Assembly: GCA_013389015.1 (NCBI GenBank)
Contig: JACAEE010000007.1
Coordinates: 9,159 to 73,158 of the forward strand
Source of the DNA: Hydrogenophilaceae bacterium
Lineage (GTDB): Bacteria > Pseudomonadota > Alphaproteobacteria > Caulobacterales > Aquidulcibacteraceae
Reading direction: 5' to 3'
Length of the DNA: 64,000 nucleotides
Every line of letters starts with the position of its first letter. Within the stretch, counting starts at the first letter, position 1. The position numbers and the translations under genes were made by a program. Positions 1 to 64,000 of this stretch are shown here, one piece after another. The notes under the pieces were generated by a model that worked only from the letters and a program-made list of their open reading frames with translations, was not told the origin of the DNA and searched no databases.

Positions 1-589
1 GCGCGACGGCGTTGACCGTTACGCCATGAGGGCCCCATTCGCGCGCCAGCGCCTTGACGAAGCCGCGCTGCGCGCTCTTGCAGGCGGTATAGACCGGGTT
101 CATCGCGCCGCCGTGCAGACCTTGCGACGAGGTGAGGACGATGAAGCGTCCGCGGCCGCTGCGGCGCAGAGGTTCGAACAGGACTTGCGCCAGATGGAAG
201 GGCGCGGCGAGCGCGGTGTCACACTGTTCGTCCCAATCGCCGTCATTGACGTCTTCGAGCGCGAAGGTTTTGCCGGAGAGCGCGCTCGAGGCGTTGTGGA
301 TGACGATGTCGACGCCGCCATAGGCGGCGATGGTTTCGGACGCCAAGGCGTCGATCGCGGCGCGCTTGGCGACGTCGGCTTCCACCACCAGGGCCTCGCC
401 GCCATCGGCGCGCACCAGCGCGGCGGTCTCCTCGCCGGTGGTGCGGCGGCGCACGGCGACGACGACTTTCGCGCCGACGCGGCCCAGCGCGCAGGCGAGC
501 CCGCGGCCGATTCCGCCGCCGGCGCCGGTGACGATCGCTGTGCGCCCGGCGAGCAAGTCGCGCGCGCTCGCCCAATCCATCGCGCTCAT
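1..589 (-). CDS. short-chain dehydrogenase/reductase (SDR); C-terminal part lies beyond the window edge
   Basis: Reverse-strand translation from ATG at 589 reads MSAMDWASARDLLAGRTAIVTGAGGGIGRG, which contains the TGxxxGxG Rossmann motif. The frame stays open to position 1. The start overlaps the stop of the upstream gene (ATGA at 586-589). It is absent from the ORF track because there is no stop in the window. Confidence 0.8.
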   Translation of the reverse strand, partial: MSAMDWASARDLLAGRTAIVTGAGGGIGRGLACALGRVGAKVVVAVRRRTTGEETAALVRADGGEALVVEADVAKRAAIDALASETIAAYGGVDIVIHNASSALSGKTFALEDVNDGDWDEQCDTALAAPFHLAQVLFEPLRRSGRGRFIVLTSSQGLHGGAMNPVYTACKSAQRGFVKALAREWGPHGVTVNAVA

Positions 590-1329
590 GGGACCATCCA
601 TTCGCCGCCGTCCAGCATCAGGGTCGCGCCGGTGATCGCACGCCCCGCGTCGCCGCCCAGATAGCCGAGCAGCGGGGCGATCTCCGTGCGCGGATCGGGC
701 GCGCGGCCCAGCGCAATCGTGACGGCGTCCGGTCGCGCCGCGAGCGCAACGCCGTCGAACGGCGCAAGCGCGCGCGGGGCCGCGGCGATCCAGTTCAGCG
801 TGACGCCGGAGGCGCCCCATTGGCGCGCGACGGACTTCATCAGGCCGCGCTGACCTTCGAGCAGCGTCGACAGCGCGATCATGCGCGGCGTACCGACAAG
901 CGAGAGCGACGGCGCAACGAACACGATTGCGCCACCGTGCGGCTTCATGTGCGGACCGAGCGCCTGGAGGAGACGCATGGTCGTGCGCAAGCCTTCGATC
1001 GCCGCCTCGCGCCAGTCGGCTTCCGCCATCGCGTCGATCGCATCAGGACGCATCGCCGCGGTGGGAATGACCGACAAGACCACCAGATCGGGCGCGCCGT
1101 GCGCGGCGACGGCCGCATCGATTCCGGCGGCGACGGAGGCGGCGGATGCGAGATCAAGATCGCCGCCAAGGCGCGTCACCTCAGCGCCGAGATCGGCCAC
1201 GCCATCGACGACGGCGTCGGCGAGACCGGCGCCTACCGAAACGGCGAAAACGCGCTTGCCGTGCAGCCAGGACGCATCAGCGGCCACTCTCCTCCTCCAT
1301 GCCGAGCGACGTTGTTCGAGGGACGACAA
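586..1329 (-). CDS. SDR-fold protein with degenerate cofactor and catalytic motifs (probable pseudo-enzyme partner)
   Basis: 247-aa ORF with SDR-like layout (LHGKRVFAVSVGAGLADAV ... IVFVAPSLSLVG ... GVTLNWIAAAP). The glycine motif is degenerate, and the YxxxK position aligns to ALSTLLEG, so there is no Tyr or Lys. It is translationally coupled to the canonical SDR at 1-589. Start codon uncertain. Confidence 0.65.
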   Translation of the reverse strand: MSSLEQRRSAWRRRVAADASWLHGKRVFAVSVGAGLADAVVDGVADLGAEVTRLGGDLDLASAASVAAGIDAAVAAHGAPDLVVLSVIPTAAMRPDAIDAMAEADWREAAIEGLRTTMRLLQALGPHMKPHGGAIVFVAPSLSLVGTPRMIALSTLLEGQRGLMKSVARQWGASGVTLNWIAAAPRALAPFDGVALAARPDAVTIALGRAPDPRTEIAPLLGYLGGDAGRAITGATLMLDGGEWMVP

Positions 1330-1353
1330 TAGTCAAGCGCGCCCAAACGCACG

Positions 1354-1385
1354 CCGCCGCCGCGTTCGGGCGAACGCGGCGGCGG
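1354..1385 (-). terminator. GC-rich hairpin between the TonB-dependent receptor gene and the SDR pair (candidate terminator or attenuator)
   Basis: CCGCCGCCGCGTTCG GG CGAACGCGGCGGCGG has perfectly complementary 15-nt arms (about 13 bp of effective stem). On the minus strand it is followed by GCGTTTGGG, which is only a weak U-tract. Confidence 0.4.
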
Positions 1386-1408
1386 TTCCGGGACACGACT
1401 CCGGCGGC

Positions 1409-3655
1409 TCAGTCGCCGAAGCTGTAGCGGAGGCGCACGCCGAAGGTTTGCGGCTCACCGGGCGCCGCTGAATTGACGGTGGCGGCGCCAAGTCCAAGGA
1501 CGCTGGTGCTGTAGTCGTTGTCGAAGGCGTTCTTCACGAAGAAGGTCACGCCCGCGCTCGATCCCATGATGTCGTTCCATTCGGCGACGAAATCGACGAT
1601 GTCGCGGCCTTCGTCGATGGTGACGCCAGGGATGAACGAATCGTTGGTGCTGTAGGAATCCTGGTGGAAATAGTTCACGCCGAGATTGGCGCTGCCGAGG
1701 CTCTCCGACATCGGCAGATCGACGCGAACGCCCGCCCCCGCGATGTTGCGCGGCGCGCGCGCAAACGGGAAGATCGAGAGGTCCGCGCCGTTGGGGGCGA
1801 TGAACTCGGTGAAGTCGGCGTCGGTGTAGGCGTAGAAGCCGGTGAATTCGAGCCAGGGATTGGGACGGAACAGGAGCTCGAACTCGGCGCCCTGGATCTC
1901 AGCCTGGCCGGCGTTGGTCGTCACCGTCTGCGGCGGCGTCAGCGTCGGGTCGGAGAGCAGGCGCTGGATGTCCTTATATTCGGCGAAGAAGAGCGCCAAA
2001 TTGGTGCGCAGGAACATGTTCCCGGGACGCCAATCGGCTTTCACGCCGACCTCGATGTCATCGACGATCTCGGGCTCGAACGTGCGCGACAAGCCCGCCT
2101 CGTTGGCCGCGCGGGCGCCGAAGCCGCCGGTGCGGTAGCCGTGGCGGTGCGCGGCGTAGAGCAGCAGATCATCGGTCGCGCGGTACTCCAAGCTCACATT
2201 GTAGGTCGGCTCGGAGAAATCCGCGCTGAGCGCGAGGCTGCAGCCGGCAAGCCCGGGATTGACCTCGGGAGTAGCCGGATTGTCGTCGTGATCCACCGTG
2301 AAGCGGCAGTTGGTGGCGGTGCGGTTGAGGATGACGGCGTTGCGTTCGTCCCAGTTCTGGCGGGCGCCCACTGTCGCGGACAGGCCCTCGATGCCGAGAT
2401 TGAACGTGACTTGGCCGAAGATTGCGGTGCTGGTGTTTTCCGCCGTGCTCCAGGTGTTGGAGAAGCAGGCGTATTGCCGGAGATCGGTGAAGGTGAGGTT
2501 CTGCGGCGTCGTCGGGCAGCCGGCGAACAGGCCCGAACTCAAACCCTGATCGCTGCCGTTCTCGCTGAAATAGTAGGCGCCGACGATCCAGTCGCCCCAG
2601 CCCGCATCGCCGAGAATCTGGAATTCCTCCGATACCTGCTCGTGCTCGGTGACCCGCTGGATCGGCAGTACGAAGGCGGCGCTGCCGTCGGGATCTTCGA
2701 GCGTGTCGTTGTCGAGTTCGCGGAAGCCGACGATATTTCTCAAGGTGATGTCGCCAAGCTGCAGCGACGTAGTGTTGGTGATGCTGAAGATGTCGACGTC
2801 GCTGTGCACGGGCGTGCCGCTGGCGGTGGTGTAGTGGTCGCGCGCGAGCTGGGCGGCGCCGCCGATGGAGCCAGGACGGGCGTAGACGCCGGTGCCGCCA
2901 TTGTCGGTCGTCGCCGAATCGATGACGAACAGCGACTCAAACGTGTCGGTGGGGTGAAAGTCGAGCGAGACGCGATAGGCGTTCTCGTCGACGAAATCCA
3001 TGTTCTGGCCGGCGACGGTGTCGAAGACATAGCCTTCGCTTTCGCGATGCATGCCGGCGATGCGGACGCTCAAGCCTGAGCCGACGGCGAAGTTGAGAAC
3101 GCCCTCGGTCTGGTAGGTGTCGTACTCGGCGATGGTCTGGGCGATGCGCGCTTCGAACTCGTCGCTGGGCGTGTTCGTCGTCACCAGCACAGCGCCGCCG
3201 GGCGTGTTGCGCCCGAACAAGGTTCCTTGCGGGCCGCGCAGGACCTGCACGCTGGAGACATCGAAGAGACCGACATTGCCCCCGATCGGCCGCGGGATCA
3301 CGACGTCATTGATGTAGAGCGACACCGACGGGTCGGAGAGGTGCGTCAGATCCTGTTGCGAGAGCCCGCGGATGGCGAACACCGGCGTTGATCCGCCCGA
3401 GCCTTGCCCGGGGCTGATCACCAGGTTCGGCACCGTGCCTTGCAGCGAGTTGATGTCGGTGACGTTGGCGCGCTCCAGCTGCGCGGCGTTGAGCGCGGTG
3501 ACGGCGAGGGGCACGTCCTGCTGGCTCTCGGCGCGGCGACGCGCCGTAACGACGATTTCCTCTTCGGTGGTGGTTTGCGCCTGCGCCATAGCCGGCACGG
3601 CCAGGCTCAGCACCGTCGTCGCCCAGAAGAGCGCCCGCTTCGCGACCTTGTTCAT
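1409..3655 (-). CDS. TonB-dependent outer-membrane receptor
   Basis: Signal peptide MNKVAKRALFWATTVLSLAVPAMAQA. Plug motifs EEIVVTARR, FAIRGLS and VQVLRGPQGTLFGRNTPGGAV, followed by a long beta-barrel region. A purine-rich GGAGGGAAAGG lies just upstream of ATG 3655. I rejected the longer track ORF (to 3757) as an N-terminal extension. Confidence 0.9.
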   Translation of the reverse strand: MNKVAKRALFWATTVLSLAVPAMAQAQTTTEEEIVVTARRRAESQQDVPLAVTALNAAQLERANVTDINSLQGTVPNLVISPGQGSGGSTPVFAIRGLSQQDLTHLSDPSVSLYINDVVIPRPIGGNVGLFDVSSVQVLRGPQGTLFGRNTPGGAVLVTTNTPSDEFEARIAQTIAEYDTYQTEGVLNFAVGSGLSVRIAGMHRESEGYVFDTVAGQNMDFVDENAYRVSLDFHPTDTFESLFVIDSATTDNGGTGVYARPGSIGGAAQLARDHYTTASGTPVHSDVDIFSITNTTSLQLGDITLRNIVGFRELDNDTLEDPDGSAAFVLPIQRVTEHEQVSEEFQILGDAGWGDWIVGAYYFSENGSDQGLSSGLFAGCPTTPQNLTFTDLRQYACFSNTWSTAENTSTAIFGQVTFNLGIEGLSATVGARQNWDERNAVILNRTATNCRFTVDHDDNPATPEVNPGLAGCSLALSADFSEPTYNVSLEYRATDDLLLYAAHRHGYRTGGFGARAANEAGLSRTFEPEIVDDIEVGVKADWRPGNMFLRTNLALFFAEYKDIQRLLSDPTLTPPQTVTTNAGQAEIQGAEFELLFRPNPWLEFTGFYAYTDADFTEFIAPNGADLSIFPFARAPRNIAGAGVRVDLPMSESLGSANLGVNYFHQDSYSTNDSFIPGVTIDEGRDIVDFVAEWNDIMGSSAGVTFFVKNAFDNDYSTSVLGLGAATVNSAAPGEPQTFGVRLRYSFGD

Positions 3656-3772
3656 AGCTACCTTTCCCTCCCCTGGCGGCCGCGGCGAGCCGTTTTTCGA
3701 ACGGCGTACGTAAATTCGCGGCGGAGCGACGCTCCTCTTTGCCGCGTGGGTTTTCAATATCCTGGGCGCTGT

Positions 3773-3810
3773 TATCGCCGCTGCGATGCGTCCTCATCGC
3801 GGAGGCGATA
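3773..3810. promoter_or_regulatory. two tandem copies of the recurrent ATCGC-N4-GCGAT palindrome in the divergent TBDR / ligase promoter region
   Basis: TATCGCCGCTGCGATG (3773-3788) and CATCGCGGAGGCGATA (3795-3810), separated by 6 nt. Together they form a 38-nt imperfect palindrome. Confidence 0.5.
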
Positions 3811-3891
3811 GATGCGCCCCCCGGCTTGGCCTTGGTCTGTTGCGCCAGGACAACTAGCCAAGGCCGCAGGACGCCAAAGGGATCATCCAGC

Positions 3892-5181
3892 TTGGACCGC
3901 CGCTATTTTGATTCGGTTGAGACTGCGCCCCGACACGAGATCGAGGCGCGCCAATGGGCGCGCCTGCGTGAGCAAGTGCAGCATACGTTCGCACGTTCCC
4001 CCCTTGTGCGTCGCGAATGGGAGAAGGCCGGGCTGAGCCCGGACGACATTCGCTCAATCGATGATTTCAAGGCGCGGGCGCCGTTCATTGACAAGGCCGC
4101 GATCCAGGCCTTCCGCGCCGAGACCGGCGACCCGATGGGCGGGGTGCTGGCGGGGGACCTGAGCGAGGTCGCGCTCTACGGCACGAGTTCGGGGACGACG
4201 GGCGATCCGACCATGTTCGCCGAGAGCTGGACGGCGCGCGGGGAGATGATCTTCACGCCGCGCGACATCTGGGAGACGGGTCTCAGGCCCGGCGATCACC
4301 TGATCGACGTGCAGATGGTGATCCGCTCGATCGGGCGCCTCTATTTCCAGGACATGGGCGCGACCCCCATCTTCTTCCACCATGACGCCAGCGACGTGGC
4401 GCGGATGCTCAGCGCATGCGTGCGCTACCGGCCCACCTGGATGTTCCATATCAGCTCGCCGCTGATCTACGCGCTCGAGCGGATGGAGGCGGAGACCAAG
4501 GTCGATCTTCGCGACGCGTTCTCCTCGTTCAGGGGCGTGATCTATGGCGGCGAGCCAATGGGGCGCCACAACCGCGACCTGATGGAGCGCTGGGGCGTGC
4601 CGGTGTTCGAGTTCACCAGCCTCGGCGATTGCGGCACCGCCTGGGAATGCCAGGCGCGGGACGGATTCCATGCGTGGGAAGATCTCGTGCTGTTCGAGGT
4701 GATCGATCCGGTCAGCGGCGCGCCAGTGGAATCCGGCGGGCGCGGGGAGATGGTGTGCACGGCGCTGGTCGACAAGGTCGATCCGCTGATCCGGTACCGC
4801 TCCGGCGATCTGGTGCGCTGGACCAATGAAAAGTGCGCGTGCGGGCGCACGCATGCGCGCTATTGGCCGCTTGGGCGCGTCGGCGACGAAACGCTGGTCA
4901 ACGGGCGCAGCGTGATGCCGACCGATGTCTGGACGGCGATCGAAAGCGTGCCAGAGACCGCCGCGGGGCTGTTCCAGATCATTCGCCCGCAGCGCGACCT
5001 GAGCGAACTGAAGCTCCGCGTCGGCTATGACGGCCAGCCTGAGCTGAACGATCTCGCCGCGCGCGTCGCAAAGGCGGTGGAGGCTGCGACGGGCATTCGC
5101 CCCAACGTGGAGCTGATGCCCAACACCGAGATCTTGAAGTTCGGACCACCCCACAAGATTCCACGGACGACGCGCCAATGA
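3892..5181 (+). CDS. PaaK-like (phenylacetate-CoA ligase / coenzyme F390 synthetase family) adenylate-forming enzyme
   Basis: P-loop YGTSSGTTGDPT, PaaK-type C-terminal region (IRYRSGDLV ... CACGRTH ... GRVGDE), about 430 aa. The track ORF starts at TTG 3739. I prefer TTG 3892 (LDRRYFDSVETAP...), which has AAGGGA about 8 nt upstream, but the start is uncertain. Confidence 0.8.
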   Translation: MDRRYFDSVETAPRHEIEARQWARLREQVQHTFARSPLVRREWEKAGLSPDDIRSIDDFKARAPFIDKAAIQAFRAETGDPMGGVLAGDLSEVALYGTSSGTTGDPTMFAESWTARGEMIFTPRDIWETGLRPGDHLIDVQMVIRSIGRLYFQDMGATPIFFHHDASDVARMLSACVRYRPTWMFHISSPLIYALERMEAETKVDLRDAFSSFRGVIYGGEPMGRHNRDLMERWGVPVFEFTSLGDCGTAWECQARDGFHAWEDLVLFEVIDPVSGAPVESGGRGEMVCTALVDKVDPLIRYRSGDLVRWTNEKCACGRTHARYWPLGRVGDETLVNGRSVMPTDVWTAIESVPETAAGLFQIIRPQRDLSELKLRVGYDGQPELNDLAARVAKAVEAATGIRPNVELMPNTEILKFGPPHKIPRTTRQ

Positions 5182-5948
5182 GCACCGCCCCCCATTACGG
5201 CCTCATCGGCGGCGCGCCGAGCGACGCAAGCGCCGAAACGCTCCGGGCGCTCGAAGGCTACAATCGCGGGCACCGCAAGAATCCCGTCGTGGCCTGCGCC
5301 TCGGACATGTGGGCCGTCGGCTGCGCAGAGACGGCGGAAGGGCCAGTCGACTATCCCGTTTCATGGACCGACATCGAAAGCGACGAGGCGTGGGCGAAGG
5401 AGATGCTGGACCTCGCCGGCGTCGGCCGGGGCGATTTCGCGTTCTTCTCCTATATCTACTCGCGCTCCGCCCATACTTGGCCATGGCTGAAGATGGGGTT
5501 CGAACGCGGCGCAAGACTGGCGACGGGGATGCCGACGCAATGGGACGCCTATCGGCTGGAAATGTATTGCCGCCTGTTCGCGGTGAAGCTCGTCTTCGGG
5601 CTCACGCCGGAGGCGCTCGACGGACTAGAAGGCGCCGGCCATCGGCTGAGTGAGGTGTTCGGAAAAGTCGAGCGGATCATCGCCGTCGGCGAGGCGTGGC
5701 GGCGGCTGCGCGAGGCGGGCCTCGCCCCGTGGAAGCTGCATTGGCTGGGGCCGATCGTGGCGATCGATCCGTGCGACGGCGCCGGCGCGCGATTCGACTA
5801 CAAGCAATGGACGCTCGAAGGCGACGGCGGCCGATTGACGATCTCCAACGCCCTGCCCCGCGCCTGCGCATTCACTCGAACGCCGCTCGCCGCAAAGGGG
5901 CGGATCGGCGTCGCCGATGGCGAGCCTCGCTTGTTCATGGAAGAGTGA
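5178..5948 (+). CDS. hypothetical protein, translationally coupled to the PaaK-like ligase (possible P-loop-less PaaK N-domain relative)
   Basis: 256-aa ORF with ATGA overlap to the upstream stop. Codon bias matches its neighbours. I saw no recognisable catalytic motif, only weak by-eye resemblance to the PaaK N-domain core (GVGRGDFAFFSY ... GARLATGMP ... LVFGLTPEAL). Confidence 0.6.
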   Translation: MSTAPHYGLIGGAPSDASAETLRALEGYNRGHRKNPVVACASDMWAVGCAETAEGPVDYPVSWTDIESDEAWAKEMLDLAGVGRGDFAFFSYIYSRSAHTWPWLKMGFERGARLATGMPTQWDAYRLEMYCRLFAVKLVFGLTPEALDGLEGAGHRLSEVFGKVERIIAVGEAWRRLREAGLAPWKLHWLGPIVAIDPCDGAGARFDYKQWTLEGDGGRLTISNALPRACAFTRTPLAAKGRIGVADGEPRLFMEE

Positions 5949-6998
5949 ATGGCCGAAGCCGAAACCTTCGACGCGGCGAAGTTTGCGGCGTGGGCCGACG
6001 AAGTCTTGCCGGAGCTCGGCGCCGGCCCTGTTCACTGCACAATCCTAACCGGCGGCGCCAGCAACATCGTGATGCGCGTTGAGCGCGACGGGGCGCCAAT
6101 GGTGCTGCGCCGGCCGCCCCGGACGCCGCGCCCGGACAGCCTCAAGATCATCGGCCGCGAAGCGCGCGTGCTCGCGGCGCTCGGGGCGACGGATGTTCCC
6201 CATCCGCGATTTCGCCGCGCCTGCGAGGACGCGAGCGTGATCGGCGCGCCTTTCTATGTCATGGATTGGGTGGACGGCTTCGTCGGCTATCCGCTTGAAC
6301 GCTTGCCGGCGCCGTATGATCGCGCCGGCGGCGCGCGCAGCAGCTTGGCGTTCGCGCTCGTCGACGGAATCGCGCGGCTGGCCAATGTCGATTATCGCGC
6401 CGTCGGCCTCGATGATTTCGGCAAGCCGGAAGGATTCCTGGAGCGCCAGGCGTCGCGCTGGATGGCGCAGCTCGCTTCCTACAAGGAGAGCGAAGGCTAT
6501 GAGCCGCGCGACATTCCAGGCCTCGCCTATGTGGCCGACTGGCTGGCGGCGAACACGCCGCCGATGTCGAAGCCCGGCATCATTCACGGCGACTACAGCC
6601 TCGCCAACGCGATGTTTCACCATGGCGCGCCGGCGCGGCTGGCGGCCATGATCGATTGGGAGCTGGCGACGATCGGCGATCCGCTGCTGGATCTGGGATG
6701 GGTTCTTTATGCGTACCGCGGACGCGATGAGCGTTCGCCGCCGGCCGGATATTTCGATGCGTCCGATTTCCCTTACCGAGAAGCGCTTGCGGATTATTAT
6801 GCGGAGCGCACGGGCCGATCGATCGAGCACCTGACCTATTACATGGTGCTGGCGCAGTTCAAACTCGGCGTGATCATGGAGCGCCAGTACGCGCGCATCT
6901 TGAACGGGCGCCAGACGATGGATGTCGCCGGCGATGCGGGCGCGTTCGTGGCGCGGCTGATCGGCAAGGCCTATGCGATGGCGCGCGGAGAGGCGTGA
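5949..6998 (+). CDS. APH-fold phosphotransferase family protein (ACAD10/11 N-domain or LvaA-like kinase)
   Basis: GGASNIVMRV nucleotide loop, catalytic IIHGDYSLANAMF, and MIDWELATIGDPLLDLGW. ATG lies immediately after the upstream stop (TGAATG). Confidence 0.85.
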   Translation: MAEAETFDAAKFAAWADEVLPELGAGPVHCTILTGGASNIVMRVERDGAPMVLRRPPRTPRPDSLKIIGREARVLAALGATDVPHPRFRRACEDASVIGAPFYVMDWVDGFVGYPLERLPAPYDRAGGARSSLAFALVDGIARLANVDYRAVGLDDFGKPEGFLERQASRWMAQLASYKESEGYEPRDIPGLAYVADWLAANTPPMSKPGIIHGDYSLANAMFHHGAPARLAAMIDWELATIGDPLLDLGWVLYAYRGRDERSPPAGYFDASDFPYREALADYYAERTGRSIEHLTYYMVLAQFKLGVIMERQYARILNGRQTMDVAGDAGAFVARLIGKAYAMARGEA

Positions 6999-7008
6999 AG
7001 GCGGCGTG

Positions 7009-8295
7009 ATGATCGATTTTCCACTCGACGCGGCATTCCAGGCGAAGGTGGATTGGACGCGCGCGTTCGTACGCGAACACGTCGAGCCGCTCGATCATCT
7101 CTGGCCGGCGCCGACCGCGCCCTATGACCGATCGCTGACCAAGGCGCGCGCCATCCTGAAGCCGCTGCAGGAGGAGGTGCGCCGGCAGGGCTTGTGGGCT
7201 TGCCATCTCGATTCCGATCTCGGCGGCCCCGGCTACGGGCAGGTGAAGCTCGTCCATATCAACGAAATCCTGGGGCGCACCAATTGGGGGCCGGTGGTGT
7301 TCGGCTGCCAGGGCCCCGACAGCGGCAATTCGGAAATCCTCGCGCGGTTCGGAACCGAGGCGCAGAAGGACAGATGGCTGGCGCCGCTGCTCGCGGGCGA
7401 GATGTATTCCTGCTTCTCGATGACCGAGCCGGATGGCGGCGCCGATCCGACGCTGTTCAAATGCCGCGCGGTGCAGGACGGCGACGATTGGATCATCGAG
7501 GGCGAGAAATGGTATTCCTCGCACGCCAATTTCTGCGACTTCCTGATCGTCATGGCGGTGACCGATCCGGAAGCGGCGCCCTATGAGCGGGCGAGCATGT
7601 TCATCGTGCCCGCCGATGCGCAAGGAATCGAGTTCGTCCGCGAGACCGGGCTCTTCACCGAGCCGCTGGGCGGCAAGGGCGGCCATCCGTATGTGCGCTA
7701 CAATCGCGTGCGCGTTCCCGCCTCCGCGATGCTTGGTCCGCGCGGCAAGGGATTCATGGTCGCGCAATCGCGCCTCGGCGGGGGGCGCATCCATCACGCG
7801 ATGCGCACGATCGGGCTGGTGCAGAAGTGCCTCGATATGATGGGCGAGCGCGCGCAAAGCCGGGCGCTGCGCAACGGGCCGCTCTCCAAGATCCAGGGCG
7901 TGCAATACGACCTCGCCGATTCCTGGATCGCGTTGCAGCAATTCCGCCTGCACGTGCTCTATGTCTCCTGGCTGGTCGACCAGGGGCGCGAGGATGACTT
8001 GCGGCTGGCGATCTCGGGGCTGAAGGTCGCCACCGCCACTATCGCCAAGGACGTCGTGTGGCGGGCGATGCATCTGCACGGCGCGCTCGGCGTCTCCAAC
8101 GAGATGCCGTTCGCGCACATGCTGATGACGGCGGCGATGCTGGGCCTGGCGGACGGGCCGACGGAGGTGCATCGCTCCGTCGTCGGAAGATTGGTGGCGC
8201 GCCAGTATCAAGCCGCGGAGGGGCCGAACCCGAGCGAGCATTTGCCGAGCCGACGCGCCGCGGCGCTGCGGCTTCATCCCGATGCGCTGGATTGA
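7009..8295 (+). CDS. acyl-CoA dehydrogenase family protein, ACAD10/11-like clade
   Basis: ACAD fold motifs (CFSMTEPDGGADP, GGGRIHHAMRTIG, LHGALGVS) and the C-terminal LADGPTEVH signature that I associate with the ACAD10/11 clade. ATG 7009 (MIDFPLD) lies 11 nt after the kinase stop. Confidence 0.85.
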   Translation: MIDFPLDAAFQAKVDWTRAFVREHVEPLDHLWPAPTAPYDRSLTKARAILKPLQEEVRRQGLWACHLDSDLGGPGYGQVKLVHINEILGRTNWGPVVFGCQGPDSGNSEILARFGTEAQKDRWLAPLLAGEMYSCFSMTEPDGGADPTLFKCRAVQDGDDWIIEGEKWYSSHANFCDFLIVMAVTDPEAAPYERASMFIVPADAQGIEFVRETGLFTEPLGGKGGHPYVRYNRVRVPASAMLGPRGKGFMVAQSRLGGGRIHHAMRTIGLVQKCLDMMGERAQSRALRNGPLSKIQGVQYDLADSWIALQQFRLHVLYVSWLVDQGREDDLRLAISGLKVATATIAKDVVWRAMHLHGALGVSNEMPFAHMLMTAAMLGLADGPTEVHRSVVGRLVARQYQAAEGPNPSEHLPSRRAAALRLHPDALD

Positions 8296-8298
8296 GCC

Positions 8299-9053
<755 letters not shown>

Positions 9054-9057
<4 letters not shown>

Positions 9058-9821
9058 GGCTGGAGGGAAAGATCGCCGCGATCACTGGCGGGGCAAGCGG
9101 CATCGGCCTCGCCATCGCGCGACGATTTGCGGCGGAAGGCGCCGCAGTGGTCCTGCTGGACCTCAATGAAGACGGTGAGCGAGAAGCGTGCGCTCTACGC
9201 GAAGCCGGGTTCCAGGCGCGGTTCATGCGGCTCGATGCGAGCGACGAAGCCGGCGTCGACAGCGCCGTCGAGGAGATCGAGAGATCGATCGGTCCGATCA
9301 GCATCCTGGTGTGCTCGGCAGGCGTTACGGGCGCCCCGGGGCCGTTCTACACAACCGACGTGGCGGTGTTCGAGCGCACTTTGCGGGTGAACCTGATCGG
9401 GCCGTTCCTGATCGGCAAGGCGGTCGCGGCGCGCATGCTGGCGGAGAAACGCGGCGGCTCGATCATCAACATCTCCTCCGTCGGCGGCCAGCTCGGCGTG
9501 GCGGACTCCTGGCCGTATTGCACCAGCAAGGCCGGGCTCGACATGCTCACCAAGACGATGGCGCTGGCGCTCGCGCCGCACGGGGTGCGCGTCAACGCCA
9601 TCGGCCCTGGCCCTACCGAGAGCCCGATGACGGCGCACATTCCGACCGAGGCGCGCGAGATGATGCTCTCGCGCACGCCGCTCGGCCGGTTCGGCGCGGC
9701 GGAGGAGATCGCGGGCGTGGCGTTATTCCTGGCGAGCGAGGAGTCCAGCTACGTCACGGGGCAAACGATCTATGCCGACGGCGGGCGCCTGGCGCTGAAT
9801 TATGTGATGCCGAAACGCTAG
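9054..9821 (+). CDS. SDR family oxidoreductase
   Basis: MRLEGKIAAITGGASGIGLAIA and YCTSKAGL. ATGA overlap with the upstream SDR. The upstream extension of the track ORF (8892) was rejected. Confidence 0.9.
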
Positions 9822-10555
9822 ACGACGCTGGCGCCGCCATCGACGCACCAGGTCTGCCCCGTGACATAAGATGCGCGTGACGAGAGCAGGAAGGCGGCCA
9901 CTTCGCCGACTTCCGTCCACTCGCCCGGGCGCTGGAGCGGCATGCGCAAAGTCCCCTTCTCGAAGACGCGGCCCGGCTTCACGCCGATCAGGCCTGGACT
10001 GATCGCATTCACGCGAATGTTCTTCGCCGCGGTCTCGACCGCGGCCGTGCGCGTCAACCCCAGGATGCCTGCTTTCATCGCGCTGTACGGAGCGATGGTG
10101 GGAACCCCGCGGAGCGCGGAATTGGAGCTGACATTGACGATCGCGCCGCCGCCGGCGCGCTCCATCTCCGGAATCTGATGCTTCATGCACAGGAAGACGC
10201 TGAGCAGATCGACTTCGTAGACGCGCCGCCATTCCTCGGCGGAATGCTCGGTCAGCGGCTTCAACGGGGGGCCGACGCCGGCGTTGTTGAAGGCGCAATC
10301 GATGCGGCCGAAGGCCTTGATTCCGGCGGCGACGAGGGCGGCGACATCGGCCTCCTTGGATACGTCGCAATGAACATGAACGGCCTCCCCGCCGCGCTCG
10401 CGAACCGCTGCGGCCGCCGCTTCGCCGCCCGCGTCGTCGATGTCCGCAAGGACGAGCCTTGCGCCCTCGCGCGCAAAGACGTCGACTGCGCCGCGGCCGA
10501 TTCCCGAGGCTGCGCCGGTGACGATCGTCACGCGGTCACGAAGCTCGCCGTCCAT
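9818..10555 (-). CDS. SDR family oxidoreductase
   Basis: MDGELRDRVTIVTGAASGIGRGA, NNAG, and YSAMKAGI. AAGGAGAG RBS upstream of ATG 10555. Confidence 0.9.
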   Translation of the reverse strand: MDGELRDRVTIVTGAASGIGRGAVDVFAREGARLVLADIDDAGGEAAAAAVRERGGEAVHVHCDVSKEADVAALVAAGIKAFGRIDCAFNNAGVGPPLKPLTEHSAEEWRRVYEVDLLSVFLCMKHQIPEMERAGGGAIVNVSSNSALRGVPTIAPYSAMKAGILGLTRTAAVETAAKNIRVNAISPGLIGVKPGRVFEKGTLRMPLQRPGEWTEVGEVAAFLLSSRASYVTGQTWCVDGGASVV

Positions 10556-10618
10556 CGCCCTCTCCTTGGCGCATTGTTCGTCGCCGGCGGCGCGGGCGCA
10601 AGGCGCAGGCCAGCGAAG

Positions 10619-10634
10619 CATCGCCGGTGCGATG
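10619..10634. promoter_or_regulatory. ATCGC-N4-GCGAT palindrome in the divergent SDR / MFS intergenic region
   Basis: CATCGCCGGTGCGATG has perfect 6-bp arms. Confidence 0.45.
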
Positions 10635-10727
10635 AACGCTCAAGCGAAGGGGCGGCCGCAAGCGCGCGATGCATAATGGGTCGCGGCCCTCCATCCGAGC
10701 ACGCCGCAATGCAGCGAGGAGAGACGC

Positions 10728-11993
10728 GTGTCCCATCGCCCTGACGGAAGTCCATCCGCATATCGGTGGTACGTGCTCGGCGTCCTCGTCCTGGTCTACA
10801 TGATGCACCACCTCGACCGGGTGGTGTTCTCGCTGCTGCAGGAGCCGATCAAGGACGAGTTTCAGCTGAGCGACGCGCAGCTGGCCCTGGTTTCTGGAAC
10901 CGCCTTCGCGATCGCGTTCGGCGTCGCCGGGCTGCCGCTCGGCTATCTCGCCGACCGCCGCAGGCGCGTGACGCTGCTGTCGATCATCGTCTCGACGTGG
11001 AGCGGGCTCACGGCGCTGGCCTCCCTCGCCACGCAGTTCAGCCACCTCTTGATCCTGCGCATCATCATCGGGGGCGCGGAATCCGGCAGCACGCCCACCA
11101 ATCTGTCCCTCATCAGCGACTATTTTCGCGACAAACGCTCGACCGCCATCGGCATCTATATGATGGGCTCGCAGCTCGGAACGCTGGTGGGCTTCGCCAT
11201 CACCGGCGTGGTGGCGGTGCACTATGGCTGGCGGGCGGCGCTGCTTGCGGCCGGCATACCGGGCCTGTTTCTCGTGCTGCTGCTCCTGCTGACCGTGCGC
11301 GAACCGTTGCGCCAGAGCGCGCAGAAGGCCGGATCGTTCGTGGCGGGCCTGCGCGAGATCGGAGGCAATGCGCCGCTCGTGCACCTGATCGCGGCCACCA
11401 CCATCGCCAACGTCGTCGCGCCCGGCATCTCGATGTGGCTGCCCTCGCTGCTGATGCGCGCCGGCGGCCAGGACATCGGCTGGACGGGGCTGGCGATCGC
11501 GTTCACCACAGCGCCGATCGGAATCCTCGGCACGATCATGGCCGGGGCGCTGACCGAGCGGATCGGCGCGACGAGCCCCGCGCGGATGAGCCGGCTCATG
11601 GCGCTGATGGCGTTCCTCTACATCCCGGCCATCCTGATCGCCGTATCGGGAGGGCCCTGGGTGATGCTCGCCGGATTCTGCGCCCACCTGTTCTGCCACA
11701 TGTTCGTGAGCACGCCGGGCTATGCGATGTGCATGAACATCTCTGCGCCGCATGTGCGCGGATCGACGACAGCGATCCTGCAGGTGCTGTCAAACCTGAT
11801 CGGCTTCGGCGTGGGCCCCATGGTCGGCGGCGTTCTGAGCGACATCCTGCGCCCGCAGTTCGGCGACGATTCGCTGCGCTATGCGCTCGGCATCTACGTC
11901 TTTCTGATCCTTTGGGCGGTTTACCATTTGCTGCGGGCGGCGGCGATCTTCTCGCGGCGCGCCAACGCGCCCGTCCAGCCGGCGCCCGCCTGA
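10728..11993 (+). CDS. MFS transporter
   Basis: 421 aa with about 12 hydrophobic segments and an MFS motif-A-like GYLADRRRRV. GTG start preceded by GAGGAGAG. Confidence 0.85.
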   Translation: MSHRPDGSPSAYRWYVLGVLVLVYMMHHLDRVVFSLLQEPIKDEFQLSDAQLALVSGTAFAIAFGVAGLPLGYLADRRRRVTLLSIIVSTWSGLTALASLATQFSHLLILRIIIGGAESGSTPTNLSLISDYFRDKRSTAIGIYMMGSQLGTLVGFAITGVVAVHYGWRAALLAAGIPGLFLVLLLLLTVREPLRQSAQKAGSFVAGLREIGGNAPLVHLIAATTIANVVAPGISMWLPSLLMRAGGQDIGWTGLAIAFTTAPIGILGTIMAGALTERIGATSPARMSRLMALMAFLYIPAILIAVSGGPWVMLAGFCAHLFCHMFVSTPGYAMCMNISAPHVRGSTTAILQVLSNLIGFGVGPMVGGVLSDILRPQFGDDSLRYALGIYVFLILWAVYHLLRAAAIFSRRANAPVQPAPA

Positions 11994-12029
11994 GGGACGG
12001 CTCCTTGCCTGGCGACGCAAGACCGCGCT

Positions 12030-12821
12030 ATGGCCTTAGCCATGAGCAACGCGCGCCTGGACAAGGACGAGGCTGGCGGGCCGCGCGCCATGTCGCGCGT
12101 GCTCAAATTGCTGAGCGTCTTGGCCAAGGCGCCTGAAGGCCTGTCGCTGACCGACCTCGCGGCCGCGCTCGACACCGCCAAGAGCACTATGCTCGCCAGC
12201 CTCAAGCCGCTTGCGGCGGACGATTTTCTTGTGGTCGAGGGCAATCTCTATCGCCTTGGGCCCCGGGCCTTCCGGCTGGCCGCCGAGATCAGCTCCGCAT
12301 GGTCGCTGCCGCGAACCCTGCGCGGATATCTGCGCACGCTGGCTGACCGCAGCGGCGAAAGCGTGGGCCTCGCCGTGCTCGACGCGGAAATGCGCCGCTC
12401 GGTTTATGTCGACGTGATCGAAAGCGCGCGCCCCGTGCGCTATGCGCTCAAGATCGGCATGAGCGGGCCGCTGCACTCGACGGCGGCGGGGCGCGTGCTG
12501 CTCGCGCATCAGCCGGAAGAGTACACGCAAGCGTTTCTGAAGACGGGCAAGCTGGCGGCCTTCACGCCGCGCACGACGACCGACGCCAAACAGCTCGCCG
12601 CGCAGCTCGAGCAGGTGCGGCGCGACGGATATTGGCTGAGCATCGGCGAGTCGATCGAGGATTCGGCGGCGATCGCCGCGCCGGTCTTCGGGCCGAACGG
12701 CGATATTCTCGCCGCGCTGACGATCGGGGCGCCGTCGGACCGCCTGCAGGCCAATCTCGACGCCCTGCGCGCGGCGCTGCTCGAGGTCGCAGCGCACGCG
12801 TCGGGCCGCGCCGAGGGCTGA
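12030..12821 (+). CDS. IclR family transcriptional regulator
   Basis: N-terminal wHTH (RVLKLLSVLAKAPEGLSLTDLAAALDTAKSTMLASLKPL) and C-terminal IclR effector domain (GYWLSIGESIEDSAAIAAPVFG). The exact start could be 12030 or a nearby internal Met. Confidence 0.85.
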   Translation: MALAMSNARLDKDEAGGPRAMSRVLKLLSVLAKAPEGLSLTDLAAALDTAKSTMLASLKPLAADDFLVVEGNLYRLGPRAFRLAAEISSAWSLPRTLRGYLRTLADRSGESVGLAVLDAEMRRSVYVDVIESARPVRYALKIGMSGPLHSTAAGRVLLAHQPEEYTQAFLKTGKLAAFTPRTTTDAKQLAAQLEQVRRDGYWLSIGESIEDSAAIAAPVFGPNGDILAALTIGAPSDRLQANLDALRAALLEVAAHASGRAEG

Positions 12822-12823
12822 GG

Positions 12824-14049
12824 CTAAATGGGCAAGCCCATGAAGCGCATGCCGTTCTCGTACATGATCTTGCGCGTGTCGGCGGGCGAGAGGTTCGCGC
12901 AGGCCTCATCGGCGAACAGGCGCGGCTCGGCCACGCCTTCGGAATGGGGATAGTCCGAGCCCATGAGGATCCAGTCGGCGGCGGCGGTCTGCTCCACAAG
13001 CAGCGCCAGATCATCCTCGGGATAGGCCACCACGCGCACGTGGCGCATGAAGATGCGGCTGGGGCGCTCGCTCAGCTGGCCGCCCGGCCAATAGCCGTTC
13101 TTGGCCATGCCGCGGCACTTGTCCATTTTCACCAGCGCGGCTGGAACCCATTCGGCGCCGTTCTCCGCGGAGAGAATCTTGATGTTGGGAAAGCGCGCGA
13201 AGAAGTTCCAGAAAATGAAGCTGGAGATCGTCTCGATCACGGGGCGTTCGCTATAGCCGTGCATCCAGACGAAAGCGGTCTGGCGCAGGCGCGATTTCTG
13301 CATCGGCTCGCCCCAGACGGCCATGTGATCCTGCATGTAGATCGCTTCCGAGACGTGGAAGACGATGCTCACCTTCGCCTCGTTGAGAATGGCCCAGAAG
13401 CGATCGTGATCGGGATGGGCGGGGGCTTTGCCGTTCACCGGCCCCATCGCATCAGCACCAGGCGCGCGCCGTTCTCCACCGCCCAGCGCGCCTGTTCGCA
13501 AGCCTTGTCGACATTCGCCAGGGTGATGATCGGGCAGGAGAAGATGCGATCGGCGTAGTTCAGCCCCCACTGATCCTTCATCCAGCGATTATAGGCCTGG
13601 AAGCTCGCGTGGGCGGCGGCGGGATCGTCGAAATAGCTTAGGGCGCTGACGAAATTGCCGGCGTAGAGAATGCTTGAGCGTACGTTCCAGCGATCCAGCA
13701 GCTTCACACGCTCGACCGGGTCGGTCATGTCGGCGCTGATCGGCACGCGCATGTCGATCTCGGCCTTGCCCTCCTTCTGCGCGCGCAGCCATTCGTGCAG
13801 CTTGCCCGGCGGCGGGATCTTGAAATCCTCGGTCATATATTCGGCGCTGATCTCGACCTTGCGCGGGCCGACATAGAGCGCGAACTGGCCATCCTCGCCG
13901 CGACGATAGCCGACGCCGTACTCGGCCTTGAATTGCTCCGGCAGATAGCGCGTGAAGGCGTCGGGCGTTTCGTAGAGGTGGGTGTCTGCGTCAAAGATCG
14001 GCCCGGCATAGGCCGAACCCGCGCGGGGCGCGTCGGCTGCTTGCGTCAT
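12824..14049 (-). pseudogene. amidohydrolase-2 family gene split by a frameshift near 13435-13447
   Basis: The N-terminal ORF (14049-13435) reads MTQAADAP...IFDADTHLYE...ENGARLVLMRWGR*. A second frame continues with MGPVNGKAPAHPDHDRFW...FHVSE...MGSDYPHSEG. Together they make one amidohydrolase of about 405 aa. The junction CTGATGCGATGGGGCCGGTGAACGGC needs a 1-nt deletion (or a 2-nt insertion) to restore the frame. Confidence 0.7.
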
Positions 14050-14480
14050 TGCTCCACCACGATATCGGCCAGCGCGTTGCGCTGTTGCTGGGTCAACGAC
14101 ACCGGCTTGCGCGTCTGGCGGTCGACATAGACGTGGACGAAATGGCCGGTCGCGGCCGGCGCCTCGCTTCCATCCAAGAAGAGCCCGACCTCGAAGCGGA
14201 GGCTCTTGTCGCCCATGCGCCCGATGCGCACGCGCGCATCGATGGTCTGGGGAAACTCGACCGGCTGGTGGAACGCGCATTGGCTTTCGACGCACAGGCC
14301 GATCGAAGGCGAGTCGGGCAGCCAGACCACGCGCCGCTCGAACAGCATCTTGGTCACGGCCGTATCGAACCAGCTATAATAGATCACGTTATTGACGTGA
14401 CCGTAGGGATCGCCATCGGCCCAGCGGGTGGGGATGTCGACCTGCCAGCGATAGTTTTCGCGGCGTTCGTGCTTGCTCAT
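14046..14480 (-). CDS. acyl-CoA thioesterase, 4HBT/YbgC-type hotdog fold
   Basis: 144 aa, with RWADGDPYGHVNNVIYYSWFD matching the hotdog catalytic region. ATGA overlap with the downstream amidohydrolase start. Confidence 0.8.
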   Translation of the reverse strand: MSKHERRENYRWQVDIPTRWADGDPYGHVNNVIYYSWFDTAVTKMLFERRVVWLPDSPSIGLCVESQCAFHQPVEFPQTIDARVRIGRMGDKSLRFEVGLFLDGSEAPAATGHFVHVYVDRQTRKPVSLTQQQRNALADIVVEQ

Positions 14481-14509
14481 GCGTTCTCCAGCCGATGCGT
14501 CGCCATAGT

Positions 14510-15316
14510 CTAGGCGCCGGTGAAGACGGGGGCGCGCTTCTCGATGAACGCATCCACGGCCTCCTTGTGATCCGCGGTTTCGTGCGCGAGAGCCTGGAAC
14601 GCCGCGGACAGTTCGAGGACGTCGCTGAGGCGCGCGTGCTGGGCTTCGCGCAGCAGCCGCTTCGACAGGCGCACGCTGCGCGGCGGATTGACCGCGATGC
14701 GCGCGGCCAGCGCGCGCGCCTCGCGCATGACCTCATCGGCGGGGACCACCTTGTTGACGAGGCCGATGGCCGCGGCTTCGGCGGCGGTGATTGGGTCGCC
14801 GGTGAGGATCAGCTCGGCGGCGCGGGCGTAGCCCAACACACGCTGCAGGATCCAGGCGCCGCCGTCGCCGGGCGCGATGCCCAACTTGATGAAGCTGGCG
14901 GCGAACTTCGCGTCAGCCGCGGCCACGCGCAGATCGCACAGCGCCGCAAGATCGAGCCCGAGGCCGACTGCGTGGCCGTTGACGGCGGCGATCGTGGCGA
15001 TTTCGAGATCGGCCAGGGCGCGGGGAATCTGCTGCACGCCGCGGCGATAATTGGCGCGGGTGTCTGCGGGGGTCGCCAGCGGGCCGATGCCGTTGCGATC
15101 GCGCATGCTCTGGATGTTTCCCCCAGCAGAGAACGCCGAACCCGCGCCGGTGAGGATCAACACGCTGACTTCAGGATCGGCGTTCGCATCGCGCAGCGCG
15201 GCGATCAGCGCCTCGCAATCGACGTGCTCGGCGATCGCGTTTCGCGTCTCGGGACGGTTGAGCGTGACGGTGACGATGCGCCCGTCCTTCTCGGCGACGA
15301 CAAACGGCTTCGACAT
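14510..15316 (-). CDS. enoyl-CoA hydratase/isomerase (crotonase) family protein
   Basis: VTVTLNRPETRNAI, LTGAGSAFSAGGN, and AAVNGHAVGLGLDLAALCD. Confidence 0.9.
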   Translation of the reverse strand: MSKPFVVAEKDGRIVTVTLNRPETRNAIAEHVDCEALIAALRDANADPEVSVLILTGAGSAFSAGGNIQSMRDRNGIGPLATPADTRANYRRGVQQIPRALADLEIATIAAVNGHAVGLGLDLAALCDLRVAAADAKFAASFIKLGIAPGDGGAWILQRVLGYARAAELILTGDPITAAEAAAIGLVNKVVPADEVMREARALAARIAVNPPRSVRLSKRLLREAQHARLSDVLELSAAFQALAHETADHKEAVDAFIEKRAPVFTGA

Positions 15317-15404
15317 CCTGTGTTCCTGTACCGGTCCGGCCGCCTCCCAGTCGCCATAACCAGGGCGACGCGGGCAAGGGGATGCGCAAGCGCGGCCCAG
15401 GATA

Positions 15405-15420
15405 TATCGACCAGTCGATA
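15405..15420. promoter_or_regulatory. ATCG-N6-CGAT palindrome in the divergent crotonase / CoA-transferase region
   Basis: TATCGACCAGTCGATA has perfect 7-bp arms and a 2-bp spacer. Confidence 0.45.
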
Positions 15421-15508
15421 CTCCCCGCCCGCCGGGGCCGCTCCGCTTGCCGGCGCCGTCACTTTCCCGACATGCAAGAGGCTCGGACGAAAATGGGGAC
15501 CCGCAGGC

Positions 15509-16735
15509 ATGCCCTCACAGGCGCTATCGGGAGTGCGAGTGCTGGATCTCAGCCGCGTGCTGGCCGCGCCTCTGGCGGCCCAGATGCTGGGCGACCTCGG
15601 CGCCGAAGTCATCAAGGTCGAACGCCCGGGGACCGGCGACGAAGCACGTGACTACGGCCCCCCCTTCCTCAAGGACAGGGACGGCGCGCCGACACGCGAC
15701 GCCGCCTTCTATCTGAGCGCCAACCGAAACAAGAAGTCGATCACCGTCGATCTCGCCAACCGCGAAGGACAAGACATCATCCGCGCGCTGGCGCAGCGCG
15801 CCGACATCGTGATCGAGAACTTCAAGACCGGGACGCTGCGCAAGTACGGGCTCGACTATGAGAGCCTGCGCGCGCTGAATCCGCGGCTCATCTATTGCTC
15901 GATCACCGGCTTCGGCCAGACCGGGCCGCTGGCGGAGAAGCCCGGCTATGACGGCGTGTTCCAGGCCATGAGCGGCCTGATGAGCGCGACGGGCCATCCC
16001 GACGAAACGCCAGGCGGCGGGCCGCTCAAGATCGGCATCTCGATGGTGGACATTCTCACCAGCCATTACGCCGTCAGCGCCATGCTTGCTGCGCTCTATC
16101 ATCGCGACCTGCATGACGGGCCCGGGCAATATATCGACCTGGCGCTCCTCGATTGCGGGATCGCCTCGCTTTCGCACTACGCCATGAACTATCTCGTCTC
16201 GGGCGTCTTGCCGCCGCGCCGCGGCAATGGCGGCTTCGGCGGCGTGCCGTCGCAGTCGTTCCGCTGCGCGGATCGCGACATCTTCCTTGTCGCGGGCAAC
16301 GACGCCCAGTTCAACCGTTTCTGCGCGGCGATCGAGCGGAGCGATCTCGCCAAGGACGTCCGCTTTTCAAGCACGCGCGCGCGAATCGAGAACCGCGACG
16401 CTTTGCTCGCCATCCTGGACCAGGAGATGCTGCGCCGCCCGGCGGCGGAATGGATCGAACGGCTGGACGCGGCGGAGGTGCCGGCGAGCCTGGTGAACAC
16501 GCTGGCGGATGCGCTCGAGCACCCGCAAGTGCGCCATCGCGAGATGCTGCAGAGCGTGGAGCATCCTCTCGCCAGCGAGATCCAATTGCTGCGCAATCCG
16601 ATTCGGCTTTCGGAGACGCCGATCGGAACCTGCAGCGCGCCGCCCGTGGTCGGCCAGCACACCGCCGAGATCCTGCAATCCCTCGGCTATGACGAAGCCA
16701 GAATCGCCGACCTGCGCCGGGCGCGCGTGGTCTAG
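15509..16735 (+). CDS. family III CoA-transferase (CaiB/BaiF family; racemase-like)
   Basis: MPSQALSGVRVLDLSRVLAAPLAAQMLGDLGAEVIKVERPGTGD, and ITGFGQTGP. The first 338 codons of the 746-aa track ORF are antisense to the crotonase gene and were rejected. Confidence 0.9.
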   Translation: MPSQALSGVRVLDLSRVLAAPLAAQMLGDLGAEVIKVERPGTGDEARDYGPPFLKDRDGAPTRDAAFYLSANRNKKSITVDLANREGQDIIRALAQRADIVIENFKTGTLRKYGLDYESLRALNPRLIYCSITGFGQTGPLAEKPGYDGVFQAMSGLMSATGHPDETPGGGPLKIGISMVDILTSHYAVSAMLAALYHRDLHDGPGQYIDLALLDCGIASLSHYAMNYLVSGVLPPRRGNGGFGGVPSQSFRCADRDIFLVAGNDAQFNRFCAAIERSDLAKDVRFSSTRARIENRDALLAILDQEMLRRPAAEWIERLDAAEVPASLVNTLADALEHPQVRHREMLQSVEHPLASEIQLLRNPIRLSETPIGTCSAPPVVGQHTAEILQSLGYDEARIADLRRARVV

Positions 16736-16765
16736 TCCAAATCCTCTCCGCGACAGGAGCCGATC

Positions 16766-17551
16766 ATGACCGACAAGATCATCACCCAGAAGGACGGCGC
16801 GGTGGGGCGCCTCATCTTCAACAATCCCGAAAAGCTGAACGCGATCTCGCTGGAGATGTGGGAGGGGCTCGGCCGTGCGGTCGACGTGTTCGAGGATGAT
16901 CCGGAGGTCCGGGTGATCGTCGTCTCCGGCGCGGGCGGCAAGAGCTTCATCGCCGGCGCAGACGTCTCCAAATACGGCGACGAGCGCATGGGCCGTGAGG
17001 CGCAGGAGCATTATGCGCAGACGGGCGAGAAGTCGCTCAAGGCGCTCTACAATTCCAAGAAGGTGACCGTCGCGGCGATCGATGGGTGGTGCATCGGCGG
17101 CGGCATCTCGGTGGCCGTGTGCTGCGATCTGCGCTATTGCTCGGACAAGTCGAAGTTCGGCCAGCCCGCCATGCGCTACGGCATCGGCTACCGCTATTCG
17201 AGTCTCCGGCGCCTCGTCGACATCATCGGCGTGCCCGCGTGCAAAGACATGCTCCTCGGCGGGCTTCAGTTCGACGCGGAAGAAGCGCTGAAGAAGCACC
17301 TCGTCGGCCGCGTCATTCCTGAAGCGGAGTTCGACGCCTGGATCGAAAAGACCGTGAACGGCATCGCCCAGGGCGCGCCGCTCACCGGCCACCAGATCAA
17401 GTACACGCTCAACGAAATCTGCAAGGACCCGGGCGATCGCAACACCGAACGCTGCGAAGAGCTCTTCCAGATCTGCTATGCTTCCGACGACTACAAGGAG
17501 GGCGTGGCGGCGTTCGCGGAGAAGCGGAAGCCGGTGTTCAAGGGGACGTAA
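16766..17551 (+). CDS. enoyl-CoA hydratase/isomerase family protein
   Basis: RLIFNNPEKLNAI, VSGAGGKSFIAGADV, and AAIDGWCIGGGISVAVCCD. Confidence 0.9.
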   Translation: MTDKIITQKDGAVGRLIFNNPEKLNAISLEMWEGLGRAVDVFEDDPEVRVIVVSGAGGKSFIAGADVSKYGDERMGREAQEHYAQTGEKSLKALYNSKKVTVAAIDGWCIGGGISVAVCCDLRYCSDKSKFGQPAMRYGIGYRYSSLRRLVDIIGVPACKDMLLGGLQFDAEEALKKHLVGRVIPEAEFDAWIEKTVNGIAQGAPLTGHQIKYTLNEICKDPGDRNTERCEELFQICYASDDYKEGVAAFAEKRKPVFKGT

Positions 17552-17562
17552 GCGGCGCGAGC

Positions 17563-18747
17563 ATGAATCTCGACTTCTCACCCGAGGAGCACGCTTTCCG
17601 CCAGGACGTGCGCGCCTTCATCGACGCCAATCTGCCGGCGGCGACGCGGGCCAAGGTGATGGGCGACCGCCCGCTCGAGAAGGCCGACATCGTCGGCTGG
17701 CAGCGCATCCTGAACCAACGCGGCTGGGCGACGCCCTCATGGCCCAAGGAATATGGCGGCCCGGGCTGGAACGCGGTCGAACGCTATATCTTCCTTGACG
17801 AGCTGCATCAGGGCGGGGCGCCTGAGCCGCTCTCGTTCAACGTCGCCATGCTGGGGCCGGTCGTCATCGCCTATGGCACGGACGACCAGAAGCGGCGCCT
17901 GCTGCCCCGTCTCGCCAATCTCGACGATTGGTGGTGCCAGGGGTTCTCCGAACCCGGCGCGGGCTCCGACCTTGCGAGCCTGACGTGCAGCGCGCGCCGC
18001 GACGGCGATCACTACATCGTCAACGGCCAGAAGATCTGGCAGGGCATGGGCCATTGGGCGGATTGGGGATTCTTTCTTGTCCGCACCGATCCCGACGCCC
18101 CGAAGAAGCAGGCCGGCATCACGTTCCTGCTGATCGACATGAAGTCGCCCGGCGTGTCGCTCTCGCCGATCATCACGCTGGACGGGCGCCATGAGGTGAA
18201 TTCAGTCTTCCTCGACGACGTGCGCGTGCCGATCGAAAACCGGCTCGGCGAGGAGAACCAGGGTTGGACTGTCGCCAAGCACCTGCTCGGCAATGAACGC
18301 ACCAACATCGCGCGCGTCGGCGTCACCAAACGCATCCTGGCGCGCGCGCGCCGCGCCGCGACGGCTACGGGGCTCTTCAGCGCGCCGCTGTTCGCCGCGC
18401 GGCTCGCGCGCATCGAGGTCGCGCTGCAAGCCGTTGAGACGTTGCAGCTGCGGGTGCTGGCGGCGCAGATCAAGGACAACAGGCCCGACTCCCGCGCCTC
18501 CATTCTCAAGCTGCGCAGCGTCGAGGTGCGTCAGGCGGCGGGCGAGTTGCTGATGGAGGCCTGCGGGGCGCAAGGCCTCTCGTTCGTGCGCTTCGAGGCG
18601 GGCGAACGCCCGCCTTTCGACGAGGCCGACGAGGGCTGGTCGGCGAGCGCGGTGTGCTTCAATCTGCGGGCGGCGTCGATCTATGGCGGCGCCAGCGAAG
18701 TCCAGCGCAACATCCTCGCCGACACGGTGCTTGGACTGGGGCGCTAG
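17563..18747 (+). CDS. acyl-CoA dehydrogenase, class A (FadE-like, C-terminal IYGGxxE motif)
   Basis: WWCQGFSEPGAGSDLAS, and a C-terminal SIYGGASEVQRNILADTVLGL. Confidence 0.85.
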   Translation: MNLDFSPEEHAFRQDVRAFIDANLPAATRAKVMGDRPLEKADIVGWQRILNQRGWATPSWPKEYGGPGWNAVERYIFLDELHQGGAPEPLSFNVAMLGPVVIAYGTDDQKRRLLPRLANLDDWWCQGFSEPGAGSDLASLTCSARRDGDHYIVNGQKIWQGMGHWADWGFFLVRTDPDAPKKQAGITFLLIDMKSPGVSLSPIITLDGRHEVNSVFLDDVRVPIENRLGEENQGWTVAKHLLGNERTNIARVGVTKRILARARRAATATGLFSAPLFAARLARIEVALQAVETLQLRVLAAQIKDNRPDSRASILKLRSVEVRQAAGELLMEACGAQGLSFVRFEAGERPPFDEADEGWSASAVCFNLRAASIYGGASEVQRNILADTVLGLGR

Positions 18748-18760
18748 CTGAAAGGCTGCC

Positions 18761-19342
18761 GTGATGAGCACCCCGCTCGAAGAGCGTATCGACCGAATTG
18801 AATCGATCCTCGCGATTCAGCAGCTGGCGATACGCTACGCCATCGCCATCGACAGCCGCGATCTCGACGCTTGGCTCATGCTCTTTCCCGACGACGTCGA
18901 TTGCGGCAGGCGCGGGCGCGGACGCGAGGCGCTGCGCGGCTTCATCGCCCCGTTGCTGAAGGATTTCTACCGCAGCGTCCACCTCATCTGCGGCCATCAG
19001 ATCGACTTGACGGGGCCCGACCAAGCCACAGGACGGGTCTATTGCCGCGCCGAACACGAGCGCGGCGAGGAATGGATCGTGCAGGCGATCTGCTATTTCG
19101 ACGCCTATGTGCGCCAGAACGGCGTCTGGTATTTCGCCCGGCGCGAGGAAGATTTCTTCTATTCAGCTGACGCGCTGGAGCGGCCCCAGCAGGCGGAATT
19201 CACGCGCTGGCCGGGACCGGCGCCGAAGTTCCAACCGAAGATGATGGTGTCGCGCTTTCCGACTTGGCGCTCGTTCTGGGCAGATTGCGCGGACGACGCG
19301 CTGAGCACGGTGACCCGCCAGCCGGGGCCGCGGCGGGACTGA
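18761..19342 (+). CDS. SnoaL-like / NTF2-fold protein
   Basis: RIESILAIQQLAIRYAIAIDSRDLDAWLMLF and YFDAYVRQNGVWYFARRE are typical of SnoaL_4 / ring-hydroxylating beta-subunit-like folds. GTG start at 18761 (ATG at 18764). Confidence 0.7.
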   Translation: MMSTPLEERIDRIESILAIQQLAIRYAIAIDSRDLDAWLMLFPDDVDCGRRGRGREALRGFIAPLLKDFYRSVHLICGHQIDLTGPDQATGRVYCRAEHERGEEWIVQAICYFDAYVRQNGVWYFARREEDFFYSADALERPQQAEFTRWPGPAPKFQPKMMVSRFPTWRSFWADCADDALSTVTRQPGPRRD

Positions 19343-19422
19343 CCGGGCCATCACGCCTGCGATAACGCCACTGATGGACCCAAAAAGCCGTCTGATCGGC
19401 CCCGCTGGACAGCGCCGAAAAA

Positions 19423-19476
19423 TTGACGCTGCGGGCGGCCGGGCGTATGGTTTTCTGAACATCGTTCGAAAATCCA
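19423..19476 (+). promoter_or_regulatory. candidate sigma70-type promoter with an overlapping imperfect palindrome upstream of the crotonase / NMO / TauD / LuxEC operon
   Basis: TTGACG (19423-19428), 17-nt spacer, TATGGT (19446-19451). The imperfect palindrome TGGTTTTCTGAACATCGTTCGAAAATCCA (19448-19476) overlaps the -10 and +1 positions. Confidence 0.4.
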
Positions 19477-19492
19477 TACTCCGAGGGCGGGC

Positions 19493-20395
19493 ATGAGGAA
19501 ATACCTCCGCAGTACCGATCATCTCCTGTTCGAGGCCCAGAACCGGATCGCGCGCATCACCCTCAATCGCCCGGAAAAGCGCAACGCGCTGTCGCCGGCG
19601 ATGCTCGCGGAATTGAGGGACGCGCTGATCGAAGCGGACGCGTCAGTCGATGTGAACGTCGTCATCCTGGAGGGCGCGGGCAAGGATTTCTGCGCCGGCT
19701 ACGATCTCGCCGGCGCCTATGCCGGCTACAAGGACGGCGAAGGGCCGCCCTGGGACGAGGCCGCGTATCGCACGCACAACGCCTCGCTCGATGACGATTG
19801 CTGGAACATGGAGCAGACGCAGCAGCTGACGCTGGCGCTGTTCGACATGCACAAGCCGGTGATCGCGAAGGTGCAGGGCAATTGCATGGCCGGGGGCACC
19901 GATCTGGCGCTCATGTGCGATTTCATCATCTGCGCCGAAGAGGCCAAGATCGGCTTTCCGGCGACGCGCGCCAACGGCACGCCGCCGAACCAGATGTGGG
20001 TCTATCATGTCGGCCCGCAATGGGCGAAACGGCTGATGATGACCGGCGATTGCCTGTGGGGCCGCGACGCGGCGCGCATCGGCCTTGTGCTCGACGCCGT
20101 GCCCGCCGCCGAACTCGACGACGCGGTCAACGAACTCGCGCGGCGGATCAGCTTCGTCGATGCGGAGCTGCTCTCCGCGCACAAGCGCATCGTCAACGCC
20201 GCGCTCGAACTGCAAGGCGCAAAGACCTTGCAGCGCTTCGCCGTGGAGATGGACGCGCGCGCGCACCTCTCGAAGGGCCCGCGGCGCACCCAGTTCAAGG
20301 CCGACATGGCTGAACACGGACTGAAGACCGCGCTCAAGAACCGCGACGAACCGTTCGGCGACGGAATGGTCAGTGCGCATTGGCTGAAGAAGTGA
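19493..20395 (+). CDS. crotonase-fold protein with a long insertion and C-terminal extension
   Basis: RITLNRPEKRNAL, LEGAGKDFCAGYD, and VQGNCMAGGTDLALMCD. An insert of about 35 aa (YAGYKDGEGPPWDEAAYRTHNASLDDDCWN) lies between the oxyanion-hole segments. Confidence 0.85.
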   Translation: MRKYLRSTDHLLFEAQNRIARITLNRPEKRNALSPAMLAELRDALIEADASVDVNVVILEGAGKDFCAGYDLAGAYAGYKDGEGPPWDEAAYRTHNASLDDDCWNMEQTQQLTLALFDMHKPVIAKVQGNCMAGGTDLALMCDFIICAEEAKIGFPATRANGTPPNQMWVYHVGPQWAKRLMMTGDCLWGRDAARIGLVLDAVPAAELDDAVNELARRISFVDAELLSAHKRIVNAALELQGAKTLQRFAVEMDARAHLSKGPRRTQFKADMAEHGLKTALKNRDEPFGDGMVSAHWLKK

Positions 20396-20409
20396 CGAAG
20401 GAAACCGCT

Positions 20410-21216
20410 GTGTCCGAAGAGTTTCTGATCGACGAGCCGATCGAGGGCGTGAAGCGCATCACGCTCAACCGCCCGGAGTCCATGAACGCGTTCACATTCC
20501 CAATGTACACGCGCTTCATCGAGATCCTGAACGCGATCAAGTTCGATCCGGCGACCCGCGTCGTCATCCTGACCGGGACCGGCAAAGGCTTCTGCACCGG
20601 GCACGATCTGCGCGCCGGGGGCTCGCCCGCCTGGGTCGATCCCAATGTCGGCAAGGCCTATTCCACCAAGTACACGATGAGCGTGCTGGCGCAAATTCCC
20701 CCGCTCATGCGCTCGCTGCCGCAGCCGATCATCTGCGGCGTCAACGGCACGGTCGCGGGCATGGGCTACGCGCTGCCGCTCGCAAGCGACATCGCCATTG
20801 CGGCCAAGTCGGCGAAGTTCGTCAACTCGATCCACAACGCCGCCACCGGCTGCGAACTCGGCATGAGCTACATGCTGCCGCGCGCGGTGGGCCCGCAACG
20901 CGCCGCCGAGATCCTGCTCACCGCGCGCACGGTGTTCGCCGATGAGGCCGAGCGCATCGGGCTCGTGCTGAAGACGGTCGCGGACGAGGACCTGCAGGAC
21001 GCCTGCCTCGACCTCGCCAAGGCGATCGCGGTCAATGTGCCGCTCGGCGTGTGGACCACCAAGCAATCGATGTGGCTCAACGAGAACGCCGGCAGCCTCG
21101 AACAAGCGATGGAGGTGGAAACGCGCGCCGTGTTCATGGCGCAATCCACCGAGGACGCGGCCGAGAAGCGCAAATCCTTCCTCGAAAAGCGCGCGCCCAA
21201 GTTCAGCAACAAATGA
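20410..21216 (+). CDS. enoyl-CoA hydratase/isomerase family protein
   Basis: KRITLNRPESMNAF, LTGTGKGFCTGHD, and GVNGTVAGMGYALPLASD. Start uncertain: GTG 20410 has AAGGA 8 nt upstream, and the alternatives are GTG 20392 (GTGA overlap) or TTG 20380. Confidence 0.85.
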   Translation: MSEEFLIDEPIEGVKRITLNRPESMNAFTFPMYTRFIEILNAIKFDPATRVVILTGTGKGFCTGHDLRAGGSPAWVDPNVGKAYSTKYTMSVLAQIPPLMRSLPQPIICGVNGTVAGMGYALPLASDIAIAAKSAKFVNSIHNAATGCELGMSYMLPRAVGPQRAAEILLTARTVFADEAERIGLVLKTVADEDLQDACLDLAKAIAVNVPLGVWTTKQSMWLNENAGSLEQAMEVETRAVFMAQSTEDAAEKRKSFLEKRAPKFSNK

Positions 21217-22121
21217 GCGGCGGAGACGGCGTTTTGACCTTCGAAACCATCCTCTATCAGGTCGAAGACGGCGTGGCGACGATCACGCTCAATCGTCCCG
21301 ACGTGTTCAACGCCATGAACCCGCTGATGACGGAGGAGCTGATCGCCGCGTTCGACCGCGCCGACGCGGATGACGCCGTGCGCGCGGTGATCGTCACCGG
21401 CGCCGGCAAAGGCTTCTGCGGGGGCGCCGATCTCTCCAAGGGCGCCTCCATCTTCGACAAGAACAGCCGCGCCGACTCGCCCATGCGAGAGGACGGCACG
21501 TTCGACTACAGCAAGGAATCGGCGCGCGACGGCGGCGGCAGGCTCGCGCTGCGCATCTTCCAGAGCCTCAAGCCGGTGATTGCGGCGGTGAACGGGCCCG
21601 CGGTGGGCGTGGGCGCCTCGATGATCCTGCCGATGGACATCCGCCTCGCCAGCGAGACGGCGAAAGTCGGTTTCGTCTATGCGCGGCGCGGCATCGTGTT
21701 CGAGTGCTGCTCCTCCTACTTCCTGCCGCGCATCGTCGGCATCAGCCGCACGCTCGAATGGTCGCTCAGCGGGCGCGTGATGCCGGCCGAAGAACTCAAG
21801 GCCGGCGGCCTCTTCCGCGACGTGCTGCCGGCGGATCAGCTCATGCCGGCGGCGCGCGCGATCGCGCGCGAGATCGCCGAGCACACGTCTCCAGTGTCGG
21901 TGGCGTTGATGCGGCAGATGGCGTGGCGCGGGCTCTCCATGGAGCATCCGATGGAGGCGCATCGCATCGAAAGCCGCGGCATCTGCACGCGCGGCAAGAG
22001 CGCCGACGCCAAAGAAGGCGTGCAGTCGTTCCTCGAAAAACGGCCGCCGAACTTCCCCGGCAAGGTCTCCACCGACATGCCTGATTACTTCCCGTGGTGG
22101 GAAGAGCCGAAATATTTCTAA
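21213..22121 (+). CDS. enoyl-CoA hydratase/isomerase family protein
   Basis: ATITLNRPDVFNAM, VTGAGKGFCGGAD, and AAVNGPAVGVGASMILPMD. ATGA overlap with the upstream gene. Confidence 0.9.
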   Translation: MSGGDGVLTFETILYQVEDGVATITLNRPDVFNAMNPLMTEELIAAFDRADADDAVRAVIVTGAGKGFCGGADLSKGASIFDKNSRADSPMREDGTFDYSKESARDGGGRLALRIFQSLKPVIAAVNGPAVGVGASMILPMDIRLASETAKVGFVYARRGIVFECCSSYFLPRIVGISRTLEWSLSGRVMPAEELKAGGLFRDVLPADQLMPAARAIAREIAEHTSPVSVALMRQMAWRGLSMEHPMEAHRIESRGICTRGKSADAKEGVQSFLEKRPPNFPGKVSTDMPDYFPWWEEPKYF

Positions 22122-22139
22122 CGCTGAGATGACGAGCCC

Positions 22140-23216
22140 ATGAAGACGGCCATCACTGAACTCTTCGGCGTCAAGTATCCCATTTTGCTGGCCGGCATGG
22201 GCCGCGTCGCGCTGCCGAACATGGTGGCGGCCGTGTCCAACGCCGGCGGCCTGGGCGTCTTGGGCGCCGGTTCATCGCCGCCGGACCTGACGCGCGAAAT
22301 GATCCGCGAGATCCGCACGCTCACCGACAAGCCCTTCGGCGTGAACGCGCCGCTGATGATCCCCAACGGCAAGGAGAACGCCGAGGTCGCGCTGCAGGAG
22401 AAGGCGCCGATCATCAATTATTCGATGGGGCGCGGCGATTGGATCGCAAAGGCCGCGCACGCCTATGGCGGCAAGGTCATGGCGTCGGTCACCAATGTCC
22501 GCTTCGCCGAGCGCGCGCAGGCGCATGGCGCCGACGCCGTCATCGCCGCGGGCATGGAGGCCGCCGGGCACGCGGGCGACGTGACGACGTTCGTGCTCAT
22601 TCCGCGCCTGGTCGAGACCCTCAGAATCCCGGTGATCGCGGCCGGCGGCGTCGCCAATGGCGCAGGCCTCGTCGGCGCGCTGGCGCTTGGCGCGGCCGGC
22701 GTCTCGATGGGCACGCGCTTCCTGCTCACCCAGGAAAGCCCGCTGCATCCGAACTTCAAGCAAGCCGCGCTCGGCCTCGACGTTTCCGACACGATCTTCT
22801 CGGACCGTTTCGACGGCGTCTTCAACCGCGTGATGAAGACGCCCGCCGCTGTGCGCGCGGAAAAGACCTGGATGAATCCGTTCCAGGTGTTCCTCGATTC
22901 CTTCGGGATCGCGCGCGAGCTGCGCACGCCCTATCTCAAGCTTTTCGCGCAAGTGATCACCGCGGGGCCCAAACAGACGCTCGAACTCATGCGCATGTCG
23001 CAGATGCTGAAGATGCATACGATCACGCTGACGACCGGCGACATCGACGCCGGCATGACCGCGAGCGGGATGTCGGTCGGCCTCGTGCACGACGTGCCCA
23101 CGATCGCAGAGCTGATGGAGCGCATGGTGGCCGAAGCGAAATCAGCGCACGCGCGCCTGAACGCCAGCATGGAAGATGCGCCGCCCGTTCCCGCCCTCGC
23201 CGAGAACGCCGCATAA
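22140..23216 (+). CDS. nitronate monooxygenase (NMO / 2-nitropropane dioxygenase, FabK-like FMN TIM barrel)
   Basis: ELFGVKYPILLAGMGRVALPNMVAAVSNAGGLGVLG, and IAAGGVANGAGLVGALALGAAGVSMGTRF. Confidence 0.85.
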   Translation: MKTAITELFGVKYPILLAGMGRVALPNMVAAVSNAGGLGVLGAGSSPPDLTREMIREIRTLTDKPFGVNAPLMIPNGKENAEVALQEKAPIINYSMGRGDWIAKAAHAYGGKVMASVTNVRFAERAQAHGADAVIAAGMEAAGHAGDVTTFVLIPRLVETLRIPVIAAGGVANGAGLVGALALGAAGVSMGTRFLLTQESPLHPNFKQAALGLDVSDTIFSDRFDGVFNRVMKTPAAVRAEKTWMNPFQVFLDSFGIARELRTPYLKLFAQVITAGPKQTLELMRMSQMLKMHTITLTTGDIDAGMTASGMSVGLVHDVPTIAELMERMVAEAKSAHARLNASMEDAPPVPALAENAA

Positions 23217-23231
23217 GGAGGAGGATCCGCG

Positions 23232-24179
23232 ATGAGGATTGAGGCCAAGCCGATCGAGCCGTTCGGGCGGGAGGTTTCCGGCGTCGATTTCACCCGTCCC
23301 TTCACGGCGGAGGAAAAGGCCGCCATCCGCGCGGCTTGGGTGGAGGGCGGCATCGCGATCTTTCGTGATTGTCCATCGGAGGACGCGCACCTCGCGCTAA
23401 GCCGCTGCTTCGGCGAGCCCGAGCCGTCGGCGACGAAGAAGCTCAATCTCGATCGCAACCCCTACATCATGGCGCTTGATCAGGACGAGAAGACGCCGGT
23501 CAACATCTACGAGGTCGACGGCGAGCGGCGCACCGGCTGGCTCGGCTGGCACTGGGACCAGGCGTTCATGCCCGAGATCGTGCGCGGCGCCGCCTTGCGT
23601 ATGCTCGTGCCGGCGCGCGTAGCCGGCGAAACCGGCTTCATCCATGCGGGCGACGCCTATGACCGCCTGCCGCAATCGACCAAGGAGCGCATCGAAGGGC
23701 TCGAAGTCGTCTACCATTTCAACGGCGCCCAGGAACAGAACCGGTTCGGCTTTCCCAAGTCGCTCCGCCTCGTGGAACGCGACGCCGAGCAGGCCGCTTC
23801 GATCGAAAAGTACACGCGCGAATTCCCTCCCGTCGTGCATCCGCTGGTGATCACGCAACCGGAATCGGGGCGCCGGCTCCTCAAGCTCTCGCCCATGCAT
23901 GCGCGCTCCATCCTTGGAATGGCGCAGGCCGAGAGCGACGCCCTGCTCCATATGCTCGCCGAACATCTCGTCGATCGGCGCTACGCCTATTTTCACAGCT
24001 GGCGCGAAAACGACGTCGTCGTGTGGGATAACTGGTCCGTCATCCATTGCGCCAACGGCGTGCCGCCGGGCGTCATCCGGCGCGCACAGCGCACCACCAT
24101 CCTGGGCGACTACAAGCTCGGCCGCTATCTCGACCCCGCCAAGCGGCTGAGCGATCATGCCGCCCGCCTCGTAGATTGA
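23232..24179 (+). CDS. TauD/TfdA family Fe(II)/2-oxoglutarate-dependent dioxygenase
   Basis: HxD in GWHWDQAF, then VVVWDNWSVIHCA with the distal His, then RRAQRTTI. Confidence 0.85.
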   Translation: MRIEAKPIEPFGREVSGVDFTRPFTAEEKAAIRAAWVEGGIAIFRDCPSEDAHLALSRCFGEPEPSATKKLNLDRNPYIMALDQDEKTPVNIYEVDGERRTGWLGWHWDQAFMPEIVRGAALRMLVPARVAGETGFIHAGDAYDRLPQSTKERIEGLEVVYHFNGAQEQNRFGFPKSLRLVERDAEQAASIEKYTREFPPVVHPLVITQPESGRRLLKLSPMHARSILGMAQAESDALLHMLAEHLVDRRYAYFHSWRENDVVVWDNWSVIHCANGVPPGVIRRAQRTTILGDYKLGRYLDPAKRLSDHAARLVD

Positions 24180-24186
24180 GCGTCCC

Positions 24187-25533
24187 ATGTCTGTGCGGCA
24201 AGAATTGCTCGACGCGATCGTAACGCCCGGCGTGTTCGACCGCCCGTATCCCGATCTTCAATCCAAGCAGCTGGAGGCGGCGCGTGCGCTGTTCGCCGAG
24301 CGCAAGGAGCAGATCGGCCTCTTGCGCCGGCGCGCGCAGGACGCTGGCGTAACCGAGATCGCCTCGCTCGCCGATCTCGTCCCGCTGCTGTTTGCGCACA
24401 CGGCGTACAAATCCTATCCGCAATCTTTCATCGACCAAGGGCGCTGGGACCGCATGGGGCAATGGCTGCAGACGCTCTCCGTCGACCGCACAGACAATGT
24501 CGATGTGAGCGGCGTGCGCGACGTCGACGACTGGATCCATCGCCTGCGCGAGGCCGGCCACATGGTGCTCGCCACATCGGGCTCGAGCGGCAAGTGCTCC
24601 TTCCTCAATCATACACGCGGCGACAGCGCCATGAAGCGGCGCCATGCGTCGGTCGCGGTCGGATGGCCGTTCGTGCGCGGCGCGCAGGACCGCGCATGCT
24701 TCTTCCTTGGCCCGAGCGAAGGGCCGAACAGCGCCATCGAGGCGGCTCAGAACAACGCCGCCAATTTCGGACGCCCCGGCGACATCCACTTCCTCACCGA
24801 CGAACCGCTGCTGATGAGCGACATCAGCCGCGCCGCCGCGTTGCGCACGCGTATGGCCGAGGGCACGGTGACGCCCGGCGAGATCGAGGCGTTCGAGGCG
24901 GACTCGCGCGCCAAGGCCGCGCGGATGGATGCGGCGCTCGACGCGATGACGGAGAAGATCCTCGCGCGCCGTCACGAGCCGATCTATCTCACAGGCCTGT
25001 GGGCGCAGCACATGATGATCATCGCGCGCGCGCGCAAGCTCGGCGTGGGCGACGGCGAGTTCCATCCGCAGAGCGTCATCAGCGCCGGCGGCGGCGTCAA
25101 AGGCGTGGCGCTGCCGGAGGACTACAAGGAGCAGGTCGCGCGGTTCTATGGCGACGTGATCCGACCGACGGCGTATGGGATGACGGAGATGGCGCAAATG
25201 ATGCCGCGCTGCGAGCACATGCGCTATCACCGCCCGCCCGGCCTCATCTGGCTTCTGCTCGATGCGGCTGGCGAGCGCCTGCTCAGCGCCGAGGATGGCC
25301 ACAACGGGATTGTCGAGGGCCGCTTCGGCTTCCTCGATCTTCTCTATGAAGGCCGCTGGGGCGGCCTGATCAGCGGCGACAAGGTGAGCATCGATTTCGC
25401 GCCGGAATGCCCGTGCGGGCGGCCAGGCCCCACCATTCTCGACACCATCACCCGGTTCTCGCAATCCGGCGATGATCACATCGGCTGCGCGGGAACGATC
25501 GATTCCTATATCCGGAGCTCGCTGACGTCATGA
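24187..25533 (+). CDS. LuxE-like acyl-protein synthetase / PaaK-superfamily adenylating enzyme
   Basis: 448 aa with P-loop LATSGSSGKCSF, an N-terminal LVPLLFAHTAYKSYP segment, YGMTE, and C-terminal CPCGRPGPTI. It overlaps the LuxC-like gene by ATGA. Confidence 0.7.
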   Translation: MSVRQELLDAIVTPGVFDRPYPDLQSKQLEAARALFAERKEQIGLLRRRAQDAGVTEIASLADLVPLLFAHTAYKSYPQSFIDQGRWDRMGQWLQTLSVDRTDNVDVSGVRDVDDWIHRLREAGHMVLATSGSSGKCSFLNHTRGDSAMKRRHASVAVGWPFVRGAQDRACFFLGPSEGPNSAIEAAQNNAANFGRPGDIHFLTDEPLLMSDISRAAALRTRMAEGTVTPGEIEAFEADSRAKAARMDAALDAMTEKILARRHEPIYLTGLWAQHMMIIARARKLGVGDGEFHPQSVISAGGGVKGVALPEDYKEQVARFYGDVIRPTAYGMTEMAQMMPRCEHMRYHRPPGLIWLLLDAAGERLLSAEDGHNGIVEGRFGFLDLLYEGRWGGLISGDKVSIDFAPECPCGRPGPTILDTITRFSQSGDDHIGCAGTIDSYIRSSLTS

Positions 25534-26915
25534 ACGTCCAAGCCAAGCCGCCGCCGCTGCCGGCGCCGCACGTCGTCAAGGGCGAGGCCGTCTTCGGCGT
25601 CGAAGCGGATTACGGCCGCTTCGCCACGCCGAAGCTTGATCTTGATGCGATGGTCTGGCCGCGCAACGAACCTGCGCCGGCGCGCGATGTTCCGGTCGCC
25701 GAGATCATGGACGTGCTCGTCGCCGTCGGCGAGCGATTGATGAGCGATCCGGACGGATCGCTCGCGGAGGCGCTCGAGCGCAGCGTGAAGACCAATCCGT
25801 TGCCGCGCGACGTGCTCGAGCGTTCGTACGCGGATCTTGGGCGCATCTTCAATCGCCGCGCGATGATGTTTCAGATCGAGCAAGAACTGGGCGGCGCCGA
25901 CGTGATCGACGGCTGGCGGGAAGTCGCCACGCCATCGGGGCGGCTGGCGCGCATACGCGCGTTCCCTACCAGGCTCGCGCACATCATCGCCGGCAATGCG
26001 CCGGGCGTGGCGGCGCAGTCGATCATCCGCGGAGCGCTGACCAAGTGCGTCAATCTGATCAAGCTGCCGTCCAACGATCTCTACAGCGCCACCGCGATCC
26101 TGCGCGCGCTCGCAGCCGTGGCGCCCAGGCATCCGGTGACGCGCTCGTTCTCGGCTGCGTACTGGCGCGGCGGCGACGCCAGCGTCGAAGGGCGGCTCTT
26201 CCGGCCGCAATTCTTCGACAAGATCGTCGCCTGGGGCGGGGAAAGCACGATCCGCGGCGCGCTCAAATATGTCGGCCCCGGCTTCGAACTGGTGGCGTTC
26301 GATCCGAAAACCTCGATCTCGCTGATCGGGCGCGAGGCGTTCGCTTCCGACGCCACGCTCGACGACGTGACGAGCCGCGCGGCGCTCGATGCGACGCTGA
26401 TGAACCAGCAGGCGTGCGTGTCCAGCCGGTTCCAGTTCGTCGAAGGCGCGGGGGAGGACGTCGATCGCTATTGCGCGGCGCTGCAGGCCAAGCTCGGCGA
26501 GGAGCGGCCGACCTCGTCACGCACGCCGATTCCGCTGGCCGGCGATATTCGCGACGAGTTGGATGGGCTGCGCGCGTTTGAGGACGAATACCGGGTGTTC
26601 GGCGGCTATGACGGGCGCGGCCTCGTCGTGCGCTCGGACGCGCCGGTCGACTTCTATCCCGACAACAAGATCGTCAATGTGGTGCGCGTCGCGGACCTCG
26701 CCGAGGCGGTGCGCCATGTCAGCGTTGCGACGCAGACGGTGGGCGTCTTTCCTGCGCGGCGGCGCATAGAACTGCGCGATGCGCTGTGCTCAGCCGGCGC
26801 GCAACGCGTGGCCGCGCTCGGCCTGGCGCAACCCGAAACCGGCCTGCCGCATGACGGATTCTATCCGCTGCACCGGTTCGTGCGCTGGGTCACCGACGAG
26901 GGCGAGCGGGACTGA
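25530..26915 (+). CDS. LuxC-like acyl-CoA (acyl-protein) reductase, ALDH superfamily
   Basis: 461 aa. HIIAGNAPGVAAQSIIRGALTKCVNLIKLPSND matches the LuxC HI(L/I)AGN...K.SS.D signature. The candidate catalytic Cys is in MNQQACVSSR. Confidence 0.7.
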   Translation: MNVQAKPPPLPAPHVVKGEAVFGVEADYGRFATPKLDLDAMVWPRNEPAPARDVPVAEIMDVLVAVGERLMSDPDGSLAEALERSVKTNPLPRDVLERSYADLGRIFNRRAMMFQIEQELGGADVIDGWREVATPSGRLARIRAFPTRLAHIIAGNAPGVAAQSIIRGALTKCVNLIKLPSNDLYSATAILRALAAVAPRHPVTRSFSAAYWRGGDASVEGRLFRPQFFDKIVAWGGESTIRGALKYVGPGFELVAFDPKTSISLIGREAFASDATLDDVTSRAALDATLMNQQACVSSRFQFVEGAGEDVDRYCAALQAKLGEERPTSSRTPIPLAGDIRDELDGLRAFEDEYRVFGGYDGRGLVVRSDAPVDFYPDNKIVNVVRVADLAEAVRHVSVATQTVGVFPARRRIELRDALCSAGAQRVAALGLAQPETGLPHDGFYPLHRFVRWVTDEGERD

Positions 26916-26922
26916 ACGGCGC

Positions 26923-27426
26923 CTACGCGCCCTCCTCGTCGGCCAGCCATTCGCGGAACTTCTGGAAGTGCCGTGTCCTGTCGCGCAGGGCGAATTCTCC
27001 GCGAGCGCGCGAGAGCACGACGCCGGTGGAGAGCAGGATCAGTTCGCCGGCGTTGAGCCAGCGATTGCGCTCCACCTTCTCGCGCCAGGCGACCAGCTTC
27101 AGCGGCCGCTCGATCGGCACGGGACGGAGGAAGTCGACGGTAAGGCTCGCCGTCACCGTCATGAGCCCCGACAGCAGCGCCAAATGGCCCAAGGCCTCGT
27201 CCATCGCCGACGCCGTCCAGCCGCCGTGCGCGACGCCCGGGCCGCCTTCATGATCGCGCGGGCAAGCCAGCAGCGTCTCGCTGCGAAACGGACCGATCAG
27301 CGCCTCGCTGGTGAGGCCGAGACGGCAATGTCCCTGACGCAGGCATTCCGCGCACAGAACCACATCGCCTCCCGGCGCGCGCGGCGCCGCCGGCGCCTCG
27401 GCGGGCGATGGAGAATCATCGGTCAT
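26923..27426 (-). CDS. PaaI-type hotdog-fold thioesterase
   Basis: VAHGGWTASAMDEALG core motif, about 167 aa starting at MTDDSPSP. It lies 5 nt downstream of the GntR gene on the same strand. Confidence 0.7.
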   Translation of the reverse strand: MTDDSPSPAEAPAAPRAPGGDVVLCAECLRQGHCRLGLTSEALIGPFRSETLLACPRDHEGGPGVAHGGWTASAMDEALGHLALLSGLMTVTASLTVDFLRPVPIERPLKLVAWREKVERNRWLNAGELILLSTGVVLSRARGEFALRDRTRHFQKFREWLADEEGA

Positions 27427-27431
27427 TCCGC

Positions 27432-28241
27432 CTACGCCCCCCGCCGCGGCGCCTTGATGACGATCCCGCCGCGCCCGCCGGCGACGAGTTCGTCCAGCTG
27501 CGCGCGAAGATGGCGGCGCCACCATTTCTCCGCCCCTTCGCGATCGCGTTCGCGCAGCAGCTCGATGAGCCGCTCCTTGGCGCGGATATGGCCGCGGCGC
27601 CCGCGCGCGGCTTCTTCGCCCTCGTAGATGAGGACATTGCCGATCTGCTCGGATTGCGCGCGCATCAGCTCACCCAAGATCTGCACGAACATGGAGAGAG
27701 TCGTGTTGGCGCAGATGTCGGCGAGGATCTGGTAGAAGCGCTCATGCTCGCGCGCGAACGCGTGCACGTCCTCCACCAGCGTCGCCTGCTGCGCGGCCGA
27801 TTGCGCCAGGCGCTGGATATCCTTCATGGCCGCCGTATCGGCGATGAAGCCCATGATGCTGGGTTCGATCGTCAGCCGCGCGACCGAGAAGTCCGCCTGG
27901 CTCGCGCCATGCGCTTCGAGATAGACGCCGGTATGCTCGGCCACCATGGCCGCGCCGGGCACATTGTAGCGCGCGCCGCCCGAGGCGCCGCGGGCGATGC
28001 GGACGAGGTGCTTGGCCTCCAGGATGCGCATGGCCTCGCGCACGGTGGGACGCGAGGCCTGGAAGCGCGCGCGCAATTCCGGCTCCGAAGGCAGCGCATC
28101 GCCGTGGCGAAGATTGTTGCGGCGGACATAGTCACGCACCCAATCCGCAATCAATTCAGCGGTTTTCGGCACTTTGAGGCTGTCGCCGAGGGGCGCCGCC
28201 CCCACCCCCGCAGACCGGGCCGCATGCTTCGTCATCGCCAT
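27432..28241 (-). CDS. GntR family transcriptional regulator, FadR (FCD) subfamily
   Basis: wHTH LPSEPELRARFQASRPTVREAMRILEAKHLV followed by an all-helical C-terminal domain. Start is MAMTKH at 28241 (or 28235). Confidence 0.85.
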   Translation of the reverse strand: MAMTKHAARSAGVGAAPLGDSLKVPKTAELIADWVRDYVRRNNLRHGDALPSEPELRARFQASRPTVREAMRILEAKHLVRIARGASGGARYNVPGAAMVAEHTGVYLEAHGASQADFSVARLTIEPSIMGFIADTAAMKDIQRLAQSAAQQATLVEDVHAFAREHERFYQILADICANTTLSMFVQILGELMRAQSEQIGNVLIYEGEEAARGRRGHIRAKERLIELLRERDREGAEKWWRRHLRAQLDELVAGGRGGIVIKAPRRGA

Positions 28242-28248
28242 TGTGATG

Positions 28249-28266
28249 CAATTATATATATAATTG
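28249..28266. promoter_or_regulatory. 18-bp perfect, almost pure A/T palindrome in the divergent GntR / amidohydrolase promoter region (candidate operator)
   Basis: CAATTATATATATAATTG. It overlaps a consensus TTGACA (28264-28269) on the plus strand and a TATAAT on the minus strand. Confidence 0.6.
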
Positions 28267-28315
28267 ACATTCCCGCAAGGGCCGGCGAGATTGCCAGGAC
28301 GCACAGGAGACAGCG

Positions 28316-29404
28316 ATGCCCCCCGCCGACGACAAGATCTGGGTGAACTCCGCCGACAGCCATGTCTGGGAGCCGCCGACGCTCTGGGAGGAGAACCTCC
28401 CCGCGCACTTGAAGTCGCGCGGTCCGCGGGTCGACCGGCGCGAGAAGGCGGACGTCTATATCGTCGACAATGAAGAAGTGATCTTCATGAAACCCGACAT
28501 GCTCGATGCGATCTCGCCGCCGGGCATGATGAATCTCGATCTTCGCATGGCCGATCTCGACCAGCAGGGAATCTGGGCGGAAGTCGTATTCGCCTCGACC
28601 GGGCTGTGGATGACGGTGATGACGGACCGCGAGCTGCAGCGCGAATGCACCCGCGTGTGGAACGACTGGGCGCATGCGGAGCTGATCAAGCGGTCCGAGC
28701 GCTATCTGCCGGCGGCGATGCTCTCCTCGATCAATGTCGAGGATGCGGCTGCGGAAGCCGAACGCGTCGCCAAGCTGGGGTTCAAAGTCCTGGCGTTCCC
28801 GACGACGCTGGTGGGCGGCGGCGAATACAACAATCCGGAGTTCGACAAGGTCTGGGCGGTCGCGCAAGAGGCCGGACTGGTGATCTCCTTCCACGTCGGC
28901 ACCGGGACGAAGGATCTCGTCGTCACGCGCGGCCCGGGCGGCGCCATCATCAATTATTGGGAGACGACCGTGCCGGCGCAGCGCTGCGTCGTGCACATGG
29001 TGTCGAGCGGCGCGCTCGACCGGTTTCCCAAGCTCAAGGTCATGACGGCCGAAGCCGGGGCGTCGTGGATGCCGGCGCTCGGCGACCGTCTGGATGAAGC
29101 CTACCGCCAGCACGGGCGCTGGATGAAGCCGAAGCTCGAGCGGCTGCCGAGCGACATCCTGAAGGCGCAGGTCTATTCATCGTTCCAGCATGACGAAACC
29201 GCCGTGCCGACCGCCATCCACAGCGACTACAAGAACATTCTCTGGGGATCGGACTATCCGCACCTCGAAGGCACCTTCCCGCGCACGCAGGAGGTGTTGC
29301 GCGAACTCTTCAAGGACGTGCCCGACGCCGTGCGCCATCGCGTGACGCTAGGCGCGTTCGAGGAATTGTTCGGCGTGCGCATGCCGGCGGCCCTGGCGGC
29401 ATGA
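28316..29404 (+). CDS. amidohydrolase-2 family protein
   Basis: VNSADSHVWEP (DxH-type N-terminal metal motif), FHVGTG, and WGSDYPHLEG. GGAGA RBS upstream. Confidence 0.85.
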   Translation: MPPADDKIWVNSADSHVWEPPTLWEENLPAHLKSRGPRVDRREKADVYIVDNEEVIFMKPDMLDAISPPGMMNLDLRMADLDQQGIWAEVVFASTGLWMTVMTDRELQRECTRVWNDWAHAELIKRSERYLPAAMLSSINVEDAAAEAERVAKLGFKVLAFPTTLVGGGEYNNPEFDKVWAVAQEAGLVISFHVGTGTKDLVVTRGPGGAIINYWETTVPAQRCVVHMVSSGALDRFPKLKVMTAEAGASWMPALGDRLDEAYRQHGRWMKPKLERLPSDILKAQVYSSFQHDETAVPTAIHSDYKNILWGSDYPHLEGTFPRTQEVLRELFKDVPDAVRHRVTLGAFEELFGVRMPAALAA

Positions 29405-30558
29405 AGCCGCGCCCGCGCCAGGCGGCGATCGTCGGGCTCTACGTCACCAAGCAGGCGCGCCGTCTCGAGGGCCGTACCGAACTCGATCTCCTGATGGAAG
29501 CCGCGGACGGCGCTCTCGCCGACGCGGCGCTCGACGCGCGCGACGTCGACGGCGCGGCGATCGCCTGGCCGGGGCCGGGCGGCGTGCCGAACGAAGTCGG
29601 CAGCTGGGCCTCATACTTCAAGACGCCGCTGGCGTTCACCAGCGAACACTGGAGCGACTGCGCCGGCGCGCGCGGCATCCTCAAGGCGGCCGCGGCGATC
29701 GAAGCGGGCCTCTGCGACATCGTGGTGCTCGGCAGCGGCACGGCGGGCCAATTCACGTCTGGCTCCGTCGGGGTCGGCGACGGCATCGAGTTCGCCGATG
29801 TCTATGGCTCGACGGCTATGGCGCAGTTCGCCTTGGTGATGCGCCGATACATGCATGAGTATGGCGTCGGACCCGAGCCGTTCGCGCATGTCGCGGCGAC
29901 GATCCGCAATCATGGCCATGTCAATCCGGAGGCGGTGATGTACGGCGCGGGGCCCTACACCGCCGCCGACGTCCTGGCTTCGCCGCTCATCGCTGCGCCG
30001 CTGCACCGGCTGGAATGCGCGCTGGTCGCAGAAGGCGCGTGCGCGATCGTGCTGACGACGCTCGAGCGTGCGCGCGATCTGCCGCACGCGCCGGTGCTCG
30101 TGCTCGGCGGAGGCATGGAGTTCCATGGCGCGGCCTACGCCAATCCCCCGCTGCTGCGCGAGATGGGGATGATGGGACAGGAGGCGGTCAAGCGGACGTT
30201 CAGCGCCGCCGGCGCAACGCCCCGGGATGTCGATGTGTTCTGCCTCTACGACGCTGTGGCGTTCGAAGTGGTCCGCCAGTTCGAGATGCTCGGCTTCTGC
30301 CGGCCTGGCGAAGGCGGCGCCTTCACCGCGGGCGACCGGCTGACGCTGCAGGGCGATTGCCCGACCAATCTCGACGGCGGCATCCTTTCGCATTCCTGGA
30401 TCGGCACCGGCCAGCTCACCTTGAAGGCGATCGAGTGCGCGCGCCAGCTGCGCGGCGGCTGCGGAGCGCGCCAGGTCGAGGGCGCCGAACTCGCGCTGGC
30501 GACGAATGCGGGCGCCGGCGCCCGGCATATCGAAATGGCCCTGTTTGGGCGGGCGTGA
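29401..30558 (+). CDS. thiolase-like (SCP-x / Ltp-type) protein
   Basis: 385 aa with a thiolase-like fold and C-terminal NLDGGILSH ... NAGAG typical of lipid-transfer-type thiolases. ATGA overlap with the amidohydrolase. Confidence 0.75.
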   Translation: MKPRPRQAAIVGLYVTKQARRLEGRTELDLLMEAADGALADAALDARDVDGAAIAWPGPGGVPNEVGSWASYFKTPLAFTSEHWSDCAGARGILKAAAAIEAGLCDIVVLGSGTAGQFTSGSVGVGDGIEFADVYGSTAMAQFALVMRRYMHEYGVGPEPFAHVAATIRNHGHVNPEAVMYGAGPYTAADVLASPLIAAPLHRLECALVAEGACAIVLTTLERARDLPHAPVLVLGGGMEFHGAAYANPPLLREMGMMGQEAVKRTFSAAGATPRDVDVFCLYDAVAFEVVRQFEMLGFCRPGEGGAFTAGDRLTLQGDCPTNLDGGILSHSWIGTGQLTLKAIECARQLRGGCGARQVEGAELALATNAGAGARHIEMALFGRA

Positions 30559-30577
30559 GCGCTCCGCGCCGGGGACT

Positions 30578-30593
30578 GATCGAAAGGCCGATG
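30578..30593. promoter_or_regulatory. weak ATCG-N6-CGAT core site upstream of the acyl-CoA synthetase gene
   Basis: GATCGAAAGGCCGATG. Only the 4-bp cores match. Confidence 0.25.
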
Positions 30594-30674
30594 TTTCGGT
30601 GCGATTGCTTTCGCCGGCGTTTGCGGTTCGTGTAGCCTTGGCGTTCGCGCGGATTGGCGCAGGCGGGAAGCGGC

Positions 30675-32231
30675 ATGGGCGACGGGTTGCACGAACATAG
30701 CCTGATCGGCGTCCTTGAAGAGCTCGCCCGGAGCCGGGCCGGCCATACGGCCTATGTCGACGGCGCGAAGCGGATCTCCTATCGCGAGGCGCGTGAACGC
30801 GTGCACCGGCTCGCCAATGCGTGGGCGGCGATGGGGGTCGGCGCCGGCGACCGGGTGCTCTGGCTGGCGCAGAATTCCTATCGCGTGGTCGAAGGCGTCT
30901 GCGCCGCGAGCTTGCTCGGGGCGATGTTCTGCCCGGCCAACTGGCGCCAAAGCCCGGAAGAGATGGCGTTCGTCATCGACGATTTCTCACCGAAGATCGT
31001 GATCTGGCAGGAGGAGGAGATCGGCGAGGCCGTGCGCGGAGCGCGTGCGCTCGCTGCGCATCGCGACGCGGTCTGGATTCAACAGGACGGCGTTGACGAG
31101 TATGAGCCGCTGATCGCAGGCGCCGACGCCGCGGAAGGGCGCCATGCGAACGATCCGACCAAGCCTGCGCTCGTGGTCTACACCGCCGCCTTCGAGGGCG
31201 CGCCAAACGGCGCGATGCTGAGTCAGCGCGCGATTCTCACGCAGAGCCTTGTCGTGCAGTTCGTGCAGGATTTGACGCCGAGCGCTGTGTTCCTCAATTC
31301 CGGCCCGATGTTCCATGTCGGCACGCTGATGACGACGTTCGCCGTCTTCACACAGGGCGGAACCAATGTCTTCGTGCGGCGCACGGACGCAGAGCAATTG
31401 TGCACGACGATCCACCAGGAGCGCTGCACCTTCGCGTTCCTGATGATGAAGGTCTGCGAAGACATCGTGAAGCTCAACGCCGACGGGCGCTACGACCTCA
31501 AATGTCTCACTTCGCCCCCGTTCTTCCCCGAATGGGACGCGATGGTGACGATCAATCCGCGCGACACCCGCAACACCGCCTACGGCTACGGCCAGACCGA
31601 AGTGAACGGACTGGTGAGCTGGACGTTCTACAACGCGCCTGGCGACAAGGGCGTAAGCGGGCGCCCAGCGCCGGGCACGCAAATCCGCATCGTCGACGCC
31701 GACGATCAGGAGGTCGCGGACGGGGAAGTGGGCGAGATCGTCGTCCGCGGGCCCACGGTCATGTGCGGTTATTGGAACCGGCCGGCGTTGAACGCACAAC
31801 GCCAGCGCAACGGCTGGCACCACACCAACGACCTCGGCCGGCGCGAGGCCGACGGCTCGCTGTCTTTCGTCGGCCCGAAGACGCAGATGATCAAGTCCGG
31901 CGCGGAGAACATCTATCCGGCCGAGGTCGAAGGCTGTCTGCGGCGCCACGAAGCCGTCGCCGACGCCGCGATCATCGGCGTGCCTGATCCGCTGTTCACG
32001 CAAAGCGTGAAGGCGATCGTGCAGCTGCGCGACGGGGCTTCGTGCACCCCAGGCGATTTGATCGAGCATTGCCGCCTCCATCTTGCGTCCTACAAGAAAC
32101 CGCGGACGGTCGAGTTCATCGACGCCTTGCCGCGCACGAAGGCCGGCGGCGTCGACTACCGGGCGCTGGATGAGCGGTTCGGCGGCGGGAACTATCCCGG
32201 CCAAGCATGGCAGACCACGCGCCGTGCTTGA
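30675..32231 (+). CDS. AMP-dependent synthetase/ligase (acyl-CoA synthetase) with a divergent P-loop
   Basis: YGYGQTE, TNDLGRREADGSLSFVGPK, MIKSGAENIYPAEVE, and LPRTKAGGV. The A3 loop reads VVYTAAFEGAPNGAML instead of (S/T)GTTGxPKG. Confidence 0.8.
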   Translation: MGDGLHEHSLIGVLEELARSRAGHTAYVDGAKRISYREARERVHRLANAWAAMGVGAGDRVLWLAQNSYRVVEGVCAASLLGAMFCPANWRQSPEEMAFVIDDFSPKIVIWQEEEIGEAVRGARALAAHRDAVWIQQDGVDEYEPLIAGADAAEGRHANDPTKPALVVYTAAFEGAPNGAMLSQRAILTQSLVVQFVQDLTPSAVFLNSGPMFHVGTLMTTFAVFTQGGTNVFVRRTDAEQLCTTIHQERCTFAFLMMKVCEDIVKLNADGRYDLKCLTSPPFFPEWDAMVTINPRDTRNTAYGYGQTEVNGLVSWTFYNAPGDKGVSGRPAPGTQIRIVDADDQEVADGEVGEIVVRGPTVMCGYWNRPALNAQRQRNGWHHTNDLGRREADGSLSFVGPKTQMIKSGAENIYPAEVEGCLRRHEAVADAAIIGVPDPLFTQSVKAIVQLRDGASCTPGDLIEHCRLHLASYKKPRTVEFIDALPRTKAGGVDYRALDERFGGGNYPGQAWQTTRRA

Positions 32232-32637
32232 GCCGCCGCTCACCGCCTATGCGCTCAAGCCGACGCCGCTGACGCAGCCGTTCTGGGACGCCGCGCGCGA
32301 GCGCCGCCTCGTCGTGCAGCATTGCCGCACTTGCTCGAAAAAGTTCTTTCGCCCGGAAATCGCCTGCCCGCATTGCCGCGCGCGGGACTGGGAGTGGGTG
32401 GAAAGCACGGGCAAGGGAACGCTCTACAGCTTCGCCGTCATGCATCGCGCGCCGTCTCCGGCGTTTAAGGCGCCGTTCATTTTTGCGGCGATCGAGATGG
32501 ATGAGGGCTGGGTTCTGTTCTCCAACCTGATCGGGCTGGAGATCGAAGAGGCGGAAATCGGCATGGAGGTCGAGGTCTGCTTCCATGCCGTCTCGGATGA
32601 GCTGACTGTGCCGCTCTTCCGTCCGGCGCGGCGATGA
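32224..32637 (+). CDS. DUF35 / OB-fold acyl-CoA-associated protein with a Zn ribbon
   Basis: HCRTCSKKFFRPEIACPHCR (CxxC...CxxC) followed by the OB-fold GTLYSFAVMH. GTG 32224 overlaps the ligase stop. Confidence 0.75.
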   Translation: MLEPPLTAYALKPTPLTQPFWDAARERRLVVQHCRTCSKKFFRPEIACPHCRARDWEWVESTGKGTLYSFAVMHRAPSPAFKAPFIFAAIEMDEGWVLFSNLIGLEIEEAEIGMEVEVCFHAVSDELTVPLFRPARR

Positions 32638-33473
32638 ATGCGCCCGTCTCGGTGCGCGTCGAGCAGCGCATCGCCTTCGTCGCCATCAACAATCCGCCGG
32701 TCAATGGACTGAGCCACACGGTGCGCGAAGGCCTGTTCGACGCGTTCAACGCCGTTCGCTCCGACGACGGCATCGACGGCGTCGTGCTGCATGGACATGG
32801 GCCGTGCTTCTCGGCCGGCGGCGACATCCGCGAGTTCGGAACGCCGGCGGCGAGCGTCGATCCCGGGCTCTCGAAGGATGTGCACCCGGCGATCGAAGGC
32901 TGCGGTAAGACTGTCGTCGCCGCGATCCACGGCTATGCGCTCGGCGGCGGACTGGAGACGGCCATGGCCTGCCACGTTCGCGTTGCGGCGGCGGGCGCGC
33001 GCGTGGGGCTGCCGGAGGCGCGCCTGGGCGTCATTCCGCTTTCGGGCGCACAGCGCCTGCCGCGTCTCATCGGGGTGGACGCAGCGATCGACATGATCCT
33101 AACCGCGAACGACGTGCGGGCCGAAGAGGCGCCAGCCGGGCTGATCGACGCCATCGTCGAGGAAGCCGCGCTGCTCGACATCGCCGCGCGCCATGCGCGC
33201 AAGCCAATGCGGGCGCTGGTGCGGGAGCGGCCCTTCCCGGCGGATCGTGGCGCATTCGCACGTGCACGCGCCGCGATCGCCGCGGGCGCCTATCCGCCGT
33301 TCGCCGCGCGCCTGCTCGACGCGATGGCGTGCGGGCTGGGCGTCTCGTTCGACGAAGGATTGCGCGGCGCGCGCGCCATTTACGACGCGACGGTGAATTC
33401 CGCCGCGTCGCGCGAAGCGAGAGCCGCCTTTCTCGCGGCTCGTTCGGCTCATTCGAGGAAGCAGACAACATGA
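32634..33473 (+). CDS. enoyl-CoA hydratase/isomerase family protein
   Basis: AFVAINNPPVNGL, HGHGPCFSAGGDI, and AAIHGYALGGGLETAMAC. ATGA overlap upstream. Confidence 0.85.
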   Translation: MNAPVSVRVEQRIAFVAINNPPVNGLSHTVREGLFDAFNAVRSDDGIDGVVLHGHGPCFSAGGDIREFGTPAASVDPGLSKDVHPAIEGCGKTVVAAIHGYALGGGLETAMACHVRVAAAGARVGLPEARLGVIPLSGAQRLPRLIGVDAAIDMILTANDVRAEEAPAGLIDAIVEEAALLDIAARHARKPMRALVRERPFPADRGAFARARAAIAAGAYPPFAARLLDAMACGLGVSFDEGLRGARAIYDATVNSAASREARAAFLAARSAHSRKQTT

Positions 33474-34231
33474 CCATCGACCTTTCGGGCCGCGTGGCGC
33501 TCATCACCGGCGCATCCTCAGGCTTGGGCGCGCATTTCGCGACGGTCCTGGCCGCAGCCGGCGCCAAGGTGGCCGCATGCGCGCGGCGCACGGACAGGCT
33601 GCAAGCGCTGGCGCAGCGCATTCGCGGGGCGGGCGGCGTCATCGAGCCGATCACGATGGACGTGGAGGATTCGGCCTCGATCGTCGCGGGGTTCGATGCG
33701 GCGGAGAAAGCGCTCGGCCCCGTCGACATCACCATCGCCAACGCCGGCTTGAATGCGCAAGGCGCATCAACCGAACTCGACGCGGACGCGCTCGCGCAGC
33801 TCGTTCGCGTCAACATCCAGGGCGTCTATCTCACAGCGCGCGAAGCGGCGAAGCGTCTGATCGCCGGCGCCGATCCAGCACGCGGAAGGATCATCCTTCT
33901 CGGATCGGTGGGCAGCCAGAAGCCGTTGGCGGGGCTGACGGCGTACTCGATGTCGAAGGCCGCGGTGGCGATGATGGGCAAGGGGTTGGCCCGCGAGTGG
34001 GCGCGTTACGGCGTGACCGTCAACACGATCTGTCCCGGATGGATCGCCACCGAACTCAACGCCGAATGGCTCGCCGGCGAAGGCGGGCAGAAGCTGGTCA
34101 AGACCTTTCCGCGCCGGCGCGTCATGGCGGCGGACGGACTGGATGGGCTTGTGCTCCTTCTCGCCTCGGACGCTTCGGCCTCGATCACCGGCGGCGTGTT
34201 CGCCGCCGACGAAGGCCAGGCGCTGGCCTGA
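33470..34231 (+). CDS. SDR family oxidoreductase
   Basis: MTIDLSGRVALITGASSGLGAHFA, NAG, and YSMSKAAV. ATGA overlap upstream. Confidence 0.9.
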   Translation: MTIDLSGRVALITGASSGLGAHFATVLAAAGAKVAACARRTDRLQALAQRIRGAGGVIEPITMDVEDSASIVAGFDAAEKALGPVDITIANAGLNAQGASTELDADALAQLVRVNIQGVYLTAREAAKRLIAGADPARGRIILLGSVGSQKPLAGLTAYSMSKAAVAMMGKGLAREWARYGVTVNTICPGWIATELNAEWLAGEGGQKLVKTFPRRRVMAADGLDGLVLLLASDASASITGGVFAADEGQALA

Positions 34232-35384
34232 AATCTCGGAGCCCGGCCGCCTCCTCCTCGTTGCGACCGGCGGCGCACTCCGCGAAGCGCGCCAAATGCT
34301 GATCTGAGGAGCCGAACAGGCCGCGCACCAGCGCCAGGCGCTTGAGGTAGTGGCCGACGATATATTCCTCGGTGACGCCGATGCCGCCGTGCAATTGCAC
34401 GGCCTGCGCCCCGACGAAGAATCCTGCCTCTCCGATCTGCGCCTTGGCGGCGGAAACGCCGCGGCGGCGTTCCAGAACATTCTCAAGAGCGAGCGCGGCG
34501 ATGCCGCGATAGAGCATAGAGCGCGCCAGCTCGGTCTCCACCAGCATGTCGGCCATGCGGTGCTGCAGCGCCTGGAACGTGTTGAGCGTGACGCCGAATT
34601 GCTTGCGCGTCTTGAGATAGTCGCGCGTGATCCAGAGCGCCGCGTCCATGGCGCCGACGGCCTCTGCGCAAAGCCCGATGACGCCATAATCCAGCGCGTA
34701 ATCGATCGCGTCAGCCGCATCGCCGCCGGCGCCGATCAAGGCGGACGCCTCCACCTCAACGCCCCTCAGCGTGAGATCGCTGACGCGGCGGCCATCGACG
34801 GCGTGGTAGTTCACCCGCTCGACGCCGGGCGTGTGCGCTGGAACCGCGAACAGGCTTTCGCCGGCGCCGTCGCGCGCGGAAACCAGAAAGACGTCCGCCG
34901 CCTGTCCGCCCAGAACAAAGACCTTGCGGCCGTCCAGGCGATAGCCGGCCTTGGTCTTCGTCGCCTTCGCAGCGAGGTCCGGCGCGAAGGCGTGCTGGGC
35001 GGTCTCGCCATGCGCCAAGGCGGCGATGGAGGTTCCATCAAGCAACGGGGACAGGAGCTTGTCGCGCTGCTCAGGCAGGGCCAGACGCGCAATCGCCTGC
35101 GTAGCGATAACCGCGCTGGAAAGGAACGGCGCAACGACAAGCGCGCGCGCCAATTGCTCCAGAATGATGGCGTTTTCGATCGGGCCGCCGCCGAAGCCGC
35201 CGACTTCTTCGGCAAGGCCGGCGCCAAGCCAGCCCAGTTCGGCGAACGTCGCCCAATGGGCGCGATCGAAGCCGGCCTCGGTGCGCAAAAGCGCCTGGCG
35301 CTTCTCGAACGGATACTCCCGCTCGCAGAAGCGCTTGACGCTGTCCTGCAGGCTTTGCTGCACGTCCGAAAAGTCGAAGTCCAT
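34185..35384 (-). CDS. acyl-CoA dehydrogenase family protein, class B (HGGIG type, no IYGGxxE motif)
   Basis: MDFDFSDVQQSLQDSV..., and AVQLHGGIGVTEEYIVGHYLKRL. Its 3' end overlaps the convergent SDR gene by 47 nt. Confidence 0.8.
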   Translation of the reverse strand: MDFDFSDVQQSLQDSVKRFCEREYPFEKRQALLRTEAGFDRAHWATFAELGWLGAGLAEEVGGFGGGPIENAIILEQLARALVVAPFLSSAVIATQAIARLALPEQRDKLLSPLLDGTSIAALAHGETAQHAFAPDLAAKATKTKAGYRLDGRKVFVLGGQAADVFLVSARDGAGESLFAVPAHTPGVERVNYHAVDGRRVSDLTLRGVEVEASALIGAGGDAADAIDYALDYGVIGLCAEAVGAMDAALWITRDYLKTRKQFGVTLNTFQALQHRMADMLVETELARSMLYRGIAALALENVLERRRGVSAAKAQIGEAGFFVGAQAVQLHGGIGVTEEYIVGHYLKRLALVRGLFGSSDQHLARFAECAAGRNEEEAAGLRDFRPAPGLRRRRTRRR

Positions 35385-35387
35385 GAT

Positions 35388-36569
35388 CTACAGCCCCAGG
35401 ACGGCTTTCGCGATGATGTTGCGCTGAATCTCGTTCGAGCCGCCATAGATCGTCGTCGCACGGCGGAACATGGCGCGCGCGAGCCAGCCGTGGGCATAGG
35501 CAGGAACAGGCGGACGCGGCGCGGGATGATCCGTCGCGTCATGCCCGGTTGGATCGGGATTGACCGCGAGGCCCGCCGCGCCGAGCGCTTCCACTGCGAG
35601 TTCGGCCACACGCTGACGCAATTCCGCGCCGCGCAGCTTGAGGACGGACGCCACCGCATCCTGCGCTGCGGCCTCGGCGCTGATGACCCGCAGCACCGCG
35701 TACTCAAGCGCCATCAGATCGATCTCGAGGCGAGAGACTTTGGCGGCGAACAGCGGATCGGCGAGCTTCTCGGCGGCGAAGCGCTTGAGACTTGAGAGAT
35801 CGGCGCGCGTGTGCGCGGTTTCGGCGCTCATAGCGCGCTCATTGGTGAGCAGGAACTTGGCGTAGGACCAGCCCTTGTTCGCTTCGCCCACCAGATTCTT
35901 GCAAGGGACGCGCACATCGTCGAGGAAGACTTCGTTGACGCTGCGCCCCTCATCGATCGTGTAGATCGGCCGCACGCGCACGCCGGGCGCCTGCATATCG
36001 ATCAGGAGAAAGGAGATGCCCGCCTGTGGGCGCGCTTCGGGGTCGGTGCGCACGAGCGCGAACATCATGTCGGCGCGCTGGGCGTCCGAGGTCCAGGTCT
36101 TCTGACCGGTCACGACATAGCAATCGCCGTCCAGCACCGCGCGCGTACGCAGCGAAGCGAGATCCGATCCGGCATTGGGTTCGGAGAAGCCCTGGCACCA
36201 AAACGTCTCGGCGTTCAGAATCTTCGGCAGATAGGCGCGCTTCTGCGCGTCGCTGCCGAAGGTGTAGAGAACGGGCCCCACCAATTCCATCGCCGATTGA
36301 TCCTGGACCGGGGCGCCCGCGGCGCGCAGCTCAAGCTGGAACAGATAGCGTTGCAGCGGCGTCCAAGCTGTCCCGCCATATTCCGCAGGCCAGGCGGGCG
36401 CGGCCCAGCCCTGCGCGTTCAAAAGGCGCGTCCAGATCTCCACATCGCTGCGGGTCGCGTGAAAGCCGCGCCGCCCGCGCTCGGCGATGTCGGCAGGAAG
36501 ATTGGCGCGAATCCACGCGCGCTTGTCGCGGCGGAACGCGAGATCGGCTTCGGAGAGATCGAATTCCAT
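35388..36569 (-). CDS. acyl-CoA dehydrogenase, class A
   Basis: MEFDLSEADLAFR, FWCQGFSEPNAGSDLAS, and C-terminal TIYGGSNEIQRNIIAKAVLGL. Its stop lies 3 nt before the class B partner start. Confidence 0.85.
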   Translation of the reverse strand: MEFDLSEADLAFRRDKRAWIRANLPADIAERGRRGFHATRSDVEIWTRLLNAQGWAAPAWPAEYGGTAWTPLQRYLFQLELRAAGAPVQDQSAMELVGPVLYTFGSDAQKRAYLPKILNAETFWCQGFSEPNAGSDLASLRTRAVLDGDCYVVTGQKTWTSDAQRADMMFALVRTDPEARPQAGISFLLIDMQAPGVRVRPIYTIDEGRSVNEVFLDDVRVPCKNLVGEANKGWSYAKFLLTNERAMSAETAHTRADLSSLKRFAAEKLADPLFAAKVSRLEIDLMALEYAVLRVISAEAAAQDAVASVLKLRGAELRQRVAELAVEALGAAGLAVNPDPTGHDATDHPAPRPPVPAYAHGWLARAMFRRATTIYGGSNEIQRNIIAKAVLGL

Positions 36570-36675
36570 TCCGAGGTCCCAGGCGACGGCTCGACACGCC
36601 CAATCCAGCGCCTCCAAGCGCCGGGGTCAAATCGCATACATGATCGCGCGCGCGGCGTCGCGGCGGCGCAGGCGC

Positions 36676-36691
36676 AATCGTATGGACGATT
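36676..36691. promoter_or_regulatory. ATCG-N6-CGAT palindrome in the divergent ACAD / FadB-like region
   Basis: AATCGTATGGACGATT has perfect 6-bp arms. Confidence 0.4.
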
Positions 36692-36778
36692 TGTCCGGCG
36701 CGGCGCGGCAGCTGCGGATTGGCAAGCCGATACTGGCGGCCCATACCTCGCGGCCAATCAGAGCTGGAGTTCGCCTCG

Positions 36779-38860
36779 ATGAGCGTCGACTACGCGGCGG
36801 CGGACGGCGTCGCCGTCCTCACGGTCAATCATCCCCCGGTCAACGCCTTGAGCCTGGTCGTGCGCGAAGGGCTGATGGCGGGCATCCGGAAGGCGCTCGC
36901 CGACGACTCCGTCAGGGCGATCGTCGTCAAAGGCGGGGGCGCTACGTTCATCGCCGGCGCCGACATCAGCGAGTTCGGCACGGAGAAGAGCCGGCAGGGC
37001 CCGCGCCTGCAGGAAATCCAGAATGCGCTCGAGACCAGTCCCAAGCCGACGGTCGCGGCGATTCATGGGACGGCGCTCGGCGGCGGGTTTGAGCTCGCGC
37101 TCACCTGCCATGCGCGCGTGGCGGTAGCGAGCGCGAAGGTCGGGCTGCCGGAGGTGAAGCTTGGGCTGCTGCCCGGCGCCGGCGGCACGGTGCGCACGCC
37201 GCGCCTCGCGGGCCCCGAAGTCGCGCTCAGCATCATCACCTCGGGCGAGCATGTCTCGGCTGAGAAAGCGCTCGGCTTCGGGCTTATCGACGCCGTTATC
37301 GACGACCTGGACAAGGATGCCGCCGCGTTTGCGCGCAAGCTCGTCGCGGAGGGCGCGCCGCCGCCCGTCATTGAACGCAACGACAAGATCACGGGAATCG
37401 ACCCGGCCGTGTTCAGCGGATTTCGGAGCACGTCCGCCAAGAAGTTCCGCGGCCAATTGGCGCCGGCCAAGATCATCGACTGCATCGAGGCGGCGTGCAC
37501 GCGATCGGCGGCGGACGCGCTTGCATTCGAGGCGACAGCGTTTCAGGAGCTGTTCCAGAGCGACCAGCGCAAGGCGCTCATCCACTACTTCTTCGCCGAA
37601 CGCGAAGCGCGCAAGATTCCCGACATTCCAGACAGCGTGAAACCGCAGAAGATCGCTTCGGCGGCGGTGATCGGCGCAGGATTGATGGGCGGCGGCATCG
37701 CCATGGTGTTCGCCAATTCCGGGATTCCCGTCAGCGTGCTCGACGTCAGCGAGGAGGCGCTGGGCAAGGGACGCGGCGTCATCGAAAAGAATTATGCGAC
37801 CTCGGTCGCGCGGGGATCGATGACGCAGGCGCGCATGGATGAGGCGCTGGCGCGGATGCGTTTCGTGACGCGTTATGACGAGATCGGCCCGGTCGACATC
37901 GTGGTCGAGGCGGTGTTCGAGGACATGGACCTCAAGAAGAAGATCTTCGCAGAGCTCGACCGCGCGACGCCGGCCGAGACGATCCTCGCGAGCAACACCT
38001 CCTCGCTTGACATCGACCAGATCGCCTCGGCGACGAAGCGCCCGGACAAGGTCGTTGGGGTGCACTTCTTCAGCCCGGCGAACGTGATGAAGCTGCAGGA
38101 GAACGTGCGCGGCAAAGCGACGTCGCACCAGACGCTGGCGACGGTGATGGCGCTCGCCAAGCCGATCGGCAAGGTGGCGGTGCTGGCCGGCAATTGCGAC
38201 GGGTTCATCGGCAATCGCATGCTGCAATACTACACCGGCGAAGCCGAGTTCATGCTCGAAGAAGGCGCCACGCCCGAGCAGATCGATCGCGTCGCGGAGA
38301 GCTTCGGGATGGCGATGGGGCCGTTGGCGATGCGCGACCTCGCCGGCATGGATACGAGCGTGCGCATCCGCGCGATCCGCCGCAAGACGCTGCCGGCCGA
38401 TGAGCGCATGACCGACATTGTGGAGCGCCTCGTCGAGGCCGGGCGCATCGGGCAGAAGGCGGGCAAGGGTTACTATCGTTACGAGGGACGCACGCGCCTG
38501 CCCGACCCCGAAGCGCTCGCCATCATCGAAGAGGCGTCCCGCGCCGCCGGCGTCACAAGGCGCACGTTCACCGACGAGGAGGTGCTGCACCGCCTTTTCT
38601 TCCCGATGGTGAACGAGGCGGCGAAGGAGCTGGAGGAAGGCATCGCCATTCGCGCCAGCGACATCGACGTCGTCTGGGTCAACGGCTACGGTTTCCCTGC
38701 CCACCGCGGCGGGCCGATGTTCTGGGCCGAACAGGTCGGGCTCGACAAGGTGCTCGCGACCTCGCGGGCGCTTGCGCCGCGACGCGGCGTTCGCTGGGCG
38801 CCGGCGAAGCTGCTGGAACGCCTCGTGGCGGAAGGCAAGGGCTGGGCGAGCGTCGGCTAA
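36779..38860 (+). CDS. bifunctional enoyl-CoA hydratase / 3-hydroxyacyl-CoA dehydrogenase (FadB/FadJ-like)
   Basis: N-terminal crotonase domain (VLTVNHPPVNAL, AAIHGTALGGGFELAL) plus an NAD domain (AAVIGAGLMGGGIAMVFA) and a 3HCDH C-terminal domain. About 693 aa from ATG 36779. Confidence 0.9.
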   Translation: MSVDYAAADGVAVLTVNHPPVNALSLVVREGLMAGIRKALADDSVRAIVVKGGGATFIAGADISEFGTEKSRQGPRLQEIQNALETSPKPTVAAIHGTALGGGFELALTCHARVAVASAKVGLPEVKLGLLPGAGGTVRTPRLAGPEVALSIITSGEHVSAEKALGFGLIDAVIDDLDKDAAAFARKLVAEGAPPPVIERNDKITGIDPAVFSGFRSTSAKKFRGQLAPAKIIDCIEAACTRSAADALAFEATAFQELFQSDQRKALIHYFFAEREARKIPDIPDSVKPQKIASAAVIGAGLMGGGIAMVFANSGIPVSVLDVSEEALGKGRGVIEKNYATSVARGSMTQARMDEALARMRFVTRYDEIGPVDIVVEAVFEDMDLKKKIFAELDRATPAETILASNTSSLDIDQIASATKRPDKVVGVHFFSPANVMKLQENVRGKATSHQTLATVMALAKPIGKVAVLAGNCDGFIGNRMLQYYTGEAEFMLEEGATPEQIDRVAESFGMAMGPLAMRDLAGMDTSVRIRAIRRKTLPADERMTDIVERLVEAGRIGQKAGKGYYRYEGRTRLPDPEALAIIEEASRAAGVTRRTFTDEEVLHRLFFPMVNEAAKELEEGIAIRASDIDVVWVNGYGFPAHRGGPMFWAEQVGLDKVLATSRALAPRRGVRWAPAKLLERLVAEGKGWASVG

Positions 38861-38864
38861 AGCC

Positions 38865-40094
38865 TCAGCGCGGCAGGCCCAGCGTGCGCTCCGCGATCAG
38901 CGTCTTGATGATCTCATTGGCGCCGCCGGCGATGGTCCATGCATAGGAGGACATGAAGTCCTGCATGCGATTACCGGTGATGTGGCCGCCGCCGGTCAAC
39001 GGGGGCGCGTCTTCCTGCGCATTCAATCCGCCGACGGCGAGCCAGAAATCCGTATGGCGGCGCAGCAGCTCGGACCATTTGATCTTGATCAGCGGCGGCA
39101 GCGCCGACGCGCCCATTTCAGGGTTCTCATCAAGCTCGCTGAGCATTCTTCGGATCAGCAGCCGCAAGGATTGCAGCTCCCCATAATGCGTGACGAAAGT
39201 CCGGCGCAGCGCCGCATCCGCCCACCAGGCCGGCGCAGCCGCACGCACGGCGGCGATTTCGCGGACGAAGGCGGCGTGCATGCGCTCAGCCAGATCAAAG
39301 ATGATCAAGCCGCGTTCGGCGGACAAGGTGGATTGCGCGATCGCCCAGCCGGCGTTCTCGGCGCCGATCAGATTCTCCCCCGGGATCTCGACATCATCGA
39401 AGAAAAGTTCACAAAACTCGCTCTGCCCTGTCATCTGCTTGATTCGGCGCACCGTGACGCCGGGGGACTTCATGTCGAGAATGAAGTACGAAATGCCGGC
39501 CTGTTTTTTCGGCGCGTTCGGATCGGTGCGCGCGAGCAGGAGACAGTAATTCGCATGCGCCGCGAAGGATGACCACACCTTCTGCCCGTTGACGACGAAG
39601 ACATCGCCGCGCCGCTCGGCGCGCGTGCGCAGCGCCGCGAGATCCGAGCCGGCATTCGGCTCCGAGAAGCCCTGGCACCAGATCTCGCCGCGCTCAACCA
39701 CGCCCTTCAGGTAGCGCTCACGCTGCGCGGGCGCGCCGTGCGCGAACAGCGTCGCCGGCAGGTGGTAGAGCGACACGACATAGAGATCCGGATTTGGCGC
39801 GCCCGCGCGCACCATCTCCTCCGAGACGATCACCTGATGGCGCAGCGAGAGATCCTCCCCGCCCCAATCCTTCGGCCAATGCGGCGTCGCCAGACCGACT
39901 TTCTGCATCTCGCCCAACCACCAGCGCTGGAATGCGAGATAGTCGGCTTCCGGCGCGCCGGCCGAGCGCGCGAACCAGCCCTCCGGCACGACGGCCCCCA
40001 GCCAGTTGCGCACCTCATTGCGAAACGCGTCGAGATCATCGCGATGCGCCAGCGGCGCAAAGGTCCTCGATTCGCTTTTGCCCTTCGCCGTCAT
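38865..40094 (-). CDS. acyl-CoA dehydrogenase, class A
   Basis: IWCQGFSEPNAGSDLAA, and C-terminal TIAGGANEIIKTLIAERTLGLPR. Start is MTAKGKSE at 40094. The longer track ORF was rejected. Confidence 0.85.
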   Translation of the reverse strand: MTAKGKSESRTFAPLAHRDDLDAFRNEVRNWLGAVVPEGWFARSAGAPEADYLAFQRWWLGEMQKVGLATPHWPKDWGGEDLSLRHQVIVSEEMVRAGAPNPDLYVVSLYHLPATLFAHGAPAQRERYLKGVVERGEIWCQGFSEPNAGSDLAALRTRAERRGDVFVVNGQKVWSSFAAHANYCLLLARTDPNAPKKQAGISYFILDMKSPGVTVRRIKQMTGQSEFCELFFDDVEIPGENLIGAENAGWAIAQSTLSAERGLIIFDLAERMHAAFVREIAAVRAAAPAWWADAALRRTFVTHYGELQSLRLLIRRMLSELDENPEMGASALPPLIKIKWSELLRRHTDFWLAVGGLNAQEDAPPLTGGGHITGNRMQDFMSSYAWTIAGGANEIIKTLIAERTLGLPR

Positions 40095-40101
40095 GCCATT
40101 C

Positions 40102-41166
40102 TCACGCCGCCAACAGGCGCGCCGCAGCGTCATGATACGCCGCGGATGCGCCGAACAAGACCTGGTTGAGCTTGGCCCGCTTGAGATAAACGTGACACAT
40201 GTGCTCCCAGGTGAATCCGATGCCGCCGTGCAATTGGACCGCGTCCTCCGCGACCGCCGCATAGACGTCGCATGCCTGGGCTTTGATCAGGAGGGCGTAG
40301 AGTTCGGCTTCGATATCGTCTCGCTCCCAACGCGACACCGCCTCGCCAAGCAGCGCACTCGCCGCCTCGATGGCCACGAGATGTTCGGCGCAGCGATGCT
40401 TCAGCGCTTGAAAAGAGCCGATCGGCTTGCCGAATTGTTCGCGCGTCTTGAGATAGGCGATCGTGAAGGCCAGAACCTCTCGCGCCCCGCCGATGGAATC
40501 GCATGCCAGAGCGATGCTCATGTGAATGCGGAGTTTGCGCGCGATGGCGTGCGCGTCGGCGGAGAAGACCGACGCCGGAGCGCCATCCAAGCGCGCTCGT
40601 GCGAGGCTGCGAGTGCGATCGACAAGGGCGATGCGCTGCATTGAGAGATCAGCAGCGTCGATCAAGGCCCAGCGCAGATTCTCTCCGTCGCGCACGGGCG
40701 CCAGCAGCAGCGCGGCCTCGACGCCGTCGAGCAGATCGCCCGTCTCGCCGAAGAGCGCGGCGTTCGCAAGGCGAAGGCTCGCGTCGTCCAAGGCGGGGCC
40801 GGAGGCGCTGAACGCGGCTGCATCCCCGCCGGCAAGGCGGGAAAGCCACTGCGCTTGCTGCGCCTGTGATCCAAAAGCGGAGACGATTTCCGTCGCTGCG
40901 AGCGCGGCGGCGATCGGGAGCGGGGCGGCTGCGCGACCCAGCTCTTCGTACAAGGCCGCGGCTGCAGCGCGCGGCAGGCCAAGGCCGCCATGGCTCTCGG
41001 GCGTGAGCAGCGCAAACCACCCGAGTTCGGCGGCCTTCGTCCAAAGCGGCGCGCAGCGCGATGCGCCTTCGTCGACATGGCGGCGCACGCAGCCTGCGGC
41101 GACGATGTCGTCCAGCACTTCGCGGAAGCTTTCACGCAGTTCTGCGGTCCCAACGGCCTCGCCCAT
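40102..41166 (-). CDS. acyl-CoA dehydrogenase family protein, class B (short, about 355 aa)
   Basis: [14 protein letters not shown]..., and AVQLHGGIGFTWEHMCHVYLKRA. TGATG overlap with the upstream crotonase stop. Confidence 0.8.
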   Translation of the reverse strand: MGEAVGTAELRESFREVLDDIVAAGCVRRHVDEGASRCAPLWTKAAELGWFALLTPESHGGLGLPRAAAAALYEELGRAAAPLPIAAALAATEIVSAFGSQAQQAQWLSRLAGGDAAAFSASGPALDDASLRLANAALFGETGDLLDGVEAALLLAPVRDGENLRWALIDAADLSMQRIALVDRTRSLARARLDGAPASVFSADAHAIARKLRIHMSIALACDSIGGAREVLAFTIAYLKTREQFGKPIGSFQALKHRCAEHLVAIEAASALLGEAVSRWERDDIEAELYALLIKAQACDVYAAVAEDAVQLHGGIGFTWEHMCHVYLKRAKLNQVLFGASAAYHDAAARLLAA

Positions 41167-41984
41167 CAGAAGTAGGTCTTTTCCGAGAAGTCCGCCGCTG
41201 ATTTCGCATTCACCGCTTTCAGCGCCGCCGCCGATTCGCCGCCCTGGAAGTTGATCATCTCGAAGGCCGCGGAGAGATCGAAAATGGCCTGGTGCTGACG
41301 CAGCCAGTGATTGAGGACATATTTGGTCATGCGCACCGCGGTCGGGGCGCTGTTCGCCAGTTTGACCGCGACCTCGAGCGCCTTGGATTGCAGCTCCTCC
41401 GCATCGACGGCGAGCGAGACGAGATTGTTCCGTTCGGCCTCCTCGCCGGTCATCGCCTCGTTGGTCAGGAGGAAATACTTGGCCTTGGCCATCCCGCACA
41501 GCAGCGGCCAGATGAGCGCGGCGTGATCGCCCGCGGTCACGCCGATGCGCACGTGGCCGTCGATCAGCTTGGCCTGACGCGCCGCGATCGAGATATCCGC
41601 CAAGAGCGCGATTGCGAGGCCGGCGCCGACCGCGGGGCCGTTGATGGCGGAAATGATCGGCTTGGTGGAGTTGACCATCCCCATCACCAGGTTCGCAGCG
41701 GTGCGGAAGCCGCGCGACGCCTGCTGGTTGGAATCGAGCGCTGCCCCCGACGTCGGCATCGACGAGAAGTCGCCGCCGGCGCAGAAGGCCTTGCCGGCGC
41801 CGGTGATGATGGAGACGCGCGTCTCATCGTCCGCGTCGATCGCGGCCCACACGCGCTCCAATTGCGTGTGGGCCTCGCCATCGACGGCGTTCATCTTTTC
41901 CGGGCGGTTGATCGTCACCCGCAGGACGTGCGGCGCGGGGCGCTCGAAGAGCAAGCGATCGAATTGCGCGTAGCGATCCACCAT
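41166..41984 (-). CDS. enoyl-CoA hydratase/isomerase family protein
   Basis: [27 protein letters not shown], and [19 protein letters not shown]. Confidence 0.9.
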
Positions 41985-43165
41985 CACAGCACCTCGAACA
42001 AGCCTGCAGCGCCCATGCCGCCGCCAATGCACATCGTCACAACCGCCCATTTCGCGCCGCGCCGAGCGCCTTCGATCAGCGCATGCCCCGTCAAGCGCGA
42101 CCCGCTCATGCCGTAGGGGTGCCCGATCGAGATGGCGCCGCCGTCCACGTTCAAGCGATCGTGGGGAATCCCCAAGCGATCCCTACAATAGACGACCTGC
42201 ACCGCGAACGCCTCATTCAACTCCCAAATGCCGATGTCGTCGATCCTCAGCCCCGCGCGCGCGAGCAGTTTCGGCACGGCGAAGCCCGGGCCGACGCCCA
42301 TTTCGTCTGGCTCGCAGCCCGCGACGGCGAAGCCGGCGAAGCGCCCGAGGGGCGTGAGGCCGCGGCGTTGGGCCTCCCTCTCCGCCATCACCACGCAAAC
42401 GCTGGCGCCGTCGGAAAGCTGGCTGGCGTTGCCCGCCGTAATGAACGCGTCTTCGCCGGATACGGGCTTCAGGTTCGCCAGGCCTTCCAGGGTGGCGTCG
42501 GGGCGATTGCCCTCGTCCTTGATCAGCCGGATGGGTTCTTCGCCCGTCACCGCGCCGCTCTTGTCGGTGAGCAGCTTGACGACATCGATCGGGGCGATCT
42601 CAGCGTCAAGGCGGCCGGCCGCTTGCGCCGCTGCGGTGCGGCGCTGACTTTCAAGCGCATATTCATCCTGGGTTTCTCTGCTGATCTTGTAGCGGCGCGC
42701 GACATTGTCGGCCGTCGCGATCATCGACCAATAGAGCTCCGGTTTTCGCTCGCTGATCCAGTTGTCCCGTGCGCGATGCCGGTTGGCCTGGTTCTGCACC
42801 AGCGACACGCTTTCCAGGCCGCCGGCGACAAAGATCTCGCCCTCGCCCGCCATCACGCGCTGCGCTGCGATCGCAATACTTTGCAGACCGGACGAGCACT
42901 TGCGATCGAGCGACAGGCCCGGAACCGTAACCGGACAGCCGGCGCGGATCGCCGATTGCCTCGCGATGTTGTTGCCGGTAGCGCCTTCGAGGAACGCCGC
43001 GCCAAGGATGACGTCCTCCACCTCGCCGCCTTCGAGGCCCGCGCGATCAAGCGCGGCGCGGACCACATGCCCGCCCATTTCGGCGCCGTGCGTGTTGTTC
43101 AGCGCGCCCCTGAACGCCTTGCCGATCGCGGTCCGCGCCGTGGAGACAATCAAGGCTCGGGTCAT
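41984..43165 (-). CDS. acetyl-CoA C-acyltransferase (degradative thiolase)
   Basis: [20 protein letters not shown], active-site [12 protein letters not shown], and C-terminal [14 protein letters not shown] and MCIGGGMG. Confidence 0.9.
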
Positions 43166-44172
43166 CGGCGTTCCTTCTGCGCGGCGTCGCCGCGGGCCGT
43201 GAGGAACGGCCAGAGCGCGTCCGCCCCGCGCGCGCAAATCTCTGCGCCGAGGCGCTCAGCCCACACGCGCTCGCCGCCGAACTCTGAACGCCACGCCACG
43301 AGGCGGCGCGTCAGCCTGTGCAGCGGATGCTCCTGGGTGAAGCCGATCGCCCCATGGACCTGGTGCGCGATCGCAGCGCCGACCGCCGCCGCCATATTGG
43401 CGCGCAGCTTGGCGGCGGCGATTTCGAAGGCGCCGCCGTCATGGTCGGCGGCGCGCGCCGCCGCTTGGCCGGCGCAATTCACGGCGGCGGCTTCTTCCGC
43501 GAACACGGCGAGCGCCTGCTGCACCGCCTGAAACTTGCCAATCGGCTTGCCGAACTGGCTGCGCTCGTTGGCGTGGCGGACCGACATTTCCAGGGCGGCG
43601 TCGAGCGCGCCGGCGATTTGCGCCGTACGCACGAGGGCGCCGGCGGACAAGGCGCTCATGGCGCCCTCGCCCCGCTGCACGCAGGCGTCTTCGAAGATGA
43701 GCGTGGCGCGCGCCTCGCCGGCGGGATTGGCGCCCCGCACGACGCGCGCCTTCGCGACGGCGGCGCTTGCGAGCGCACCGCCGAGATCGAACACCACGGC
43801 GTTCGCGTCGCCGCCCCACGGCACAGCCTCAAGCCGCCCCGTGAAGCGATCACGCACGCGGCTCTCGACGATGACCCGCGACGCAAGCGTTAGAATGCCC
43901 GCGCCGCAGTCGAAGCCGGCGTCGACCGCCAAGCGCGTCGCGGCCATCGCTTCGCCCAGCGGCAGCGGCGTCGCGTGCGCCCCGGCGCGGCGAAGCACGG
44001 CGAACGCGTCGGCCCAATCGCCGCCAAAGCCGCCGCTGCTTTCGGGAACCAGAAGCCCATCGAAGCCAAGCTCGGCGATCTTGCCCCACGCCGTCTCTAC
44101 TGCGGCGCCAGGCGCCAGATCAGCGAAGACGCGCTCGGCGCTCTCCAAGAGCAGATTCTGGCTCTCGCTCAT
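43162..44172 (-). CDS. acyl-CoA dehydrogenase family protein, class B (short, about 336 aa)
   Basis: [19 protein letters not shown]..., and [27 protein letters not shown] overlaps at both ends. Confidence 0.8.
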
Positions 44173-45308
44173 CTCAAACCGAGCCCCCGCGCTATGATGC
44201 CGCGCAGGATTTCCCGCGTGCCGCCGCGCAAGGAGAAGGACGGCGCGATCTGCAGCAACAACGCCAATGCCCGCGCGAACGCGGAATCCGAAGCCAGATC
44301 GACGTCGCTGATCGCTTGGATCATGCGCGGCAGAGCCTGCTCGAAGCTGTTGCCGAGGTCCTTGACGATCGCGGCCTCGAGCGCGGGGTCTTCGCCGGCG
44401 GCGAGCTTTGCCGCCGTCGAGCGCGACATGTGCCGCAGCGTCCACAATTCCGCGGTCAGGCGCCCGATCAGCTCCGCAGCCGCCGGCGCGGGGCGATCGC
44501 CGCAGACGCGGATGAACTCCAGCAGCAGCGCATAGCTCGAAAGGTAGCGCTCCGGGCCCGAACGTTCGAGAGAAAGCTCAGCGGTGACCTGGCGCCAGCC
44601 CGCTCCCTCCTCGCCCACGCGCATGGCGTCGGGCACGAGGACATTCTCAAGAAACACTTCGTTGAAGTCATGGCCGCCCACGAGGTCGATGATCGGCCGC
44701 ACGGCGACGCCCGGGCTCTTCAGGTCGATCAGGAATTGCGTGAGCCCTTCCTGACGCTGGCTGCGCTCGCCGGTGCGCACAAGCGCGATCATATAGTGGG
44801 CGTGATGCGCATTTGTGGTCCACACCTTCTGGCCGCTGATCCGCCAATGATCGCCCTCGCGCTCGCCGCGCGTGCGCACCGAGGCGAGGTCGGAGCCGCT
44901 GCCGGGCTCGCTCATGCCGATGCAGGTGTAGAGTTCGCCGGCAGCCATGCGCGGCAGCAAGTCGCGCCGCTGCGCCTCGGTTCCGTAGCGCAGCAGAAGC
45001 GGCCCGCCCTGGCGATCGGCGATCCAATGCATGCCGACTGGCGCGCCGGCGGCCAGCAATTCTTCAAGCACGATGTAGCGCTCGAGCGGATGGCGCCCGC
45101 CGCCGCCATAGTCCTTCGGCCAGATCATGCCGATAAAGCCGGCCTTTCCGAGCGCCCTGGTGAAGGTTCTGTCCGCGACCGCCCATGAGTTCGCGCGCGA
45201 CGCTGCGTCACCCGCGGGCTGATGCTCAGCGAGGAACGCACGCACCTGCGCCCGCAACACGCCGGGATCGACGGGCGGCTCGAAGGGACGCGTGGAAAAA
45301 GTCTGCAC
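44169..45308 (-). CDS. acyl-CoA dehydrogenase, class A
   Basis: YTCIGMSEPGSGSDLAS, and C-terminal [21 protein letters not shown]. Probable GTG start at 45308 (VQTFSTRPFEPP). Confidence 0.8.
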   Translation of the reverse strand: MQTFSTRPFEPPVDPGVLRAQVRAFLAEHQPAGDAASRANSWAVADRTFTRALGKAGFIGMIWPKDYGGGGRHPLERYIVLEELLAAGAPVGMHWIADRQGGPLLLRYGTEAQRRDLLPRMAAGELYTCIGMSEPGSGSDLASVRTRGEREGDHWRISGQKVWTTNAHHAHYMIALVRTGERSQRQEGLTQFLIDLKSPGVAVRPIIDLVGGHDFNEVFLENVLVPDAMRVGEEGAGWRQVTAELSLERSGPERYLSSYALLLEFIRVCGDRPAPAAAELIGRLTAELWTLRHMSRSTAAKLAAGEDPALEAAIVKDLGNSFEQALPRMIQAISDVDLASDSAFARALALLLQIAPSFSLRGGTREILRGIIARGLGLR

Positions 45309-45370
45309 GGCCCAAGCATGCCGCGCCGACGGCGTCGCGAACAAGGCGCAGGCGCCGGCCAGTCCCGGGC

Positions 45371-45386
45371 TATCGCAGCCGCGATA
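45371..45386. promoter_or_regulatory. ATCGC-N4-GCGAT palindrome in the divergent ACAD / crotonase region
   Basis: TATCGCAGCCGCGATA has perfect 6-bp arms. Confidence 0.5.
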
Positions 45387-45466
45387 TGGCTTTCGCGCCG
45401 CTTCCGCGGCTGTCGCCTGCAGGCCGAAGGGAGTAAGCAAGCGTCAGGAAGAACCGGAGCTGACGA

Positions 45467-46237
45467 ATGGGCATCGAGTACAGCGTCGCCGAGGGCGTCG
45501 CCACGATCACCATCAACCGCCCGGAGCGGAAGAACGCCATCCTCCTGGCGATGCGCACCGACATCCAGCACGCGTTCGAAAAGGCGCAGGACGATGACGA
45601 CGTGCGCGCCATCATCCTGACGGGCGCGGGCGGAGATTTCAGCGCCGGCGCCGACGTCGGCGAAATGGGCGGCGGCGGCACGCGCGGCGCGCTCATGCGC
45701 ATGCGCCACATGCACCGGATGTGCCGCGCCATCGCGCAGACCAACAAGCCGGTGATCGCCGCCGTGAAGGGCGTGTGCATCGGCATGTCGTGGGCGATGG
45801 CGCTGGCCTGCGACATCGTGGTGGCGGCCGCGGACGCGCGCTTCCAGTTCGCGTTCCGCCATATCGGGCTTGCGCCGGACGGCGGCGCCGCCTTCCTGCT
45901 CACGCGCTATGTGCCGCTGCAGCGGGCCAAGGAGATTCTCTATTCGGGCCGCTTCGTCAGCGGGACGGAGGCGGAGAAGCTCGGCCTTGCGCTCTATGCG
46001 CTGCCGGCCGAGGAGGTGATGATCAAGGCGCAGGAACTGGCGCGCGGGTTCGCCGAATCGCCGACGATCGCGATCGGCATGGCGAAGCGCCAGTTGGACG
46101 CGGCGCCGGCGCAGACGTTCGAACAGGCGCTGGATTTCGAAGCCAACATCCAGCCGCTGATGGTGACGACCGAAGACTTCAAGGAAGGCACGAGCGCCTT
46201 CAAGGAGAAGCGCAAGCCGAGCTATCGCGGGAACTGA
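45467..46237 (+). CDS. enoyl-CoA hydratase/isomerase family protein
   Basis: ATITINRPERKNAI, LTGAGGDFSAGAD, and AAVKGVCIGMSWAMALACD. Confidence 0.9.
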   Translation: MGIEYSVAEGVATITINRPERKNAILLAMRTDIQHAFEKAQDDDDVRAIILTGAGGDFSAGADVGEMGGGGTRGALMRMRHMHRMCRAIAQTNKPVIAAVKGVCIGMSWAMALACDIVVAAADARFQFAFRHIGLAPDGGAAFLLTRYVPLQRAKEILYSGRFVSGTEAEKLGLALYALPAEEVMIKAQELARGFAESPTIAIGMAKRQLDAAPAQTFEQALDFEANIQPLMVTTEDFKEGTSAFKEKRKPSYRGN

Positions 46238-46240
46238 ACG

Positions 46241-46615
46241 GTGAGCGAATCCGGGCCGGACAAGCAATTCGTGGATTTCCTGCGTGCAGGCCGCTTCATG
46301 CTGCAACGTGCGGTGAACGATGGACGCTACGTCTTCTATCCGCGCGCCGCCGCGCCCGGGGACGGCGCGGCGCTTGAGTGGGTGGAGGCTTCCGGCGCTG
46401 GATGCGTCTATTCGACGACCGTGGTGCGCAAGAAGCCGCCTGAGCCTAGCTACAATGTCGCCCTGATCGACCTCGCCGAAGGGCCGCGCATGATGAGCCG
46501 CGTCGAAGGCGTGGCGCCCGAGGACGTCAAGATCGGCATGGCCGTCCGCGCCAAGATCGTCGAGGGCGGCGATGGACCTTACGTCGTCTTTGTTCCCGCG
46601 GACGGCGCGCCGTGA
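46241..46615 (+). CDS. DUF35 / OB-fold protein lacking the Zn-ribbon cysteines
   Basis: 124 aa. GCVYSTTVVR ... NVALIDLAEGPRMMSRV ... GMAVRAKI matches the DUF35 OB-fold. The region equivalent to the ribbon (RAVNDGRYVFYPRAAAPGDG) has no Cys. GTG start. Confidence 0.7.
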   Translation: MSESGPDKQFVDFLRAGRFMLQRAVNDGRYVFYPRAAAPGDGAALEWVEASGAGCVYSTTVVRKKPPEPSYNVALIDLAEGPRMMSRVEGVAPEDVKIGMAVRAKIVEGGDGPYVVFVPADGAP

Positions 46616-47766
46616 GCGACAGGTTTCCACGCGGCGAAACCGCCATCGTCGGCGCGGCGACCTTCGGCATCGGCAGGAGCCCCGGATTCGAGGCGTCCGA
46701 CCTCGCCGCCAGGGCGAGCGTCGCGGCGCTGGCGCAGGCGGGACTGAAGCCCGCGGACGTGGACGGCCTCTTCTTCTGCCATTCGACCGACACGCTTGGC
46801 GGGCTCTCATTCGCGCAATATCTGGGCGTGCAACCGAGATTCATCGACAATAGCCGGCTCGGCGGCTCGTCGTTCCAGGCCTATGTCGAACTGGCGGCGT
46901 GGCTGCTCTCGGCGGGCGCGATCGACGTGGCGCTGGTGGCGTACGGCAGCAACCAAGCGACGGCCGCAGGCAAGCTCGTCAACACCGTCCGCCCGATGGC
47001 GTACGAAGCTCCCTATGCGCCGCTCAACCCGGTTTCATCCTACGCGCTCGCAGCCGCGCGCTACATCCACGCGTTCGGCGCGCGGCGAGAACAGTTCGGC
47101 GCTGTCGCGCTCGCGGCGCGCGCGTGGGCGCAGCGCAATCCCGAGGCCTATCGGCGTGAACCGCTCACGATGGAGACCTATCTCGCGGCCCGCATGGTAT
47201 CGGACCCGCTGTCGACGCTCGATTGCTGCCTGGTGACGGACGGGGCCGGCGCGCTCGTCATGACCCGCGCCGATCGCGCACGGGAGATCGCGCCGCGGCC
47301 GGTCTATGTTCTCGGCGCAGCGACCGAGACGACGCATCGTGAAATCGCCTGGATGCCGGACTTGACCACGACCGGCGCCGCGCGCGCCGGCGCGCGCGCC
47401 TATGCGCAGGCAGGCGTCAGGCCGACGGACATCTCGGTCGCCGCGCTCTATGACGCCTTCACGATCAACACGATCTTGTTTTTGGAGGATCTCGGCTTTT
47501 GCGCCAAAGGCGAAGGCGCCGCGTTCGTCGAGGACGGGCGGATCGCGCCGGGAGGCGCGCTGCCCCTCAACACGCATGGCGGGGGTCTCTCCTGCGTGCA
47601 TCCAGGGATGAACGGAATCTTCACGCTGATCGAAGCGACGCGCCAGTTGCGCGGCGAAGCCGGGGAGCGTCAGATCGCCGACGCCAAGCTCGCGCTGGCG
47701 CACGGCAATGGCGGCGTGCTCTCAAGCCAATCGGTGGTGATCCTGGGGGGCCCGGACACGGCGTAG
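46612..47766 (+). CDS. thiolase-like (SCP-x / Ltp-type) protein
   Basis: 384 aa with NTHGGGLSCVHPG ... HGNGG at the C-terminal end. GTGA overlap with the DUF35 gene. Confidence 0.75.
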   Translation: MSDRFPRGETAIVGAATFGIGRSPGFEASDLAARASVAALAQAGLKPADVDGLFFCHSTDTLGGLSFAQYLGVQPRFIDNSRLGGSSFQAYVELAAWLLSAGAIDVALVAYGSNQATAAGKLVNTVRPMAYEAPYAPLNPVSSYALAAARYIHAFGARREQFGAVALAARAWAQRNPEAYRREPLTMETYLAARMVSDPLSTLDCCLVTDGAGALVMTRADRAREIAPRPVYVLGAATETTHREIAWMPDLTTTGAARAGARAYAQAGVRPTDISVAALYDAFTINTILFLEDLGFCAKGEGAAFVEDGRIAPGGALPLNTHGGGLSCVHPGMNGIFTLIEATRQLRGEAGERQIADAKLALAHGNGGVLSSQSVVILGGPDTA

Positions 47767-47780
47767 CGGCTCCGTCGCAA

Positions 47781-48587
47781 CTAGCCCATGAGCTGCATCG
47801 GAACGCGCTCGCCCGTGCGCGGCGGCGCATAGCGCGAAGACGGCGTGGACGGCGAAAGACGTGCAACAGCGCCACGCAGCACTTGCACGAAATAGTCGCG
47901 GCGCGCCTCGTATTGGGCGTCGGTGAGCAGCATGCCGAGCGCCAGGCCCTCGTCCGCAGGGCCGTGGGAGAGAAGCATGGCGATCATACGCCCGCCCCGC
48001 TCGCTCGCCACAGCGTAACCCTGCGCAACCGCCTCATCGCAATCCTGCGCCATCTTCTCGAACGGAACGCGCATGTCCGGCGCGCTTTCGGCGTTCACAC
48101 GGTGCAAGAGCTTGCGCACATAGTTGCGATCCATCGCGGCAAGCATCGCTCGTCCCATCGCCGAATGCGCGATCGGCGCTGATGCGCCCTCCGCTACGCG
48201 CAACTCTGAACCAGGCGGCGAAGCCGCGTGGATGTATTGGACGTCGAGGCCGACACGGTTCCCAAGAACGACGGTCGCGCCGGTTTCCTTGGCGAGTTCG
48301 TCCATCATCGGCAGGAGATGGCCGTCGCGGAAAAGACGCGGCTGAACGCGAGCGCCCAAAACGGCCACACGCGCGGTCGGCCGATACGTCCTGGCGGCGC
48401 GATCGCGCGTCAGATAACCGAGCGCCACAAGACAGCTCAGCAATTCCGATGTGCTCGACTGCGGGTAGCCCATGGAACGCGCGATATCCATCACCGTGGC
48501 CTCGCTGCGATCGCCCTGGAAGTATTCAAGCACTTCAAGCGCGCGGCGCGCGGACTTGATCTTCTTGGGGTCCAAAGACCGAGCCAT
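47781..48587 (-). CDS. IclR family transcriptional regulator
   Basis: ALEVLEYFQGDRSEATVMDIARSMGYPQSSTSELLSCLVALGYL wHTH plus an IclR effector domain. Confidence 0.85.
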   Translation of the reverse strand: MARSLDPKKIKSARRALEVLEYFQGDRSEATVMDIARSMGYPQSSTSELLSCLVALGYLTRDRAARTYRPTARVAVLGARVQPRLFRDGHLLPMMDELAKETGATVVLGNRVGLDVQYIHAASPPGSELRVAEGASAPIAHSAMGRAMLAAMDRNYVRKLLHRVNAESAPDMRVPFEKMAQDCDEAVAQGYAVASERGGRMIAMLLSHGPADEGLALGMLLTDAQYEARRDYFVQVLRGAVARLSPSTPSSRYAPPRTGERVPMQLMG

Positions 48588-48613
48588 AAGATCCTCCCTT
48601 AAGTTTATGATGA

Positions 48614-48633
48614 TATGTTGTCATAACAACATA
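48614..48633. promoter_or_regulatory. inverted repeat immediately upstream of the IclR gene (candidate auto-operator)
   Basis: TATGTTGT CATA ACAACATA has perfect 8-bp arms, inside a locally AT-rich stretch 27 nt upstream of the start codon. Confidence 0.45.
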
Positions 48634-48694
48634 GGGGGCGCAAGAGGCTCGCTCAGCTTTTTTGAACTATCTTCGGTTTTTCGAACGCCGCTGT

Positions 48695-49465
48695 TCAGCC
48701 CAAAGCTTCGGGCCGCGCCACGAAGTCGATCGAATAGCGATAACGCTCCGGATGGTTCCGGGCGACAATCATTTCTATGGGGTTTCCAGACATATCATAA
48801 TAAATGCGCGTTACTTTCATGACGGGAGTCGTATCCTCCAGTCCTAAGTATTTGGCCGCCTGAGCGCCCGCGACATCGGCTTCAAGGACTTGCTCTGCTC
48901 GAACCACGCGGACGCCAAGTTTGTCTTCAACCATCCGGATCACGGGCAGCTTTTGACCCAAGTCCGCCGGCTTCACCTGCCTGCCGACCGAAACGCGCAG
49001 GTAGAGCTGGTGATAGCCCAACGGCGACTCATCGAGAAAGCTGAGCAGCTCAAGGCGCGTGCAGCGCGATCCGGGCTGCAGGCGAAGCCCGGCGACGGCC
49101 TCATCGGGCGCGTCGATCTCCTCCATGGAAAGCACTTGAGTCTCCAGCGCCCCGGCCGAAGCGAGGAACTCGTCCAGCGACCCCGACAGGCGCACCGAGC
49201 GCACGCCGCCCATGGAAGGCGGCGTCACGAACGTTCCCACGCCGCGACGCTTGGTGATCAAGCCCTTGGCGATGAGCGCGTCCAGCGCGCGGCGCACCGT
49301 GATGCGGCTGACGCCATATTGCGCGCAAATTCGCTCCTCCGTCGGCAGCGCCTCGCCGGCCTTGAACTCCTCTCGCTTGATGCGCGCGCGCAAATCGAGC
49401 TCAAGCTGGTGATAGAGCGGGATCGGACCGCCATTGAGTGAGGAGGGCTCCTGCAAAGGCTTCAT
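48695..49465 (-). CDS. GntR family transcriptional regulator, HutC (UTRA) subfamily
   Basis: PLYHQLELDLRARIKREEFKAGEALPTEERICAQYGVSRITVRRALDALIAKGLI plus a UTRA-like C-terminal domain. Start is ATG 49465 (or GTG 49468). Confidence 0.85.
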   Translation of the reverse strand: MKPLQEPSSLNGGPIPLYHQLELDLRARIKREEFKAGEALPTEERICAQYGVSRITVRRALDALIAKGLITKRRGVGTFVTPPSMGGVRSVRLSGSLDEFLASAGALETQVLSMEEIDAPDEAVAGLRLQPGSRCTRLELLSFLDESPLGYHQLYLRVSVGRQVKPADLGQKLPVIRMVEDKLGVRVVRAEQVLEADVAGAQAAKYLGLEDTTPVMKVTRIYYDMSGNPIEMIVARNHPERYRYSIDFVARPEALG

Positions 49466-49538
49466 CACTCATTTCTCACATCGATTTCCTGCCAATGCTA
49501 TCCCAAGGGCTGCATCGGCACGAACGGCCAAGCCGATC

Positions 49539-49554
49539 CATCGCATCGGCGATT
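49539..49554. promoter_or_regulatory. ATCGC-N4-GCGAT palindrome in the divergent GntR / acyl-CoA ligase region
   Basis: CATCGCATCGGCGATT has perfect 5-bp arms. Confidence 0.45.
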
Positions 49555-49627
49555 AGGCGTCGCGCTGCGACGGCGACATGATGGCGACGCATGGTTGACC
49601 AATCCTAACCGAAGGACCGCGGACGCA

Positions 49628-51103
49628 ATGACAGCAGACGCGCTCCTCGATCCGCGCGGCGCCGCATTGCCGGGCGCGCCTCTGGCGCTGCTGTTGGCCG
49701 CGCAGGCGCAACGCGATCCGAACCGCATCGCGCTGACGCTCACCGACGGGGCGCTCACACGCGCTGAGCTGGAAAAGCGCTCCAATCAGCGCGCGCGGCA
49801 ATTGCAGGAGGCCGGCGTCGGGCACGACGACGTCGTCGTCTTCGCGCTTCCCAACGGCGCCGCCTACTACGAGCTAATCTATGGGGTCTGGAAGCTCGGC
49901 GCCACGCCCATTCACGTGTCCCACAAGCTCACGCCGCGCGAGTTCGCCGAGATCATCTCGCTTGCGCAGCCCAAGCTTACCTTGACCGCGGACCTGCCGC
50001 TTTGCGCGGCGGATCCGGGCGCATTCGACGATTCGTCCTTGCCTCTGAAAATCGCCAGCCGATGGAAGATTTCGACAAGCGGCGGCAGCACGGGCCGACC
50101 GAAGCTGATCGTCGATCCCAATCCCGCGCTATGGGGCGTGGAGAAGCAGGGCCATCGCCGCCTGCCCGATTCCACGATCATCAATCCCGGCCCGCTCTAT
50201 CACAGCGCGCCGTTCGGGATGATGATCCCCGCGCTCGGCGAAGGCTGCCATGTGGTCGAGATCGGCCGCTTCGACGCAGAGACTTATCTGGCGAACGTGG
50301 AGCGCCATCGCGCCACCTGGGCTTATCTCGTGCCCACGATGATGGCGCGCATCGCCAATCTGCCTGCGCACGTGCTGGCGAAGTACGACATCTCCAGCCT
50401 TCACACCTTGCTGCACATGGCCGCGATTTGTCCGCCCGCCGTGAAGCGCGCGTGGATCGATCTGCTCGGGGCTGACGCCGTGTGGGAAATCTATGGCGGC
50501 TCAGAGCGCATCGGCTCGACCATCATCGGCGGGACGGAATGGCTCGCGCATCCAGGCTCGGTGGGGCGGCCGCGCGAAGGGATCGACCTCCAGATTCTCG
50601 ACGAGCAAGGCGCGCCATTGCCGGCCGGCGCGGTGGGAGAAATCTTCTTCCGGCGCGCGGGCGGCCCCGAATCCACGTTCCTCTATATCGGCGCTGAAGC
50701 TCGCAGGCGCGGCGACTGGGCCTCGTTCGGCGACATGGGCTGGATCGATTCGGAAGGCTATCTCTACATCGCCGACCGGCGGACCGACATGATCGTGAGC
50801 GGCGGTATCAACATCTTCCCGGCCGAAATCGAGGCGCAGATCGCAACGCTGCCGGGCGTGGTCGACAGCGTCGTCGCGGGCGCGCCCCATGCCGATCTGG
50901 GCGCGGTTCCGCACGCCTTCGTGCAACTGCAAACGGACTCGCCGCGCTGGAGCGAAGCATCGTTGCTTACGGCGCTGCGCGAACGCCTGGCGCCGCACAA
51001 GTTGCCGCGCGCGATCACCTTCGTGGATCAGCCGCTGCGCGATGATTCAGGAAAGGTCCGTCGCGCCGAATGGCGTGATCGCCTGCTTGCGCAATCGCGC
51101 TGA
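49628..51103 (+). CDS. AMP-dependent synthetase/ligase (acyl-CoA ligase)
   Basis: STSGGSTGRPKLI P-loop, YGGSE, and GDMGWIDSEGYLYIADRRTDMIVSGGINIFPAEIE. I prefer ATG 49628 over TTG 49595. Confidence 0.9.
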   Translation: MTADALLDPRGAALPGAPLALLLAAQAQRDPNRIALTLTDGALTRAELEKRSNQRARQLQEAGVGHDDVVVFALPNGAAYYELIYGVWKLGATPIHVSHKLTPREFAEIISLAQPKLTLTADLPLCAADPGAFDDSSLPLKIASRWKISTSGGSTGRPKLIVDPNPALWGVEKQGHRRLPDSTIINPGPLYHSAPFGMMIPALGEGCHVVEIGRFDAETYLANVERHRATWAYLVPTMMARIANLPAHVLAKYDISSLHTLLHMAAICPPAVKRAWIDLLGADAVWEIYGGSERIGSTIIGGTEWLAHPGSVGRPREGIDLQILDEQGAPLPAGAVGEIFFRRAGGPESTFLYIGAEARRRGDWASFGDMGWIDSEGYLYIADRRTDMIVSGGINIFPAEIEAQIATLPGVVDSVVAGAPHADLGAVPHAFVQLQTDSPRWSEASLLTALRERLAPHKLPRAITFVDQPLRDDSGKVRRAEWRDRLLAQSR

Positions 51104-51112
51104 GGCGCAATC

Positions 51113-52333
51113 CTATCCCCACGCAACGGGAAGCTTCACTCTTCCCCAATGCATCCACGAGCCGATGCGCTCGGTCGGTCCGTCGAGCCGGAGATTGGGC
51201 AGCGCTTCGATCAGCTTGGCGAATGCGATCTTGGCCTCCAGGCGCGCGATCGGGGCGCCCATGCAGAAATGCACGCCCGAGCCGAAGGACAGGTGCTTGC
51301 GCGCCTCGCCAAGCGGGCGATCCATGCGGAAGCTCTCCGGATCCTCGAAGATCGCCGGATCGCGATTTGCGCCGATGATCGAGAACATGAGCTTGGCGCG
51401 TTCGGGAAGGTCGACGCCGTGCATCGTCGTCGGGCATAGGCTCGTGCGAAAGTGCGCGAGCACCGGGGGATCGAAGCGCAGGCTCTCTTCGATCGCGTTC
51501 TCGACGAGCGCGGGCTCGCGTTTCAAGCGCTCCCAGCGCTCGGGCGCTTCGAGCAGGCGCCACATCAGGTTGGCGAGCAGCGAGATCGTGGTCTCCTGGC
51601 CGCCGGTCAGGAAGGCGAGGCACACATTGAGCTGCTCTTCGCGCGTGAGCGGGCGCCCCTCGACGCGGGCGATCACGGCGCGCGACATGAAGTCGTCCGG
51701 CAGCACGCCGCCGAGCACGGAATTGTCCGGTTCGGAGATCCCCGCCTCCGCCAGTTTGGCGGCGCGCGCATCGAGATGCCCGTTGAAGTGCGGGTAGATC
51801 TCCTTGAGGATCGGTTCGAACGAGCCGGGCTTGGGATCGTGGAAGAGCATGTCCTGCAGGATGTCGGCCCAGTGCTTGTAGTGCAGGTTGTCGGCTTCCG
51901 GCGCGCCGAGCATCACGCACATGATCCGCGACGGGAGCGGCAGAGCGAACAGCTCGTGAAAATCCCCGCGCGCGTCCGGCAGGGCGCGCATCGTGTCAAT
52001 CAGCTCATCGCAGATGCGGGTGATGTCGGCTTCATACTTGGCCAGTTGGCGCGGCGCGAAGCCGGGCGTAAGCGCGGCGCGAAACGCCATGTGAAAGGGG
52101 GGATCGGTCTTGAAGCCGACGTCGCTGATCGTGTCCTTGGCCGCGTTGCCGAAGCGAAAGCTCCAGACGGGGCTGTCCTGGAGGATCTCTTCCTTGATCT
52201 CACGATAATCGCTGGTGATCGCGAACTTGAAGTCCGGGCCCTCATAGAGGTGGAAGGGGCATTTCGCCCGCAGCTCCGAATAGGCGGCGCCGGGATCGGC
52301 GAGAGTTTCGGGCGCCATAGGATCGAATTTCAT
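51113..52333 (-). CDS. cytochrome P450
   Basis: Heme loop FGSGVHFCMGAPIARLE, I-helix AFLTGGQETT, and K-helix EESLRF. Confidence 0.92.
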   Translation of the reverse strand: MKFDPMAPETLADPGAAYSELRAKCPFHLYEGPDFKFAITSDYREIKEEILQDSPVWSFRFGNAAKDTISDVGFKTDPPFHMAFRAALTPGFAPRQLAKYEADITRICDELIDTMRALPDARGDFHELFALPLPSRIMCVMLGAPEADNLHYKHWADILQDMLFHDPKPGSFEPILKEIYPHFNGHLDARAAKLAEAGISEPDNSVLGGVLPDDFMSRAVIARVEGRPLTREEQLNVCLAFLTGGQETTISLLANLMWRLLEAPERWERLKREPALVENAIEESLRFDPPVLAHFRTSLCPTTMHGVDLPERAKLMFSIIGANRDPAIFEDPESFRMDRPLGEARKHLSFGSGVHFCMGAPIARLEAKIAFAKLIEALPNLRLDGPTERIGSWMHWGRVKLPVAWG

Positions 52334-53367
52334 GGAGTCCCCGTTGAGGCTGCGAGCCCGTCGCGGACTTTGGCGTCGGTCAAGCGGGCGTTGAACCAGT
52401 GCGGATAGATCGGCGCCGGCGCGGTCAGGCGGTCGAGCTCCTGCAGCATCTCGGCGTCAAGACGGACGCCGACGGCGGCGAGATTGTCCTCAAGCTGGGC
52501 GAGCTTCGCCGACCCGATCAGCACGCTCGTCACCACCGGCTTCGACAAGAGCCAGGCCAACGCAAGCTGCGCCACGGTGCAGCCGGCGCGCTCAGCCATT
52601 CCGCGCATGGCCTCGACCAGCGCGAACCCCTTCTCGCGATCAAACGGGACGATGTCGAAGGCCGCGTGGCGGCCCTCTTTGGCGATGTTCTCGCGCGTGT
52701 ACTTGCCGCTCAAGAAGCCGCCCCCCAGGGGGCTCCATACGAGCATGCCGAGACCGGCATGGCGAAGCAGCGGCGCTATGTCATGCTCCACTTCGCGATT
52801 GAGCAGAGAGTAGTGATACTGGCCCGACGCAAATCGCGCCCAAGCGCGCTCCTTCTGCATCTGCACCGCGATCGCAGCGCGCCACGACGACCAGTTCGAG
52901 AAGCCGAGATAACGCACTTTTCCGGCCTGGACGAGTCGGTCGAGGGCCTCGAGCGTCTCCTCGAGCGGGGTGAACGCGTCTTCCTTGTGCGCCTGATAGA
53001 GGTCGATGTAGTCGGTGTTCAGCCGCTTCAGGCTCGCTTCACAGGCCGCGATGACATGGTGGCGCGAAAGCCCCGCCTCAGTGATCGCAGCCCCGGAGCG
53101 AAAGCCGAGCTTGGTGGCGATGACGACATCCTTGCGCCGCGCGCCGAGCGCTCTTCCGAGCATCTCCTCGGATTGGCCGCCGGAATAGATGTCGGCGGCG
53201 TCGAAGAAATTGACCCCGGCGTCGAGCGCGGCCGCGACCATGCGCGTTGCGCCGTCCTGATCGACCTTGCCGAGCGCGGGGTTGGCGGTGTTGACGCCGA
53301 ACGTCATCACGCCAAGGCATGCCCGCGACACGATGAGGCCGGTGTCTCCCAGCTTGGCGTATTGCAT
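52330..53367 (-). CDS. aldo/keto reductase
   Basis: MQYAKLGDTGLIVSRACLGVMTFG and FFDAADIYSGGQSEEMLG. GGAG RBS upstream. ATGA overlap with the P450 start. Confidence 0.9.
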   Translation of the reverse strand: MQYAKLGDTGLIVSRACLGVMTFGVNTANPALGKVDQDGATRMVAAALDAGVNFFDAADIYSGGQSEEMLGRALGARRKDVVIATKLGFRSGAAITEAGLSRHHVIAACEASLKRLNTDYIDLYQAHKEDAFTPLEETLEALDRLVQAGKVRYLGFSNWSSWRAAIAVQMQKERAWARFASGQYHYSLLNREVEHDIAPLLRHAGLGMLVWSPLGGGFLSGKYTRENIAKEGRHAAFDIVPFDREKGFALVEAMRGMAERAGCTVAQLALAWLLSKPVVTSVLIGSAKLAQLEDNLAAVGVRLDAEMLQELDRLTAPAPIYPHWFNARLTDAKVRDGLAASTGTP

Positions 53368-53428
53368 CCGAGGCTCCTGAGCGAATAATCCCGTCAACGG
53401 ACGCGAAGCGCCAACGCCGGATCCCAAA

Positions 53429-53444
53429 CATCGCATCGCCGATC
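53429..53444. promoter_or_regulatory. weak ATCG-N6-CGAT site upstream of the AKR-P450 operon
   Basis: CATCGCATCGCCGATC. The right arm has one mismatch to GCGAT. Confidence 0.25.
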
Positions 53445-53649
53445 GGCGCCGCCAGCGGCGTCCGGCCGAGGCGGCGCTCGGATCGCGCGGAGGGCGCTGG
53501 CGCCGCGGTCCTGCCGGCAAACGGATCGCCTTAGACGGCCCCTTGCGTTGCGTCTCGTTCACAAGCGCGTCAAGCTGGCGTACAGCCCCGCGCACGAAGG
53601 CGGCCCGGAGCGTATGAAGGAGCGCTTCGCATCAACGCCGAGAGCAATC

Positions 53650-54150
53650 ATGCGTCTTCTCTTCCTCGCCGCCCTGACCCTCGCCCTCGCCGCCTGCGCG
53701 ACCACCCCCTTCTACGCGCCGGCGACGGGACCCGGCCGGCCGGGCTATTCCGAGCTCCAGATCGAGCGCGACCGATACCGCGTCACCTTCCGCGCCGATG
53801 GCGCAGCCGACGCCCGGCTGGTCGAGAACTACGCCCTTCTCCGCGCCGGCCAGGTGACGCTGCGCGCCGGCTATGACTGGTTCATCGTCGACCGCCGCAG
53901 CCTCGACCGGGGCGGATCCTATTCCGGCCCCCGCGCCTCGATCGGCGTGGGCGGGGGCTCGTGGGGCGGCAGCAGCGGCATTGGCGTGGGCGTCGGCCTC
54001 GGTTTCCCGCTCGGCGGCGGTTCGGGCGAGCGCGCCTTGGCCTCCACGCTGGACATCCGGCTGGGACGCGGCCCAAAGCCCGACAGTCCCGACGCCTATG
54101 ACGCCCGCCAGGTCGTCCACGCGCTGTCAGCCACGGCGAGAGCTCCTTAA
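53650..54150 (+). CDS. lipoprotein with a Gly-rich C-terminal segment
   Basis: MRLLFLAALTLALAAC contains a lipobox (LAAC). The low-complexity segment is GVGGGSWGGSSGIGVGVGLGFPLGGGSG. Alternative start at ATG 53614. Confidence 0.75.
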   Translation: MRLLFLAALTLALAACATTPFYAPATGPGRPGYSELQIERDRYRVTFRADGAADARLVENYALLRAGQVTLRAGYDWFIVDRRSLDRGGSYSGPRASIGVGGGSWGGSSGIGVGVGLGFPLGGGSGERALASTLDIRLGRGPKPDSPDAYDARQVVHALSATARAP

Positions 54151-54238
54151 CCATTTGGCGGCATATTTCACCGAATCGTTATGGCGCGGCGACGCGACCA
54201 CGCGGACCCCGAGGCGGCCCGCGCCAGGGAGGAGCGCT

Positions 54239-54643
54239 ATGGCCCTGAACGACGAAGAGGAAGAATGGCCCCATGTGCTCGTCGTCGACGACGTCGAGGA
54301 CAACCGGGATTTGTTGCGCCGCCGCCTGATGATCGCTCACTTCCAGGTGACCGAAGCCAAGGACGGACTCGAGTGCCTGGCCGCCCTCGATAAAGAGCGC
54401 TTCGACGCCGTCCTGCTCGACTTCATGATGCCGGGCCTGGACGGGTTCGAGACGCTGCAACGCATCCGGGCCAAATGGTCCAAGAGCGAGCTACCGGTGA
54501 TCATGGTCACCGCGCGCGACGAAGATCCGATGATCGTCAAATGTCTCGAAGCGGGTGCGAACGACTTCGTCGCCAAGCCGTTCTCGTTTGCGGTGCTCCA
54601 GGCGCGGCTGCGCGCGCACCTGCCGGCCAACAAGGCCGCTTAA
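54239..54643 (+). CDS. single-domain response regulator (CheY-like receiver)
   Basis: VLVVDDVEDNRDLL, LLDFMMPGLDG, VIMVTA, and FVAKP. AGGGAGGAG RBS upstream. Confidence 0.9.
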   Translation: MALNDEEEEWPHVLVVDDVEDNRDLLRRRLMIAHFQVTEAKDGLECLAALDKERFDAVLLDFMMPGLDGFETLQRIRAKWSKSELPVIMVTARDEDPMIVKCLEAGANDFVAKPFSFAVLQARLRAHLPANKAA

Positions 54644-55014
54644 GAGCGCGCCGCCAACAGCGCGCGCATCGTCTGCAACAGCGCCGGAAAATCCACCGGC
54701 TTGGTCGCGAACGCGTCGAACCCGGCGGCGATGCATTCTTCGCGCACGCTGTCCATGGCGTGCGCGGTCAGCGCGATGATCGGGACCGCGCGTCCGGCTT
54801 CGGCGGCGCGAATGGCCTTCATCGCGTCCATGCCGCCCATGCGCGGCATGGCGAGATCCATGAGCACGATTGCGGGCGCGTGCGCGGCGAACGCTTCGAC
54901 GGCGATCACGCCGTCTTCGGCCTCTACGACCGTGAATTTCTCGCGCGCCAGGCGCCGGCAGAGGATTTCGCGATTGTCCGCGTGATCCTCGGCCACCAGG
55001 ACCGTGACCGTCAT
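54640..55014 (-). CDS. single-domain response regulator (CheY-like receiver)
   Basis: [33 protein letters not shown], and FATKP. ATGA overlap with the kinase stop. Confidence 0.9.
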
Positions 55015-57764
55015 CCCGCAAGGCTCCATGGCGTGACGAGCGCCGCGCCCGCCTCGGCGTCCGCGGTTTCGGTCTCGCGTCTGGCGAACTGAAGCACCGT
55101 CGCCGCCAGCGTTTCGCGATCAATCGGCTTGAGCAGGTGCTGACAGGCGCCAAGTTCGAACGCGCGCGCGCGGTCGTCATTGATCGACAGCACGACGCAC
55201 GGAATGTCGCGCAGCGCGCCGTCGGCGCGCAGCGCCTCGAGCACGCTCCAGCCGTCGCCGTCATTGAGGTGAATGTCGAGCACGATCAGCGACGGCTGAT
55301 GCATGCGGGCCGCTTCAAGGCCGTCGGTGAGACCGTGCGCTTCAATCACCCGCATGCCGAGGCGCGCCACCGCGCGCCGCACCAGTTCGCGCGCATCGCT
55401 GTGGTCGTCGATGACGAGCACGGCGGGCCCCTCGCCGGCGTCAGCAGCCGCAGGCGCCGGCGCCCCGGCGCCCCGCGCTTCATCGAGGCGCGCCGGCACC
55501 CGCAGCGTGAACGTGGACCCCTTGGAGACTTCGCTCTCGACCGAAAGGTCGCCGCCGAGCATTTCGGCCAGCCGGCGCGTGATCGAAAGCCCCAGACCCG
55601 TGCCGCCGTAGCGAGACGCCACGCTCGCATCAGCCTGAACGAAAGGTTGGAACAGTCGCGCGATCTGCTCGGCGGTCATGCCGAGACCGGTATCGGCGAC
55701 GTTGAAAACGAGCCATTCGAGGTCATGATCGCGGACCCGCCCGGCGCTCACTGTGATCGCGCCTTCCTCCGTGAACTTGCAGGCGTTCGAGATGAGGTTG
55801 AGCAGGCACTGCCCGATGCGGAACGCATCCGAATAGGCCTCGCCCAAGTCGCTCGTCACCGCGACGCTGATCGTGTTGCCGTTCTTCGCAGCCAGCGGCC
55901 GCATCGTCTCAACAGCCTCGTTCAGCACGTCGAGCGGCGAGAAGGCTGCAAGCGACACCTCCATCCGCCCCGCCTCGATCTTGGAGAGATCGAGAATGCC
56001 GTTGATCAAGTTAAGGAGACGCCGCGCCGCGCCGAGGATGCGGTTGATGTCCTTCATGGCGGCGTCATTCTCGGCCGCCTCCATCTCTTCCAGGAGCAGC
56101 TCGGAATAACCGATGATGGCGTTCAGCGGCGTGCGCAGTTCATGGCTCATGCTGGCCAGGAAGTGTGATTTCGCGGCATTCGCCCGCTCAGCGGCCTCGC
56201 GCGCATCGCGCAGCGCCTCCACCGATTCAACCAGGAGCGTATCGCGCAAATCGATCTCGCCGAGCACGCGCATGAAGCGCTCGAACAATTCTTCGAGTTC
56301 GACGCGGCTGTCGCGCTGCTCCGTGCTCGGCTCGCTCAGGGGCTCCGGGCCCAGGTCGCCGATGAGCTCCTTGAGGATGGAGCGTTTGCTCATCATCGCC
56401 GCCTCGGCCTGCCGCGTCGCCTCCATGAGCCGCGCTTCGAGCATGCGGCGCTGCGTGATGTTCCGGGTCATGCCGATGATGCTGCGCAGCCGTCCCGATT
56501 CGTCGAACACAGCCTCCATGTCGCTGTGCACCCAGAGCGGGACGTCGTTTGGCGTCCGCAGGCGGTGTTCGATGCTGGCGCGCCCGTTTGGGCGCACGAG
56601 CGATCGCGACATCTCTTCATAACGCTGGTAGTCTTCCTCCAGGAGCCAGCTGGGCCGCGGCGATGTGAAGTCCTCGAATTCCGGCGGCGCGCCGAGCAGT
56701 TCCGCGTACTCCGCCGAGGCCCACATCTTGCGCTCGGCGAAATCGAGCCGCCACACCGCGGCGTTCGCCACGCGCAGCGACATACGCAGATTCTGATTCG
56801 CCTCCTCAGCGTCGCGCTTGGCGGTCTGGTGGGCGGTGACGTCCTCGACGAACAAGACCGCCCCGCCCACCTTGCCATCGCCTGCGAACCAGGGCCGCGC
56901 CTCCCAGCGCAAGTATCTATGTTCGCCCTTGAGCGCGACCAGATCGGCTTCGACTCGCGTCACCTCGCCGTCGATGGCGTCATCGAGCGCAGCGCTCCAA
57001 TGGTGCAGCGACGGCTCCACCGCTTCGGTCAGAGTTCGGCCGACATAGCATTCCGCTTCGTCCGCAAACAGGCGCACGCAGGAAGGGCTCGCCATCAGGA
57101 TGCGGAACTCGCGATCCAACAGCATGATCGAGCGATCGTCCTGATCGAGCACGATCCCGGTCAGCCGGCGCTGCATCTGTTCCTGTTCGAGAGCCTGCTT
57201 GAGCGCCTGCTCGCCGGCGATCTTCTGATGGATGTGGTAGAGCACCAGCCCCATGCCGGCGATCGTCAGAACGGCCATCAGAATGACGCTCACCCAATCG
57301 AACCTCGGCGACGCCAGCGCGGCGTATACCGGCAGGATCGGCCCGAGCACGAGGCATGGCGCAATGATTATCCGGAAGACGCGCTGAGAGATCGCGGCGT
57401 AGTGCCCGGAATTCAGCAGCGACACGAACAAGATCGACGCGGAGGCGGCCGACGTCCACGGCCGCGTGTCCGCCATCAGGATCAGGGCCGCGACCATGAA
57501 GATCGCCGAGATCGATCCATTGACGAGGCCGATGCGCCACTCGGCGCGCGCGCTCGCATCCCCGTTCTCGAGGATCTCGCGATAGATGATGCGTTCGATC
57601 GTCAGCGCGCCCATGGCGATCGCGAACCAAAGCAATCCGCCGAGCGCGCCGGCCTCGTGCATGCACATGACCGCCAGCAACGCGCTGGCGATGACAAGCG
57701 CGCGCGATTCAGCCTGACGCAGCTCGAATGCGCGCTGAACAGCGGAGAGATCGATGACGGCCAT
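55011..57764 (-). CDS. hybrid sensor histidine kinase (multi-TM N-terminus, PAS repeats, HisKA, HATPase, receiver)
   Basis: About 5-6 hydrophobic segments at the N-terminus. H-box [12 protein letters not shown] and G boxes [16 protein letters not shown] and GGTGLGL, and C-terminal receiver VLVIDDHSD...LDIHL. Confidence 0.9.
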
Positions 57765-57958
57765 GACGCGCCACTATCGCGCGCAAAGCCCAAGAAACGG
57801 TTTCGTAATGACGAAGAGCTCCCTAACCGGCATGGTCAACATGCGGTAAAGCGCCCGCCCCTCGCCCATGGATTTTCGCGCCCTGGAGGGCTATGCCATC
57901 GCCGACGCCGCCTGGGCTGCGCGCGCAGCCCCAAACCCAATCATCGAAAGGCAAGACG

Positions 57959-59470
57959 ATGCGCTCCATTCCGTTTTTTATCGACGGCGCGAGAGTTGAG
58001 GGCCGCTCCGGCCGCAGCCAGGAGGTCATGAACCCCAACACCGGAGAAGCGCAGGCGAAGGTGATCTTCGCGTCCGAGGGGGACGTCCAGGCCGCCGTCG
58101 CCGCCGCCGCCGCCGCCCAGCCGGCCTGGGCTGCAGTCAACCCGCAGCGCCGGGCGCGCGTGATGTTCGCCTTCAAGCGCCTGGTCGAGGCCGAGATGGA
58201 TCAGCTTGCGGCGCTCCTTTCCTCCGAACACGGAAAGGTCATCGCCGACTCCAAGGGCGACATCCAGCGCGGGCTGGAAGTGATCGAGTTCGCCTGCGGC
58301 ATCCCGCACGCACTAAAGGGCGAGTACACAGAGGGCGCGGGCCCGGGGATCGACGTCTATTCCATGCGCCAGCCTCTGGGGGTCGTCGCCGGCATCACCC
58401 CGTTCAACTTCCCTGCGATGATCCCGATGTGGATGTTCGGCGTCGCCATCGCCTGCGGCAACGCTTTCGTCCTGAAACCCTCGGAGAAGGATCCCTCCGT
58501 ACCCGTCCGGCTGGCCGAATTGTTCATGCAGGCGGGCCAGGAGGCCGGCGTCGACGTGAAAGGCGTCCTTAATGTCGTGCACGGCGACAAGGTCGCTGTC
58601 GACGCCATCCTCACCCACCCGGACATCAAGGCGGTGAGCTTCGTCGGCTCCTCCGACATCGCCCACTACATCTATCAGACCGGCGCCGCGAACGGAAAAC
58701 GCGTCCAAGCCATGGGCGGCGCGAAGAACCACGGCATCGTGCTGCCGGACGCGGACATGGACCAGGTCGTGAAGGATCTGGTCGGCGCCGCCTACGGCTC
58801 GGCCGGGGAGCGCTGCATGGCGTTGCCGGTGGTTGTGCCGGTCGGAAAGAAGACGGCCGATGCGCTGCGCGAGCGCGTCAGCGCGGAGCTGGAGACCTTG
58901 AAGGTCGGGATCTCCACCGATCCCTCCGCGCAATACGGCCCTGTCGTCTCAGCCCAGCATCGCGACAAGATCGCAAGCTATATCGAAATGGGCGTGAAGG
59001 AAGGCGCCGAGCTCGTCGTCGACGGCCGCGGCTTCAAGATGCAGGGCTATGAAAAGGGCTATTTCATCGGCCCCTCGCTGTTCGATCACGTGAAGCCGGA
59101 GATGCGGTCCTACCAGGAGGAGATTTTCGGGCCCGTGCTCCAGATCGTGCGCACAGACACGTTCGAGGAGGCGCTCGCCCTGCCCTCGAAGCACCAGTAC
59201 GGCAACGGAGTCGCGATCTTCACTCGAAACGGCCGCGCTGCGCGCGAGTTCGCCGCCCGCGTGAATGTCGGCATGGTCGGCATCAATGTGCCCATCCCCG
59301 TGCCCGTCGCCTACCACACCTTCGGCGGCTGGAAGCGCAGCGCCTTCGGCGACACCAATCAGCACGGCATGGAAGGCGTAAAGTTCTGGACGAAGATCAA
59401 AACCGTCACCGCCCGCTGGCCGGAGGGCATGACCGACGATTCCAGCTTCGTCATCCCGACGATGCGGTAG
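57959..59470 (+). CDS. mmsA: methylmalonate-semialdehyde dehydrogenase (CoA-acylating)
   Basis: MRSIPFFIDGARVEG, ITPFNFPAMIPMWMF, FVLKPSEKDP, and catalytic SAGERCMA. About 503 aa, typical MMSDH length. Confidence 0.88.
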   Translation: MRSIPFFIDGARVEGRSGRSQEVMNPNTGEAQAKVIFASEGDVQAAVAAAAAAQPAWAAVNPQRRARVMFAFKRLVEAEMDQLAALLSSEHGKVIADSKGDIQRGLEVIEFACGIPHALKGEYTEGAGPGIDVYSMRQPLGVVAGITPFNFPAMIPMWMFGVAIACGNAFVLKPSEKDPSVPVRLAELFMQAGQEAGVDVKGVLNVVHGDKVAVDAILTHPDIKAVSFVGSSDIAHYIYQTGAANGKRVQAMGGAKNHGIVLPDADMDQVVKDLVGAAYGSAGERCMALPVVVPVGKKTADALRERVSAELETLKVGISTDPSAQYGPVVSAQHRDKIASYIEMGVKEGAELVVDGRGFKMQGYEKGYFIGPSLFDHVKPEMRSYQEEIFGPVLQIVRTDTFEEALALPSKHQYGNGVAIFTRNGRAAREFAARVNVGMVGINVPIPVPVAYHTFGGWKRSAFGDTNQHGMEGVKFWTKIKTVTARWPEGMTDDSSFVIPTMR

Positions 59471-59518
59471 GATTTCACGATCGCGCTGTCAGGTCCTTTC
59501 CTGATCGGCCGCAGGCGT

Positions 59519-59536
59519 GGCTGCTATCTGGCAGCC
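59519..59536 (+). terminator. short hairpin between convergent mmsA and the methyltransferase gene
   Basis: GGCTGC TATCTG GCAGCC followed by GTCTATTTG. Weak stem and weak T-tract. Confidence 0.3.
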
Positions 59537-59538
59537 GT

Positions 59539-60561
59539 CTATTTGTACGCCACAGCCGCGCTTGCGGGTCCCGCGAGCGGAATGATTTCAGTCCGCTTGA
59601 ACCCAACTTCCTTGCACCAACGCGAAAAATCGGCGCCGGTGAAATCGAACGCCTCGCCGAACTCGATCAGCATGTTCAGCGACATCAGCAGCCCGAACGC
59701 GTTCTCGCGCCGCGCATCGTCGATGATCGCTTCAATCGCGATGAAGGCGCCGCCCTCCGGCAACGCTTCATAGGCCTTGCGGATGAGCATCATCTTGTTC
59801 TCCAGGTTCCAGTCATGGAGAATCATGCCCATCGTGATCACATCCGCCCTCGGCAGCGGGTCCTTGAAGAAGTCGAGGTCCTGCGTCTTGACGCGGTCCG
59901 AAAGCCCAGCTTCCGCGATCTTCCGCGCCGCGATCGGGGCGACGACCGGCAGGTCCGCGGTGACGCAAGACAAGTGCGGATGCCGACGAGCCACTATGAT
60001 GGAGAGCACGCCAGCCGCTCCGCCGACATCGCAAAGGGTCTTGTATTTCGAGAAGTCGAACTTCTCAGCCAGAGCCATGAAATTCCCAGTCGAGACGCCG
60101 GTCATCGCGTCCATGAACTGCTCAAGGCGCGCCGGGTCGGCATAGAGTTCCGGAAACATCGATGCGCCGCTGTGTTTGATCTCGTTCTGCGGCTTGCCGG
60201 TCTTGAGCGCTTCGGTGAGGTCGCCCCAGAAGCGGTAGAGCCGCGCGTTCGCCATCTCCAGGATGCCGCCGACATAGGTGGGCTTGCTGCGGTCAAGAAA
60301 GAGCGCGGTCGCTTCGGTGTTGCGGTAACGCGCTCCCGACCCGTCGCCATCGCGTGCGAGCATGCCCGTGGCGACGAGCGCATCGAAGAAGTCGGGATTG
60401 GCGCGTTGATGGAGGCCGAGCGCCGCGACGAGTTCTTCCCCCGTCTTTCCTCCCGCCCCTAGCGCGGTGAAGACGCCAAGCTCCACCGCCGAAAGGAGCG
60501 CCTTGGAGGCCCAGAAGCCCAGGCCCGTCTGTATGATGCGTTCGGGCGTCAAATCCGGCAT
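59539..60561 (-). CDS. class I SAM-dependent O-methyltransferase (Methyltransf_2 type with an N-terminal dimerisation / wHTH-like domain)
   Basis: LCDVGGAAGVLS (SAM motif I), and DVITMGMILHDW. About 340 aa from MPDLTPER. Confidence 0.85.
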   Translation of the reverse strand: MPDLTPERIIQTGLGFWASKALLSAVELGVFTALGAGGKTGEELVAALGLHQRANPDFFDALVATGMLARDGDGSGARYRNTEATALFLDRSKPTYVGGILEMANARLYRFWGDLTEALKTGKPQNEIKHSGASMFPELYADPARLEQFMDAMTGVSTGNFMALAEKFDFSKYKTLCDVGGAAGVLSIIVARRHPHLSCVTADLPVVAPIAARKIAEAGLSDRVKTQDLDFFKDPLPRADVITMGMILHDWNLENKMMLIRKAYEALPEGGAFIAIEAIIDDARRENAFGLLMSLNMLIEFGEAFDFTGADFSRWCKEVGFKRTEIIPLAGPASAAVAYK

Positions 60562-60706
60562 GGTCCTCTCCGTTCTACAATGGCGACGCGATGCTAGATC
60601 GACCCATGCCGAGGTGCAATTTTGGCGGCGGCTGCGCCATGATCCGGCGCTCTGAGGAGAGGAAGCGCACACGAGCGCCATCGCCTCGAATCTGCCTAGT
60701 AACTAT

Positions 60707-60738
60707 TTGTACTTGTCTTATTGGATGGATAAGTTATC
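60707..60738 (+). promoter_or_regulatory. candidate promoter and small palindrome upstream of the toxin-antitoxin pair
   Basis: TTGTAC (60707-60712), 17-nt spacer, TAAGTT (60730-60735). GATAAGTTATC (60728-60738) overlaps the -10. Only 12 nt separate the -10 from the ATG, and there is no Shine-Dalgarno sequence. Confidence 0.35.
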
Positions 60739-60747
60739 TTCTTCGCT

Positions 60748-61110
60748 ATGAGCAAATACGAGCGCCTCTCCGCCTTCCTCGGCAAGCAGACGCGCGACCG
60801 CGTGGAGCTTTCCTTCAAGGACGTGGAGCGCATTCTCGGCTTCAAGCTGCCGCGCTCGGCGCTCGAACATCGTCCCTGGTGGGCAAATTCGGGCGGCTCG
60901 CACGTGCAATCAAAGGCGTGGCTTGAAGCGGGTTTCGAAACAGAATCCGTCGATATGGACGCCCGCCGCCTGGTCTTCCGCCGCAAGGCGGACGCCCGCG
61001 CGCCGGCGCCGCGGAAGCGCACCTTCGCCGACGTCTATGGATGCCTCGCCGGCACGATCCAGATTCATGGCGATGTAACGGGACCTGCGTCTGACGATTG
61101 GCCGCAATGA
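60748..61110 (+). CDS. putative antitoxin with a non-canonical N-terminal domain of unknown function and a short C-terminal tail
   Basis: 120 aa with ATGA overlap to the PIN gene. The N-terminal ~80 aa (MSKYERLSAFLGKQ...ILGFKLPRSA..HRPWWAN...KAWLEAGFE...VFRR) resembles a widespread small DUF. An Ala/Pro/Arg linker is followed by FADVYGCLAGTIQIHGDVTGPASDDW. Confidence 0.6.
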   Translation: MSKYERLSAFLGKQTRDRVELSFKDVERILGFKLPRSALEHRPWWANSGGSHVQSKAWLEAGFETESVDMDARRLVFRRKADARAPAPRKRTFADVYGCLAGTIQIHGDVTGPASDDWPQ

Positions 61111-61520
61111 GCGGCCTGCTGCTCGACACGTGCGCCGTCCTCTGGATTGGGCAGGGACAAGGCTTGTCCGATGCGGGTAAGAAGCGCTTCGCTGCAGCGC
61201 TGCAACTGGGCGAGCCGATCTTGGTCTCGACCATGTCGGCGTGGGAGGTGGGGTTGCTGGTGTCGAAGGGCCGCATTTCTCTGACAAGCGACGCCTGGAG
61301 CTGGCTCAATCGCTTCATGGAGATGACCAGCGCTGAATGGATGAATCCGTCGCCCCAGGCGATGATCCAAGCGTCCGTCCTTCCAGGAACGCTGCATCGC
61401 GACCCGGTCGATCGTATCTTGGCGGCTAGCGCGCGCGAAGGCGGCCACGTCCTGTTCACCGGAGACCAGGCCCTACTCGACTACGGCGCAGCCGGCCACG
61501 TGCGCGTTCACCGCTGCTAG
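61107..61520 (+). CDS. vapC: PIN-domain ribonuclease toxin (VapC family)
   Basis: Acidic residues in LLLDTCAV, SAWEVG, HRDPVDRILAASA and FTGDQAL. About 137 aa. Confidence 0.85.
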   Translation: MSGLLLDTCAVLWIGQGQGLSDAGKKRFAAALQLGEPILVSTMSAWEVGLLVSKGRISLTSDAWSWLNRFMEMTSAEWMNPSPQAMIQASVLPGTLHRDPVDRILAASAREGGHVLFTGDQALLDYGAAGHVRVHRC

Positions 61521-61537
61521 AGAAAAAGGAAAAGCCA

Positions 61538-62431
61538 ATGACCACCATCGCCTTCATCGGGCTCGGCAATATGGGCGGCGGGATGGCCGCGAACCAGGCG
61601 AAGGCGCAGCGCAGCGTACGCGCGTTTGACCTCTCGGCCGCGGCGTTGAAGCGCGCGGACGAGGCGGGCTGCACGCCGGCCGCTTCGGTCGCGGAAGCGG
61701 TGAAGGACGCCGACATCGTCATCACCATGCTGCCCGCCGGGCCGCACGTCCGGCAAGTCTATACCGAGCAGGTCGCGCCCAGTGCGCGCCCCGGCGCGCT
61801 CCTCATCGATTGCTCCACCATCGACGTGGAGACCGCGCGCGCCGTCGCGGCGGCGATGCAGGAAAAGGGCTTCCGCTTCGCCGACGCGCCCGTCTCCGGC
61901 GGCGTCGCGGCGGCGGACGCCGGCACGCTCGCCTTCATGGTCGGCTGCGAGGCGGAAGACTTCGCCGACATCGAAGAGGCGTTGAAGCCGATGAGCCGCA
62001 TCACCATCCGCGCCGGCGCGTTCGGCGCCGGGCAAGCGGCCAAGATTTGCAACAACATGGCCCTGGGCATCCAGATGCTGGCGACGTGCGAGGCCTTCGC
62101 GCTGGCCGAGAAGCTCGGCCTCGACGCCGGCGCGTTCTTCGAGATCGCGTCCAAATCCTCAAGCCAGTGCTGGAGCCTCACCGCCTACTGCCCCTGGCCG
62201 GGCGTCGGTCCGCAGACGGCGAGCGACCGCGGCTATGAGGGCGGATTCGCGACGGCGATGATGCTCAAGGACCTGAAGCTCGCCCAGGACGCCGCCGCCA
62301 AGAGCGGCGCCGCAACGCCCATGGGCGCGCAGGCCGAAGCCCTCTACGCCCTCTTCGATCGCATGGGTTTTGGGAACAAGGATTTCTCCGCCGTCCAGCA
62401 ATGGCTGCGCGGGAGGCTCGACGTTCTGTAA
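61538..62431 (+). CDS. mmsB: 3-hydroxyisobutyrate dehydrogenase
   Basis: MTTIAFIGLGNMGGGMA NAD motif, DAPVSGG, GAGQAAKICNN, and about 297 aa. AAGGAAAA RBS upstream. Confidence 0.85.
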   Translation: MTTIAFIGLGNMGGGMAANQAKAQRSVRAFDLSAAALKRADEAGCTPAASVAEAVKDADIVITMLPAGPHVRQVYTEQVAPSARPGALLIDCSTIDVETARAVAAAMQEKGFRFADAPVSGGVAAADAGTLAFMVGCEAEDFADIEEALKPMSRITIRAGAFGAGQAAKICNNMALGIQMLATCEAFALAEKLGLDAGAFFEIASKSSSQCWSLTAYCPWPGVGPQTASDRGYEGGFATAMMLKDLKLAQDAAAKSGAATPMGAQAEALYALFDRMGFGNKDFSAVQQWLRGRLDVL

Positions 62432-62449
62432 ATCCGGCGCCTGACCCGC

Positions 62450-64000
62450 CTAGGGTTTCGTCTTCCCCTGGTCGCGCAACAACACCCTGCGCCTTGCGGG
62501 GCGGACCTGCACGTCTGGCGCGAGCTTCTGGATCTCGGCGCGGAACTCGGCGCGCCGATCATGGATCGAGGCGATCACCGGCCCCATCGGCACGCCGATA
62601 TCGACAAGCAGCGACTCGCTGAGCAGGAGGCTCGATTCCACGGTCTCCGGCACCGCGTCCGACGCGCCTTTGGCGTAGAGCCGCGCGGCGTGGCGCGCGT
62701 CGCGCGCTCGTGCGACGATGCAAAGATCCCTGCGCTCCTTGCGCGCCGTCTCGACGACCAGTTCGCTCGAAGCAGCGGAGTCCATCGTCACCACCAGCGC
62801 GAGCGCCGCATCGATCCCGCAGCGATGCAGGAAGTCGGGCCGCGTAATGTCGCCATAGTATACGTTCAGGCCTTCCTTGCGGGCCTTCGCCACCACGTCG
62901 GGATCGACGTCGACGGCGATGAAGTCTTTGCCGTGGCGTCGCAGCATATCGGCGACCACGCGCCCGACGCGGCCAAAACCGGCGATGATCACTCGCGGGG
63001 ACTCTCCAACGTCCGCCGGCAGGTGCAATTCCGGATCGATCTCGGGCCTCGGCGCGAGCCGCTGGCCGAGCTCCCGACCCAACATCGACATGAACGGAAT
63101 GAGCGCCATCGTCAGCGCCGCGACAATGAGCGCGATCTCCACCGCCTGGCGCGAGAACACGCCGAGCGCAGCGGCGGCGCTGAGCACGATGAGCGAGAAT
63201 TCGCCCGCCGGCGCGATGAGCAGCGCCGTCTGCGTCGCCGTGCGCGCGGGCACTCCGAAGAGGCGCGCCGCAGCCCAGGTCAATCCGCCCTTCACCACGA
63301 TCAAGGCGCAGCAGAGGCCCGCCACCAGGAGCGGCGCGGCCACGATCGCCCGCAGATCGATCGTCATCCCCATCGAGATCAGGAAGACGCCGAGCAGGAG
63401 CCCCTTGAACGGCTCGATCAGCACTTCGATCTGGCGGCGATACTCGGTTTCAGCGAGCAGCAGACCGGCCAGCAGGCCGCCCATGGCCATCGAGAGCCCC
63501 GCCGACGCCGTCGCCGCCGCCGCGCCGAACAGGACGAGCAGGCTCGCCGCCATGATCAGCTCCTGGCTGTTGGTGCGCGCCACCGAGCGGAAGAGCGGCC
63601 GGAGCGCGATGCGCCCGACCACGATGACCAGTCCCACCGCGATCGTGGCCTGCGCGAGCGAAAGCGCAAAGCTGGCGAGACTCGGCGTCGCCTGCCCTGC
63701 TTCGGCGCGCGCCATGACGCTGACCGCGAAGAGCACCGGCACGACCGCGATGTCCTGGAAGAGCAGGATCGAGAAGCTCGTCCGACCAACCGAGGAATTC
63801 ATCCGCTTCTCGTCAGACAGCACTTGCAGGATCACCGCCGTCGAACTCATCGCCAGCGCCAACCCGATGACGATCGCATCGAGCCGCGGCTGGCCGAGGA
63901 AGCCGGCCGCCGCAGCGATCGCCGCAGCGCACAGAAGCAGCTGCAGCGGGCCGAGCCCGAACACCAGGCGCCGCATCGTCGAGAGCCGCTCGAACGAAAG
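62450..64000 (-). CDS. CPA2 family cation:proton antiporter with a C-terminal RCK/TrkA-N domain (KefB/KefC-like); N-terminus lies beyond the window
   Basis: Multi-TM Na_H_exchanger-type body followed by VIIAGFGRVGRVVADML (Rossmann RCK). The frame stays open upstream of the first Met to position 64000, and the alignment suggests about 90 aa are missing. Confidence 0.85.
   Translation of the reverse strand, partial: LSFERLSTMRRLVFGLGPLQLLLCAAAIAAAAGFLGQPRLDAIVIGLALAMSSTAVILQVLSDEKRMNSSVGRTSFSILLFQDIAVVPVLFAVSVMARAEAGQATPSLASFALSLAQATIAVGLVIVVGRIALRPLFRSVARTNSQELIMAASLLVLFGAAAATASAGLSMAMGGLLAGLLLAETEYRRQIEVLIEPFKGLLLGVFLISMGMTIDLRAIVAAPLLVAGLCCALIVVKGGLTWAAARLFGVPARTATQTALLIAPAGEFSLIVLSAAAALGVFSRQAVEIALIVAALTMALIPFMSMLGRELGQRLAPRPEIDPELHLPADVGESPRVIIAGFGRVGRVVADMLRRHGKDFIAVDVDPDVVAKARKEGLNVYYGDITRPDFLHRCGIDAALALVVTMDSAASSELVVETARKERRDLCIVARARDARHAARLYAKGASDAVPETVESSLLLSESLLVDIGVPMGPVIASIHDRRAEFRAEIQKLAPDVQVRPARRRVLLRDQGKTKP

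Follow-up and report, generated by a model that had tools for sequence, protein, structure and literature searches.

A palindrome of the form ATCGC-N4-GCGAT (consensus yATCGc-N4-gCGATr, hereafter M1) marks about nine promoter regions in the 64,000-nucleotide stretch of DNA analysed here (the window) and is found again at the corresponding promoters of other alphaproteobacteria; it is therefore almost certainly a binding site for a transcription factor. Our preferred reading of the sequence, to which we give a probability of roughly 60%, is that M1 is the operator of a locally encoded transcription factor coordinating some eight to nine catabolic promoters, with the IclR-family protein encoded at 47781 (IclR47781) as the most likely binder, within a circuit of three regulators. 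The preliminary description of this DNA had proposed the operator of a dimeric DNA-binding protein serving a local regulon, which both the density of M1 and its conservation at orthologous promoters support; the coordinates and sequences that it gave were all correct on re-scanning. The nine sites are as follows, with no strand assigned.

3774..3787: M1 site ATCGCCGCTGCGAT, between divergent TBDR and PaaK-like ligase genes; first member of a tandem pair; non-core score +4.2
3796..3809: M1 site ATCGCGGAGGCGAT, second member of that pair
10620..10633: M1 site ATCGCCGGTGCGAT, divergent SDR / MFS-iclR12030 intergenic region
15406..15419: M1 variant ATCGACCAGTCGAT, divergent enoyl-CoA hydratase / CoA-transferase intergenic region
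30579..30592: weak site ATCGAAAGGCCGAT matching the core only, in front of the CoA ligase at 30675; non-core score -0.6; doubtful
36677..36690: M1 variant ATCGTATGGACGAT, divergent ACAD / FadB-like intergenic region
45372..45385: M1 site ATCGCAGCCGCGAT, divergent ACAD / enoyl-CoA hydratase intergenic region; best conserved of the M1 sites
49540..49553: M1 site ATCGCATCGGCGAT, divergent HutC-type gntR / CoA ligase intergenic region
53430..53443: degenerate M1 site ATCGCATCGCCGAT, preceding the aldo-keto reductase-P450 operon

Start codons were refined before intergenic and coding DNA were separated, in agreement with the gene calls, and the intergenic fraction then comes to 2534 bp, or 4.0% of the window; it is slightly more A+T-rich than coding DNA. 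All five exact matches in the window (0.98 expected; none of 100 shuffles attained five) are intergenic, as are nine of the 15 matches to the ATCG-N6-CGAT core (5.1 expected), which are spread over eight intergenic regions. The other six core matches lie in 61.5 kb of coding DNA, the level expected by chance. The core is thus about 36-fold denser in intergenic than in coding DNA; this is the comparison that the preliminary description had named as its own refutation test, and it came out strongly in favour of the claim that M1 is confined to promoter-containing intergenic DNA. The two groups are also separated by a weight matrix that was built from sites of other genomes alone and scored at non-core positions alone: intergenic core matches score -1.8 to +4.4 and coding ones -5.8 to -1.2. 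Among all palindromes compared (arms of 4-5 bp, spacers of 0-12 bp), M1 occupies the most intergenic regions. The promoter regions at 57765-60747 contained no M1 in the window scan.

For eight of the nine sites a counterpart is found at the corresponding promoter in Hyphomonadaceae, Caulobacter, Brevundimonas, Rhizomicrobium, Parvularcula and sphingomonads; the exception is 30579, whose region had no orthologue among the loci available for comparison. The orthologous sites form conserved islands within otherwise diverged intergenic DNA across several alphaproteobacterial orders. Exact M1 occurs at 6.9 per 100 kb in the cluster-orthologous loci against 0.8-1.1 in control loci of equal G+C, a 6.5- to 9-fold difference. 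Conservation is strongest at 45372, where a 19-mer, CATATCGCGGCTGCGATAG, is complete in the window and in six of ten aligned loci (Hyphomonadaceae metagenome-assembled genomes, Caulobacter, Brevundimonas), present with single-base variants in four others, and found again in L169. TBDR promoters bear M1 in three further loci (L032, L038 and L170), FadB-like genes have it about 100-125 bp upstream in six (L022, L023, L025, L028, L032 and L039), and ATATC(G/A)-N6-CGAT aligns with the 15406 site at the same place in five (L011, L014, L015, L017 and L020).

The two weak core-only sites of the preliminary description fared differently. That at 53430 is upheld by full orthologous M1 sites 52-66 bp upstream of the aldo-keto reductase gene in four loci (L008, L009, L010 and L058). 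The one at 30579, which lies between two same-strand genes, is not distinguishable from background by its sequence and may be a chance occurrence, since about 0.25 chance core matches are expected within the intergenic DNA of the window.

Could M1 as a whole be something other than a protein site, whether a product of chance and composition, an RNA hairpin or a repetitive extragenic element? The A+T content of intergenic DNA lends this some colour, and a 5-bp palindrome can always be drawn as a hairpin, but we consider it very improbable: the shuffles never reached the observed count, and all exact copies fall within 4% of the sequence at positions conserved across orders. A dispersed repeat is contradicted by the flanks of the copies, which differ and are unrelated to one another, and by the placement of the sites, eight of nine being upstream of genes in divergent regions and none following a convergent gene pair. 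As for a hairpin, arm positions 5 and 10 do not covary: of 61 sites, 28 have them complementary, and shuffling gives 26.7 (P=0.38). The 'compensatory arm changes' formerly read into the two variants therefore do not hold; the half-sites vary independently, as is expected for protein contacts.

The four candidate regulators named in the preliminary description (IclR at 12030 and 47781, GntR at 27432 and 48695) were all confirmed by Pfam, and the binder is most likely IclR47781 and neither GntR. Three of the four, together with two further motifs, enter the argument.

47781..48587, minus strand: IclR47781, IclR-family regulator (Pfam HTH_IclR and IclR_C); proposed M1 binder
48695..49465, minus strand: HutC-type GntR (GntR and UTRA domains; Pfam, homologues); proposed repressor of iclR47781 via M2; an M1 site precedes the gene
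12030..12821, plus strand: IclR12030, second IclR-family regulator (Pfam); M1 regulon member; proposed M3 binder
48617..48630, no strand assigned: M2 palindrome GTTGTCATAACAAC in the iclR47781 promoter, with a CTTG -35-like block on one side and the ribosome-binding site on the other; proposed HutC-type GntR operator
48658..48686, no strand assigned: two direct M3 repeats, GTTCGAAAAA and GTTCAAAAAA (minus strand), upstream of the iclR47781 -35-like block
19451..19472, no strand assigned: M3 inverted repeat TTTTCTGAAC-atc-GTTCGAAAA, in front of the hydratase operon at 19493
3690..3704, no strand assigned: M3-like element CCGTTTTTCGAACGG, with the TBDR start on one side and the tandem M1 sites on the other

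The HutC-type GntR might itself bind M1 as an autoregulated repressor of the cluster, leaving M2 (GTTGT-N4-ACAAC) to IclR47781, and much in its surroundings has that look. M1 stands 50-230 bp upstream of the gntR orthologue in many genomes, despite five different upstream neighbours (L016, L017, L030, L035 and L170), M2 always accompanies the iclR47781 promoter, and sphingomonad loci combine this GntR with many M1 sites, often with no IclR gene within 10 kb. We nevertheless judge this unlikely. In 16 distant loci (0.18 expected) M2 stands 20-140 bp ahead of a homologue of this GntR. These loci belong to Rokubacteria, Methylomirabilota, Verrucomicrobia, Burkholderiales, Clostridia, Paenibacillus and Chloroflexi, and were all retrieved, like the other M2 loci, via one of two peptides of the protein, SRITVRRAL from the recognition helix or RRGVGxFV from the wing; in 15 of the 16 no IclR gene was detected nearby, and M1 is not enriched in them. 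Distant divergent IclR47781-like genes, for their part, have M1-like palindromes upstream and not M2. GT..AC is the signature of GntR-family operators, and operators of the HutC subfamily (NagR/DasR dre sites, HutC, TreR) share a GT-N-TA-N-AC core. M2 fits this signature and adjoins such a GntR in the window, while M1 lacks the GT..AC core, so that the preliminary description was right to find M1 unlike a GntR operator; the GT..AC palindrome at gntR-associated promoters across lineages is M2. Because homologues of the HutC-type GntR are accompanied by M2 in different phyla, we propose that it is the operator of this protein. In loci of this cluster type (Caulobacterales and relatives) M2 sits on the iclR47781 promoter in 13 (0.23 expected), and it is kept there even where gntR is not adjacent (L030, L089 and L092).

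IclR12030 is the second local candidate, as an autoregulated M1 binder whose GTTCG-type companion motif (M3) would belong to IclR47781 or another factor. M1-like sites do occur upstream of IclR12030 orthologues in nine loci (L014, L017, L020, L093, L095, L096, L098, L099 and L137); M1 or a near-M1 lies upstream of the gene or its operon in the window and in L014, L017 and L020, with a two-mismatch candidate in L011, and in six of 13 close metagenomic orthologues. It is missing in the other seven, however, and none of the M1-rich sphingomonad loci has an IclR12030 orthologue. Distant IclR12030 homologues carry no M1 upstream; we found there instead GTTC-N8-GAAC (26 of 59 loci, 0 of 59 coding controls) and GAAC-N3-GTTC (12 of 59, again with no match in the 59 controls); among the 38 without an adjoining IclR47781-like gene, the first occurs in 16 and an M1-like palindrome in only one. 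We thus set IclR12030 aside as an improbable binder of M1, and propose that the M3 repeats are its binding sites. The M3 repeat at 19451 has a perfect counterpart upstream of the orthologous gene in L016.

With M2 assigned to the HutC-type GntR and M3 to IclR12030, IclR47781 is left as the most likely binder of M1. This assignment rests partly on elimination, and its positive evidence comes from a co-occurrence test covering 13 loci: an ATCR-N6-YGAT palindrome is present in six of 13 distant loci with a divergent IclR47781-like neighbour and in one of 38 without (51 loci; Fisher P=5.8e-4), falling on the IclR47781-like side of the shared intergenic region. The recognition-helix segment PQSSTSxLL is invariant in 28 of 28 relatives of IclR47781 down to 37% identity (one with A for E), an M1-like site lies about 110 bp ahead of the sphingomonad iclR47781 orthologues, and in L092 M1 lies 49 bp upstream of M2. 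Two observations are contrary. M1-rich sphingomonad loci L021, L023 and L032-L035 have a GntR homologue and no IclR47781 within 10 kb, and in Caulobacterales M1 is found upstream of gntR and iclR12030 but not of iclR47781 itself, which is how simple autoregulation by either of the first two would look.

That the promoters of gntR, of MFS-iclR12030 and, in sphingomonads, of iclR47781 all bear M1 is also what would be seen under a master regulator encoded outside the window, whether global or belonging to another cluster, with the local regulators as mere members of its regulon. We give this only a small chance, as M1 is, in the window and the loci compared, restricted to this cluster type, being missing from the 57765-60747 promoters and from control loci, and as M1-like sites follow IclR47781-like genes into unrelated contexts.

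If IclR47781 is the binder, its mode of action may be read from the placement of the sites. Conserved -35-like (TTG) and -10-like blocks lie about 25 bp either side of M1 in the ACAD / enoyl-CoA hydratase region, and on the gntR side of M1 in the gntR / ligase region. M1 centres would then be some 58-68 bp upstream of the predicted transcription starts, midway between divergent promoters, which suggests activation in preference to classical promoter occlusion. The direction of regulation is a weak inference, since the promoters are placed by conserved blocks only and a scan for E. coli-type sigma-70 promoters found none.

The cluster, of about 50 kb, is one of acyl-CoA degradation, and its substrate is probably steroid-type. 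It encodes ACAD pairs and enoyl-CoA hydratases, thiolase-aldolases of the Ltp/ChsH2 type and CoA ligases, together with a P450, an MFS transporter and a TonB-dependent receptor. In the window Ltp/ChsH2-OB genes and adjacent ACAD pairs are present, KshA and KstD are absent, and no protein attains the NCBIfam cut-off of any model for a named steroid enzyme. In two orthologous loci, L168 and L170, Rieske ring-hydroxylase genes stand beside the same regulators, and L170 also has a KstD-like flavoprotein gene there.

What the sequences show directly is the enrichment of M1, its conservation and the pairing of motifs with regulator families; the matching of proteins to motifs, the promoter positions, the sign of regulation and the substrate are deduced from them. 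We hypothesize that the HutC-type GntR binds M2 over the -10 region of the iclR47781 promoter and, because of this overlap, represses iclR47781; that the GTTCG-type repeats are where IclR12030 binds, ahead of iclR47781, of the TBDR gene and of the operon at 19493; and that IclR47781, through M1, controls about nine promoters, those of the catabolic operons as well as gntR and MFS-iclR12030, the last two providing feedback. It is tempting, if rather more speculative, to see here a conserved feedback cascade of three regulators, each with its own operator, over steroid-type clusters of Caulobacterales, Sphingomonadales and related alphaproteobacteria, with IclR47781 activating from about -60 at some nine promoters. 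A study of Novosphingobium tardaugens reported no regulatory gene near its steroid cluster, and our literature search returned no regulator or operator described for these clusters.

The proposed arrangement has parallels in several known systems. PcaR, PcaU and PobR (TIGR02431) and MhpR are likewise HTH_IclR regulators encoded inside catabolic clusters, with palindromic sites that, in divergent promoter regions, lie upstream of the -35 element or abut it. PcaR/PobR-type proteins activate transcription from GTTCGATAATCGCAC-like sites; the GTTCG-N6-CGAAC found with IclR12030 homologues is of exactly that type, whereas the half-sites of M1 are oppositely arranged, and M1, with its binding as proposed here, would serve an acyl-CoA or steroid-type cluster and not the beta-ketoadipate pathway. 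Both local IclR proteins match TIGR02431 far below its cut-off of 284.75 (IclR47781 at 64 bits, IclR12030 at 135), and were not taken as members of that subfamily. A 259-residue public homologue implies a start for IclR12030 at 12042.

In actinobacteria, steroid catabolism is controlled by the TetR-family repressors KstR and KstR2, and KstR sites overlap promoters. As with M1, a single palindromic operator recurs at many divergent promoters of a cluster rich in ACAD, hydratase, thiolase and ligase genes, and the cluster is divided between two or more regulators; protein family, operators and phylum all differ, however, and M1 is apparently upstream of the promoters. Within the IclR family itself, TtgV and BlcR are tetramers that occupy paired sites (structures 2xrn/2xro and 3mq0). 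M1 sites, unlike theirs, are mostly single, and a tetramer of IclR47781 is only proposed here: the protein would bind single sites as a dimer and the pair at 3774 and 3796 as a tetramer, the 22 bp between the centres of that pair amounting to two helical turns and fitting a dimer of dimers bound along the same helical face.

The exact palindrome ATCGC-N4-GCGAT (M1) occurs five times in the window (3774, 3796, 10620, 45372 and 49540), and its core, ATCG-N6-CGAT, has 15 copies where 5.1 would be expected, in DNA of 66.6% G+C. All site coordinates and sequences in the preliminary description were correct. Genes were mapped by third-position G+C and Pfam scans, with start codons refined by ribosome-binding sites and N-terminal sequences; the refined starts are found among the gene-call starts on near-identical metagenome contigs. 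On this map intergenic DNA totals 2534 bp (4.0% of the window), and eight intergenic regions hold all five exact copies and four more core copies, while the remaining six core copies lie within 61.5 kb of coding sequence. That M1 is confined to promoter-type intergenic DNA, as had been proposed together with a scan comparing intergenic and coding DNA, is thus borne out: the exact form is absent from coding sequence, and the core, intergenic in 9 of 15 cases, occurs within genes only at the level expected by chance. A chance origin of the motif itself can be rejected on the same absence of exact coding copies and on dinucleotide-preserving shuffles, which gave a mean of 0.98 exact copies and never reached five in 100 trials. 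A dispersed repeat was also considered as the identity of M1 and rejected. Among all palindromes enumerated (4-5 bp arms, 0-12 bp spacers), M1 occupies the most intergenic regions (8). A weight matrix trained solely on sites from other genomes, and scoring solely positions outside the ATCG/CGAT cores, gave -1.8 to +4.4 for intergenic copies and -5.8 to -1.2 for coding copies. Divergent gene pairs flank eight of the nine intergenic copies, the ninth (30579) lying between two same-strand genes, and the distance to flanking start codons is 70-148 bp.

Comparison with other genomes places M1 at the same promoters in related loci; for this, 80 genome loci were fetched via homologues of the HutC-type GntR encoded in the window and annotated with the window's proteins. 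Between the divergent acyl-CoA dehydrogenase (ACAD) and hydratase genes the full 19-mer CATATCGCGGCTGCGATAG is present in Hyphomonadaceae MAGs, Caulobacter sp. BK020 and Brevundimonas, with single-base variants in Rhizomicrobium and others, and the DNA around the site has diverged. The variant at 15406, in the hydratase/CoA-transferase region, aligns with ATATC(G/A)-N6-CGAT in five other loci; that at 36677 gains support because FadB-like genes in six sphingomonad loci have a site ~100-125 bp upstream. At the operon of aldo-keto reductase (AKR) and P450 genes the window's copy (53430) is degenerate, and the four closest relatives carry full sites. Site 30579, the sole one without a conservation check, may be a chance hit. 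Exact M1 reaches 6.9 copies per 100 kb across 30 orthologous loci, and 0.8-1.1 per 100 kb across 33-45 control loci with the same G+C. The consensus of 61 non-redundant sites is yATCGc-N4-gCGATr, in which positions 5 and 10 do not covary; for this reason the argument from 'compensatory' arm changes in the two variants fails, and the same absence of covariation counts against an RNA hairpin, which we rejected. In our judgement M1 is almost certainly a genuine operator, conserved and not described before in the searchable literature, of the ordinary, transcription-factor kind.

Four regulators are encoded in the window, none of them named by NCBIfam:
12030-12821 (+), IclR-family gene (IclR12030)
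27432-28241, FCD-type GntR gene
47781-48587 (-), IclR-family gene (IclR47781)
48695-49465 (-), HutC-type GntR gene

The HutC-type GntR was our first candidate, as an autoregulated M1 binder, because M1 lies 50-230 bp upstream of gntR next to five different upstream neighbours. This hypothesis was dropped after a second palindrome, GTTGT-N4-ACAAC (M2), was found with its distant homologues. M2 was discovered by aligning the 107-bp gntR-iclR47781 gap (window 48617-48630, sequence GTTGTCATAACAAC), where it is almost invariant, with a CTTG block on one side and the iclR47781 ribosome-binding site on the other. In 16 distant loci (0.18 expected), which belong to Rokubacteria, Methylomirabilota, Verrucomicrobia, Burkholderiales, Clostridia, Paenibacillus and Chloroflexi, M2 precedes the GntR homologue itself by 20-140 bp, and in 15 of the 16 no IclR gene was detected nearby; in 13 loci of the window's cluster type (Caulobacterales and relatives; 0.23 expected) it comes directly after gntR. 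Retrieval of all M2 loci went through one of two GntR peptides, SRITVRRAL from the recognition helix or RRGVGxFV from the wing, and M2 matches the GT..AC signature of GntR-family operators. From the distant loci, the peptide retrieval and the fit to this signature we conclude that the HutC-type GntR would bind M2 and not M1, which is probably not a GntR operator. M2 looks like a widely conserved operator of this HutC-type GntR clade. The predicted conserved GntR target in this lineage is iclR47781, on whose promoter M2 is kept where gntR is not adjacent (loci L030, L089 and L092).

A third motif family, M3 (GTTCGAAAA / GAAC-N3-GTTC), is seen in three promoter regions; GTTCGAAAA has four exact copies in the window, three of them intergenic. 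The M3 features, and a separate palindrome from the 74 bp that part the FCD-type GntR gene from a divergent amidohydrolase gene, are as follows:
3690-3704, M3 copy CCGTTTTTCGAACGG, beside the TonB-dependent receptor (TBDR) gene
19451-19472, M3 inverted repeat, preceding the operon at 19493
48658-48686, two M3 direct repeats upstream of iclR47781, the second (GTTCAAAAA) a one-mismatch copy
28249-28266, A+T-rich perfect palindrome CAATTATATATATAATTG

The last of these is likely a separate operator for the FCD-type GntR. A metagenome scan anchored on IclR12030 homologues gave 59 distant homologues (39-57% identity), upstream of which stand GTTC-N8-GAAC (26 of 59), GTTCG-N6-CGAAC (14) and GAAC-N3-GTTC (12), none of them found in coding controls. 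ATCG-type sites were not found upstream of these distant homologues and are present in 6 of 13 close IclR12030 orthologues, a distribution on which IclR12030 is a member of the ATCGC regulon that itself most likely binds the GTTCG motif, rather than the M1 binder.

The IclR47781 homologues listed, down to 46% identity, all lie inside the same cluster type, and the co-occurrence test therefore used IclR47781-like genes found beside IclR12030 homologues in metagenome loci. In 13 distant loci an IclR47781-like gene (37-48% identity) is divergent from an IclR12030-like gene, and the layout of the shared region is fixed, with ATC(A/G)-N6-(C/T)GAT on the IclR47781-like side and GTTCG-N6-CGAAC on the other. 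An ATC-type palindrome is present in 6 of 13 loci with an IclR47781-like neighbour versus 1 of 38 without (Fisher P=5.8e-4, a small sample); the segment PQSSTSxLL is invariant in 28 of 28 aligned family members (one with A for E); and sphingomonad IclR47781 orthologues have a near-consensus M1 ~110 bp upstream. On these three grounds we assign M1, with moderate confidence, to IclR47781 as the candidate binder; counting against this are the small sample and the lack of IclR47781 within 10 kb at several M1-rich sphingomonad loci. Because the fixed two-operator layout occurs in metagenome loci from soil bacteria, we take the two-IclR module to predate the alphaproteobacterial cluster and to be more widely distributed. 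In six such loci (L107, L110, L111, L115, L117 and L146) the divergent pairs adjoin ACAD pairs and amidohydrolase genes.

Scanning 45250-49700 for E. coli-type promoters gave no match, after which promoter positions were inferred from conserved blocks. In the ACAD/hydratase region conserved -35-like and -10-like blocks lie ~25 bp from each M1 edge, which would put the M1 centre near -67 for both divergent promoters, counted from predicted starts; in the gntR/ligase region it would lie near -58 of the predicted gntR start. The ACAD gene at 44169 has a GTG start at 45308 (VQTF...), conserved in 9 of 10 other aligned loci, and a conserved -10-like block (region 45308-45345) stands so close upstream of it (~5-8 bp) as to suggest that the mRNA is leaderless. 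In L092 a distance of 49 bp separates M1 from the GntR operator downstream of it, and this operator overlaps the -10 element. A repressor occluding the promoter is the less favoured alternative, since M1 is positioned upstream of the inferred promoters, and we put the chance that M1 acts in activation at a little over even. In the scheme we propose, an inducer would free the GntR, IclR47781 would be produced and the catabolic operons would be switched on, with IclR47781 feeding back onto gntR and iclR12030; the tandem M1 pair at 3774/3796, 22 bp apart, would be compatible with a tetramer.

By Pfam the cluster encodes adjacent ACAD pairs, many enoyl-CoA hydratases, Ltp/ChsH2-type thiolase-aldolase modules, CoA ligases, a CoA-transferase, a P450, a TBDR and an MFS transporter; orthologous loci add Rieske ring-hydroxylase genes beside the same regulators, and one (L170) a KstD-like flavoprotein gene. 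None of the NCBIfam steroid models attains its cut-off for the window's proteins, and no enzyme reaches an equivalog cut-off; a 'steroid-type' substrate is probable. How bacteria control the degradation of steroids and alicyclic acids is well established for actinobacteria (KstR, KstR2) and partly so for Comamonas; for alphaproteobacteria the searchable literature leaves it essentially undescribed. The M1 regulon would be functionally parallel to the KstR and KstR2 regulons, and M1 resembles operators of IclR-family catabolic regulators in its mode of working; by score there is no membership of the PcaR/PobR subfamily, and a PDB sequence search returned generic IclR structures only. Neither the motif nor these regulators are described in the searchable literature, including sphingomonad and Caenibius steroid papers, and one study of Novosphingobium tardaugens states that its steroid cluster had no regulatory gene found nearby. 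M1, though in principle unsurprising, is directly testable and of use to specialists who study how bacteria break down steroids and alicyclic acids: its conservation would allow the regulon to be delimited from sequence alone in any related genome, M1 and its candidate binder supply specific probes and proteins for binding assays, the regulators are candidate sensor proteins for pathway intermediates, and M1 promoters are possible switches of clusters for bioremediation or steroid biotransformation.

Several neighbouring genes may be recorded. In 5949-8295 an APH-type phosphotransferase gene immediately precedes an ACAD gene and overlaps it, a pairing also seen in L035 (Sphingomonadaceae). A 200-aa ORF (53548-54150), called as a gene on related contigs with no Pfam match recorded there, sits between the AKR-P450 operon and a block (54239-57764) of two response regulators and a hybrid histidine kinase. 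At the cluster edge, beside an O-methyltransferase gene, a DUF7662 gene and the PIN-domain gene after it (60748-61520) look like a toxin-antitoxin pair. The source of the window is an uncultured alphaproteobacterium. Proteins identical to those of the window are present on metagenome contigs, and at 74-82% identity the next relatives are MAGs of Hyphomonadaceae and Caulobacterales, together with Terricaulis silvestris. Public proteins that match the GntR and IclR of the window at 100% identity over the aligned region bear the label of a Hydrogenophilaceae MAG; since all near relatives are Hyphomonadaceae, Caulobacterales or Terricaulis, this label probably reflects an error of binning or classification.

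Follow-up and report, generated by a model that had tools for sequence, protein, structure and literature searches.

The last two genes of an operon in the analysed window, a stretch of 64,000 nucleotides of DNA, encode a LuxE-like protein of 448 aa (24187-25533, plus strand) and a LuxC-like protein of 461 aa (25530-26915, plus strand). On the basis of homology, architecture and gene linkage, the pair is probably a LuxCE-type two-component carboxylic acid reductase, independent of CoA, which would use ATP and NAD(P)H and pass the acyl group along a relay of cysteines. What is new here is the divergent family to which the LuxE-like protein belongs; annotations of LuxE-LuxC pairs already exist for non-luminous bacteria.

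Gene organization and context

The pair is the final unit of an operon that begins with three crotonase genes, ECH1 (19493-20395), ECH2 (about 20392-21216) and ECH3 (21213-22121). Their reading frames overlap by 4 nt, and all three are confirmed as crotonases by ECH_1 matches (E 4e-44 to 4e-47). They are followed, also on the plus strand, by the genes for an NMO-family FMN protein of 358 aa (22140-23216; Pfam NMO 5e-55), for a TauD/TfdA-family Fe(II)/2-oxoglutarate dioxygenase of 315 aa (23232-24179; Pfam TauD 5e-49) and for the pair itself. The gaps are 18 nt (ECH3 to NMO), 15 nt (NMO to TauD) and 7 nt (TauD to the LuxE-like gene), and the stop of the LuxE-like gene shares the sequence ATGA with the start of the LuxC-like gene, a 4-nt overlap. 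The coordinates, motifs, 7-18 nt gaps and ATGA overlap given in a preliminary description of this DNA all check out. A promoter-like site upstream of ECH1 (19423-19451) is statistically non-significant, and none was seen between the TauD and LuxE-like genes.

Further upstream on the same strand (14495-19342) lie genes for a CoA-transferase III (746 aa), a crotonase, an acyl-CoA dehydrogenase and a SnoaL_4 protein, a block whose synteny is kept in loci L001 and L002. The operon ends at 26915 and is followed by two genes of the minus strand. The first encodes a convergent 4HBT/PaaI-type thioesterase (26923-27525; Pfam 4HBT 6e-11), with its stop 7 nt past that of the LuxC-like gene and its real start probably inside the annotated ORF. 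The second encodes a GntR/FCD regulator (27432-28304; Pfam GntR 2.7e-14, FCD 1.2e-13), is divergent from an Amidohydro_2-thiolase-ligase unit at 28316, and marks the boundary of the unit carrying the pair. The surroundings are a large CoA-thioester catabolic island for a lipid or an alicyclic acid. ACADs and thiolases are also encoded in the island. The host is described as a bacterium of soil or water that does not luminesce.

Neither Bac_luciferase nor LuxD turned up when about 60 ORFs from across the window were scanned with Pfam, and tblastn with a genuine LuxD as query gave no match in the window, which bears out the reported absence of LuxA, LuxB and LuxD.

The TauD protein keeps the dioxygenase assignment and the HWD...H pattern first given to it: the sequence shows HWD (H107-x-D109, residues 107-109), H273, R284 and R288, H273 being the likely distal histidine. 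In the PDB it is closest to dioxygenases acting on taurine, aryloxyalkanoates and alkyl sulfates. A nitronate monooxygenase identity for 22140-23216 is disfavoured. The 358-aa protein matches the PDB FabK entry 5gvj at 6.6e-61, whereas true nitronate monooxygenases reach only about 1e-28; it also matches the FabK model TIGR03151 at 1e-70, below its cut-off. It is thus more likely an enoyl-thioester reductase than an oxygenase, and the earlier placement of the pair beside two oxygenases is doubtful.

The LuxC-like protein

The 461-aa protein matches Pfam LuxC at 1.5e-44 (152.9 bits, cut-off 21) and has no Aldedh match in the same scan. A true aldehyde dehydrogenase in the window (57893-59470), serving as internal control, behaves differently, with Aldedh at 1e-135 and LuxC at only 1e-7, so the 461-aa protein is not an ordinary member of that family. 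Against the PDB it matches LuxC of 7xc6 (1.9e-29), and genuine LuxC finds the gene by tblastn with 30% identity (4e-37). Its score of 137 against the NCBIfam LuxC equivalog, for which the cut-off is 750, shows that it is no ortholog of the luminous LuxC. The signature motifs HIIAGNAPGV (residues 151-160) and LIKLPSND (176-183) are followed by NQQACVSS (292-299; nucleotides 26403-26426, plus strand), which lines up position by position with DQQACFST in LuxC of Photobacterium phosphoreum. Cys296 is accordingly predicted to be the catalytic, acyl-accepting cysteine, and the first reading of these signatures stands.

The LuxE-like protein

The 448-aa protein has no sequence match in Pfam, NCBIfam or PDB, and BLASTP between it and LuxE returned nothing. 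A LuxE/PaaK-type assignment therefore needed profile-profile comparison. Its family comprises 855 clusters at 50% identity, and members carry the RefSeq label 'hypothetical protein'. No member among those tested exceeds the Pfam LuxE (PF04443) threshold; 12 of 51 diverse members match weakly, the top one with 23.9 bits (cut-off 24.9) in a match that covers the LuxE model almost to its last position. The family profile A2, an alignment of diverse members, was compared by hhalign with genuine LuxE (Prob 97.2%, E 3.5e-11, 309 columns), with a PF04443 protein of Pantoea (Prob 95.8%, E 6.7e-9) and with a PaaK-like ORF (Prob 94.7%, E 6.2e-8). The last alignment stops at the hinge, so the ligase C-terminal subdomain of about 97 residues is without counterpart in the 448-aa protein. 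In the AF2 model (pLDDT 83.8), the best Foldseek matches are PaaK-clade ligases (PDB 2Y27, 4R1L and 6WUQ; E about 5e-9, TM about 0.5). By these comparisons the protein is placed in the PaaK/LuxE clade as an adenylating N-terminal domain that lacks the C-terminal subdomain, and its family aligns closer to genuine LuxE than to a PaaK-type ligase. The LuxE/PaaK-type call of the preliminary description thus holds at the profile level and could not have come from a direct database match; a LuxE-specific affinity is present, and membership of the CapK/PaaK clade alone does not describe the protein.

The P-loop TSGSSGK (ANL A3 motif, residues 130-136; 24574-24594, plus strand) aligns with SSGTNG of LuxE, and G132, G135 and S138 are near-invariant in A2. 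GGGVKG (25087-25104, plus strand) aligns with GGGWK236 of LuxE. It contains K305, which is conserved in at least 90% of the family in the diverse alignment and is a candidate counterpart of the catalytic lysine K238 of P. phosphoreum LuxE, known to be essential (PMC9157457). CPCGR is found at residues 408-412.

The tail (residues 425-448) has pLDDT below 50. A tail cysteine is found in 48 of 51 diverse members, 9-25 residues before the C-terminus. Here it is Cys434 (codon 25486-25488) in GDDHIGCAGT (25468-25497, plus strand), which aligns with the cysteine of DAKGCSLA in a PF04443 LuxE-family protein. In LuxE itself the acylated residue is Cys364, within the motif TRxxKGCxLS (PMC9157457). Cys434 is predicted to be a self-acylation cysteine on a flexible arm. 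The spacing from R423 to the cysteine is about 11 residues, compared with about 5 in LuxE. LuxE also has no equivalent of the family's extension at the N-terminus, of its insertion of some 60 residues (about 205-262) or of its CxCGR/C342/H348 cluster, and the chemistry of the family could therefore differ.

Occurrence in other genomes

Of 82 informative loci, 61 have a LuxC gene adjoining the LuxE-like gene and 8 more have one nearby. The adjacent cases span Alpha-, Beta- and Gammaproteobacteria and Actinobacteria, and adjacency on this scale across four bacterial classes puts the pairing far beyond chance. At the remaining 13 loci the LuxE-like gene has an intact cysteine tail and no LuxC nearby; NMO and crotonase genes flank it there, several of these loci having a crotonase instead of LuxC.

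The most common specific neighbour of the pair is TauD, which lies within 8 kb in 18 of 47 loci and is absent from the other 29; among all 101 loci collected, about 10 have it immediately after LuxC. Aldo-keto reductase genes stand beside the pair in 9 loci (in 4 of them as the gene immediately downstream of LuxC, in the same orientation), aldehyde dehydrogenase (ALDH) genes near it in 12, and carboxylic acid reductase (CAR) genes no more than a few kb away in Pseudomonas loci. Elsewhere the pair often has its own divergent regulator of AraC or ArsR/MarR type. Loci L001, L003, L014, L058/59 and L086 have orthologs of ECH1 and ECH2 (60-90% identity) at most 10 kb from the pair; together with NMO, TauD and SnoaL_4 these orthologs recur near it in P. 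citronellolis, Rhizomicrobium and soil metagenomes.

The order NMO-TauD-LuxE-LuxC is confined to close Hyphomonadaceae/Caulobacterales relatives, and even the close relative L002 has no NMO and no upstream TauD. No characterised pathway with this order was found. Beyond close relatives the conserved unit is the LuxE-like gene plus LuxC alone, with variable neighbours. The pair is thus a portable, separately regulated two-gene module. Its recruitment into a CoA-thioester pathway, as first proposed, is only one context among many, given that the full order is limited to close relatives and neighbours vary elsewhere.

Proposed function

Carboxylate-to-aldehyde chemistry, as originally suggested, remains the best inference for a LuxE-type/LuxC-type module without luciferase. 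The 448-aa protein would adenylate a carboxylate with ATP by means of its TSGSSGK P-loop, K305 and a YGMTE motif. The acyl group would then move to the protein's own Cys434, on a disordered tail of 25 residues that takes the place of the ligase C-terminal subdomain, and the tail would hand this thioester on to Cys296 in the LuxC-like protein, which with NAD(P)H would reduce it and release the aldehyde. In the pathway, a carboxylate that cannot be managed as such would probably be turned into an aldehyde, and this or a related intermediate could be handled by the neighbours, TauD here and an aldo-keto reductase, SDR or ALDH elsewhere. The aldo-keto reductase and ALDH neighbours, and the SDR gene after canonical LuxE-LuxC pairs, are hints of an aldehyde product. 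The LuxCE mechanism is established in luminous bacteria (PMC9157457, PMC6279958). Against this reading, reduction of an acid to an aldehyde is unusual in a catabolic island and would be undone by the ALDH neighbours; moreover, the 448-aa protein has no direct sequence link to LuxE, 13 of 82 loci are without LuxC, and the tail spacing differs.

Alternatively, the 448-aa protein could be a truncated PaaK-like acyl-CoA ligase and its partner a reductase of free acyl-CoA, as in SauT/SauS, with no acyl-protein relay. The fold and CxCGR are common to the 448-aa protein and PaaK-type ligases, the surrounding genes all encode CoA-thioester enzymes, and LuxC accepts acyl-CoA in vitro (PMC9157457; bioRxiv 10.1101/2025.08.11.669332). 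This route is nevertheless unlikely: both CoA binding and the thioester-forming conformation depend on the ANL C-terminal subdomain, which is missing here, the near-invariant tail cysteine aligned with the acyl-cysteine of LuxE would be left without explanation, and such close translational coupling to LuxC is what a relay system typically shows.

Characterised TauD/TfdA/AtsK-type enzymes release aldehydes or glyoxylate, and TauD is the pair's leading specific neighbour in a catabolic context of crotonases, ACADs and thiolases. The relay might thus run in the oxidative direction, from an aldehyde (from TauD cleavage or another step) to acyl-Cys296, to Cys434 and on to acyl-AMP or acid, conserving energy, or to CoA for beta-oxidation. 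We regard this as improbable, because LuxC lacks the catalytic Glu and Asn of ALDHs and reportedly sequesters its aldehyde product against re-oxidation (PMC9157457, PMC12041015), ATP formation from a thioester via acyl-AMP is thermodynamically unfavourable, and single-protein CoA-acylating ALDHs ordinarily do the same job.

Comparably improbable is that the pair is a mobile module placed by chance of location at the operon end, outside the crotonase/NMO/TauD pathway. The wide variation of neighbours between genomes, the frequent separate regulator and the gene content of L002 would fit, but only 7 nt separate the pair from TauD, with no promoter-like site between, and the ECH1/ECH2 orthologs, NMO, TauD and SnoaL_4 accompany it in distant taxa.

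Some TauD-family enzymes use carrier-tethered substrates, and TauD directly after LuxC or before the LuxE-like gene in many loci, like the LuxC-less loci that keep the cysteine tail between NMO and crotonase genes, would suit a Cys434 tail acting as a pantetheine-free carrier, on which the acyl group is hydroxylated by TauD or modified by a crotonase or the FabK-like protein before reductive release by the LuxC-like protein; this is very unlikely, as TauD is missing in 29 of 47 loci and the crotonases here resemble ordinary CoA-dependent enzymes.

Comparison with known systems

The proposed two-component reductase shares with P. phosphoreum LuxE-LuxC (PDB 7XC6; PMC9157457) the functional pairing of synthetase and reductase genes, a LuxC-family reductase with an aligned QQAC cysteine, and an adenylating domain with no ANL C-terminal subdomain, a GGGxK lysine, R-x-H-x-PP and a flexible cysteine tail. 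The synthetase differs from luminous LuxE in being 75 residues longer, in the greater length of its tail spacer and in scoring under the Pfam LuxE threshold. The two genes are adjacent and overlapping, whereas the lux pair is separated by luxDAB, and they lie in a catabolic context without LuxA, LuxB or LuxD. PaaK-type ligases (2Y27, 4R1L, 6WUQ) have the P-loop, YGxTE and a CxCGR close to the hinge in common with the 448-aa protein, but carry their catalytic lysine on a C-terminal subdomain of about 100 residues and make CoA thioesters.

Like CAR, the pair would convert acid, ATP and NADPH to aldehyde via an enzyme-bound thioester; CAR unites adenylation, carrier and reductase domains in a single polypeptide, its arm being phosphopantetheine and its reductase of SDR type, in contrast to two proteins, a cysteine arm and an ALDH-fold reductase here. 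A catabolic precedent for turning a carboxylate into an aldehyde is the sulfoacetate pathway of Cupriavidus necator, in which the ligase SauT and the acylating ALDH SauS do so with NADPH before bond cleavage (PMC10413351). That system is CoA-dependent, its ligase is of the ordinary AMP-binding kind and its dehydrogenase belongs to Pfam Aldedh; at the family level it has no homology to the pair. TabE of tambjamine biosynthesis is likewise a LuxC-related thioester reductase outside bioluminescence, a stand-alone acyl-ACP/CoA reductase (bioRxiv 10.1101/2025.08.11.669332); it differs in having no LuxE-type partner, in being ATP-independent and in its biosynthetic context.

The term "undescribed system" used initially is apt for the divergent LuxE-like family and its function. 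It is too strong for luciferase-free LuxE-LuxC pairs, because these are already annotated in flagellin glycosylation islands of Aeromonas (PMC7874193) and on plasmids of Pantoea dispersa and Lactiplantibacillus plantarum, as canonical PF04443 LuxE plus LuxC (plus SDR) operons of non-luminous bacteria. In these canonical operons, as in the family of the window, the synthetase gene comes before the reductase gene and overlaps it or lies a short distance away, LuxC is followed by a third redox gene, and luciferase is absent. Their synthetases are 369-374 aa long and pass Pfam LuxE (54-97 bits), unlike the window family, and their third gene is an SDR, whereas in the window family it is typically TauD or an aldo-keto reductase, accompanied by AraC or ArsR/MarR regulators.

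Organization of the locus

The gene pair consists of a LuxE-like gene encoding 448 aa (24187-25533, plus strand) and a LuxC-like gene encoding 461 aa (25530-26915, plus strand). It closes a series of eleven plus-strand genes in tight succession (14495-26915). Upstream of it, all on the plus strand, lie genes for a CoA-transferase III of 746 aa (14495-16735), a crotonase (16766-17551), an acyl-CoA dehydrogenase (ACAD; 17563-18747), a SnoaL_4 protein (18761-19342), three crotonases (ECH1, ECH2 and ECH3; 19493-22121) that overlap one another by 4 nt, an NMO-family FMN protein (22140-23216) and a TauD dioxygenase (23232-24179). The unit containing the pair stops at 26915. Beyond it, on the minus strand, are a 4HBT/PaaI-type thioesterase gene (26923-27525), convergent with the LuxC-like gene, and a GntR/FCD regulator gene (27432-28304), divergent from an Amidohydro_2-thiolase-ligase unit. 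The preliminary description was correct on the gaps of 18, 15 and 7 nt between genes and on the ATGA overlap (4 nt) of the LuxE-like and LuxC-like genes, and all the sequence motifs that it cited were found.

Elsewhere the window forms a large catabolic island for CoA thioesters, with many ACADs, crotonases, thiolases, ligases and SDRs, together with a FadB-like protein, a P450, an AKR, an ALDH, IclR and GntR regulators and a TonB receptor. The G+C content is about 66%, and the closest relatives are metagenome-assembled genomes of Hyphomonadaceae and Caulobacterales, with a protein identity of 85-89%. The claim that LuxA, LuxB and LuxD are missing from the window was upheld: no Bac_luciferase or LuxD match was obtained in the approximately 60 window ORFs scanned by Pfam, and tblastn of a genuine LuxD against the window gave no match.

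LuxC-like protein

The 461-aa protein matches Pfam LuxC (PF05893) with an E-value of 1.5e-44 and 152.9 bits, against a cut-off of 21, and has no Aldedh match at E<=0.01 in Pfam. An ordinary ALDH of the same window (57893-59470), used as a control, gave the reverse picture (Aldedh 1e-135, LuxC just 1e-7). The sole solved relative is LuxC of P. phosphoreum (PDB 7xc6, 1.9e-29), in which DQQAC, containing the catalytic acyl-accepting Cys296, is aligned with NQQAC296 of the 461-aa protein. When the genuine LuxC of a luxCDE cassette was used in tblastn, its single match in the window was the 461-aa gene (30% identity, 4e-37). The NCBIfam LuxC equivalog NF052251 was not reached (137 bits, cut-off 750), and orthology with luminous LuxC was rejected on this basis: the protein is a member of the LuxC family, not an equivalog. 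The LuxC-like assignment of the preliminary description thus stands above the Pfam gathering threshold, placement among ordinary ALDHs is ruled out, and the protein is, by its sequence, a LuxC-family reductase.

LuxE-like protein and its family

The 448-aa protein has no match in Pfam (even at E<=10), NCBIfam or PDB sequences (phmmer), and a search of PDB with a profile of its close homologs also gave none. BLASTP and tblastn comparisons with genuine LuxE were both empty. Its link to LuxE was drawn from profile-profile comparison and from transitive Pfam matches of distant members. The family is large, with 775 clusters at 90% identity and 855 representatives at 50% identity (E<=1e-3); the proteins of Brevundimonas, Pseudomonas, Ramlibacter and Rhizomicrobium share 63-69% mutual identity. 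Almost all members are labeled 'hypothetical protein', and one UniRef name cites a LuxE domain.

In a diverse alignment of 51 members, weak matches to Pfam LuxE (PF04443) were found in 12 and to AMP-binding in 11. The best E-value of PF04443 on the family was 3.5e-6. The best score among the members listed individually was 23.9 bits, so that the gathering threshold of 24.9 bits was missed by all of these and by the window protein. In the 23.9-bit member the LuxE model aligned up to position 384 of 391, near the C-terminus of the protein. The profile of the diverse alignment was compared by hhalign with two templates, both single sequences: LuxE from the luxCDE cassette on plasmid pOX38 (656.9 bits on PF04443) and a PaaK-like ligase of the window (3739-5181; weak AMP-binding and AMP-binding_C_2 matches). 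The match to LuxE (97.2%, E 3.5e-11, 309 columns) was stronger than that to the ligase (94.7%, E 6.2e-8). A PaaK-clade protein with no LuxE affinity, the outcome that the preliminary description had set against its own reading, does not agree with this ranking.

The alignment with the PaaK-like ligase stops at the hinge (residue 383 of 480) with about 22 query residues left over, and the 97-residue C-terminal subdomain of the ligase has no counterpart in the LuxE-like family; in Pfam, the 448-aa protein has no AMP-binding_C match. Identification as a PaaK-type acyl-CoA ligase was rejected, as the C-terminal subdomain (AMP-binding_C_2), which carries the catalytic Lys of both adenylation and CoA-thioester formation, is missing. 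Absence of the ANL C-terminal subdomain is an architectural hallmark of LuxE (PMC9157457). GGGVK305 of the 448-aa protein is the counterpart of LuxE GGGWK236 in the alignment, and K305 is conserved to at least 90%; this LuxE lysine corresponds to Lys238, the catalytic residue in P. phosphoreum (PMC9157457). R-Y-H348-x-P-P aligns with LuxE RKHVPPW.

The AF2 model of the 448-aa protein has an overall pLDDT of 83.8, with the last 25 residues disordered (<50). Foldseek places the model near PaaK-clade ligases (E ~5e-9, TM ~0.5, 13-16% identity), as expected for LuxE. A tail motif, GDD[HK]-x-x-C434-A-G, is found in 48 of the 51 diverse members, 9-25 residues before the C-terminus. C434 is aligned with the Cys of ...DAKGCSLA... 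in a Pantoea PF04443 protein (95.8%, E 6.7e-9); as judged from the alignment it is the counterpart of the LuxE acylation site, and its acylation is predicted. The family differs from LuxE by its greater length (75 residues more), with a helical extension at the N-terminus and an inserted stretch at approximately 205-262, by a longer spacer ahead of the tail Cys, and by an invariant C342/H348/C408/C410 cluster. These four residues look like a candidate metal (zinc?) site. Counterparts of C342 and H348 are present in LuxE, and a counterpart of CxCGR is present in the PaaK-like ORF.

Profile affinity, architecture, K305 and the tail Cys all argue for the LuxE-type assignment given in the preliminary description, and the missed PF04443 threshold argues against it. 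On the former evidence we identify it as a divergent synthetase of the LuxE type.

Proposed reaction

A LuxCE-type relay is the best-supported reading of the pair. Behind it stand homology and architecture, the conservation of motifs and the linkage of the genes; the chemistry, complex, cofactor and substrate of the pair we infer from the luminous system (PMC9157457, PMC6279958), a straightforward step as regards mechanism. The predicted complex of the two proteins, with acyl transfer between them, has indirect support from the 4-nt overlap of the genes and from their adjacency in 61 of 82 loci. An acid and ATP would form an acyl-AMP on the 448-aa protein by means of the P-loop, K305 and YGMTE. 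The acyl group would then be transferred to Cys434 on the flexible tail of the same protein, and from there to Cys296 of the LuxC-like protein, where the thioester would be reduced by NAD(P)H and the aldehyde freed. A CoA-dependent route for the pair, which would sit in a CoA-thioester island but would have to use a synthetase devoid of the ligase subdomain, is considered unlikely.

The aldehyde product of the LuxCE-type relay would be consistent with aldehyde-handling neighbors: the gene after LuxC often encodes an AKR or SDR, ALDHs are nearby, and in canonical LuxE-LuxC operons an SDR is next in line. A catabolic precedent is SauT/SauS in sulfoacetate degradation, where an acid is reduced for a later bond-cleaving enzyme (PMC10413351).

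TauD and NMO-family neighbors

The protein encoded at 23232-24179 scores 168 bits on Pfam TauD (cut-off 27). H107, D109, H273, R284 and R288 are present and point to an intact iron and 2-oxoglutarate site; the spacing of the HxD...H/Arg residues is presumably that of E. coli TauD. By sequence it is a normal TauD-family member. Among solved structures, taurine, aryloxyalkanoate and alkyl-sulfate dioxygenases stand closest to it; these enzymes hydroxylate beside a heteroatom and free an aldehyde or glyoxylate. Operation of the pair in the oxidative direction, fed by such a TauD product, is regarded as quite unlikely next to the acid-reducing relay.

The NMO-family protein (22140-23216) matches FabK enoyl-ACP reductases at 6.6e-61 to 1e-49 and biochemically proven nitronate monooxygenases at about 1e-28 or worse. 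It was therefore rejected as a nitronate monooxygenase proper. Its closeness to the FabK FMN enoyl reductases, together with its setting in a CoA-thioester operon, favors a role as enoyl reductase over one as oxygenase. Of the two oxygenases claimed to lie beside the pair, the TauD dioxygenase remains and the NMO-family protein is FabK-like.

Conservation of the gene pair

In all, 101 loci were collected from 13 genomes, 80 metagenome contigs and a set of annotated plasmids and chromosomes. LuxE-like genes occur in Alpha-, Beta- and Gammaproteobacteria and Actinobacteria (with 38% identity for the homolog in Mycobacterium), and also on catabolic megaplasmids. The position of LuxC was counted over the 82 loci with at least 1.2 kb 3' of the LuxE-like gene: it is directly downstream in 59, directly upstream in 2, a few kb away in 8 and absent in 13, and is thus adjacent in 61 of 82. 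The order is reversed in more distant relatives, namely on Novosphingobium pLA3 and in Paraburkholderia, the latter with one LuxC and two LuxE-like paralogs. In these reversed loci RefSeq names LuxC 'acyl-CoA reductase (GO: bioluminescence)' and the LuxE-like partner 'hypothetical protein'.

Homologs of the window genes were counted within 8 kb in the 47 loci that extend at least 5 kb to both sides. LuxC was found in 43, TauD and crotonase in 18 each, ACAD in 12 and NMO in 7. Neighbors were also clustered de novo over all 101 loci; two of the resulting clusters (14 and 26) were rejected as antisense artefacts. SDRs (37 loci), crotonases (20) and MFS transporters (11) occur at variable positions. 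TauD is a neighbor in 18 loci, immediately 3' of LuxC in about 10, and NMO lies upstream in 13, as does old yellow enzyme in most of its 8 loci. ALDHs are nearby in 12 loci; aldo-keto reductases flank the pair in 9, in 4 of them immediately after LuxC on the same strand. An ArsR/MarR-type double-HTH regulator adjoins the pair on either side in 17 loci, and an AraC regulator, mostly divergent and about 1.1 kb upstream, is found in 16.

As the neighbors vary, what is conserved is the module of two genes, to which a regulator of its own and a single, variable redox partner are usually added. A survey for the order NMO-TauD-LuxE-LuxC had been suggested; this exact order is limited to close relatives (L001 and probably L009), while its components recur more widely. 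In P. citronellolis three crotonases and NMO lie 6-10 kb from the pair, with SnoaL_4 adjoining it, and in a Rhizomicrobium locus TauD and ECH1/ECH2 are near the pair at 72-89% identity. Mere adjacency of the pair to its neighbors is judged improbable.

In the loci with no LuxC nearby (among them L007, L043, L044, L049, L064, also L035, L081, L088 and L099) the P-loop and Cys tail of the LuxE-like protein are retained. Typically they have an NMO/FabK-like gene on the upstream side and, downstream, a gene for a crotonase, TauD or SnoaL_4; the arrangement NMO-LuxE-like-crotonase is found in several. This suggests that the acyl-Cys has another acceptor or that LuxC is encoded at a different site, and no model fully accounts for these loci with their intact Cys tail. 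Carrier-arm tailoring on the Cys434 tail, to which the retained tail might be referred, is very unlikely for the pair.

Several individual loci showed further features. ECH1/ECH2 (19493-21216) are 84-89% identical to 18823-20541 of the Rhizomicrobium locus L003, where LuxE-like/LuxC identity is just 65%; this excess reflects either unusually strong constraint or a horizontally transferred crotonase block. Brevundimonas vitis (CP067977.1) has a minimal AraC / LuxE-like-LuxC-TauD unit, with a 748-aa sulfatase gene, genes for a TonB-dependent receptor and an MFS transporter, and two genes of the sulfotransferase family alongside. This context hints that some versions of the pair act on sulfated or sulfonated compounds. 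In two Pseudomonas loci (L014, L018) a full-length carboxylic acid reductase of approximately 1150-1180 aa (AMP-binding, PP-binding, NAD_binding_4) is encoded 2-3 kb from the pair, so that two distinct acid-reducing systems lie side by side.

Relation to known systems

The literature search found no characterised pathway containing the pair. Two candidate precedents were rejected: a naphthenic-acid MarR paper, in which lux is merely a reporter, and the 'lux-like' mel2 locus of Mycobacterium, which is of different composition and without a LuxE homolog. A 2025 review of the ALDH superfamily covers LuxC/LuxE solely for luminous bacteria. Luciferase-less LuxE-LuxC pairs are present, uncharacterised, in Aeromonas flagellin glycosylation islands (PMC7874193), and PF04443 LuxE with LuxC and an SDR but no luciferase occurs, likewise uncharacterised, on Pantoea and Lactiplantibacillus plasmids. 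Since such pairs already exist in literature and annotation, the kind of system is known, and the suggestion of an undescribed system has to be narrowed. What is new is the LuxE-like family itself, which is large, divergent and without annotation; that it is systematically paired with LuxC in the catabolic islands of bacteria from soil and fresh water; and that a link to TauD recurs.

As the family is missed by Pfam and NCBIfam and is 'hypothetical protein' in RefSeq, half of a widespread acid-reducing machine is invisible in annotation. Its recognition provides a testable mechanism and culturable hosts for genetics, such as Brevundimonas vitis, Pseudomonas citronellolis, P. lini and Novosphingobium pentaromativorans. 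CoA-free two-protein carboxylate reductases, of which LuxCE is among very few, are of interest for biocatalytic aldehydes and alcohols, and variants tuned to non-fatty-acid substrates would be useful.

Acid reduction at the expense of ATP and NADPH within degradation islands is counter-intuitive; taken with the repeated association with TauD, it hints at a strategy of catabolism that has gone unrecognised. A wider proposal, which we consider unlikely, is that the pair, often accompanied by TauD and by a regulator of its own (AraC or ArsR/MarR-type), serves widely as an inducible device for catabolism or detoxification, in which carboxylates that are otherwise intractable are reduced to aldehydes on a cysteine arm borne by the protein. 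If true, this would amount to 'carrier' chemistry free of CoA and pantetheine, on which TauD, crotonase and FabK-like reductase might also act, and to a new degradation entry route for blocked acids (e.g., ether-, sulfonate- or ring-bearing) in soil and freshwater bacteria.

Additional features of the window

In the CoA-transferase III (14495-16735) the Pfam domain spans residues 344-723 of 746, and the N-terminal approximately 340 residues may be a degenerate second transferase domain. The stop codons of the LuxC-like and thioesterase (26923-27525) genes are only 7 nt apart. PaaI or 4HBT thioesterases are also found near the pair in locus L019 and on the Paraburkholderia plasmid; the window enzyme could have an editing or release role. 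A promoter and terminator scan of the window gave the same counts as shuffled sequence, and the three promoter-like sites that it placed at sensible intergenic gaps are weak evidence. ORF 27408-28346 (plus strand), without matches and antisense to the GntR gene, was rejected as spurious. An AT-rich near-palindrome, TGCAATTATATATATAATTGACA, is located at 28240-28270, in the 11-nt-wide region from which the GntR/FCD regulator and Amidohydro_2 genes diverge; it overlaps a promoter-like site (28235-28264) and is likely an operator. An APH/EcKL-type phosphotransferase gene (5949-6998) overlaps an acyl-CoA dehydrogenase gene (6973-8295), a pairing reminiscent of the ACAD10/11-type route of 4-hydroxy-acid catabolism. 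The Paraburkholderia plasmid carries an 'ecdysteroid 22-kinase family' gene near the pair.
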